This document shows, one piece after another, positions 1-35,471 of a DNA stretch of 35,471 bases (position 1 is its first letter; every line of letters starts with the position of its first letter). The translations under genes and the position numbers were made by a program. Location: assembly GCA_947441895.1 (NCBI GenBank), contig CANEUT010000001.1, positions 1 through 35,471 on the forward strand, in the 5' to 3' direction. Under the pieces are notes generated by a model that saw only the letters and a list, made by a program, of their open reading frames with translations, had not been told where the DNA came from and ran no database searches. The DNA comes from Rickettsiales bacterium (GTDB lineage Bacteria; Pseudomonadota; Alphaproteobacteria; Rickettsiales; UBA3002).

Positions 1-1275
1 GGCTTTCGCCCGGTCCAGCTCACTGCGGGCCACATCCATATCAAGCGCCTTTTCCCATTTCGCAATAAATAAAGTGGCCACGCCATTGCCAATCAGGTTC
101 GTCACCGAGCGCGCTTCCGCCATAAAACGGTCGATGGCAAAAATTTGCGCCAACGCAATGGTCAGCAATGCGGGTGGCATCAGATTCATGCTGGAAAGTG
201 TGGCGGCCAGCACAATGAAGGCGCTGCCCACCACCGCGGCGGCACCCTTCGACGTAATAATCATAATGCCAAGCAATGCCAGCTGATCGCCCACACTCAT
301 GGGTATATTGGTTGCCTGCGTGATAAAGATAGCGCCCATGGTAAGGTAAACCGCGGTGCCATCCAAATTAAAGGAATAGCCGGTGGGTATCACCAGCCCC
401 GCCACCGACTTTTTGCAGCCAAGTTTCGTCAATTTCTCAATCATTTGCGGCATCACCGTTTCCGAAGAACAAGTGCCCAGCACAATCACAATTTCTTCGC
501 GGATATAGCGCAGGAATGACCATAGCGACAGGCCAATCACCCGCATGATGACGCCCAGCACCACAAACACAAACAGAAGGCATGTCAGGTAAAATCCAAG
601 CATCAGGCTGAGCAACTTAAACAGCGAGCCAATACCATGTTCACCAATGGTGTAGGCCATGGCGCCAAATGCGCCAATGGGCGCCAGCTTCACAATCATA
701 TTCACAATACGGAAGAACATATGCGAAATCTGCTCAATCGCGTGCACAATAGGCTTGCCCGCCTGACCCATGCCCGCCAGCGCAAACGCACATAAAAGCG
801 ACACCAAAAGCACCTGCAAAATGCTGCCCTCCACAAAGGCAGAGGAAAACGTCTTCGGTATAATGCCAAGAATAAATCGGCTGACTGAACTGTCTTTGGC
901 ATTGGCAGTAATAGGCACGGCACCCTGCTCATGAGCAGTAGAACCCAGATTCATACCAACACCAGGCTGTTGAATATTCACCACCGCCAGACCAATCAGC
1001 ATGGCAAAAATGGTCATCACCATGAAGTAGCCAAGCGCTTTGGCGCCGGTGCTGCCCACCTGTTTGGCGCTGTCCGAGCCCGCCACCCCGTGGACAATGG
1101 TACAAAACACCACGGGTCCAATAATCATTTTAATTAAACTGATGAAGCCATCCGAAAGGGGCTTCATTTCCTGCCCCCATTCGGGCATGAAATGGCCCAA
1201 GGCAATGCCACCCACAATTGCCACCAGCACTTGAATATAAATCGACCGATACCAACTTTTTTTGGCAGCCATCAT
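1..1275 (-). CDS. dctA: C4-dicarboxylate/cation symporter (DAACS family, DctA-like); the C-terminal end runs off the window start
   Basis: Absent from the ORF track because it is edge-truncated. My reverse-strand translation from ATG 1275 (or 1272) reads MMAAKKSWYRSIYIQVLVAIVGGIALGHF..MKPLSDGFISLIKMIIGPVVFCTIV..APIGAFGAMAYTIG..LVIPTGYSFNLDGTAVYLT..SKGAAAVVGSAFIVLAATL..IDRFMAEARSVTNLIGNGVAT. It stays open to position 1. These are the classic DctA/GltP motifs. Confidence 0.85.
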   Translation of the reverse strand, partial: MMAAKKSWYRSIYIQVLVAIVGGIALGHFMPEWGQEMKPLSDGFISLIKMIIGPVVFCTIVHGVAGSDSAKQVGSTGAKALGYFMVMTIFAMLIGLAVVNIQQPGVGMNLGSTAHEQGAVPITANAKDSSVSRFILGIIPKTFSSAFVEGSILQVLLVSLLCAFALAGMGQAGKPIVHAIEQISHMFFRIVNMIVKLAPIGAFGAMAYTIGEHGIGSLFKLLSLMLGFYLTCLLFVFVVLGVIMRVIGLSLWSFLRYIREEIVIVLGTCSSETVMPQMIEKLTKLGCKKSVAGLVIPTGYSFNLDGTAVYLTMGAIFITQATNIPMSVGDQLALLGIMIITSKGAAAVVGSAFIVLAATLSSMNLMPPALLTIALAQIFAIDRFMAEARSVTNLIGNGVATLFIAKWEKALDMDVARSELDRAKA

Positions 1276-1334
1276 GTATATGCTTTCATAACAAAGGGGG
1301 CAGAAGACCTTGATTGGACGCTACAAAAAGTGGC

Positions 1335-1799
1335 TTATTTCAGCTCAAACGTGGCATCCACCTCAACGGCCACGCCAAACGGCAAGCCGCTAACACCCAC
1401 TGCAAAGCGGGCATGTTTACCAGCATCACCCATCAGGTTCACCATCAAATCCGAGGCGCCATTGGCAACTTTCGGGTGGTCGGTGAAATCATCCGGCGCG
1501 TTCACGAATACGCCCAGGCGAATCAGCTTGCTGATTTTGCTTAAATCGCCGCCAAGAATTTTGCTGACATGGGCCAGCACGTTAATGGTGCACAATTTGG
1601 CACAATCTTGACCTTGCTCGATGGTGAACTCGCGGCCCACTTTACCAATAAACTGCGGCTTGCCGCCTTCCATGGGCAACTGACCCGACACATATAACGT
1701 TTTACCCGAAATATTACAGGGCACATAATTGGCAGCCGGCAGGCTTACTTCCGGAAGGGTGATGCCCAGTTCTTTGAGTTTGCTTGTAATATCGGTCAT
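1335..1799 (-). CDS. RidA/YjgF-family (endoribonuclease L-PSP-like) protein
   Basis: 154-aa ORF of typical RidA-family size. It carries GKTLYVSGQLP near the N-terminus and ends ..GLPFGVAVEVDATFELK. It sits 60 nt downstream of dctA on the same strand. Confidence 0.75.
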   Translation of the reverse strand: MTDITSKLKELGITLPEVSLPAANYVPCNISGKTLYVSGQLPMEGGKPQFIGKVGREFTIEQGQDCAKLCTINVLAHVSKILGGDLSKISKLIRLGVFVNAPDDFTDHPKVANGASDLMVNLMGDAGKHARFAVGVSGLPFGVAVEVDATFELK

Positions 1800-1895
1800 T
1801 TTTGGCTCCTGATGGTGCGTTTGATTGCCTTCCTAGTAACCTCGGCTGCACATCATGGCAATGGTTTTCTGGAAACGAGGCCAGCAGGACGAACT

Positions 1896-1977
1896 GCGTA
1901 GCGCTTTACGGCGCGAGCCGGAGCGTTAGCGAACGAGGGGGTTTGGGGGCGGTTTCGCCCCCACGCGGCGGTGCCGC
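1896..1977. repeat. Half copy of the window-wide palindromic intergenic repeat family (one arm plus the terminal GGGGGCG-N4-CGCCCCC hairpin)
   Basis: GCGTAGCGCTTTACGGCGCGAGCCGGAGCGTTAGCGAACGAGGGGG..GGGGGCGGTTTCGCCCCCACGCGGCGGTGCCGC is nearly identical to the right arm at 28133-28221. It is the reverse complement of the arms at 10714-10797 and 29248-29342. Confidence 0.85.
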
Positions 1978-2040
1978 AATTAAATATTTGTGGTAAAAAT
2001 GCAGAACAAAAGGTAAAAATAATGACGTTTTAATAAACTT

Positions 2041-2084
2041 TGTCACAAAGCTGTAACAAAACTGTAACAAAACTGTGATAATGG
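2041..2084 (+). promoter_or_regulatory. Four tandem 11-bp direct repeats overlapping a candidate extended -10 (TGTGATAAT, hexamer 2077-2082); putative virB2 promoter/operator
   Basis: The units are TGTCACAAAGC / TGTAACAAAAC / TGTAACAAAAC / TGTGATAATGG, read directly from the sequence with an exact 11-bp register. They lie about 80 nt upstream of the virB2 start in an AT-rich tract. Confidence 0.5.
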
Positions 2085-2164
2085 TTAACGACGGCAATTA
2101 AAGCGCCGCAAACTGGGGATCAACCCCGGCGGTACCAACGACTAAAACAGAGGATGGAGTGATT

Positions 2165-2521
2165 ATGAAGACGATCATGAATACAGAAAAAATGATGAGC
2201 CTAGCATGGTGTATGGTGCTGGCCTATGCAGCCTGCTTAATTCCAATGGATGTGTTAGCTAGCAGTGTTAGTGTGAATATCAATGGCGGCGGTGGCGGTG
2301 ATAGCGCGACCATCGGCGGCTTGCTCTGCCGCGTGGCCGACTGGTTCACCGGCTCGGTTGGTCAAGGTATCGCCACCCTTGCCATTATTGTGATCGGTAT
2401 CGGCGCCTTGATGGGTAAAGTATCGTGGGGTATGGCCATCATCGTGGGTATCGGCGTGGCCGTTATCTTCGGTGCACCAACCATCGTGCAAGAGCTTTCG
2501 GGCAACCAAAGCGGTTGCTAA
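2165..2521 (+). CDS. virB2: VirB2/TrbC-family T4SS pilin subunit
   Basis: The track ORF is 2159..2521 (GTG). ATG 2165 lies 5-6 nt after GGAG (2156-2159). The protein has a signal-like N-terminus, then two hydrophobic helices: GQGIATLAIIVIGIGALMGKVSWGMAIIVGIGVAVIFGA. This is the typical VirB2 layout, and the gene sits first in the virB cluster. Confidence 0.75.
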   Translation: MKTIMNTEKMMSLAWCMVLAYAACLIPMDVLASSVSVNINGGGGGDSATIGGLLCRVADWFTGSVGQGIATLAIIVIGIGALMGKVSWGMAIIVGIGVAVIFGAPTIVQELSGNQSGC

Positions 2522-2539
2522 CGCTGAGTTGAATAAAAT

Positions 2540-2573
2540 GAGGCGCATCTTCACCGTGGGTGGGATGCGCCTC
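2540..2573 (+). terminator. Stem-loop between virB2 and virB4 (possible attenuator or partial terminator)
   Basis: GAGGCGCATC (2540-2549) pairs perfectly with GATGCGCCTC (2564-2573) across a 14-nt loop. The T-tract that follows is weak (TTCCCTA). Confidence 0.35.
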
Positions 2574-2658
2574 TTCCCTATACATAAAAACGAGTGAATA
2601 AATTAGGCAAACGGCGGCTTATTCTATCGCAAATGCGCGAATAAAAACTTAGGTCGGC

Positions 2659-5085
2659 ATGGCTTCCAAACATGATACGCTGAAACAACGCGCTGCCAAC
2701 CCCAAAGGGGGCGCCCCTTCCTTTTTAAACAAATCTGGCAAAAAACCACGTGATTTGGAATCCTTCCGTGATATTTCCGATGATGTCATCGAGTCCGATT
2801 TTCTTCCCTATGCCTGCCTGTTCGACCCCAGCACCATTGCCACCAAAGATGGCGAGCTGCTGCAAATCATAAAAATCACCGGCCTTGGGTTCGACGCCAA
2901 AATACAGGGTGATTTGCGTGCCGCCATTCGCCGCACCATCAAAGAATATATTCCCAATACCGACTATGCCATTTGGCTGACCACCTTGCGCCGCAAGCAA
3001 GTGCTAACGGGGCACGCCCATTTCGCCGATAAATTCTCGGGCCAGCTCGACGAAGCATGGCGTGCCAGCCACCCTATTTCGGCATCCTACGTCAATGAGC
3101 TTTACATCACCCTGGTAAAAGCGGGTGATGCCTCCAGCTTACGCAGTCTGAAAACCATCGCCCAAAGCCTTTGGCCACCGCGTGACACGGCCATTCGTCA
3201 ACAACAACTGGCCACCGCACTGGGTGAGCTTTGCGCCACCAGCGCAAACCTGCTCGCGCAATGGAAGCCCTTTGGCGCACGCATGCTAACAACCGTTGAG
3301 CGCGACGGCATTTTTTATGGTGAGCATATCGAGTTTCTGGAGAAGCTGATTAACCTTGAAGAGCGCCCCATGGCGCTGCCGCTGCGCGATTTATCGCAAG
3401 TGCTGACCTCGGGCGAAATCACCTTCGGTCATAATGCCATGGAGGTGCGCACCGCCGATGGTCATCGCCGCTTTGCTGCCATCCTCAGCCTAAAGGAATA
3501 TAAAGAATCAACACTGGCAGGCATCGACCAGTTTTTGGAAATTCCCTGCGAGCTGATTGTCAGCCAGTGCTTTGATTTTATTGGCGCCAAACAAGCCCGT
3601 GAATCCTACGAGAAACAGGCGCGCTATCTGGGCATGAGTGGTGATAAAGAACTCGCCAAATGGATGGAAATCGACCGGCTGATGCAAGATCACACCGCTA
3701 CCGAAAAAGCCTTCGGCCAGCAGCAAACCAGCATTTTTCTCATTGGCCCCACCCTCGCCCAGGTCGAGGGCAATGTAAAAATGGTGCAACGATCATTGTC
3801 GCGCCTTGGCATGGTAGTGGTGCGCGAAGATTTGCGGTTCGAGGAATGTTACTGGGCGCAGCTGCCGGCCAATTTCAGCTTTATTGCCCGCAACAAATCC
3901 ATCGATACCGACCATCTGGCAGGCTTTGCCAATTTACAGGCCGCCCCCATGGGCAATGCCGCAGGCTCCCCTTGGGGGCCGCCCGTCAGCTTGTTTACCA
4001 CCTTGCAAGATGCGCCGTATTTTTTCAATTTCCACAGCAACGGGGCACCCAATCAAGGTGCCCACAATATTATTTTAGGCCGCCCAAACACGGGACGTAC
4101 CACCCTCACCCATTTTCTGTTGGCCCAAGCCCGCAAGCTTCCCGTTTCCATCTGGTATGTCGATGCACACGGGCGATCCGCCCCCGCCATCAGCGCCATG
4201 GGCGGCACCACCGTCACTCCTGGCAGCGCCAGTTGTAAACTCAACCCCTTTCATTTACCCGAAACACCTGCCAACCGTGATTTTCTGGCGCTATGGGTTT
4301 CCACCCTCATCGATCCATACGGGGCACAACTGACCCAAAGCTCGTTTGCCTTTTTCCAATCACTCATCGACCAAATGCTGGCTTTGCCACGCGCCGCGCG
4401 GCGGCTTTCAGCCCTGCTACCCATCGTGCGCGAGGCCGACGGCGTGCTGGCAAACAGTCTGCAGCGTTTTTGTGCCGGTGGGCAATATGGCGAATTATTC
4501 GACATGCCCGAAGACCAATTCAAACCCGCGCCGCTTATCAGCTGGGACATCAGCCGCTGGATGAATGACCCCAATGCCAGCATTCCCCTTGCTGGATATG
4601 TGCTGCACCGACTCACCGGTGCGCTAGACGGCAAGCCAACCCTCATCGTGCTGGATGAAGGCTTCCGCTTGCTTAACACGCCACTTTTTGCACCCCGCGC
4701 CGCCAATTGGCTCGACTATCTTACCCAGAATAATGCGGCGGCCATGCTCACCACCGATGCTATTGTCGATAGCGGATCCACCATGTTCAGTGCCGCAGTC
4801 AGCGCCCGCGCCGCCACTATTTTTGCCATGCCCGATAGCAACATTGAGTCGGAATATATGACGGGTTTTGGCCTCACCGATACCGAAGTCTCTTCACTTA
4901 ACTACATCGATGCAAGGCAACGCCAGGTCTTCATGAAACGTGGAAGCGAAGGGTTGGTGCTGAAAATGAATTTGGCCGGACTGAATGCCACCACCCTTGC
5001 CACACTTAGTGGCCGCCCCGCAAAACCCTCGCCCACCGCCGCCGACACACTGGCCGCCCTCATGAGCGGAAAGGCGATCGCATGA
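2659..5085 (+). CDS. virB4: VirB4-family T4SS ATPase with an atypical Walker A
   Basis: 808 aa. The N-terminus has the usual FLPYACLFD..TKDGELLQIIKITG. A P-loop-like GRPNTGRTT lies at aa 474-482 and a Walker B-like PTLIVLDEGF follows. The size and the position between virB2 and virB6 both fit. Confidence 0.9.
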   Translation: MASKHDTLKQRAANPKGGAPSFLNKSGKKPRDLESFRDISDDVIESDFLPYACLFDPSTIATKDGELLQIIKITGLGFDAKIQGDLRAAIRRTIKEYIPNTDYAIWLTTLRRKQVLTGHAHFADKFSGQLDEAWRASHPISASYVNELYITLVKAGDASSLRSLKTIAQSLWPPRDTAIRQQQLATALGELCATSANLLAQWKPFGARMLTTVERDGIFYGEHIEFLEKLINLEERPMALPLRDLSQVLTSGEITFGHNAMEVRTADGHRRFAAILSLKEYKESTLAGIDQFLEIPCELIVSQCFDFIGAKQARESYEKQARYLGMSGDKELAKWMEIDRLMQDHTATEKAFGQQQTSIFLIGPTLAQVEGNVKMVQRSLSRLGMVVVREDLRFEECYWAQLPANFSFIARNKSIDTDHLAGFANLQAAPMGNAAGSPWGPPVSLFTTLQDAPYFFNFHSNGAPNQGAHNIILGRPNTGRTTLTHFLLAQARKLPVSIWYVDAHGRSAPAISAMGGTTVTPGSASCKLNPFHLPETPANRDFLALWVSTLIDPYGAQLTQSSFAFFQSLIDQMLALPRAARRLSALLPIVREADGVLANSLQRFCAGGQYGELFDMPEDQFKPAPLISWDISRWMNDPNASIPLAGYVLHRLTGALDGKPTLIVLDEGFRLLNTPLFAPRAANWLDYLTQNNAAAMLTTDAIVDSGSTMFSAAVSARAATIFAMPDSNIESEYMTGFGLTDTEVSSLNYIDARQRQVFMKRGSEGLVLKMNLAGLNATTLATLSGRPAKPSPTAADTLAALMSGKAIA

Positions 5086-6848
5086 CAGATCTGCGCACGG
5101 TGGACATCACTCGCATTCTTTTTGTCGCTTTTTTAGCGGCAGTTGGTGTGTGGCTTACGGCAGATATGGCCTTCGCAGAAGCTGGTGGGGCTGTCGCAGG
5201 TCCGGTTGGATCGGCTGGCAACTTCAGTTGCAGCGGCAGCAGCGCCACGGGCCATCTCTACAGTTCGGGTGTCAGCTGCCCCGCCACCATTACCAAAAAC
5301 AATATTTTCACCTTCCTCATCTGCAACATGGAGCAGCTTTCCAGCAATCTCATGGGGCAAATGTTCTGCGGCATGATTCATGATTTAACCCCCGCCGTCA
5401 TGAGTGTGCTGGTGCTTTCTGTGCTGTTTTTCGGCATCTCATTCACCATCGGCATTGTGCCCATGCAGGCCAAAGAGTTTATGGTTTATCTGCTGAAATT
5501 CGCCTGCGTGTTTGTTTTCGCCACCAAGGCTGATTATTTAGTTAATTTCGGTTACAAAATTCTCATTACCGGCGTGCGTGATGGGGTGGCCACCGCCGTC
5601 AGCGCCCTTTATCCCAACCCATTGGCCAGCGCCAATGCCGCCGCGGTGGTCGCCGCTGGTAATGGCGCCGAAATGTATGGCTATCTTGATAAATTTCTGG
5701 GCAAGGCCATGTCATTCGCCACCGACTATGTGGGCGTTCCCAAAGACGGCACCCGCGACGGCGAATTGTGCAAAAATGCCGTGTTTGCCGGACTGGCCAT
5801 TATGGCGATTGTCTTCCCGCCCATTTTTTATATCGCCATTATGATTCTTTTTAAGGTGGCCCTCACCTTTTTGCGCGCCATTTTTGGCTATGTTTATGCG
5901 CTGGTGGGCATTGCCTTCTTGCTGACGCTCGCACCGTTTTTTCTGTCGTTCTACCTGTTCAGATCCACCCGCCCCTTCTTCGAGAAATGGATTGGGTATC
6001 TCATTTCAATGACCCTGCAAATGGTCATCGTCTTTGCCTTCCTTGCCTTCATTCTCACCATCGACGTGAAACATATTTCCGACAGCTTGCCCAACATTAT
6101 TATGTACAATGACGACAGCAAACCCGAAACCACATCGTTCCGTTTCCCATGGGAATATTGCACCTTGTGTAAATTTACAGTGGTCGACAGAAACCCCGAT
6201 GGCACCGCAAGCAACACACCCTTCAGCGGCAACTCGGCCGAGCTTATCAGCAAAGGCATGATGGTCTGCGTGCTGGAAAACGGCAAAAAAGTACCTATTG
6301 GCCCAGGCGATGGATTATCGCCGGTAGGGAAAAAAGGCCCAGACGGTAAAGTCATCTTAAAAGACCCTACGAAGCCCGAATCACCGACCAACCCGCCAGC
6401 CTCTTACGAAATGCCAAGTAGTGAGGCCATGGACAATCTGTTTAGCTTCGCCACCAAAGGGTTATTGTCGTTGTTTGTGCTGGCATTTTTGGTGGATGCC
6501 TTGCTCAGTTACACGGCATCGCTTGCTCAAATGCTATCCAGTGCCGGCGCCATGTACACGCCGCAACTGGGCGGCGGCTATGCGCGCTATCCGGTGGCAG
6601 ATGTACCCGGCTCCACCCTTATTGAGAACGCAGGTGAGCAATTCAGGGAAGGCTATCAGATGGGGTCGAATACCATCGAAGCCACCTCACAAGGCCTCAA
6701 AGACAGTTTCGAGGGCATGGTAATGGGAACCCGAACAAGGACCGATGCTCAGGGCAACGTAACAACAACTCCCGTTGAAGGTGGCGGCATCACCGGCTCC
6801 TTTGCTGCATGGCTCAGCAACCCCAACCGCGATTATAGCGGCCACTAA
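5082..6848 (+). CDS. virB6: VirB6/TrbL-family polytopic inner-membrane T4SS component (extended form)
   Basis: 588 aa. Its ATGA overlaps the virB4 stop. There are multiple hydrophobic helices between about aa 100 and 330, then a hydrophilic insert, one more TM segment (GLLSLFVLAFLVDALLSYTASLA) and a hydrophilic tail. The call rests on position and topology rather than on a sharp motif. Confidence 0.7.
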   Translation: MTDLRTVDITRILFVAFLAAVGVWLTADMAFAEAGGAVAGPVGSAGNFSCSGSSATGHLYSSGVSCPATITKNNIFTFLICNMEQLSSNLMGQMFCGMIHDLTPAVMSVLVLSVLFFGISFTIGIVPMQAKEFMVYLLKFACVFVFATKADYLVNFGYKILITGVRDGVATAVSALYPNPLASANAAAVVAAGNGAEMYGYLDKFLGKAMSFATDYVGVPKDGTRDGELCKNAVFAGLAIMAIVFPPIFYIAIMILFKVALTFLRAIFGYVYALVGIAFLLTLAPFFLSFYLFRSTRPFFEKWIGYLISMTLQMVIVFAFLAFILTIDVKHISDSLPNIIMYNDDSKPETTSFRFPWEYCTLCKFTVVDRNPDGTASNTPFSGNSAELISKGMMVCVLENGKKVPIGPGDGLSPVGKKGPDGKVILKDPTKPESPTNPPASYEMPSSEAMDNLFSFATKGLLSLFVLAFLVDALLSYTASLAQMLSSAGAMYTPQLGGGYARYPVADVPGSTLIENAGEQFREGYQMGSNTIEATSQGLKDSFEGMVMGTRTRTDAQGNVTTTPVEGGGITGSFAAWLSNPNRDYSGH

Positions 6849-6969
6849 TTTTGTTTGCTTCCGGTTGATCTGCTGACATCTGAATAACTCATCCACACTG
6901 CTTGCAATCTGCTAAACCCCAGATATAGTCACACGCTGATCTATTACCCACTACATCACGTGGTATTTA

Positions 6970-7680
6970 TTGGTGTTTAAGCGGTCACAGCACGATGTCT
7001 CGGAAGGTTCCAAACACTGGTATCAAGACCGGTATCAACACGTGCTTACCCAGCGCAACGTATTGGCCCTCATTGCACTGGTGGCCCTGCTTACTGCACT
7101 GGTGTCGGTATTTATTGTCATGCGCATTGCGCCGCTCAAATCGGTCGAACCCTACCTGCTCGAGATCGATGAAAAAACCGGCGTCACCCAACGAGTGAAC
7201 CCCGTCAGCCGCGAAGAATATGCGGCCAGTGAAGCGGTCGACCGCTATTTCACCTCCATGTATCTACGTGTGCGCGAAAGCTATAACTTCAGCATTTTAC
7301 GCTACAACTACAACATTGTGCGGTTGATGAGCACCCCCGACGTTTTCTATAGTTTCCGCCGTCTGGCTGACCCCGCAAACCCCGAAAGCCCGGCCGGACG
7401 ACTTCAAACCACTGGCCAGCGCGATATTAAAATCAAGTCCATCAGCTACATCAGCAATCCGCTTGCGCAAGGCCAGAAGGTCAGTGCAACTGCCTCGAAA
7501 ATTATGCAGGCGCGCATTACCACAACCGACACCTCGCCCAACCAGGCCGACATCATCCAACAATGGGTGGTGACAGTCACATTTGAATATGCAAACCTGA
7601 ACCTGAACGAAGCCGAACAGCTGCTCAACCCCATTGGCTACACCGTCACCTCCTACCAAATTCACCGCGAGATCAACTAA
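6970..7680 (+). CDS. virB8: VirB8-family T4SS protein
   Basis: 236 aa. It begins WYQDRYQHVLTQRN, followed by a single TM (VLALIALVALLTALVSVFIVM) and then an NTF2-like periplasmic part (PYLLEIDEKTGV..YVRVRESYN..). The start is TTG 6970 or GTG 6973; there is no in-frame ATG nearby. Confidence 0.85.
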   Translation: MVFKRSQHDVSEGSKHWYQDRYQHVLTQRNVLALIALVALLTALVSVFIVMRIAPLKSVEPYLLEIDEKTGVTQRVNPVSREEYAASEAVDRYFTSMYLRVRESYNFSILRYNYNIVRLMSTPDVFYSFRRLADPANPESPAGRLQTTGQRDIKIKSISYISNPLAQGQKVSATASKIMQARITTTDTSPNQADIIQQWVVTVTFEYANLNLNEAEQLLNPIGYTVTSYQIHREIN

Positions 7681-8546
7681 TGAAACATCGCACGTTACAT
7701 GGTCACATTCTTCAGCTTTTAGCCGCGCTGGCGCTTCTTTTTTCTGCCTCAGCAACCTTAGCCGGTCAGCCCATAACCACCGATAGCCGCATAAAAACGT
7801 TCGTTTATAATGCCAATGAAGTGTTCAGCATCACCACCCATTATGGCTATCAAAGCAATGTGGAATTTGGTCAGAAAGAATCCATCGAAACCGTATCGGT
7901 GGGTGACCGCGTGGGTTGGCAAATTATTCCGGCGGGGCGCCGCCTGTTCATTCGCGCCATGGAAGAAAATGCGCACACCAATATGACCATCATCACCAAC
8001 CAGCGCTCCTACCAGTTTGATTTGCGCTCCTCCAGTGCCGACGCCGTGTTCGGTAGCGAAGAGCTTACCTATGTGGTACGTTTCTTTTATTCCGATGATG
8101 TATCGAGCGGCGCACCCATGCCAACCACCTATGTCAGCGATGTCAGCCCCATCGCCTCGCAGCAAGGCAGCTATGCCTCGGCACCCGTTTATCCTGTTGC
8201 ATCGGGCGTTATTGCTCCGGCACCCACGCCTCGCAGCGCTGCGCCTGTGACGAATGTGGCAAATGTGGCGCCCGTCTCCAGTGTCAATTACCGCTATACC
8301 TATAGCGGTCCGAACGATATTGCGCCGGTAAAAATCTATGATGATGGCCGCAGCACCTATTTCAAATTCACCGGCAACAGCAATCCACGCGTGGCTGTTA
8401 TTACCGCCCGTGGCGAAACGCTCGATGTTCCGGTTCGCCGTACCAATGACGGGCTGGTCGTGGTCGATGTGGTGGCGCCGCGCTTCAGCATCAACCAGTC
8501 GGGCCGGCAAGTGGTGGTCTATAACGAAGCGGGCGGAGTGCTGTAA
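7680..8546 (+). CDS. virB9: VirB9/CagX-family T4SS outer-membrane core component
   Basis: 288 aa with a signal peptide (..LLFSASATLAG). It contains IKTFVYNANEVFSITTHYGYQSNVEF..VGDRVGWQI..TNMTIITNQRSYQFDL. Its TAATG overlaps the virB8 stop. Confidence 0.9.
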   Translation: MKHRTLHGHILQLLAALALLFSASATLAGQPITTDSRIKTFVYNANEVFSITTHYGYQSNVEFGQKESIETVSVGDRVGWQIIPAGRRLFIRAMEENAHTNMTIITNQRSYQFDLRSSSADAVFGSEELTYVVRFFYSDDVSSGAPMPTTYVSDVSPIASQQGSYASAPVYPVASGVIAPAPTPRSAAPVTNVANVAPVSSVNYRYTYSGPNDIAPVKIYDDGRSTYFKFTGNSNPRVAVITARGETLDVPVRRTNDGLVVVDVVAPRFSINQSGRQVVVYNEAGGVL

Positions 8547-9736
8547 TGGTTGATGTTCCGCCACCACCGCCACCGCCCGAAAATCCATTCGATAATGGCT
8601 CCGACCCCTTCGCGCTGCCCGAAAATAACGAAAGCGGCCTCCGTCAGAATACACCGAGCGTCGCGGCAAAACCCGGACGAACGCTGGTAGTGCTTGGGGT
8701 GGTCGTCACTATTTTAGGCTTCCTGCTCTATAATATTTTCTTCTCGACCGCGAAAGAGGAAGAAGTGGCCCCGAAAGAAATTAAGGTGGTGCCCGCCGCG
8801 CCCGAACCTGCACCACCACCACCGATGATTGAAGCCCCCATCGCACCGCCACCTTCCATTTTGCCACCCACCATTCCAGCGCCCACCAGCATACAAATTC
8901 TAAAACCCGAAGATGACAGTGCTGCCCAAGCGCAAGCGCAAGCCCGCCAGCGCTCCAAAATGATGCTGGCCGATGATAGCGGCGGAGGGCTACTCGGTGG
9001 TGCCACCGGTGCAACAGCCCCCACACCCTCAACCGATCCCAACAGCGCCTTCGAAGCCAATGCCATTAAAGCCAGCCAAACCGAACGCGTGTTTGCCGGC
9101 CGCATTGGCAATCTGGGACGCACCATTGCTCAGGGCCGCATTATTCAGGCCACCATGGAATCGGCGCTCAACACCGATCTTCCCGCCCCCATTCGCGCCA
9201 TTGTCTCGCGTGATACTTACGGCGAAGCGGGCACCGTGCCCCTTATTCCCAAAGGCTCGCGCCTCATTGGCACCTACAACACCTCCCTGAGCAGTGGCCA
9301 AAGCCGCGTATTTGTGGTGTGGACACGTGTCATTCGCCCCGATGGGGTCGATGTTTTACTTGGTTCGCCCTTGGTCGATGGCATTGGTCAAGCTGGCATT
9401 GGCGGTCAAGTCGATACCAAATTCCAACAAATCTTTTCACGCGCCGTGCTTTCCAGCGTGGTAGGCATCGCCTTCGCCATCGGCTCCGAAAAAGTCAGCG
9501 GCGGCACCACCACCACCACCAATAGCAGCAATGGTTCAAGCACCAGCGGCGATGCCGCCTCCACCGCCACCATCAACGCGCTTAACCGGCTTGGTTCCGT
9601 CACCGATAGTTTTGTGCAGCGTTTTGTTGATGTGCAGCCCACTATTCTGGTGGACCAGGGCACGCCGGTGAATGTGTTCGTCAATCGCGACCTTGTTTTC
9701 CCGGGTGACACCGCTGGCGCACGGGTAATCAACTAA
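8546..9736 (+). CDS. virB10: VirB10-family T4SS core component
   Basis: 396 aa. It has a Pro-rich N-terminus, one TM (LVVLGVVVTILGFLLYNIFF), a Pro-rich linker and a conserved C-terminal barrel (IIQATMESALNTDLPAPIRAIVSRD..IPKGSRLIGTY..RVFVVWTRVIRPDGV). Its TAATG overlaps the virB9 stop. Confidence 0.9.
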   Translation: MVDVPPPPPPPENPFDNGSDPFALPENNESGLRQNTPSVAAKPGRTLVVLGVVVTILGFLLYNIFFSTAKEEEVAPKEIKVVPAAPEPAPPPPMIEAPIAPPPSILPPTIPAPTSIQILKPEDDSAAQAQAQARQRSKMMLADDSGGGLLGGATGATAPTPSTDPNSAFEANAIKASQTERVFAGRIGNLGRTIAQGRIIQATMESALNTDLPAPIRAIVSRDTYGEAGTVPLIPKGSRLIGTYNTSLSSGQSRVFVVWTRVIRPDGVDVLLGSPLVDGIGQAGIGGQVDTKFQQIFSRAVLSSVVGIAFAIGSEKVSGGTTTTTNSSNGSSTSGDAASTATINALNRLGSVTDSFVQRFVDVQPTILVDQGTPVNVFVNRDLVFPGDTAGARVIN

Positions 9737-10713
9737 TGAGCTTAACCGCACTCGACACCTATTTGCAGCCTCTCAAAGCCTTGTTCGACGAACAGGGTAT
9801 TCAGGAAATATCTATCAATCGCCCGGGCGAGGCATGGGTTGAACGCATGGGCGAAATGTCGCAAGCCCTACTACCCGAAATGACACTGGAACATATGCGG
9901 GCGCTGGCGCAGCTCATTGCCCAATCCACCTCGCAAACCATATCGGAAGAAAAGCCCCTGCTTTCCGCCACCTTGCCGGGCGGCTACCGCGTGCAAATCA
10001 TCATTCCACCAGCGTGCGATGCCGGGGTAGTGATGGCCATCCGCAAACAAACCACCATTCAAATGGATCTTGATAAATACGAAGCGCTTGGCGCGTTTGA
10101 AAATACCCGCACCGGCACCGGTCACCATGACCCCTATGACGCTATCTTAAGTGACCTCTATGCCAAGGGCGATGCTAAAAACTTCATCATTCAGGCCGTG
10201 AAGGCTAAAAAAAATATTATCATTTCAGGCGGCACCTCCACTGGTAAAACCACCTTCATGAATGCAGCGCTGAAAGAACTTCCGCCCATGGAGCGTATTT
10301 TAACCGTGGAAGATGTGCGTGAGGTGAATGTCGACCATATTCCCAACCGCGTGCATTTGCTGGCCAGCAAAGGCGGTCAGGGCCGCGCCCACGTTACCAC
10401 ACAAGACCTTATCGAAGCCTGTTTGCGCATGCGGCCCGACCGCATTATTGTGGGCGAGCTGCGCGGTGCCGAAGCATTTTCGTATCTGCGCGCGGTGAAC
10501 ACCGGCCACCCGGGTTCCATCGCCACGCTACACGCCGACACTCCAACCTTAGCCATTGAGCAGCTGATTCTGATGATTATGCAGGCCGATTTGGGTATCA
10601 CCCGTGACCAAATCAAAGAATATGTCGAAAGTGTCATTCAGGTCATTATTCAGCTGAAACGCGGCGAAAAAGGCCGTCGTTACGTCAGCGAGATTTATTA
10701 TAAGCCTTTATAG
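9736..10713 (+). CDS. virB11: VirB11-family T4SS traffic ATPase
   Basis: 325 aa. Walker A is ISGGTSTGKTTF, the Asp box/Walker B region is RPDRIIVGELRG, and the His box is NTGHPGSIATLHA. Its TAATG overlaps the virB10 stop. Confidence 0.95.
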   Translation: MSLTALDTYLQPLKALFDEQGIQEISINRPGEAWVERMGEMSQALLPEMTLEHMRALAQLIAQSTSQTISEEKPLLSATLPGGYRVQIIIPPACDAGVVMAIRKQTTIQMDLDKYEALGAFENTRTGTGHHDPYDAILSDLYAKGDAKNFIIQAVKAKKNIIISGGTSTGKTTFMNAALKELPPMERILTVEDVREVNVDHIPNRVHLLASKGGQGRAHVTTQDLIEACLRMRPDRIIVGELRGAEAFSYLRAVNTGHPGSIATLHADTPTLAIEQLILMIMQADLGITRDQIKEYVESVIQVIIQLKRGEKGRRYVSEIYYKPL

Positions 10714-10862
10714 CGGCGTAGCCGCGTGGGGGATAAGAATCCCCCGCTTCGCTCCCCCTCGAACGCTCACGCTCCGGCTCGCCATGGAAGGCTACGCATC
10801 TATCCTTCAAACGTCACCGTCATCAGTGCGTAGCGCTTTATGGCGCGAGCCGCGCCAGCGCT
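10714..10862. repeat. Palindromic intergenic repeat: full left arm, loop, truncated right arm; it starts 1 nt after the virB11 stop
   Basis: The left arm (10714-10797) includes the hairpin GGGGGAT-aaga-ATCCCCC and ..CGCTCCGGCTCGCCATGGAAGGCTACGCA. The right arm begins GCGTAGCGCTTTATGGCGCGAGCCG at 10828. It is the same family as the copies at 1896, 20638, 28034, 29248 and 30484. Confidence 0.85.
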
Positions 10863-10945
10863 AATAAAACAAGCATGATGGTGGGCCGCATACGGGATAA
10901 AACGAATCATTGGCAAGGCCGCGCAAGTCGCGTAAAACTACCATC

Positions 10946-12823
10946 ATGCCCGAGTCGCTCCATAAACTCATGAACAAGCTTTTGCTCACCGCGCTCATTG
11001 TGGTGGCGTTGCTGGTGCCCATTTATCTGGGCATGACAGTGGGCTTCATGCTTGGCCACCGCTATCTTTCCACCTTGCAGCAACAACAACCCGCATCGGT
11101 GCTCACCTATGTCATGTCGGCCAGCAACCCCATTGGCATCATCAAAGGCTATGGCGCCATTCACACGCAGGCCAGCTACTACAAACAATACCCACAATAT
11201 CGCCAATATTATTTCAACGCCGGGTTCGACGCGAAGTTTTATGGACCGGTCATTGCGGGGGCATTTTTTGGTCTGTTCACCCTGTTCATGATGCGCGCGG
11301 TGCTGCTTGATTTTCAGCCCTTCCGCAAAAAAGAGAAAATCCACGGTGATGCCAAATGGTCCGACGAAGCAGCCATTCGCCGCGCCAAAATGCGCTGTAA
11401 AAAAGGCTTCCTCATGGGCCGCACCGGTGCCGCCAACTACCTCATTATCGATGACTTCCAGCACGTGCTGCTGTTTGCACCCACCGGCTCGGGTAAGGGT
11501 GTGGGTTTCGTGATTCCCAACCTGCTTTTCTGGGAAGAATCCATCATCTGCCACGATATTAAAGGTGAAAACTACGAGCTCACCAGCGGCTATCGCTGGA
11601 ACAAATTAAAGCAGCAATGCTATTACTGGAACCCGGCCGACCCCAACGGCATTTCTCACTGCTATAACCCGTTGGATTGGATTTCCGAGAAGCCCGGCCA
11701 AATGGTCGATGACGTGCAGAAAATCTGTAACCTGGTGTTGCCCGAACAGGAATTCTGGCAGAACGAAGCGCGCTCGCTCATGCTGGGCATTATTCTTTAT
11801 TTGTGCGCCGTGCCGGAAAAAATCACCAGCTTCGGCGAAGTGGTGCGCACCATGCGATCCGATGACGTGGTCTATAACCTCGCCGTGGTGCTCGACACCA
11901 TCGGCGGCAAAATTCACCCCGTGGCCTACATGAACATTGCGGCGTTCTTGCAGAAGGCCGATAAGGAACGTTCCGGCGTTATTTCAACCCTCAACTCCGG
12001 CCTCGAACTCTGGGCGAACCCGCTGATTGACACCACCACCGCGTCGTCCGACTTCGACATGCAAACGCTGAAAAAGAAAAAACAAACCGTGTATTGCGGC
12101 GTCACGCCCGACAACTTACAGCGCTTGGAACCACTGCTGAAAGTATTCTATCAGCAGGCGACCGACTTCCTCACCCGCACCATGCCCAAGGCCGATGAGC
12201 CCCATGGCGTGATGTTCATGATGGATGAGTTTCCATCGCTCGGTGAAATGCCGCAATTCCAAATCGGCATCGCCTACTTCCGTGGTTACCGCGTGAAACT
12301 TTTCCTCATTGTGCAAGATACCCAGCAGCTCAAGGGCATCTATGAAGAAGCGGGCATGAACAGCTTCCTTTCAAACAGCTATTACCGCGTCACCTTCTCG
12401 GCGAACAACATGGAAACCGCGAATATGATTTCGCAACTGGTGGGTAACAAAACCGCCATCGCCGAATCGCACAACCGTCCAAAATTTGTTGATTTCAACC
12501 CTGCTTCGCGCACCATGCATGTGTCCGAAACCCAGCGCGCCCTGCTGCTGCCACAGGAAGTAATTCAGCTGCCGCGTGACGAGGAAATTATCCTCGTGGA
12601 ATCGTTCCCGCCCATTAAATGCAAAAAGATTTTTTACTTCAAAGACAGTTTCTTCAAAAAACGTCTGCTGCCGCCTACCGCGGTGCCCACGCAAGAACCT
12701 TACGATCCGCGTAAGAAGAAAAAAGCCGTGGCCGCCGCGCCGCCGCCGCCAGCTGACACCACCCCCGACGCACCACCACCAGCCGATAGTGGTGAAACCA
12801 GCGGCACCCCCGCCACCACCTAG
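10946..12823 (+). CDS. virD4: VirD4/TraG-family type IV coupling protein
   Basis: The track ORF starts at TTG 10910. The first ATG is at 10946 (MPESLHKLMNK..) and is followed by TM helices. Walker A is FAPTGSGKGVGFVIPNLL and Walker B is VMFMMDEFPSLG. The C-terminal tail is Lys/Pro-rich. Confidence 0.9.
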   Translation: MPESLHKLMNKLLLTALIVVALLVPIYLGMTVGFMLGHRYLSTLQQQQPASVLTYVMSASNPIGIIKGYGAIHTQASYYKQYPQYRQYYFNAGFDAKFYGPVIAGAFFGLFTLFMMRAVLLDFQPFRKKEKIHGDAKWSDEAAIRRAKMRCKKGFLMGRTGAANYLIIDDFQHVLLFAPTGSGKGVGFVIPNLLFWEESIICHDIKGENYELTSGYRWNKLKQQCYYWNPADPNGISHCYNPLDWISEKPGQMVDDVQKICNLVLPEQEFWQNEARSLMLGIILYLCAVPEKITSFGEVVRTMRSDDVVYNLAVVLDTIGGKIHPVAYMNIAAFLQKADKERSGVISTLNSGLELWANPLIDTTTASSDFDMQTLKKKKQTVYCGVTPDNLQRLEPLLKVFYQQATDFLTRTMPKADEPHGVMFMMDEFPSLGEMPQFQIGIAYFRGYRVKLFLIVQDTQQLKGIYEEAGMNSFLSNSYYRVTFSANNMETANMISQLVGNKTAIAESHNRPKFVDFNPASRTMHVSETQRALLLPQEVIQLPRDEEIILVESFPPIKCKKIFYFKDSFFKKRLLPPTAVPTQEPYDPRKKKKAVAAAPPPPADTTPDAPPPADSGETSGTPATT

Positions 12824-12836
12824 TTTTGATTTATAT

Positions 12837-12864
12837 TTCAACGCCTGCGTTAATTTGTTATATT
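12837..12864 (+). promoter_or_regulatory. Candidate sigma70-like promoter (TTCAAC-N16-TATATT) upstream of the prepilin-type gene
   Basis: The hexamers were read from the AT-rich gap just after the virD4 stop. This is hexamer matching only. Confidence 0.25.
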
Positions 12865-12939
12865 CTTTAAATGCAATGGAGTAGTGAATGATGGTTACGA
12901 ATAATGCCCCCTCCCGCTAAGTTAGGCTTTTGCCTTTTA

Positions 12940-13064
12940 CCTCTCCCCTCGGGAGAGGTCGGCGTGCCCTTGGGCATGACGGGTGAGGGCATCGCGCCCA
13001 AAACACCCATGCCCTCACCCGAAAACCGCGCAGAGCGTCTTTCGACCTCTCCCGAGGGGAGAGG
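12940..13064. repeat. Compound nested palindrome built from short REP-like units
   Basis: The outer arms are CCTCTCCCCTCGGGAGAGGTCG (12940-12961) and CGACCTCTCCCGAGGGGAGAGG (13043-13064). The inner arms are GGGTGAGGGCAT (12981-12992) and ATGCCCTCACCC (13009-13020). Confidence 0.8.
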
Positions 13065-13854
13065 TAAGAAAAGTGCCTTTTCCCTCGTCGAGCTTTCCAT
13101 CGTGCTGGTCATTCTTGGGCTTCTGACAGGCGGCATTCTGGCCGGACAATCCCTCATCCGTGCCTCGGAGCTGCGCGCCGTCACCTCCGAATATCAGCGC
13201 TATACCGCTGCTACTAATACATTTCGCGACAAATATTTTGCCCTGCCCGGTGATATGAATAACGCCACTCGGTTCTGGGGCAGGCTAACCGCAAACGCCG
13301 ATTGCGTTACCAATTCTGCCGCCGGTGTTGGCTTGCCCGGATCATGCGATGGTAATGGCGATGGCGTCATCGGTTATGGTGCCGTGGCGAACGGCTCTGG
13401 TGAACTGTTCCAAGTGTGGCGACAGCTTGCCAATGCGGGTTTGATCGAAGGCAACTATACTGGGTTGGCGGGACCGACAGCACCTACCGCTGGCTATGAC
13501 GCAGCGCTGGGGAGCAATGTCCCCAAGTCAAAGCTCAGCAATGGTGGTTGGAGCATCCAAAATTTTGCGAACTTTGGGGGTGACTCGTATTTTTATGCCG
13601 GTGATTTCGGCAATGTCCTGTTCTTTGGTGGGCAAAATCCTGGGAATTCCGCTTTTGTACCCATATTGAAGCCGGAAGAAGCCTGGAATATTGATACGAA
13701 ATTGGATGACGGCAAGCCCGGAACTGGGCGAATTATCTCAACACAGTGGAATAGCATTTGTGCTACCTCCACTGCGTTCAATGATTATACGGGTTCTTAT
13801 AATTTAAGTAGCGCGTCGAAAAGCTGCGCCCTTATGTTCACGAAAGCGCTTTAG
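13009..13854 (+). CDS. Protein with a prepilin-type N-terminal cleavage/methylation domain (type IV pilin / T2SS pseudopilin-like)
   Basis: ..GKKSA|FSLVELSIVLVILGLLTGGILAG matches the class III signal (F+1, E+5, hydrophobic helix). The start is uncertain: in-frame ATGs occur at 12904, 12976 and 13009, all inside or upstream of the palindromic repeat. I list 13009 because it gives the shortest leader. The globular part contains Cys residues and Gly-rich stretches. Confidence 0.7.
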   Translation: MPSPENRAERLSTSPEGRGKKSAFSLVELSIVLVILGLLTGGILAGQSLIRASELRAVTSEYQRYTAATNTFRDKYFALPGDMNNATRFWGRLTANADCVTNSAAGVGLPGSCDGNGDGVIGYGAVANGSGELFQVWRQLANAGLIEGNYTGLAGPTAPTAGYDAALGSNVPKSKLSNGGWSIQNFANFGGDSYFYAGDFGNVLFFGGQNPGNSAFVPILKPEEAWNIDTKLDDGKPGTGRIISTQWNSICATSTAFNDYTGSYNLSSASKSCALMFTKAL

Positions 13855-13906
13855 AAAGCTCACTATAATACGCGACTACGGTTGTGATACTAACCCCCCT
13901 CCAAAA

Positions 13907-14410
13907 CTAATACCTTAACACCCGAAGGGTGGCACCCTGCGGCGCCACATCACTCCAACTTCCCACCTCAAATTCCAGCACGGCGCAAGCGCTGGTGGGG
14001 AATTTTAACATCACTTTATCGGCATCGGCGTCGTTGGCATAGTCGCCCACCAGAAGCGCCAGAAGCCCGTGTAGGCCTGGGTTGTGGGCAATCACCATCA
14101 CGCTGGCCACCGCATCATCGCATGCCTGAATTTGCGCCAGCAATTCACCCGCGTTGGCCAAATAAATTTTGTCACTCAGCTGGGTGGGCAGCGTTTTACC
14201 AAGTCCCGCCAACGTTTCGCGGGTGCGGGTGGCGGTTGAACACAGCACCAGTTCGGGCCACAATACTTCCGTTCCAATCCACGCACCAAGCGCGGCGGCG
14301 TCGTTTTGTCCGCGGCCACTCAGGCTGCGGGCATGATCACCCGCCACATCTTCTTCCACGGCTTTTGCGTGACGCACCAGCATTACGCGGCGCTTGATTG
14401 GTTTTTTCAT
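13907..14410 (-). CDS. sixA: SixA-type histidine phosphatase superfamily protein
   Basis: From ATG 14410 the protein reads MKKPIKRRVMLVRHAKAVEE..D..RSLSGRGQNDA..CSTATRTRETL..VIAHNPGL, which contains the RHxxA and H catalytic motifs. The track ORF extends 12 codons further, to 14446. Confidence 0.7.
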   Translation of the reverse strand: MKKPIKRRVMLVRHAKAVEEDVAGDHARSLSGRGQNDAAALGAWIGTEVLWPELVLCSTATRTRETLAGLGKTLPTQLSDKIYLANAGELLAQIQACDDAVASVMVIAHNPGLHGLLALLVGDYANDADADKVMLKFPTSACAVLEFEVGSWSDVAPQGATLRVLRY

Positions 14411-14496
14411 GTGACTCGTCGATGGTTCGTGATATTCATTATTCACCCGTCATAATATGGTTCACCGCCACACACAAGTTGCAGCGCAGTAATTCT

Positions 14497-16764
14497 ATGT
14501 CGAAACGCAAAAGCCCCACCCAATCCACCGCCAAGAATCGCGGAAGACCACGGTTAATGCCTGCACCAACGGCGCCAAAAGTCGCCCTACCCAAGCTTGA
14601 TGAAACCATCATCGCGGCTCATTTTACCAAGCCCGAACATCGTTTCATCAACCGCGAGCTTTCGTGGCTGGCCTTTAACACCCGCGTGCTGGAAGAGGCG
14701 CAAAACCTCAATAATCCGCTGCTGGAGCGCGTGCGATTCTTGTCAATCTCGGCGAACAACCTTGATGAATTCACCATGGTGCGCGTAGCCGGTTTAATGG
14801 ATCAGGTGCGCCACGGCGTGCACAGTATTTCATCTGACGGGCTAAGCCCTAAGCAGCAGCTTTACGCCATTCGTGACGCAGCAAACAAACTGATGAATGC
14901 CCAGCAGCAATGCTGGCTTGATCTGAAAAAGAAGCTCGCCAAAGAATCCATTCATGTGGTGCAGGAAAAAGCACTCTCCGCGGCCGATAAAAACTGGCTG
15001 AAAGAATATTTCGCTGCCAATATTTTTCCGCTGCTCACCCCCATGGCGGTCGATCCGGCGCACCCTTTCCCCTTCATTCCCAACCTTGGCATGGTGCAGG
15101 TGCTCGAGCTTTCGCCACCACGCAAACCCGGCAAACGGATGATTGCGTTGGTGCCATTTCCAGCCACGCAACCGCGCTTCATTCGCCTTGGCCTGGGCAA
15201 ATCAACCCGCTTCATGCTGCTGGAAGATGTGGTTGCGCTTTGCTTTGCTGAACTTTTCCCGGGCTTCTCGCTGCATGCCACTGGCGTGTTCCGCATCGTG
15301 CGCGATTCCGATTTAGAGATTGAAGAAGAAGCGGAAGACCTGATGCGCAATTTAGATATTGCCGTAAAAAAGCGTCGCCACGGCCGTGTGGTACGGGTAA
15401 AAACCAACCGCAATGTGGCCCCAAAATTGCTGCAATTCATGCTCGACCATTTACCCGCCGATGCCGACGATGTGGTGGAGGTTGATGGCATGGTTGGCCT
15501 AACAAATCTAAGCGAATTATGCAGTATCGCTCGCCCCGAGCTCTATTACACACCCTTTAAAGTGCGCTTCCCCGGACGCGTGAATGACTATGGCGGCGAC
15601 TGCTTTGCCGCCATTCAGGCGAAAGATATTATTGTCCACCACCCCTATGAAAGTTTCGATGTGGTGGTGCAGTTTTTGCAGCAAGCCTCCATCGACCCCG
15701 ACGTGGTTTCCATCAAACAAACGCTGTATCGCACCAGCCATGATTCGCCCATTGTAAAGGCACTGGTGATGGCCGCTGAAAATGGTAAATCGGTCACCGC
15801 ATTGGTGGAACTGAAGGCCCGCTTCGACGAAGAAGCCAACATTCGCCTTGCCCGCACCATGGAACGTGCCGGGGTACAAGTGGTCTATGGTTTCGTGGAA
15901 ATGAAAACCCATGCCAAACTGTCGCTTGTCACCCGCCGCGAACATGGCAGCCTGCGCTCATACGCCCATATTGGCACGGGCAATTACCACCCCGCCACGG
16001 CGAAGGTGTATACTGATTTATCGTTCTTCACCTGCGATCACGCCATCTGTCAGGACGCAGGCTATGTCTTTAACTATATCACCGGCTATGCCAAACCAGT
16101 GAGATTCAAAAAATTCTCGGTAGCACCCATTGGCATGCGTCGCCAATTGCTGCGGTTGATTGCGGCAGAAATAGAATTCGCCCGTGCTGGAAAAACCGCT
16201 ACCATCTGGGCAAAAATGAATGCGCTGGTCGATGAAGAAATCATCGATGCGCTTTATGCCGCCTCGCAAGCGGGCGTACAAATTGACTTGGTGGTGCGTG
16301 GCATTTGCGCGCTCAAACCAGGCATTCGTGGTTTCTCCGAAAACATCCGCGTCAAAAGCCTGGTTGGCCGCTTTCTTGAACATGCCCGCATTTATTGCTT
16401 TGGCAATGGCGCTCCCATGCCATCGACCACCGCCAAGGTTTATATCTCCTCAGCCGATTGGATGGCGCGCAGCTTCGACCGCCGGGTCGAGGTGATGGTG
16501 CCGATTGAAAACGCCACCGTGCATGCGCAGGTGCTCAGCCAAATCATGGTGGCCAATTTGAAAGATGCGCGCCAAAGCTGGCGACTCCATGCCGATGGCA
16601 GCTACCACCGCATCAGCGATGATGTGCAAGCTTTCGCTGCACATGATTATTTCATGAACAACCCATCGCTTTCGGGCCGTGGAAAGGCGCTGGCACAGCT
16701 GACGACTCAACCCAATGTGCCCGTTGTAACGCTCGCTAAAAAGAAGCGCCACACGCGTCGATGA
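14497..16764 (+). CDS. ppk: Polyphosphate kinase 1
   Basis: From ATG 14497 (MSKRKSPTQ..). Motifs include FINRELSWLAFNTRVLEEA, ERVRFLSISANNLDEFTMVRV and the two PLD-like C-terminal domains (..HAKLSLV.. and ..RFLEHARIYCF). The track ORF start at 14398 is an upstream TTG read-through. Confidence 0.95.
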   Translation: MSKRKSPTQSTAKNRGRPRLMPAPTAPKVALPKLDETIIAAHFTKPEHRFINRELSWLAFNTRVLEEAQNLNNPLLERVRFLSISANNLDEFTMVRVAGLMDQVRHGVHSISSDGLSPKQQLYAIRDAANKLMNAQQQCWLDLKKKLAKESIHVVQEKALSAADKNWLKEYFAANIFPLLTPMAVDPAHPFPFIPNLGMVQVLELSPPRKPGKRMIALVPFPATQPRFIRLGLGKSTRFMLLEDVVALCFAELFPGFSLHATGVFRIVRDSDLEIEEEAEDLMRNLDIAVKKRRHGRVVRVKTNRNVAPKLLQFMLDHLPADADDVVEVDGMVGLTNLSELCSIARPELYYTPFKVRFPGRVNDYGGDCFAAIQAKDIIVHHPYESFDVVVQFLQQASIDPDVVSIKQTLYRTSHDSPIVKALVMAAENGKSVTALVELKARFDEEANIRLARTMERAGVQVVYGFVEMKTHAKLSLVTRREHGSLRSYAHIGTGNYHPATAKVYTDLSFFTCDHAICQDAGYVFNYITGYAKPVRFKKFSVAPIGMRRQLLRLIAAEIEFARAGKTATIWAKMNALVDEEIIDALYAASQAGVQIDLVVRGICALKPGIRGFSENIRVKSLVGRFLEHARIYCFGNGAPMPSTTAKVYISSADWMARSFDRRVEVMVPIENATVHAQVLSQIMVANLKDARQSWRLHADGSYHRISDDVQAFAAHDYFMNNPSLSGRGKALAQLTTQPNVPVVTLAKKKRHTRR

Positions 16765-18254
16765 ACATCACCTATAACATTCCCACAGCCGACCACCCCA
16801 AGGGCCTCATCGCCATTATCGATATTGGTTCCAACTCGGTGCGCATGGTAGTCTATCATGCGCTGAAGCGCGTACCGCTTCCCGTGTTCAACGAGAAATA
16901 TATGTGTGCCCTGGGGCGCGGCCTTGCCCGCACCGGTAAGCTGAACCCCGATGGCGTGAAAAAAGCCGAAATCGCCATTGCCCGTTTTCTGGTCATGGCC
17001 AAACGGCTCGAAGTTGCCAGCCTCGATATGATGGCCACCGCCGCCGTGCGCGACGCCGAAAATGGCGCTGATTTCGTGCATGGATTAGAACGCGAACATG
17101 GCATCACCATTCGTGTCATTACCGGCGAGCGTGAAGCCGAACTTGCTGCCAAAGCCATCCTCGCTTCGTTCCATGAACCACTCGGCATCTCGGCCGATTT
17201 GGGGGGCGGCAGCATGGAACTAGCCATGGTCGAACGCAGCGCGATTGGCGCCACCGCAAGCTGCCATTTGGGGTCGCTGGTGGTGCTCGATGCCAGCGAC
17301 GGCAAACGCGAAAAAATGCAAGAGATGATTCGCCGCGAACTCAAAGCCATTCCCTGGCTGAAAGACGCCGCACCGCCCTGCATCTATGCCATTGGCGGCG
17401 GCTTCCGCACCCTCGCCAAAGTGCATATGATCAAAACCCACTACCCGCTCGATCTGGTGCATGAATATGCCATGACCAAACGCGCCGTAAACCAGATGTG
17501 CGACCGGTTGATTGAGATGTCGCCCGCCGATCTTCAGGCCCTGCCCGGCATTTCATCGAAGCGCGTGCTCACCATTGTGCCCACCGCACTGGTGCTGCAG
17601 CAATTGCTCCATGTCACCGGCGCCCATGAAGTGCGTTTTTCCGTCAGCGGCATTCGCGAGGGTTTCTTTTTCGACCTGCTGGAACCACGCCAGCAAAAAG
17701 AAGATGCACTGTTGGCATCGGCGCGTGATTTGGCTGCCCTCATTGGTCGCCAAGGCAGCTATGCTAACGAGCTCTATGAATGGATGACCCCACTGTTTCA
17801 CAACGAGCCCATTGCCTGGCAGCGTATTCGTAAAGCCTTGTGCAAACTGTCGGAACTCGCCTGGTCCATCGACCCCAACTTCCGTGCCAACTGGGCTTAC
17901 CAACGCATCATTCAGTCATCCCTCAAAGGCATGGATCATAAGGAGCGCCTCATGCTGGCCCTCGCCCTTTACCACCGTTATCAAACCCGTTGGCGGGGCG
18001 ATAAAAGCGAAATTAAACTGCTCGATGAACGTGAACGTTTATGGGCCCGCTGCGTGGGGCTGGCGGCCAACCTTGCCTTCCAGCTTTCAGGCGGGCGCGG
18101 CGGCAATTTACACCATGCCAAATTACAGTTTCATGATGCCGATGTGCGGCTGACGCTCGATGATGAGGCCAGCCCCTTGCGCACCGAAACCGTAGAAAAA
18201 AGGCTCGACGGATTGGGCGAAGCGCTCAGGGCCTTTTCCAATTTTGTCATATAG
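16761..18254 (+). CDS. ppx: Exopolyphosphatase (Ppx/GppA family)
   Basis: 497 aa. Its ATGA overlaps the ppk stop. The ASKHA-fold N-terminus reads IAIIDIGSNSVRMVVY..ATAAVRDAENG..DLGGGSMEL. Confidence 0.9.
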   Translation: MNITYNIPTADHPKGLIAIIDIGSNSVRMVVYHALKRVPLPVFNEKYMCALGRGLARTGKLNPDGVKKAEIAIARFLVMAKRLEVASLDMMATAAVRDAENGADFVHGLEREHGITIRVITGEREAELAAKAILASFHEPLGISADLGGGSMELAMVERSAIGATASCHLGSLVVLDASDGKREKMQEMIRRELKAIPWLKDAAPPCIYAIGGGFRTLAKVHMIKTHYPLDLVHEYAMTKRAVNQMCDRLIEMSPADLQALPGISSKRVLTIVPTALVLQQLLHVTGAHEVRFSVSGIREGFFFDLLEPRQQKEDALLASARDLAALIGRQGSYANELYEWMTPLFHNEPIAWQRIRKALCKLSELAWSIDPNFRANWAYQRIIQSSLKGMDHKERLMLALALYHRYQTRWRGDKSEIKLLDERERLWARCVGLAANLAFQLSGGRGGNLHHAKLQFHDADVRLTLDDEASPLRTETVEKRLDGLGEALRAFSNFVI

Positions 18255-18850
18255 CTTTTTTTAGAAACGGCTTCGACGCCAAACTGTTTCAAATGCTCAT
18301 TCACATATTGCGTGTCGAGCAATTCATACCCCGCCTCACCCAAAATTTCCACCAGCGTCACCAGCGCAATTTTGCTGGCATCGGGCGCACGGCTGAACAT
18401 GCTTTCCCCAAAAAATGCCCCGCCGAGCGACACACCATATAATCCACCGATGAGTTTTTTATTGCATGGGGGTTGGTCAGGAGAGCAACCCGAACCAATC
18501 AAAGACTGCCACACCTCGATGCTATGGGCCTGGCCGCGGGCGGCGAGTGCGGTGTAAAGTTCAATAATTTGTTCGTTAATCCATGTCTCGCTGCGGCCCT
18601 TGCTCACGCTTGCACAGCCACGAATCACTTCCTCAAAACACGTATCCACCGTCACCGTATAATCATGTTTTTTCATGGCGCGTTTCAGGCCGCGCGGAAT
18701 GTTGAATTCGGCGATGGGCATCACCCCGCGCTCTTCAGGACTGAACCAATAAAGCTCCGGGTCATCGGCCTCCATGGCCATGGGAAAATAGCCGTTGGCA
18801 TAGGCGGCAAGCAACATATCCGGTGTAATATCGACGATTTCGTCAGTCAT
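18131..18850 (-). CDS. aat: Leucyl/phenylalanyl-tRNA--protein transferase
   Basis: The protein contains ITPDMLLAAYANGYFPMA..YWFSPEERGV..RGLKRAMKK..TVDTCFEEVIRGCA..TWINEQIIELY..GQAHSIEVW..LIGGLYGVSLGGAFFGESMFS. The last ~35 aa are Ser-rich and overlap the 3' end of ppx. Confidence 0.85.
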   Translation of the reverse strand: MTDEIVDITPDMLLAAYANGYFPMAMEADDPELYWFSPEERGVMPIAEFNIPRGLKRAMKKHDYTVTVDTCFEEVIRGCASVSKGRSETWINEQIIELYTALAARGQAHSIEVWQSLIGSGCSPDQPPCNKKLIGGLYGVSLGGAFFGESMFSRAPDASKIALVTLVEILGEAGYELLDTQYVNEHLKQFGVEAVSKKSYMTKLEKALSASPNPSSLFSTVSVRKGLASSSSVSRTSAS

Positions 18851-18890
18851 CTTTCACTGCGCGCACGGAAGCGTTGCAATTCACTTTTTT

Positions 18891-18996
18891 GTCATCCCGG
18901 ACTTGATCCGGGATCTCCTTAAAGTGGATTCCCGCTTTCGCGGGAATGACAAGGTAAAGATGGATTGCCACGTCGGCTTCGCCTCCTCGCAATGAC
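18891..18996. repeat. Cluster of three short hairpin (REP-like) units between aroQ and aat
   Basis: The units are GTCATCCCGGACTTGATCCGGGATC (18891-18915), GGATTCCCGCTTTCGCGGGAATGAC (18926-18950) and ATTGCCACGTCGGCTTCGCCTCCTCGCAATGAC (18964-18996). Related units occur at 28284-28366. Confidence 0.8.
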
Positions 18997-18997
18997 A

Positions 18998-19432
18998 TTA
19001 TTTTGATACTACTAATGCCTCTATCGCCAGCGCATAGCCCTGCGCACCAAGGCCACAAATGCTCTGCTTCGCCACCGGTTCAATAAAAGAATGATGCCGG
19101 AACGGCTCGCGTGTTTTTGGGTCGCTTAAATGCACCTCGATGATGGGAATCTTCACCGCCCGCAAAGCATCATGCAGCGCTACCGAAGTGTGCGTATAAC
19201 CGCCCGCATTAATAATGATAGCCGCCGCCTCGCGCCCGGCTTGCTGCACCCAGTCAATCAGGTCGCCCTCATGGTTGCTCTGCTTAAAATCAACGGCAAA
19301 CCCATGTTTTTTTGCTGTTTCTCGGCACAGAACTTCAATATCGGCCAGCGTGGTTGTGCCATAAATTTCCGGTTCACGCGTGCCCAGCAAATTGAGGTTA
19401 GGCCCGTTCAGAACGGTAATGGTCTTACTCAT
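18998..19432 (-). CDS. aroQ: Type II 3-dehydroquinate dehydratase
   Basis: 144 aa: [71 protein letters not shown]. Confidence 0.95.
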
Positions 19433-19480
19433 GATGCCTCGTTTCTTGCGCGTTGCCGCGAAATAGCCTAGATAAGCCTC

Positions 19481-19705
19481 ATGTCTAACACAGCCTCATT
19501 ACAATCGCAAATTACTGTCAACGGCGTGGCGCGGCCACGTGCGAATGTTTCATCCATCGCTGATTTGGTGACCGAGCTGCAACTGGATATGCGCAAAGTC
19601 GCCATTGAACAGAATCTGAACATTGTGCCGCGCAGCGCCTACGCCACCACCCGCATTTGCGATGGTGACGCCATTGAAATCGTCGGCTTCATTGGAGGTG
19701 GATAG
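19481..19705 (+). CDS. thiS: Thiamine-biosynthesis sulfur carrier ThiS
   Basis: 74 aa. It ends ..[13 protein letters not shown] (C-terminal GG) and lies immediately upstream of thiG. Confidence 0.85.
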
Positions 19706-19796
19706 TTTTTGGTTGGCGCTCGCCGCGCTGGCCCGGCCTGAATGGCCGTGTCGCTTGGCGTTGCCTATGCCGCCAAGCTCCGCTAAGGAAAATACT

Positions 19797-20573
19797 ATGA
19801 ACGATCACCTCATCATCGCCGGACGCACCTTTTCCTCGCGCCTTCTCGTGGGTACGGGGAAGTACAAAAATTTTGAACAGACGAAGTCTGCCATTGAAGC
19901 CAGTGGGGCTGAAATTGTCACCGTGGCCCTGCGCCGGGTGAACCTGGCCGACACCGGCAGCGACAGTTTGCAGGCCGCTATTCCGCCCGAGAAATACACC
20001 TACCTGCCCAATAGCGCGGGCTGCTACACGGCCGAAGACGCGGTGCGCACCTTGCGTTTAGCACGCGAACTGGGTGGCTGGACTTTGGTGAAGCTGGAGG
20101 TGATTGGCGACAAACACAGCCTCTTTCCCGATGTTGAGGAAACCCTGAAAGCCGCCAAAACACTGGTCGCCGAAGGGTTCGAGGTGATGGTCTATACGAA
20201 TGATGACCCCATCAGCGCCCGCAAGTTTGAAGATTTGGGCGTGGCCGCCATTATGCCGCTTGCCGCCCCCATTGGCTCGGGCCTTGGCATTCAGAACCCG
20301 CTGAACATTCGCCTCATTGTGGAACACGCCCGCGTGCCCGTGCTGGTCGATGCCGGGGTGGGCACCGCGTCCGACGCCGCCATTGCCATGGAGCTGGGCT
20401 GCGACGGTGTGCTGATGAACACCGCCATTGCCGAAGCGCGCGACCCCATCATGATGGCACGGGCCATGAAACTGGCGGTGGAATCGGGCCGCTTGGCTTA
20501 CCTCGCCGGACGCATGGAAAAGCGCGCGCAGGCCAGCGCATCGTCGCCCCAAACGGGGTTGATTGGTTTGTAG
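19797..20573 (+). CDS. thiG: Thiazole synthase ThiG
   Basis: From ATG 19797, with AAGGAA 8 nt upstream. The protein reads [96 protein letters not shown]. The track ORF start at 19623 is upstream read-through. Confidence 0.95.
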
Positions 20574-20637
20574 TTTTGATTGGCGAGCAAAGCTCGCGTT
20601 GGGGGCGAACTGCTGTTTTGTTGCCTTCGCAACGTGG

Positions 20638-20777
20638 CCCAAAACCCCCTCGAACGCTTACGCTCCGGCTCGCGCAGTAAAGCGCTACGCACTGACTCTA
20701 CAAATAGTTAGAAAAATCGTGCGTAGCCTTCCATGGCGAGCCGCGTGAGCGAAAGGGGTTTGGGGACAAGGTCCCCA
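20638..20777. repeat. Full copy of the palindromic intergenic repeat (arm-loop-arm)
   Basis: The left arm ..AAAACCCCCTCGAACGCTTACGCTCCGGCTCGCGCAGTAAAGCGCTACGCA ends at about 20691. The loop is CTGACTCTACAAATAGTTAGAAAAATCGT. The right arm GCGTAGCCTTCCATGGCGAGCCGCGTGAGCGAAAGGGGTTTGGGGACAAGGTCCCCA begins at 20721. Small extra hairpins (GCGAGCaaaGCTCGC, GTTGCcttcGCAAC) lie at 20580-20632. Confidence 0.85.
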
Positions 20778-20784
20778 TCAAAAG

Positions 20785-21843
20785 CTACCCAAGCTTTGCA
20801 ATCAGCTTCTTCAACGAACCCATCAGCTCTTGGCCAATACGGTTGCCAGAATCTTTCATGCCCTGATTAAAAATCACCGTTACCACATCAATATGCTTAC
20901 GAATAATCAGCAAGTCATTGTCATTAATCCGTGGATGAGCCGTCAGATAATTCTCCAACAAACTGGCCACTTCGGTGCCCAAGTGATAGCCAAAAATTCC
21001 CGCACGCGACTGAATGCGATAGGCGCATTGGTGAAGGTCGGCCAAGGCGAAAACGTTACCCATATCATCGACCAATGTTTTAAAAGCAATCTCGAGCTTA
21101 CTTATATCTTCACGTGCCCATTCCACAAATTCGCTTTCTGCCATCAGCAATTTTGCCTGCGCCTCCGCAACCACCATCTCGGTAAGAATATCGCGGGCGC
21201 TCACCTCGCCCAGCTGGTCGCGCAGCACAAAATTCGGCGGCGATAGCATAGCAGCTTCGCGGGCCGCTTGCGCTACCGAAGGTTTAGCGGCACGCGCGCC
21301 ACGCCGTTCTTGAACCCCGGGTGGGGGCACACCCCGACGCCGACGGCATGGCCCCGCAAATCCCGGTGCATCGACGAATGATCGCGGATTATCGATGACC
21401 ATCACAATACGATCCGAGATAGTTTTAGCTGAAAATGGCTTCGCCACAAATTCGCTAATGCCCGCATCACGCGCAGCTTGAATATGATCCATTTCAGCAC
21501 GAGCCGTCAGCATAATAATGGGAATATCACGTGGAATACGTTTATTATCTTTCGCGCTGCGAATGGCTTTCACCAATGTAATACCATCAATTTCAGCCAT
21601 GCTATATTCGGTGATAATCAAATCATAGTTGCGTGTAGCAAGGCGGCGCAACACATCGCTGCCGCTATTCACGCAGTCAATATCGCGAAACCCGAACGAA
21701 AATAAAATGCCCTGCACCAAGTTACCGGTGCGGCTATCATGGTCGGCAAGCAACACGCGAACACGCGCAAAAAGATCGCGCTTGTCGCCATCGGTCATCT
21801 GCACGACGGGCTTTCGAGTCGAGCTGCGCTTCGGTCCTACCAT
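20785..21843 (-). CDS. Atypical response regulator: receiver domain with Glu at the phospho-acceptor position, plus a C-terminal helical Hpt-like domain
   Basis: The REC fold reads VRVLLADHDS..YDLIITEYSMAEIDG..IPIIMLTA..EFVAKPF. The Thr and Lys are conserved, but the acceptor position reads E79 (codon 21607-21609). The C-terminal ~150 aa are helical and contain AYRIQSRAGIFGYHLGTEVASLLE, which resembles the Hpt H-x-x-K-G-x-A-x-x-x-G region. The gene lies 13 nt downstream of hdaA. An alternative start is ATG 21798. Confidence 0.75.
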   Translation of the reverse strand: MVGPKRSSTRKPVVQMTDGDKRDLFARVRVLLADHDSRTGNLVQGILFSFGFRDIDCVNSGSDVLRRLATRNYDLIITEYSMAEIDGITLVKAIRSAKDNKRIPRDIPIIMLTARAEMDHIQAARDAGISEFVAKPFSAKTISDRIVMVIDNPRSFVDAPGFAGPCRRRRGVPPPGVQERRGARAAKPSVAQAAREAAMLSPPNFVLRDQLGEVSARDILTEMVVAEAQAKLLMAESEFVEWAREDISKLEIAFKTLVDDMGNVFALADLHQCAYRIQSRAGIFGYHLGTEVASLLENYLTAHPRINDNDLLIIRKHIDVVTVIFNQGMKDSGNRIGQELMGSLKKLIAKLG

Positions 21844-21856
21844 GGAAGCAGTATAG

Positions 21857-22531
21857 CTATTTATCTTGGACTTTCAACAACTCACGCACTAATGGCAACG
21901 TAATGGCCCTACCACGCGCCAGCGACAAAGCATCTACTTCATTGGCAAACTGCTGCATGGCCGCATAGCTGCGCTCCAGATAGGTCGCCGCGTAATGCAA
22001 CACATCGGGGGCAATTCGCAATTGACGATCGGCAAATTCCTTCGCCAGCACACCGACAAGCAGCGCATCATCGGGTGCGCCCAATGCGGCACTGGGCAAC
22101 GCCAACAAGCGTGAGCGTAAATCAGGCAAGGCGAAAAGCAGTTGTGAAGCCGCATCAGTTGCCGTCATCAGCAAATAATCACCGCGTGCCCGCACATGGT
22201 TAATCAGCTGTGCCAACGCTGGCGCATCAGTTGCCGCATCCATATTATCCAGCACCCAACAGTGATTGCCCGTCAGCAAATGGTCGGCAGGCAAACTGCC
22301 CACACGCGCCACGTCTATCATAGTGGCGTGGGCACGCACGGCAAACACATGCGACAAATGTGTTTTGCCGCTGCCTTTCGGTCCGTGCAGAAGAATAATG
22401 GAATAGGGCCAGTTGGGCCAGCTTTCCACCCAGCGCAGCGCCTCAGCGTTCGACTCACCGCGAATAAAATCGGCCGCATGATAGCTCGGGCTAGCCGAGA
22501 ATGGCATTACCAACTGCATGGCCGCACCCAT
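21857..22531 (-). CDS. hdaA: DnaA-related regulatory inactivator (HdaA/Hda)
   Basis: 224 aa. The N-terminal QLVMPF resembles the QL[x]LPL beta-clamp-binding motif. The AAA+ Walker A is LLHGPKGSGKTHL. The size is typical of Hda. The start may instead be ATG 22519 (MQLVMPF). Confidence 0.8.
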   Translation of the reverse strand: MGAAMQLVMPFSASPSYHAADFIRGESNAEALRWVESWPNWPYSIILLHGPKGSGKTHLSHVFAVRAHATMIDVARVGSLPADHLLTGNHCWVLDNMDAATDAPALAQLINHVRARGDYLLMTATDAASQLLFALPDLRSRLLALPSAALGAPDDALLVGVLAKEFADRQLRIAPDVLHYAATYLERSYAAMQQFANEVDALSLARGRAITLPLVRELLKVQDK

Positions 22532-22532
22532 C

Positions 22533-23648
22533 TTATTGCTTCAGGTAAAGGCCCGATTGCAAATAGCGACCTAGGGCAAATTTCGCTAATACACCAATCA
22601 CTGCTGTCAGCGGCACAGCCAGCAAAAGCCCCACAAAACCAAGAAGCACCGCACCGGCCAACATACCAAAAAGCATCCATAGCGGGTGCAGACCCACGCG
22701 GTCACCAATAATTTTGGGAGTGAGAATTTGTGTTTCCAGAATTTGGGCCACCCCATAAACTGCAAGCACCAGCCACCAGCTGGTGTCCATGCCAAACTGG
22801 CCATGCGCCACCAGCAGCCCAAGGCTGATAGAAATAACCGAACCCACATAGGGAATAATAATAATACAGCCCGCAAGCAGGCCCAGCACCAACGAAAAGT
22901 TCAACCCAATCAGTGTAAATGCCACCACATAAAACGTGGAAAGAATAAGCATCACCGTAATTTGCCCACGCAGATAGGCCGCCAGCGTGCGGTTAATAAG
23001 GTAAAGCTGGCTGCGAATGGTGGGTGCATAAGCCAGCGGCAAAATACGGTCCACACTGGCCAGCATGGCAGGCCAATCGCGGATTAGGTAAAAACATACA
23101 ATCGGCGTAATGAGCAGTAATGCCGCCACATTCAATGCCGCTGCACCGCTGGCAAACACGTGTTGGCTGAATTGCGTGGCCGATAAAATGCCTGTCTGCA
23201 TGACGTCGCTGAAATCGGTGGGAAGAGCAGCGGCATCCTTATTACCCGTCAGTCCAGAAAGGCTTTTCAGCAGCGGCGCCATCTGTTCATAAATATTGGT
23301 TTCAATTTGGTGTAGCATACGCGGTGCTTTGCTAATCAGCTCGGTCAGCTGCGCATATAAAATGGGTACCAGCCACATGACTAACGCTGTGAGCGTAGCA
23401 AAAAGTCCCAGCGTAATAATGCTTGTCGCCAAGCTACGTCCCATCCCGCGTTTTTGCATCCAGCACGCCAGCGGATCCATCAGGTAGGCCACAAAAAGCC
23501 CCAGCACGAACGGCAGCAAAATAGGGCGCACCGACTGCAGAAAAACCCAGAACAACGTAATAATGGCAGCCCACATCACCACATGAAACCAACGTTCTTG
23601 CCATGCGTTTTGTTTGGTGAGTGCAGTATTCAAAGCGGGTTCAGTCAT
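22533..23648 (-). CDS. AI-2E family (PerM/YhhT-like) transporter
   Basis: 371 aa polytopic membrane protein: ..ILLPFVLGLFVAYLMDP.., ..YLRGQITVMLILSTFYVVAFTLIGLNFSLVLGLLAGCIIIIPYVGSVIS.., ..ILTPKIIGDRVGLHPLWMLFGMLAG. These are the characteristic AI-2E motifs. Confidence 0.85.
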   Translation of the reverse strand: MTEPALNTALTKQNAWQERWFHVVMWAAIITLFWVFLQSVRPILLPFVLGLFVAYLMDPLACWMQKRGMGRSLATSIITLGLFATLTALVMWLVPILYAQLTELISKAPRMLHQIETNIYEQMAPLLKSLSGLTGNKDAAALPTDFSDVMQTGILSATQFSQHVFASGAAALNVAALLLITPIVCFYLIRDWPAMLASVDRILPLAYAPTIRSQLYLINRTLAAYLRGQITVMLILSTFYVVAFTLIGLNFSLVLGLLAGCIIIIPYVGSVISISLGLLVAHGQFGMDTSWWLVLAVYGVAQILETQILTPKIIGDRVGLHPLWMLFGMLAGAVLLGFVGLLLAVPLTAVIGVLAKFALGRYLQSGLYLKQ

Positions 23649-23652
23649 TATG

Positions 23653-24771
23653 TTACCTCAACGAGACAATCCAGCCATCGGCCGATTCGCGGATGATGAT
23701 ATTTTGTTTCTTCAACAGCTCTTGTAGCACATTCTGCGCACCATCAAAATAAATCGTACCGCTGATTTCTTTGAGCGAAATATTCGGAATTTCAAGTGCC
23801 AAAACGCCCTTGCTGGTACGCACGGCTTGCTGCATTTGCCCCAATTCGCGTGAGGTGGCATATGTAAACCGCACCTTAATCTTCGTTGCTTTTGCCAGTT
23901 TCTCCTGATCCATTTCCGCGGTCGAGGAAGCGATTTGGGTCAGCGCCGTGGCAGTGGCCACCACCACATGGCGCAAGCGCGACTCATTCTTTTCATCCGT
24001 CGTAACGGGTGGAATTTCAATCACCTCATTATTCGCGACTGCGGTGGGGCTTAAACGGCGAAACAGCACGCTGGATGGCGCTTCTTTCCCCTGCGGACTT
24101 AACGTCAGCACTGCCACAATAATCTCACGCGAACCATAGCGGGCAAACATGGGCTTCAGCTCATCGGCCTTCACGGTCAGAATGTTTTTATAATCCACCA
24201 GCCGCAAATCTTCAAAGTCACCGCCCGCCACCAGCACCGCCCCGTGCGACTGACGCAGCACTTCCTCAGCCAATGGCGCACGCAGCTGGTTTTCTTGTTC
24301 CCACAAATAGGGGCGATCTTCACCCACAAACACCGGCAGCACCAGCACCCCGCGCACCTTGGCCGTGGTTGCAACAGGGGCCACCACATTCGACGGAATG
24401 TTCAATATTTTGCGCAACACATCTTCTACCAGCGTTACATTCACTTCGGCATAGGTGGTGTTGCCCTCGCGCCGCGTTTGCAGCAGCTTGGTGCCGCGAA
24501 TAATTTGTGAAAGCTGGTCTTCTTTCAGTTTCGACGCACGAAACCCGGCATCCGCCCCGCCCAGTTTGCGTGCGGTAAGATACACCGCTCGTTTGCGCGC
24601 ATAATCCATCGCGTTTTCTTCGGCCTTGACGCTAATATCATCAATGCCCACCGCCACCACGCGCACTTCCTGCACGGCGGCATGCGCGGGCGCACCAAGC
24701 CAAGCCATCATGCAAAGCGCAGCGAGCGATTGCCAAAACAGTCGTTTGTGAACTATAGGTTTGCCATTCAT
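23653..24771 (-). CDS. Secreted protein of unknown function, possibly DUF2066-like
   Basis: 372 aa with a signal peptide (..AWLGAPAHA|AV). The segments ..[14 protein letters not shown].. and ..[14 protein letters not shown].. resemble DUF2066. Its position next to purM, the AI-2E transporter and hda matches a synteny I recall from other proteobacteria. The family call is tentative. Confidence 0.5.
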
Positions 24772-24790
24772 TCAACGCAGGCTACCGCAA

Positions 24791-25861
24791 ATGAGCACAT
24801 CAATCAACGCACGAAGCAATGAACGCTATAAACAAGCCGGGGTCGATATCGATGCCGGTAACGCACTGGTCGAACGCATTAAACCCCACGCCAAGGCCAC
24901 CACGCGGGCCGGTGTGGTGGGCGGGCTGGGCGGTTTCGGCGCCGTGTTTGATTTGAAGGCAGCCGGGTTCGAAGACGCGCTTTTGGTATCGACCACCGAC
25001 GGCGTGGGCACCAAGCTGAGGCTGGCGATTGACCTCAACCAACATAAAACCATCGGCATCGACCTGGTGGCCATGTGCGTGAACGATCTGGTGGTGCAAG
25101 GCGCTACCCCGCTTTTCTTTTTGGATTATTACGCCACCGGCAAACTCTCGGTCGAGGTGGCAACCGACGTGGTAGCCGGCATTGCCGAGGGCTGCAAACT
25201 GGCGGGCTGCGCGCTGGTGGGCGGTGAAACGGCCGAAATGCCCGGCATGTACAAGCACGAAGATTACGACCTCGCGGGCTTTTCCGTGGGTGCCGTGGCG
25301 CGGGCCAATTTGCTGCCCAAACCCACCGTCGCCGCCGGTGATGTGCTGCTGGGGCTCATGTCGGCCGGGGTGCATAGCAACGGTTATTCGCTGGTGCGCC
25401 ACATTATTAAAGAAAGCGGGGCCGATATCACCGCCGCCCCGCCCTATACCTGCGAAAAAACCACGCTGGGCGAATCACTGCTCACCCCCACGCGCATTTA
25501 TGTAAAGTCGCTGCTGCCCAGCCTGAATGCCGGCAAAATTAAAGCCCTCGCCCACATCACGGGCGGCGGACTCACCGAAAATCTGCCGCGCGTGCTGCCA
25601 GAACATCTCAGCGCATCCATCGACCTCACCACGTGGAAACTGCCCAACGTGTTTGCCTGGCTGCAACAAGCGGGCAAGGTGCCGACGGACGAAATGCTGC
25701 GCACCTTCAATAGCGGCATTGGCATGGTGCTGGTGGTGGGGAAAGACGAAGCGCTGGAAGTGCGCGCCGCCCTTGAAAAAGCCGGTGAGCGCGTGGTGCT
25801 GATGGGCGAAATGATTCCCGCCGCCGACACCAAAGTGGTTTATGAAGGCGCACTCGAATAG
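24791..25861 (+). CDS. purM: Phosphoribosylformylglycinamidine cyclo-ligase (AIR synthetase)
   Basis: From ATG 24791: ..[105 protein letters not shown]. The track start at 24761 is a TTG read-through. Confidence 0.95.
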
Positions 25862-25895
25862 GCGCTCGCGCCTTTAAAATGTGAGGACAGGCACC

Positions 25896-26366
25896 ATGAA
25901 AAAGATTTTTCTCACGGCCATTGTTTTGTTCAGCCTTACTTCAACAGCATCGGTTGCGGCAGATGCGCCTTCACCTAATACATCCTCAGCAACAATTCCT
26001 GCATCGATAGAATTTGAGGGTGAGACTTATAAGCTGGTTGAAACCAATGACCTTGATAAGACTATCAAGGGTACAAACATAACAGATCAGTATAAACAAT
26101 ATTGGGAGCAGTTTAGAGAGGATGGGATTTATATTATGACTGGTGGGTTAGCCCCCATTTATGCCACTTACAAGGTTGCGGATAATCAGTTTTGTATAAA
26201 TTACGAAAACCCTAAAGCCTCGCCGCCGGTATGTCGTGCGCTGTTTAAAAGTGCAAAGGGGCAATATCTTTCTATTGGTGCATCCTCAAAGACCAATTCT
26301 ACAAAAAGCGCTGCTGCGCCAACACCTCAAAATATTTTTATTCATCCTTTTGATAAAGACAAATAG
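25896..26366 (+). CDS. Small secreted or periplasmic protein of unknown function (AT-rich insert between purM and purN)
   Basis: ATG 25896 follows GAGGA (25884-25888). The signal peptide is MKKIFLTAIVLFSLTSTASVAA|DA. I recognise no motif. The segment is visibly AT-richer than its neighbours. Confidence 0.6.
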   Translation: MKKIFLTAIVLFSLTSTASVAADAPSPNTSSATIPASIEFEGETYKLVETNDLDKTIKGTNITDQYKQYWEQFREDGIYIMTGGLAPIYATYKVADNQFCINYENPKASPPVCRALFKSAKGQYLSIGASSKTNSTKSAAAPTPQNIFIHPFDKDK

Positions 26367-26375
26367 GAGCAAGGC

Positions 26376-27335
26376 ATGACCCGCCGCCTGCGCACCGCTG
26401 TTCTCATTTCCGGTAACGGCTCCAACCTGCAGGCGATGATGGATGCGGCGAGCGCGGCGGATTACCCGGCGGCCATCAGCTTAGTGCTGAGCAACAAGGC
26501 CGACGCCTTCGGCCTCACCCGCGCCAAAAACGCAGGGGTTGAAACCGTCATCATCAGCCACCGTGACTACCCCGACCGCGAAGCGTTTGATAAAGCCATG
26601 GACGCCGCACTGCGCGAAGCCAAGATTGAATTGGTGGTAATGGCCGGGTTCATGCGCATCTTGTCGGACTGGTTCGTGAACGCATGGGCGGGCAAGCTGA
26701 TCAATATTCACCCCTCGCTGCTGCCAAAATTCAAAGGCATGCACACCCATCAACGCGCCATTGACGCGGGTGAGCGCCAACATGGCTGTACCGTCCATTG
26801 GGTGATTCCAGCGCTGGATTCCGGCGAAATCATCGGCCAAGCCGCCCTTGAAATTTCCCCATCCGACACCGCCGACACCCTCGCCGACCGCGTGCACGCG
26901 CTGGAGCATGTGCTTTACCCCGAGGCCGTGAAGAAAGTGGCAGTTTCTATACGAAAGAATCGCGACTATTTTGTTGAGGGCTTTCCTTTTGAAAAAATTA
27001 ATGCGCTGCTAAATCTCAACATTACACATAACGCAGTTCGTGTGCACAAACCATTGTGGCATAAAATTGCCACCTACCATCCGGACTCAAAGGACTTGGT
27101 AGAGCATTACCTTGATGCAACGATTGCTGATCCAGAGTATATTGGCCAAGCGCCAAAACATTTTGAAAATATAGAGCTTTTACGCCATACACCTTTGGGA
27201 ATTCTGCTCGTTGCAGTGAAGATTCGTAATACTAAAGGGTTTTATTGTCGTCCCATTATCGCCAGCGCCTACAAGATAGAGCCAGCCAAACTTCGCAACC
27301 GTATACAAAATAGTAGGGTTCACCGACTTAAATAG
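26376..27335 (+). CDS. purN: Phosphoribosylglycinamide formyltransferase (PurN) fused in frame to a ~125-aa C-terminal extension of unknown function
   Basis: AGGAG lies at 26365-26369. The PurN core reads AVLISGNGSNLQA..ISHRDY..LVVMAGFMRIL..INIHPSLLPKFKGMHTHQRA..GCTVHWV..LDSGEIIGQ..HALEHVLYPEAV and ends near aa 190. The ORF continues without a stop to aa 319. Confidence 0.85.
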   Translation: MTRRLRTAVLISGNGSNLQAMMDAASAADYPAAISLVLSNKADAFGLTRAKNAGVETVIISHRDYPDREAFDKAMDAALREAKIELVVMAGFMRILSDWFVNAWAGKLINIHPSLLPKFKGMHTHQRAIDAGERQHGCTVHWVIPALDSGEIIGQAALEISPSDTADTLADRVHALEHVLYPEAVKKVAVSIRKNRDYFVEGFPFEKINALLNLNITHNAVRVHKPLWHKIATYHPDSKDLVEHYLDATIADPEYIGQAPKHFENIELLRHTPLGILLVAVKIRNTKGFYCRPIIASAYKIEPAKLRNRIQNSRVHRLK

Positions 27336-27360
27336 AAAAGGACGCCGAAGCGTCCTTTTT
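27336..27360 (+). terminator. Rho-independent terminator (symmetric A-tract/T-tract, potentially bidirectional)
   Basis: AAAAGGACGC-cgaa-GCGTCCTTTTT lies immediately after the purN stop (27333-27335). Confidence 0.75.
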
Positions 27361-27527
27361 GGGATTTAGGCAGGTGCCAATCTGCATCTCTTGGGGCTTG
27401 CGCCTTAATTACCATCACTGGTGTGGCGGGTGGCCGTTCCGCCCTCTAAATCCCGACTTGAAGAACATTGTAACATGAGTTGCGCCAACGTGCAACTTTT
27501 GCATGCAACACCTTATAATGCCTTCAA

Positions 27528-27950
27528 TTATCCTACGATTTCGGTGCCCGAGAAGAAGAAGGCGATCTCAGCGGCGGCGTTTTCAACCGAGTCGGAACCG
27601 TGAACGCTGTTGCGCTCGATCGATTCAGCGTAGGTTTTGCGAATCGTGCCATCGGCCGCGTTGGCGGGGTTGGTGGCGCCCATCAGGTCGCGGTTGGCCA
27701 GCACGGCGTTTTCTTTCTCCAGCACCTGAACCACGACGGGGGCGGTGATCATGTAATCCACCAGCTCACCATAGAATGGGCGCTCTTTATGCACGATGTA
27801 GAACTGCTCGGCCTGGGCGCGGCTCAGGTGAATGCGCTTTTGCGCAACAATGCGAAAGCCAGCGGCTTCGAACATGGCGTTAATAGCGCCGGTCAGGTTG
27901 CGCTCGGTCGCATCAGGTTTCAAAATCGAAAGCGTGCGTTGAACAGTCAT
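27528..27950 (-). CDS. ndk: Nucleoside diphosphate kinase
   Basis: 140 aa: [82 protein letters not shown]. Confidence 0.95.
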
Positions 27951-28033
27951 CGTCGTACTCCATTGGTTATAAAAATTCAGTCGCGGGGGTCATTAAGGGA
28001 TAAGACCTAAGGGCGCAAGCTTTAGTTTTTATA

Positions 28034-28221
28034 GAAGGGGGCGCGAGCCCCCTACGCTCACGCTTACCCCCGCGCTGTCGCGGCTCGCCTTACGGCTACG
28101 CACCGACTATTCAATCGTTTGCAGTGTACCCAGCGTAGCGCTTTATGGCGCGAGCCGGAGCGTTAGCGAACGAGGGGGAGCGGCAGCGGGGGCGACTTCG
28201 ACCCCACGCGGCTACGCCGCT
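28034..28221. repeat. Full copy of the palindromic intergenic repeat (hairpin-arm-loop-arm-hairpin); the most complete copy
   Basis: The left end has the hairpin GGGGGCgcgaGCCCCC and the arm ..GGCTCGCCTTACGGCTACGCA (to about 28102). The loop is about 28103-28132. The right arm is GCGTAGCGCTTTATGGCGCGAGCCGGAGCGTTAGCGAACGAGGGGGAGCGGCAGCGGGGGCGACTTCGACCCCACGCGGCTACGCCGCT (28133-28221). Confidence 0.9.
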
Positions 28222-28283
28222 AAATTCTGTTGTATTCACGCCACAGACGCGCTAGTGACAATCCCCTACAAAAACAAAACATT

Positions 28284-28366
28284 GTCATTCCTGCGAAAGC
28301 AGGAATCTCAGGCCTCAATCACCATCGGTGGGTTTGGCCTTAGATCCCCGCCTTCAGGGGGATGAC
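28284..28366. repeat. Two short hairpin (REP-like) units upstream of the OmpA-family gene
   Basis: The units are GTCATTCCTGCGAAAGCAGGAATC (28284-28307) and GATCCCCGCCTTCAGGGGGATGAC (28343-28366). They are the same unit types as at 18891-18996. Confidence 0.8.
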
Positions 28367-28387
28367 GGGATAAAAAAGGTTCCGGCA

Positions 28388-29245
28388 ATGCATAAGATTG
28401 TGCTCGCGCTCCTCAGTCTAGTGGCGCTTACCGCTTGTGATACCACACGCTCGCTGAAAGAGCTGCGTCACGCCACGCCCGTGGGCGATGCCTATCATGT
28501 GGCCCTTGCCAGCGGCTACCAAACCTTCGCCGAAGATAAAGTGCTGCGTTACGACTGGTGGACCTCGAAATATTTCGCCGATAAGGGCCTCATGGCCGCC
28601 TATGGCCGTGACGTGGAGCCGGAAGAGCCCACTGGCTGGGAAATTCCCCAAACCATGATGAGCCAGTTCGACGACGCCCGCACCAAGCTGCGCGCCGCCA
28701 TTGTCGTCAATCAGGAAACCCAGCCTGTGCTTACCGCAAAAGCCGTCGTGCTTTATGACCGCTGGGTGGAAGTGCAAAGCAACAAGTGGGACGTGGTGCG
28801 TATCGATGAAACGCGCGACGCATTCTTCGCTGCACTGGCCAAACTGGAAGAAGCGCACGTGGCCGAAGGCAGCACCGTGCCCGCACCCTCCACCCCACGC
28901 GCCGCGCCGGTCGAGACCACCAGCACCATTCTCTATTTCCCGTTCGATAGCGACACGCTAAGTGATGGCGCCAAAAACGCGCTGGCAGAGCTAGTGAAAT
29001 ATGTTCAAGGGGCAGGCAATGTGGCCATCTCCATCAACGGCCATGCCGACCGCGCCGGAGCGGAGACCTATAACATGGACCTGTCGCAGCGCCGCGCCCA
29101 GTTTGTTATGAAAGCGTTGGAAGCCGCCGGTGTGCCTGCCAACGTCATGCAATATTTTGCCTTTGGTGAAACCGACCCCGCCGTGCCCACCGCCGACGGC
29201 ATGCAGGAACCCCAAAATCGCCGCGTCGAGATATATATCGAATAA
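28388..29245 (+). CDS. OmpA/MotB-family peptidoglycan-binding lipoprotein
   Basis: From ATG 28388 the protein has a lipobox signal, MHKIVLALLSLVALTAC. The C-terminal OmpA domain reads ILYFPFDSDTLS..ISINGHADRAGAETYNMDLSQRRAQFV..NRRVEIYI. The track start at 28328 is GTG read-through into a repeat unit. Confidence 0.85.
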   Translation: MHKIVLALLSLVALTACDTTRSLKELRHATPVGDAYHVALASGYQTFAEDKVLRYDWWTSKYFADKGLMAAYGRDVEPEEPTGWEIPQTMMSQFDDARTKLRAAIVVNQETQPVLTAKAVVLYDRWVEVQSNKWDVVRIDETRDAFFAALAKLEEAHVAEGSTVPAPSTPRAAPVETTSTILYFPFDSDTLSDGAKNALAELVKYVQGAGNVAISINGHADRAGAETYNMDLSQRRAQFVMKALEAAGVPANVMQYFAFGETDPAVPTADGMQEPQNRRVEIYIE

Positions 29246-29247
29246 TT

Positions 29248-29434
29248 GAAGGGGGCGTTCCGCCGCCCTTCGCGCCTACGGCGCTGACCCCCTCGTTCGC
29301 TAACGCTCCGGCTCGCCATGGAAGGCTACGCGCGATTCTTCTAACGTTTGTAGAGTCATTGCGTAGGCGTAAGCCGAGCCGCAAAGCGAGGGGGAGCGCT
29401 AGCAGGGGCGGGACGCCCCCTGTGGCGTAGCCAC
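29248..29434. repeat. Full copy of the palindromic intergenic repeat; it starts 3 nt after the OmpA-family stop
   Basis: The left part is GAAGGGGGCGTTCCGCCGCCCTTCGCGCCTACGGCGCTGACCCCCTCGTTCGCTAACGCTCCGGCTCGCCATGGAAGGCTACGCG. The loop is ATTCTTCTAACGTTTGTAGAGTCATT, which is the reverse complement of the loop at 20692-20719 with a few changes. The right arm is GCGTAGGCGTAAGCCGAGCCGCAAAGCGAGGGGGAGCGCTAGCAGGGGCGGGACGCCCCCTGTGGCGTAGCCAC. Confidence 0.9.
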
Positions 29435-29475
29435 TAATAGGTGACAAAAACCTCTCCCCGCGCTACCACCAATGC

Positions 29476-30384
29476 ATGATTGACCTGCCCGACATTCTTT
29501 CCACCCTCGCCCTGCGTGCGCAGTGGTTGGTGGTCATTATCCTCATCGCGTTTGTGGTGGGTGAATTGGTGGCGCGTGGCAGCTTTATTAACGCCATTAC
29601 CTACCGCATCAACCGCTTCATTGCCGCTCTCGGCCGCAGGCTCGACCGTACCCATCGCAACACCGCCACCCGCGTCTATCGCGGCATGATCACTCTGTTT
29701 ATTCTTCTTATTCCAGCCTTGGCGCTTGGGCTTACCCTCGCCCAGCACCAGCCATGGGTGGAATGGCTGTCGCTCATCGTGCTCATCGCCGCCATTGGCC
29801 GGTCGCTGGCCACGTTTCACCTTGCGCGCTTAGGGCGCGAGGCGGCACGTGGCACCCTGAAACTCGAAATTCCAGGCCTCAGCTTCCTGTTTGCCGATAC
29901 CCACGCCGTCATGCGCTATGCCATCCTCACCAGCGCGCGTGATTTTGCGGTGGGGGTAGTGGGCACCAGCTTCTGGTATCTGGTGGGGGGCATGCCGCTG
30001 GTGCTGGCTTATCTCACCCTTGCCGCTGCCGCCCATCATTATACCACCCACGCCTTTGGCTGGGCAGTACGGTCGGTTTTTCAATTGCTTAACTTCATCC
30101 CCCACGCCATCGCCGTGGCCGTATTGGCCCTCGCCGGGTTGTTTGTGGTGGGTGGCAAGCCACTGGCCATGCGCCGCGCCAAACATTTCCACGGCGCCAT
30201 TGCCTATGTGCTCGGCATATCGCTGGGTGGACGGCTGCCAACGGCTGAATTGCCATGGGAAGGCCACGGTACGGCCAAGGTGGAACCCACCCATTTGCTG
30301 CGCTGGCTGCTGCTGCGCAGCGTGGCCATGCTGTTGCTCATGTTGCTTCTCGCCGCCCCGCAGATTGTTAAGCTTTTGATGTAA
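29476..30384 (+). CDS. cobD: CobD/CbiB-family membrane protein (adenosylcobinamide-phosphate synthase-like)
   Basis: 302 aa polytopic protein. ..AILTSARDFAVGVVGTSFWYLVGGMPLVLAYLTLAAAAH.. and ..FGWAVRSVFQLLNFIPHAIAVAVLALAG.. match the CobD patterns (..E..SDGVVAPLFWF.LGG..A.AY...NTLDSM.. and ..FGW.AAR.DD.LN.IPAR..). There are no other cob genes in the window. Confidence 0.6.
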   Translation: MIDLPDILSTLALRAQWLVVIILIAFVVGELVARGSFINAITYRINRFIAALGRRLDRTHRNTATRVYRGMITLFILLIPALALGLTLAQHQPWVEWLSLIVLIAAIGRSLATFHLARLGREAARGTLKLEIPGLSFLFADTHAVMRYAILTSARDFAVGVVGTSFWYLVGGMPLVLAYLTLAAAAHHYTTHAFGWAVRSVFQLLNFIPHAIAVAVLALAGLFVVGGKPLAMRRAKHFHGAIAYVLGISLGGRLPTAELPWEGHGTAKVEPTHLLRWLLLRSVAMLLLMLLLAAPQIVKLLM

Positions 30385-30412
30385 CAGGTTAGTCTCCTGA
30401 CTAACCTGTTAC
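30381..30412 (+). terminator. Perfect 14-bp stem-loop containing the cobD-like stop codon (possible terminator; no T-tract)
   Basis: GTAACAGGTTAGTC-tcct-GACTAACCTGTTAC, read directly from the sequence. Confidence 0.4.
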
Positions 30413-30483
30413 GCCGCTCTCGCGGGCTGATGGCTCGCTCGCCCAGCTCGCTTCTTTGTTTTTCAATCGGTTGGATGATTCGT

Positions 30484-30560
30484 GCGTAGCCTTCCATGGC
30501 GAGCCGCGTAGCGAGGGGGAGCGAAGCGGGGGGAACTTTCCCCCTGTGGCGAAGCCAGCC
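30484..30560. repeat. Half copy (single arm plus terminal hairpin) of the palindromic intergenic repeat
   Basis: GCGTAGCCTTCCATGGCGAGCCGCGTAGCGAGGGGGAGCGAAGCGGGGGGAACTTTCCCCCCTGTGGCGAAGCCAGCC. I see no convincing opposite arm upstream. Confidence 0.85.
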
Positions 30561-30569
30561 AATCTCAAG

Positions 30570-30600
30570 ATTCATCCGTGGGCGCGGCCCACGGATGAAT
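30570..30600. repeat. 31-nt perfect palindrome
   Basis: ATTCATCCGTGGGC-gcg-GCCCACGGATGAAT. Confidence 0.8.
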
Positions 30601-30671
30601 CGTCACACAATCTTCACGGGCAATTACCCTCAAAAAGCATAGAATAAGACTAGAAATTCAGGAGTTTTTGC

Positions 30672-32036
30672 ATGGCGGATATCACGCCACAATCACCTAT
30701 TATTACCAACCCGCCCGATGGGAATAGCCCCAGTGCGCCTACTGTTGCGCCTGCGCCCAGCCTTGCCCTTGCCACCACCACCCCGTGGGCGGCTGTAGGC
30801 AGCGCGCGGCCACCCCATACCAAAACCGAATCGACCCTCGCCCCCACTTCCGAATTCATGCGTTATGTGCTGGCGGCACTGCCCTCTCGCTACATCTTGC
30901 GCGGCGGTTTTGGTCTTGCCTTTAACGCGCCGAGCACGCGTGGCCATGGGATTGGTAAAGCCATTCTTGATTTTTTCGGCAAGCCAGGCGATTTCTTTCA
31001 TCTCAAGCACAACTGGAGCCGTGATCGCGCGGAAGCTGCCGGCTATAACGCCAGCCTTGGTATCGGTAGCCTTATTCTTACCACCAGCTACAGCGCCACG
31101 GTTTACAGAGACATCAAAAACATTTTCAGCGAAGCCGTGGGCGAAGAGTTTGGCAAGCCCGCCAGCGAAGTAAATTTCAACGATATTCAAAACAGTAAAA
31201 ACAAGATTGTCCAAAAAACGCTCGATAACTTTTGGCAAAAGCTTGCGGGTCGCTTGGCGATTGATAGTCTTTTTATACCCGCCTCATTCTTGCGCAACAC
31301 GGCCGCGGGCGATCTGGTGTTGGGCTTAAAAGGCGGCGCGCTGTTTCTTGAAACATGGAAACGTAAAACTACCATGTTCGAAGATCTGGTGACCTTCGTG
31401 AACAATAAAATCAATCCCAATAACGGGCTTGGACAGCCCATTGTTATTGGCGAGGTGTTCGACCTTTACCAACATTATACCAACCAGTTTCACCCCGATA
31501 AAATGTTCGGCAACGTCCTCGAGCAAGGTGGCGAAGAAGGGTTGCGTTGGAGCAAAAGCCAACCCATTTTCCAGCGCATGACCGAGTTGATGAATAATAC
31601 CTATGCCTACAAACACCAAACGGTTATCGACCCCGCCACTGGGTTTGCCGCACGGAATGCGAGTTTTGGTTTACCCAAATTCATCTACATGCTGGGCCAC
31701 GACCTGATTGATCCGGCACTGCCCGAGCAAACCATGGCGCTGATCGAGATCGCCAATGCACGTGGCATTCCTGCCGTCAAAGAAGCGCAAAAAATGCTAG
31801 CCTCGGGCATCAACCTGAACGAAGTGATGGGCCATTATCAAATAACGCTGGAGGCCCTAACCAAGCCCGCCACAAGCATGAGTGAGAAAAATGGTGTCCT
31901 TCCCAAAGGATCAACCATGCAGCTCGATGCTGCACCCGCCACAGCGAAAGATCACCCCGTCACCAAAATCAGCGTAGAAACCATCCGCGATCATGGCCTC
32001 CCCGATAAAATGCCAGCCCTGCAGGCTGCCACCTAA
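30672..32036 (+). CDS. Hypothetical protein with a Pro/Ala/Thr-rich N-terminus; no recognisable domain
   Basis: 454-aa ORF. AGGAG (30660-30664) lies 7 nt before ATG 30672. There is no signal peptide. The first ~60 aa are low-complexity, and two moderately hydrophobic segments occur at about aa 125-145 and 205-230. Confidence 0.65.
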   Translation: MADITPQSPIITNPPDGNSPSAPTVAPAPSLALATTTPWAAVGSARPPHTKTESTLAPTSEFMRYVLAALPSRYILRGGFGLAFNAPSTRGHGIGKAILDFFGKPGDFFHLKHNWSRDRAEAAGYNASLGIGSLILTTSYSATVYRDIKNIFSEAVGEEFGKPASEVNFNDIQNSKNKIVQKTLDNFWQKLAGRLAIDSLFIPASFLRNTAAGDLVLGLKGGALFLETWKRKTTMFEDLVTFVNNKINPNNGLGQPIVIGEVFDLYQHYTNQFHPDKMFGNVLEQGGEEGLRWSKSQPIFQRMTELMNNTYAYKHQTVIDPATGFAARNASFGLPKFIYMLGHDLIDPALPEQTMALIEIANARGIPAVKEAQKMLASGINLNEVMGHYQITLEALTKPATSMSEKNGVLPKGSTMQLDAAPATAKDHPVTKISVETIRDHGLPDKMPALQAAT

Positions 32037-32081
32037 GCACTATAGTCTTTTAATTAAGAATTCACCAATCCATAGCAAAGG

Positions 32082-32105
32082 GCCGCGCCACATCCGTGGC
32101 ACGGC
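32082..32105. terminator. Imperfect hairpin between convergent genes (possible bidirectional terminator)
   Basis: GCCGCGCCAC-atcc-GTGGCACGGC forms 10 bp with one mismatch. The flanks are AT-rich but there is no clean T-tract. Confidence 0.3.
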
Positions 32106-32129
32106 GCTTAATTATCAATCAATAAAATA

Positions 32130-33503
32130 CTACTCGGTCAGGCGCAATTTAATGAGGGCCTTACCAATCGCGCTATATACTTCTTTCAGCTTGGCTGTAT
32201 CACCATACTTAACCTCAAAGGCGTGGGAAGGATCAGTCGCACACTGAGAAAATGCATCAATAATCTGCTCACCACCGGCGTCCATATCATTTCGATCCAC
32301 ATCAAGTAGTACGGTATAAATTTCAACACCAGCTTCTTTCAACTGCTTACACACCCCTTGCTTGGCACCACCACCCACCAATTGTAAATGGTCGGGGTTG
32401 TAAGAATATAAATAGTGGTTGCGGAAATTGCCCGCCGGCCAATTGGTGTAGCAGCATCCAAGGTTGGCCGAATCGGTCATCATAATTAAAATCTTTTTGG
32501 TATTTGGCGCACCAAAATCAGCCGGTTTCTCACCACCAAAAATATCATGATGACGCGGATCAAGCATCAGGCCTGAAAGCTGCGCAGCAAGGGCGCTACG
32601 CTTCCAGGCAGGGCGGTTGAATTCTGTGCCATCACCTTTAGTAATGCTGTTAATACTCTCAAGCAGCGCTTTTTTGTCGGCCTCGTTAGCAATTGCCTTC
32701 AGGGGAATCACACTTGGAAGCGGTCCTGATCCTGCCTCAGCATCGCCCAGATTGGTGAAATAGTCGGTACCATAGCCTGCATCTTTTTCACCTTGATACA
32801 TAAATTCAGGCACTGCCGCAGGGTTCGGCACTTTAATTTTATAGGTAAAGGGCACAATGCCTACTTTGTAGGCCGCCTTGCCTTGCGCGTCGGCGCTATA
32901 GCCCACACCAATATTGGTAATCTGGCTTAAACCTTCTTTCATCATCGCAAGTTTTTGGCAGCTACGATCTGGCACAAAATCAACCACCGTTTTGCCATCT
33001 ACCTGCTGCGTACGTTGGAAATTCGCGCACATGGTGCCCGACACATCGACCATGGCTATAATTTCACTGACAGTGCTGGTATCAAACTGCACAGTGGCAT
33101 TATGCTCCAGGTCAAACTGGCTCACGCCAACAATGCCCGCAATCGCGGTTTTGAGAAAGCCTTTGGCCTTGGCGGTCCAAATGGTGCCGTTATTCGAAAC
33201 CGTGACACTGAAGCTTTCAATCACCACATTTTTAGCAGTCTCATTCATGTTGGTGGTTAAATATTCTGTTGCATAGGCGGTGGGGTTGTCACTATGGGCA
33301 GCAGCGGCGGCCAACACTGCTTGGTCAACGGCATTGGTAAAGCGCGACTTGGCTGAAGCGTAGTTCGAGATTTCAAACACAAGGCCGGTCACCGACATAA
33401 TGGCCCCAAGGCCGATAGCCACCATAAGCAATACCGATCCGTGCTGGGCCTCGCGCAAGCGATGAAGCAGATGGCCAAAACGTTGGGTTGAAAAATGCAT
33501 CAT
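32130..33503 (-). CDS. TadG-like pseudopilin with a von Willebrand factor A domain
   Basis: 457 aa. The TadE/G-like N-terminus is GSVLLMVAIGLGAIMSVTGLVFEISNYASAKSRFTNAVDQAVLAAA. The MIDAS-like motif is IIAMVDVSGTM, and ..KILIMMTDSAN.. follows downstream. GGGAGA lies 8 nt before the ATG. Confidence 0.8.
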   Translation of the reverse strand: MMHFSTQRFGHLLHRLREAQHGSVLLMVAIGLGAIMSVTGLVFEISNYASAKSRFTNAVDQAVLAAAAAHSDNPTAYATEYLTTNMNETAKNVVIESFSVTVSNNGTIWTAKAKGFLKTAIAGIVGVSQFDLEHNATVQFDTSTVSEIIAMVDVSGTMCANFQRTQQVDGKTVVDFVPDRSCQKLAMMKEGLSQITNIGVGYSADAQGKAAYKVGIVPFTYKIKVPNPAAVPEFMYQGEKDAGYGTDYFTNLGDAEAGSGPLPSVIPLKAIANEADKKALLESINSITKGDGTEFNRPAWKRSALAAQLSGLMLDPRHHDIFGGEKPADFGAPNTKKILIMMTDSANLGCCYTNWPAGNFRNHYLYSYNPDHLQLVGGGAKQGVCKQLKEAGVEIYTVLLDVDRNDMDAGGEQIIDAFSQCATDPSHAFEVKYGDTAKLKEVYSAIGKALIKLRLTE

Positions 33504-33524
33504 CGTCGGTCTCCCAGACTGCTA

Positions 33525-35471: not shown

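Follow-up and report, generated by a model that had tools for sequence, protein, structure and literature searches.

The window, a 35,471-nt stretch of a Rickettsiales draft genome, contains 10 units of a palindromic repeat, here called family A, arranged as four inverted pairs and two single units. The six loci listed in the preliminary description all exist, at coordinates that are exact or nearly so. The first single unit, 1895..1977 (+; E 1.8e-9), consists of the head TGCGTAGC, hairpin 1 (GCGC-TTTACG-GCGC), linkers, the hairpin GGGGGCG-GTTT-CGCCCCC and a terminal hairpin GCGGC-GGT-GCCGC. In the first pair, the left arm, 10711..10798 (-; E 1e-15), has a terminal hairpin, GCGGCGTAGCCGC, beginning with the G of TAG (10711-10713), the stop codon of virB11. 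The centre of this pair, 10799..10825 (27 nt; like the other centres, without an assigned strand), is semi-palindromic, and the right arm, 10826..10861 (+), is a truncated A unit in which only the head and hairpin 1 are present, followed by a short end, GCGC-CA-GCGC. The left arm of the second pair, 20571..20692 (-), has an enlarged terminal hairpin and a AATCAAAACTA tail which, on the other strand, provides the thiG stop codon TAG (20571-20573); this copy had been placed at 20638-20777, and it is indeed there but reaches left to 20571. Its centre, 20693..20718, reads CTCTACAAATAGTTAGAAAAATC, and its right arm, 20719..20781 (+), carries the hairpin-1 variant CCTTCCATGG.

The third pair begins at about 28021 rather than at 28034, the left edge being set against orthologous spacers without the element. 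It is composed of a left arm of the CCGTAAGG variant with the outer tail TTTAGTTTTTATAG (28021..28103, -), a near-palindromic centre, ACTATTCAATCGTTTGCAGTGTA (28104..28132), and a right arm of the GCGCTTTATGGCGC variant (28133..28220, +) that ends in a GCGGC-TAC-GCCGC hairpin; the right edge, GCCGC/TAAATT, was set against the relatives L060 and L061. In the fourth pair, the left arm (29246..29331, -) begins 1 nt past the stop codon TAA of an OmpA-family gene (29243-29245), the centre (29332..29359) is GATTCTTCTAACGTTTGTAGAGTCA, and hairpin 1 of the right arm (29360..29434, +) is the compensatory GGC-GTAA-GCC variant. The second single unit, 30482..30560 (+; E 9e-14), had been taken for a half element at 30484-30560. 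It is a complete A unit, fused through a half-centre in the TTCAATCGGTTGGATGATTCG region (30466..30481, no strand) to a member of another repeat family, B, at 30383..30465 (+; E 7e-17). The B unit comprises a 12-bp hairpin with a TCCTGA loop, which starts on the AA of the stop codon of a cobD-like gene, then a GCCGC-TCTC-GCGGGC hairpin, then TGATGGCTCGCTCGCCCAGCTCGC. As had been claimed, several copies start close to stop codons, the distance being 0-1 nt for virB11, the OmpA-family gene, the cobD-like gene and thiG.

An A unit, 60-85 nt long, has GTGCGTAGC as its head; two or three short hairpins follow, with conserved linkers, and then a hairpin of the form GGGGG-loop-CCCCC. The head is preceded by a half-centre, ..TTGaAGAGTCgg; the invariant linkers are GCGAGCCG, CGAGGGGG and AGCG; and the end, which is optional, is either a last hairpin or a ..TTCAAtAAAACTA tail. 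GTAG is found in 103 of 109 intact heads, including all 10 in the window, and is followed by hairpin 1, so that a conserved tetranucleotide stands at the end of a stem-loop, as is demanded of a REP. At least eight different, mutually complementary stems were counted for hairpins 1 and 2 (CC..GG, GGC-GTAA-GCC, CCGCG..CGCGG and CGGCG..CGCCG among them). The A unit does not have the form of a small REP, of 20-40 bp with a single 6-13-bp stem and a short loop: its first stem is only 2-5 bp, and it has three or four hairpins. All 14 close pairs are inverted with the GTAG ends inward and spacers of 21-34 nt, giving palindromes of 150-210 nt like those of the window. These are inverted dimers of the REP/REPIN form, with a short spacer and the capacity for one large hairpin; fold z-scores of the elements were -5.25 (the large-hairpin fold), -3.8, -2.0 and -1.6. 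Composites of an A unit with a B unit occur as well. The terminal hairpins and the mixing of arm variants within one element, both reported in the preliminary description, were confirmed, the mixed elements being heterodimers. The reported ~28-nt loop was not: it is a near-palindrome, TTCAAaCGtTTGaAGAGTC, and because of this the centre of a pair is an apical stem.

The assembly is a fragmented draft MAG of 1.6 Mb in 202 contigs, probably incomplete, with about 53% GC; the A elements are GC-rich. An nhmmer profile search found 112 A units in it, with E-values down to 1e-15, and family B has about 103 copies. Within the window, the core pattern GCGTAGS-N4-16-SGAGCC matched 10 times, against 0.04 matches expected from shuffled sequence. 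The genome-wide count excludes the possibility that the similarity is confined to a few loci. An exact 25-mer of family A occurs at 54 loci, distributed over 12 or more related MAG species with proteins about 60-71% identical to those of the present genome, and the linkers are conserved across genera. Elements occur in both orientations, as had been noted. The 57 intergenic single units are divided among convergent (23), co-directional (26) and divergent (8) spacers. As 18% of all spacers are convergent, single units are enriched between convergent genes. The earlier statement that the elements fill intergenic gaps holds in that they are mostly found at gene 3' ends, but in about 14% of cases an A unit is found in frame in the deep interior of a housekeeping gene. 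These results support a single genome-wide family of REP-like imperfect palindromes situated mostly at the 3' ends of genes.

The in-frame copies deep in housekeeping genes comprise 16 A units, spread over 11 ORFs, and 10 B units; the genes include carB, priA, leuS, radA, uvrC, purH, pyrD, alr, rsmE and mutY. In the nine hosts scanned (CarB, PriA, LeuRS, RadA, UvrC, PurH, PyrD, Alr and RsmE), Pfam domains were found on both sides of the insert, and at the relatives' loci 18 of 78 units are within ORFs. It is correct that none of the window copies carries an ORF, but as a description of the family this is misleading, given the many copies in frame within intact ORFs elsewhere. PriA has four insertion sites, each occupied in some lineages only, and site 4 holds a sense insert in one lineage and an antisense insert in another. 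In RsmE, 66 of 120 orthologues (55%) carry an insert at one and the same loop, and these inserts belong to different families and lie in both orientations. The RsmE insert is predicted to be a disordered loop, with pLDDT values of 41-54 in the structure prediction against a model mean of 83.7. Five of the six reading frames of an A unit are free of stops in about 60-65% of units, the closed frame being the only one that contains the TAG. The recurrent insert peptides are ..VA(E/FH)GEPRSEGV..PPS in sense and ..PLASRLAMEGYA.. in antisense, and they had no match to NCBIfam models at E<=1. A palindrome in frame in unrelated protein genes, with a conserved peptide, is what characterizes the Rickettsia palindromic elements (RPEs), and family A shows this feature. 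The copies inside genes are probably translated in frame, as floppy loops of essential proteins.

Comparison of orthologous sites showed that family A was gained, lost, halved and inverted as this alphaproteobacterial clade diverged, sites being empty, or occupied by one arm, a pair or an inverted element. At the OmpA/cobD junction, L060 is empty, L061 has one arm, corresponding to the left arm 29246..29331 with no right arm, and the window has the pair. The element at 28021-28220 is missing in four relatives; its edges are sharp and there is no target duplication, and it stands in place of about 45 nt of ancestral sequence, which is not a simple insertion. The B-A composite of the window is inverted as a whole at the same site in L060, and a spacer without a pair in the window is occupied by one in L061. 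Single arms are discrete units, gained or lost independently. Given the presence/absence polymorphism between relatives, family A is or has been mobile, in agreement with the preliminary description. The arm inserted in carB is 100% identical to an intergenic copy over 75 nt; sequence exchange by gene conversion between copies could look like recent copying.

A search for a cognate transposase, for example a RAYT/IS200-like Y1 enzyme, had been suggested. The assembly has only one Y1 transposase gene (C138:376-933; PF01797, 41 bits), a single-copy gene that is conserved in the clade and adjoins dnaK both here and in the relative MAG L056. The partner is thus present in kind, but the flanking palindrome of this gene and of its orthologues in three relatives is a different one, GGGCACAATAAnTTATTGTGCCC. 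No unit of either family was seen up to 4 kb from any of these four genes, and the similarity of A units to its flanks was no better than that of shuffled controls. Against the NCBIfam RAYT model the protein scores 60.6, below the curated cut-off of 80. A REPtron, i.e., a RAYT gene flanked by the same REPs, was not found in this draft; because the draft is fragmented and probably incomplete, the cognate transposase may be missing from it. That a Y1 transposase mobilises family A is conceivable, though somewhat less likely than not.

Family A has much in common with the GTAG REPs, for which inverted dimers, heterodimers and intragenic copies, many in DNA synthesis and repair genes and others in tRNA-synthetase genes, have been described (Di Nocera 2013, PMC3733652). 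Shared features are the GTAG tag beside a stem-loop with complementary stem changes, occurrence singly or as inverted dimers (REP spacers are 20-100 nt and can be structured), heterodimers, a predominant position on the 3' side of genes, within spacers that are convergent or unidirectional, stop codons provided by unit termini, and some in-frame intragenic copies, above all in replication, repair and tRNA-synthetase genes. A classical REP, however, is a 20-40-bp element with a single 6-13-bp stem and a short loop (PMC3733652), whereas the A unit is two to three times longer, with three or four hairpins and invariant linkers. Dimers with GTAG inward are known as 'TT' and usually have variable spacers (PMC3733652), unlike the semi-conserved, palindromic spacer of A pairs, and the GTAG families are mainly gammaproteobacterial (PMC3733652), while the host of A is an alphaproteobacterium. 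The concepts of the REPIN, a REP doublet, and of the REPtron, a RAYT gene flanked by its own REPs, are summarised in the same paper (PMC3733652). No REPtron was found here; the sole Y1 gene, with its different flanking palindrome, resembles the 'TIRYT' class, in which the Y1 gene has its own, different palindrome (PMC3733652).

The RPEs, RPE-1 to RPE-10 (Ogata et al. 2000, 2002, summarised in PMC10969869 and PMC3733652), are palindromes of about 100-150 bp found between genes and in frame in unrelated housekeeping genes, and they end in CGTC (PMC3733652). Like A, they add peptide segments that are tolerated, have no identified mobilising enzyme and live in alphaproteobacterial hosts. Membership of A in RPE-1 to RPE-10 is nevertheless unlikely, given the described tag and base composition: A is headed by GTAG, its half, the single arm, is a discrete unit, and it is GC-rich, whereas the RPE hosts are AT-rich, obligate intracellular Rickettsia. 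The BIMEs of enterobacteria and the RIMEs of rhizobia are mosaic intergenic elements of REP-like modules. Family A resembles them as a mosaic of interchangeable modules (hairpin variants, optional modules, the A-B fusion) in intergenic clusters, but modules binding IHF, gyrase or Pol I are not in evidence, and intragenic translated copies are not known as a feature of BIMEs or RIMEs.

Since the genome is a MAG in 202 contigs and assemblies typically break at repeats, mis-assembly, chimeric joins or a chance likeness of GC-rich, low-complexity sequence had to be considered. A second, independent assembly, made from a different sample, matches without gaps at 99.93% identity over 5.9 kb and includes the same three elements, so the elements are not assembly artefacts. 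In addition, a contig end is at most 150 nt away for only 7 of the 112 units, and the RsmE insert recurs in a 93%-identical orthologue from another sample. Together with the occurrence in other species and the pattern and profile statistics above, this refutes an artefact, which we consider next to impossible. Another reading is a classical MITE, in which the pairs would be deletion derivatives of a DDE-type IS, moved in trans via terminal inverted repeats with target-site duplication. Family A is like bacterial MITEs (Correia/NEMIS, ERIC and RUP, for example) in being small, non-coding, palindromic and dispersed, with occasional in-frame fusions (PMC10969869). At 150-210 nt and without coding capacity, the pairs are of a suitable kind; inverted sequences form their outer ends (TTGAAGGGGG ... 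CCCCCTTCAA), and the flanks of many copies are A/T-rich, often TA. But no consistent target-site duplication, which the preliminary description had suggested looking for, was found at edges fixed against empty sites: the flanks of 28021-28220 (GCAAGC/...../TAAATT) have no direct repeat, and those of 29246-29434 share TAA at most. Neither was a parent IS with matching ends found, the three intervals between outward-facing arms (1.6-3.7 kb) containing housekeeping genes only, without a transposase; in an incomplete assembly this negative carries little weight. Moreover, the independent half-units do not suit mobilisation through terminal inverted repeats, and a GTAG head beside a hairpin is a hallmark of REPs, not the end of a DDE transposon. 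A MITE of this sort is thus very unlikely.

A selected function as an RNA or DNA element (3'-end stabiliser, terminator or protein-binding site), with multiplication by recombination rather than transposition, would agree with the positions directly after stop codons, the enrichment between convergent genes and the linkers kept across genera. The stems also covary, the orthologous B hairpins of the window and of L061 differing by three compensatory pair changes, and by eye the arm shared with L061 seems better conserved than the flanking spacer. Hairpin conservation, however, is also expected if mobilisation needs structure. The earlier suggestion of transcription termination was not borne out: the consensus terminator-like sites (hairpin plus T-run) found in 18000-31000 are all outside the elements, and a transcription stop would truncate the intact essential genes that have in-frame copies. 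Rfam yielded no match even at E<=1, the same site can hold either orientation, and orthologous genes exist without elements. Selected function therefore appears unlikely, though less so than a MITE origin.

In sum, family A is very probably a selfish repeat family of the REP/RPE kind. Taken as a whole, the data are probably best explained by GTAG-tagged, non-autonomous hairpin repeats of the REP/REPIN kind that behave like RPEs; A is a new family within the known GTAG-REP/REPIN/RPE kind. Copying would proceed from single-stranded DNA hairpins by a RAYT-type Y1 (HUH) transposase, without target duplication and often beside or in place of an existing element. Elements accumulate where they do least harm: right after stop codons, above all between convergent genes, and also in permissive surface loops of proteins. 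Copies persist in such loops because an A unit is usually open in five of its six frames and because those that survive leave the frame of the host gene intact. It is a quite unlikely extension of this scheme that occupied sites are rewritten repeatedly, families A, B and a CGTC-type C inserting into, replacing or inverting residents by hairpin-directed exchange, with one vertically inherited, single-copy Y1 transposase acting. Such rewriting would explain the mixed families and orientations in 55% of RsmE loops, the switch at PriA site 4, the inverted composite of the cobD spacer and the replacement of ~45 nt at 28021-28220. If this is true, the repeats would turn over in the manner of cassette exchange and would steadily supply new disordered protein loops.

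The sequences at the six window loci for which a preliminary description had listed palindromes agreed with that description when re-read, and repeat detection in the window showed them to be similar to one another, with direct and inverted repeats of 26–57 nt at 77–100% identity. The window has 10 matches to the core pattern GCGTAGS-N4-16-SGAGCC, where dinucleotide-preserving shuffles predict 0.04. The genome holding the window is a draft of 1.6 Mb in 202 contigs, with 53% GC; it is fragmented and probably incomplete. The six window copies matched 106 loci in it by BLAST, and an iterated nhmmer profile found 112 units of the repeat, here called family A; the similarity is thus not restricted to these few loci. 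In a second, independent assembly from another sample, 5.9 kb matched the window gaplessly with 99.93% identity and the same three elements were present; assembly artefacts are therefore excluded.

Alignment of all units defined the basic unit of family A as an arm of 60–85 nt. It consists of a GTGCGTAGC head (of the 109 intact heads, 103 have GTAG); hairpin 1; a linker, GCGAGCCG; either hairpin 2 or the longer module GAGCGnAGCGAACG; CGAGGGGG and then an optional AGCGnAGCG; a GGGGG-loop-CCCCC hairpin; and either an extra variable hairpin (e.g., GCGGC-TAC-GCCGC) or a ..TTCAAtAAAACTA tail. Hairpins 1 and 2 have GAA, GTAA or TTCG loops and many differing stems, each internally complementary (CC/GG, GGC-GTAA-GCC, CGC/GCG, CCGCG/CGCGG, CGCGG/CCGCG, CGGCG/CGCCG and GGCC-GAA-GGCC are examples), so that what is conserved in them is structure, not sequence. 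The motif GCGNAGC is present three or four times in each unit; DNA mini-hairpins of d(GCGNAGC) are unusually stable, which for A units is a lead only. In each of the genome's 14 close A pairs the units are inverted and their GTAG ends face each other across 21–34 nt; no close pair is tandem or has its GTAG ends outward. What had been taken for an AT-richer loop between the arms is no loop, the spacer consensus, TTCAAaCGtTTGaAGAGTC, being itself palindromic; its proximal half is carried by single A units. The mixing of arm variants was borne out, most pairs being heterodimers whose arms differ in hairpin-1 variant.

About 18 "single" A units have a conserved 70–80-nt module in front, which belongs to a second repeat family, family B. 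A B unit is made up of a long hairpin whose loop is CTNCTG, a GCCGC-TCTC-GCGGGC hairpin and TGATGGCTCGCTCGCCCAGCTCGC, in this order, and its stems covary. A profile search found ~103 B units genome-wide, the majority without an A unit, and the copies often begin on a stop codon. The B unit at 30383–30465 starts on the AA of the stop codon of a cobD-like gene and is part of a B-centre-A composite; the element reported as a half at 30484–30560 does exist, not as a lone half but as the A part of this composite, which runs from 30383. Directly 3′ of the composite, at 30573–30605, is a hairpin, GATTCATCCGTGGGC-GCG-GCCCACGGATGAATC, with no T-run after it; among the loci of relatives compared with the window (L060, L061 and L062 are such loci), it is conserved in L060, with the stem-preserving changes GATTCAGCCATGGGC..GCCCACGGCTGAATC and one pair becoming A-C, and absent from L061. 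Folded as RNA, the A pair at 29245–29436 gave −104 kcal/mol (z −5.25), the B-A composite at 30383–30562 gave −84.3 kcal/mol (z −3.8) and the single unit at 1880–1980 gave −49.2 kcal/mol (z −2.0); folded as DNA, the pair at 28030–28225 gave −49.4 kcal/mol (z −1.6).

A depth profile of the window against the genome revealed two more repeat families, absent from the preliminary list. Small hairpin repeats of the CGTC type (GTCATTCC-stem-GGAATC, GTCATTGCGAGG..GCAATC), with ~126 loci genome-wide, lie at 18882–19002 and 28280–28367. The latter copy, found in the window and L060 and missing in L061 and L062, overlaps the upstream GTG (28328) that the longest-ORF call uses as the start of the OmpA-family gene; the true start is the ATG at 28388, with the lipobox LTAC. 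The other family is represented by a perfect 25-nt inverted repeat at 12937–13067 (TTACCTCTCCCCTCGGGAGAGGTCG and its complement, separated by 81 nt); ~10 relatives of it occur genome-wide. Because this repeat lies directly upstream of a pseudopilin-like gene (..FSLVELSIVLVILG..), it probably lengthens the long ORF call at 12904–13854 at the start.

Gene calls for the genome were naive longest-ORF calls (1572 ORFs, 89% coding). The 57 intergenic single A units occupy 23 convergent, 26 co-directional and 8 divergent spacers, and the share of convergent spacers among all spacers is 18%. Many A units abut stop codons. Element starts at the stop codons of virB11 and the OmpA-family gene, previously pointed out, were seen again in the window, and thiG and the cobD-like gene are similar. 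In virB11 the G of the TAG stop is the first base of the element's terminal hairpin, in thiG the TAG stop is supplied by the AAAACTA tail of the element, and after the OmpA-family gene the element begins 1 nt past TAA. The elements were said to fill intergenic gaps, and many units do, but long ORFs contain 16 A and 10 B units at a depth of 40 codons or more, a limit that leaves out counts near ORF starts, which are unreliable.

Eleven ORFs host these A units. CarB contains a single unit as well as a full pair, PriA a unit in each orientation (sense and antisense), LeuRS two units, UvrC an entire B-centre-A composite and RsmE a full pair; the other hosts are RadA, PurH, PyrD, alanine racemase and two whose names come from a reading of the sequence, a HemW-like protein and MutY. 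The deep B copies include those in purH and uvrC. Pfam scans covered the ten hosts other than MutY: in nine, the expected domains flank the insert on both sides, and the HemW-like protein matched no Pfam family. The length of the insert stretches the domain matches, e.g., UvrC_RNaseH_dom covers 207 residues against a profile of 159 positions. An arm of the carB insert is 100% identical to an intergenic copy over 75 nt, and the median identity of the best unit-to-unit match within the genome is 94%. The usual sense frame of A inserts reads ..(C/R)VA(E/FH)GEPRSEGV..G..PPS, where GTA-GCC gives V-A, and antisense copies translate as ..PLASRLAMEGYA.. or ..GGEPP...; the insert peptides matched no NCBIfam model. 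Five of the six reading frames are stop-free in 59–66% of A units, and the sole closed frame, that with the TAG of GTAG, is open in 1%. Every intragenic copy keeps the host frame, and from these preserved frames we infer that the inserts are translated. Translational bypass or RNA-level removal of the copies was rejected, since neither needs an open frame or a length divisible by three, yet all copies keep the frame.

RsmE is a 16S rRNA methyltransferase, encoded in this genome at C78:3450–4394. In 66 of 120 orthologues, 8 or more residues are inserted at one common loop. These inserts, 8–64 residues long, derive from at least three families, i.e., family A in both orientations, CGTC-type repeats (..RGGEADVAIQ..) and other repeats, and the protein grows from a base length of ~252–255 residues to as many as 323. 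The loop is a hot spot for insertion or replacement. In an AlphaFold model of this genome's RsmE, made with an alignment of 92 sequences, mean pLDDT was 83.7 and 189 residues scored at least 90. The insert of ~55 residues (about 190–245) has pLDDT 41–54, is without secondary structure and is bordered on either side by a well-predicted element, so the prediction is a disordered loop that does not disturb the fold.

The exact 25-mer of the A head was found at 54 loci in at least 12 species-representative MAGs, whose proteins have a median identity of only ~60–71% with those of this genome. The deposited names of these MAGs are inconsistent: "Rickettsiales bacterium", "Alphaproteobacteria bacterium", "uncultured Azospirillum sp." and one "Bdellovibrionales". 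The 54 loci carry 78 A units, 18 of them within ORFs > 600 nt. A search for empty sites by exact-protein look-up returned the same strain only. In PriA of this genome and three relatives, there are four insertion sites, each filled in some lineages and empty in others, and one holds an antisense copy in this genome versus a sense copy in another lineage. The PurH insert is common to this genome and one relative, and an insert in MutL is found only in a relative.

Syntenic spacers were compared at the DNA level on orthologous contigs, whose OmpA-family proteins are 86%, 80%, 78% and 69% identical. At the OmpA/cobD junction, L060 has TAA followed by ATG without a spacer, L061 has the left arm alone and the window has the full pair. 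The element at 28021–28220 is missing in all four relatives, where ~45 nt of unrelated sequence stand instead; its boundaries are sharp (GCAAGC/TTTAG... and ...GCCGC/TAAATT), with no duplicated target. The B-centre-A composite keeps its orientation in L061, but in L060 the same flanks enclose it in inverted form. The purN-ndk spacer has a full A pair in L061 and, in the window, a skipping-rope sRNA (27362–27453, minus strand; Rfam RF02924, 56.5 bits) that is conserved in L060. Between the window and L061, three base pairs of the orthologous B hairpins have changed in a compensatory way (CAGG..CCTG versus TGAG..CTCA). The neighbouring PurN (26376–27335) has 319 residues in the window and L060 versus 195–198 in L061 and L062, so its C-terminal extension is specific to this sub-lineage rather than ancestral.

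In the search for a mobiliser, E. coli RayT as phmmer query gave no match in six-frame ORFs of the genome or of the relatives' 54 loci. Screening all six-frame ORFs for the motif HUH ... YxxxNP brought up one Y1 (HUH) transposase, a single-copy IS200-like, RAYT-like gene adjoining dnaK (C138:376–933, minus strand), which scored 41 bits with Pfam Y1_Tnp (cut-off 23) and 60.6 bits with NCBIfam RAYT (cut-off 80) and has homologues of 60–86% identity in related MAGs, one of them syntenic. A transposase of the kind proposed earlier is thus present, but family A is not at its flanks: here and in three relatives the gene is flanked on both sides by another palindrome, GGG(G)CACAATAAnTTATTGTG(C)CCC, and none of the four has an A or B unit within 4 kb. 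The C138 flanks (255–375 and 935–1010) contain the palindrome CAGGGCACAATAAnTTATTGTGCCCTG and short tandem sub-repeats, CCCTGTTCGTTG; local alignments of the flanking palindrome and sub-terminal repeats with A units scored no better than dinucleotide shuffles. This arrangement corresponds to the "TIRYT" or "TIRtron" type, a RAYT-like gene within its own long inverted repeats (PMC3733652). A lone palindrome of similar type is found at C27:12190–12215, and a chimera at C16:2145–2200 has an A head, GTGCGTAGCCGAAGGCGAGCCGAGC, then a Y1-flank-type palindrome, GGGGGCACAATAGATTATTGTGCCCCC, replacing the usual G5/C5 hairpin; the latter is anecdotal.

Most features of family A have already been described for REPs by Di Nocera et al. 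2013 (PMC3733652). That work distinguished REP superfamilies tagged by GTAG and by CGTC, reported inverted dimers, preferably heterodimers, with 20–100-bp spacers, some of them structured, and placed REPs in convergent or unidirectional spacers, with termini that provide stop codons. Intragenic REPs were found to code for 20–82 residues and reached their highest numbers in Opitutus terrae and Rickettsia conorii; many of the host genes serve DNA synthesis and repair, and others encode tRNA synthetases (PMC3733652). PriA, UvrC, RadA, MutY and LeuRS, with MutL in a relative, fit that pattern. RPEs have been singled out for frequent in-frame insertion (2024 MITE review, PMC10969869). Unlike classical REPs, the A unit is longer, with several hairpins, its first stem is short, and no REPtron, i.e., a RAYT gene flanked by its cognate REPs, was found in the probably incomplete draft. 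We therefore treat family A as a new family that works like REP/REPIN or RPE, not as a proven RAYT-REP system.

The 3′ location of the elements and the covariation of their stems would also suit a functional terminator or regulatory RNA. However, none of the consensus terminator-like sites (hairpin plus T-run) of 18000–31000 is inside an element, the elements have no Rfam match at gathering thresholds or at E<=1, both orientations occur at one site, in-frame copies sit in intact essential genes, and orthologues exist without them. A MITE mobilised by a DDE-type transposase would be expected to leave traces that are missing here. Target-site duplications, proposed earlier as a check, were not consistently present at the elements whose boundaries were compared with relatives, and no parent IS was found in the draft; the three intervals between outward-facing A arms hold housekeeping genes only. 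Integron attC sites were dismissed, the flanks being housekeeping genes in conserved synteny, not cassettes. Because the head combines GTAG with a hairpin, the dimers are inverted and target duplications are lacking, we favour a REP-like, single-strand mechanism of Y1 type.

For annotation, the repeats account for genes of odd length, for spurious extensions of gene starts and for a number of stop codons in this genome. In-frame colonisation by palindromic repeats (A, B and CGTC-type hairpins) is not confined to Rickettsia, and family A has put loops of 20–60 residues, predicted to be disordered, into essential enzymes such as CarB, LeuRS, PriA, UvrC and RsmE. The site with three states, i.e., empty, one arm or pair, and the RsmE hot spot provide material on element movement and loop permissiveness. 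In sum, this is a well-documented case from a poorly known, uncultured alphaproteobacterial clade, in which a GTAG-headed family has persisted across genus-level divergence.
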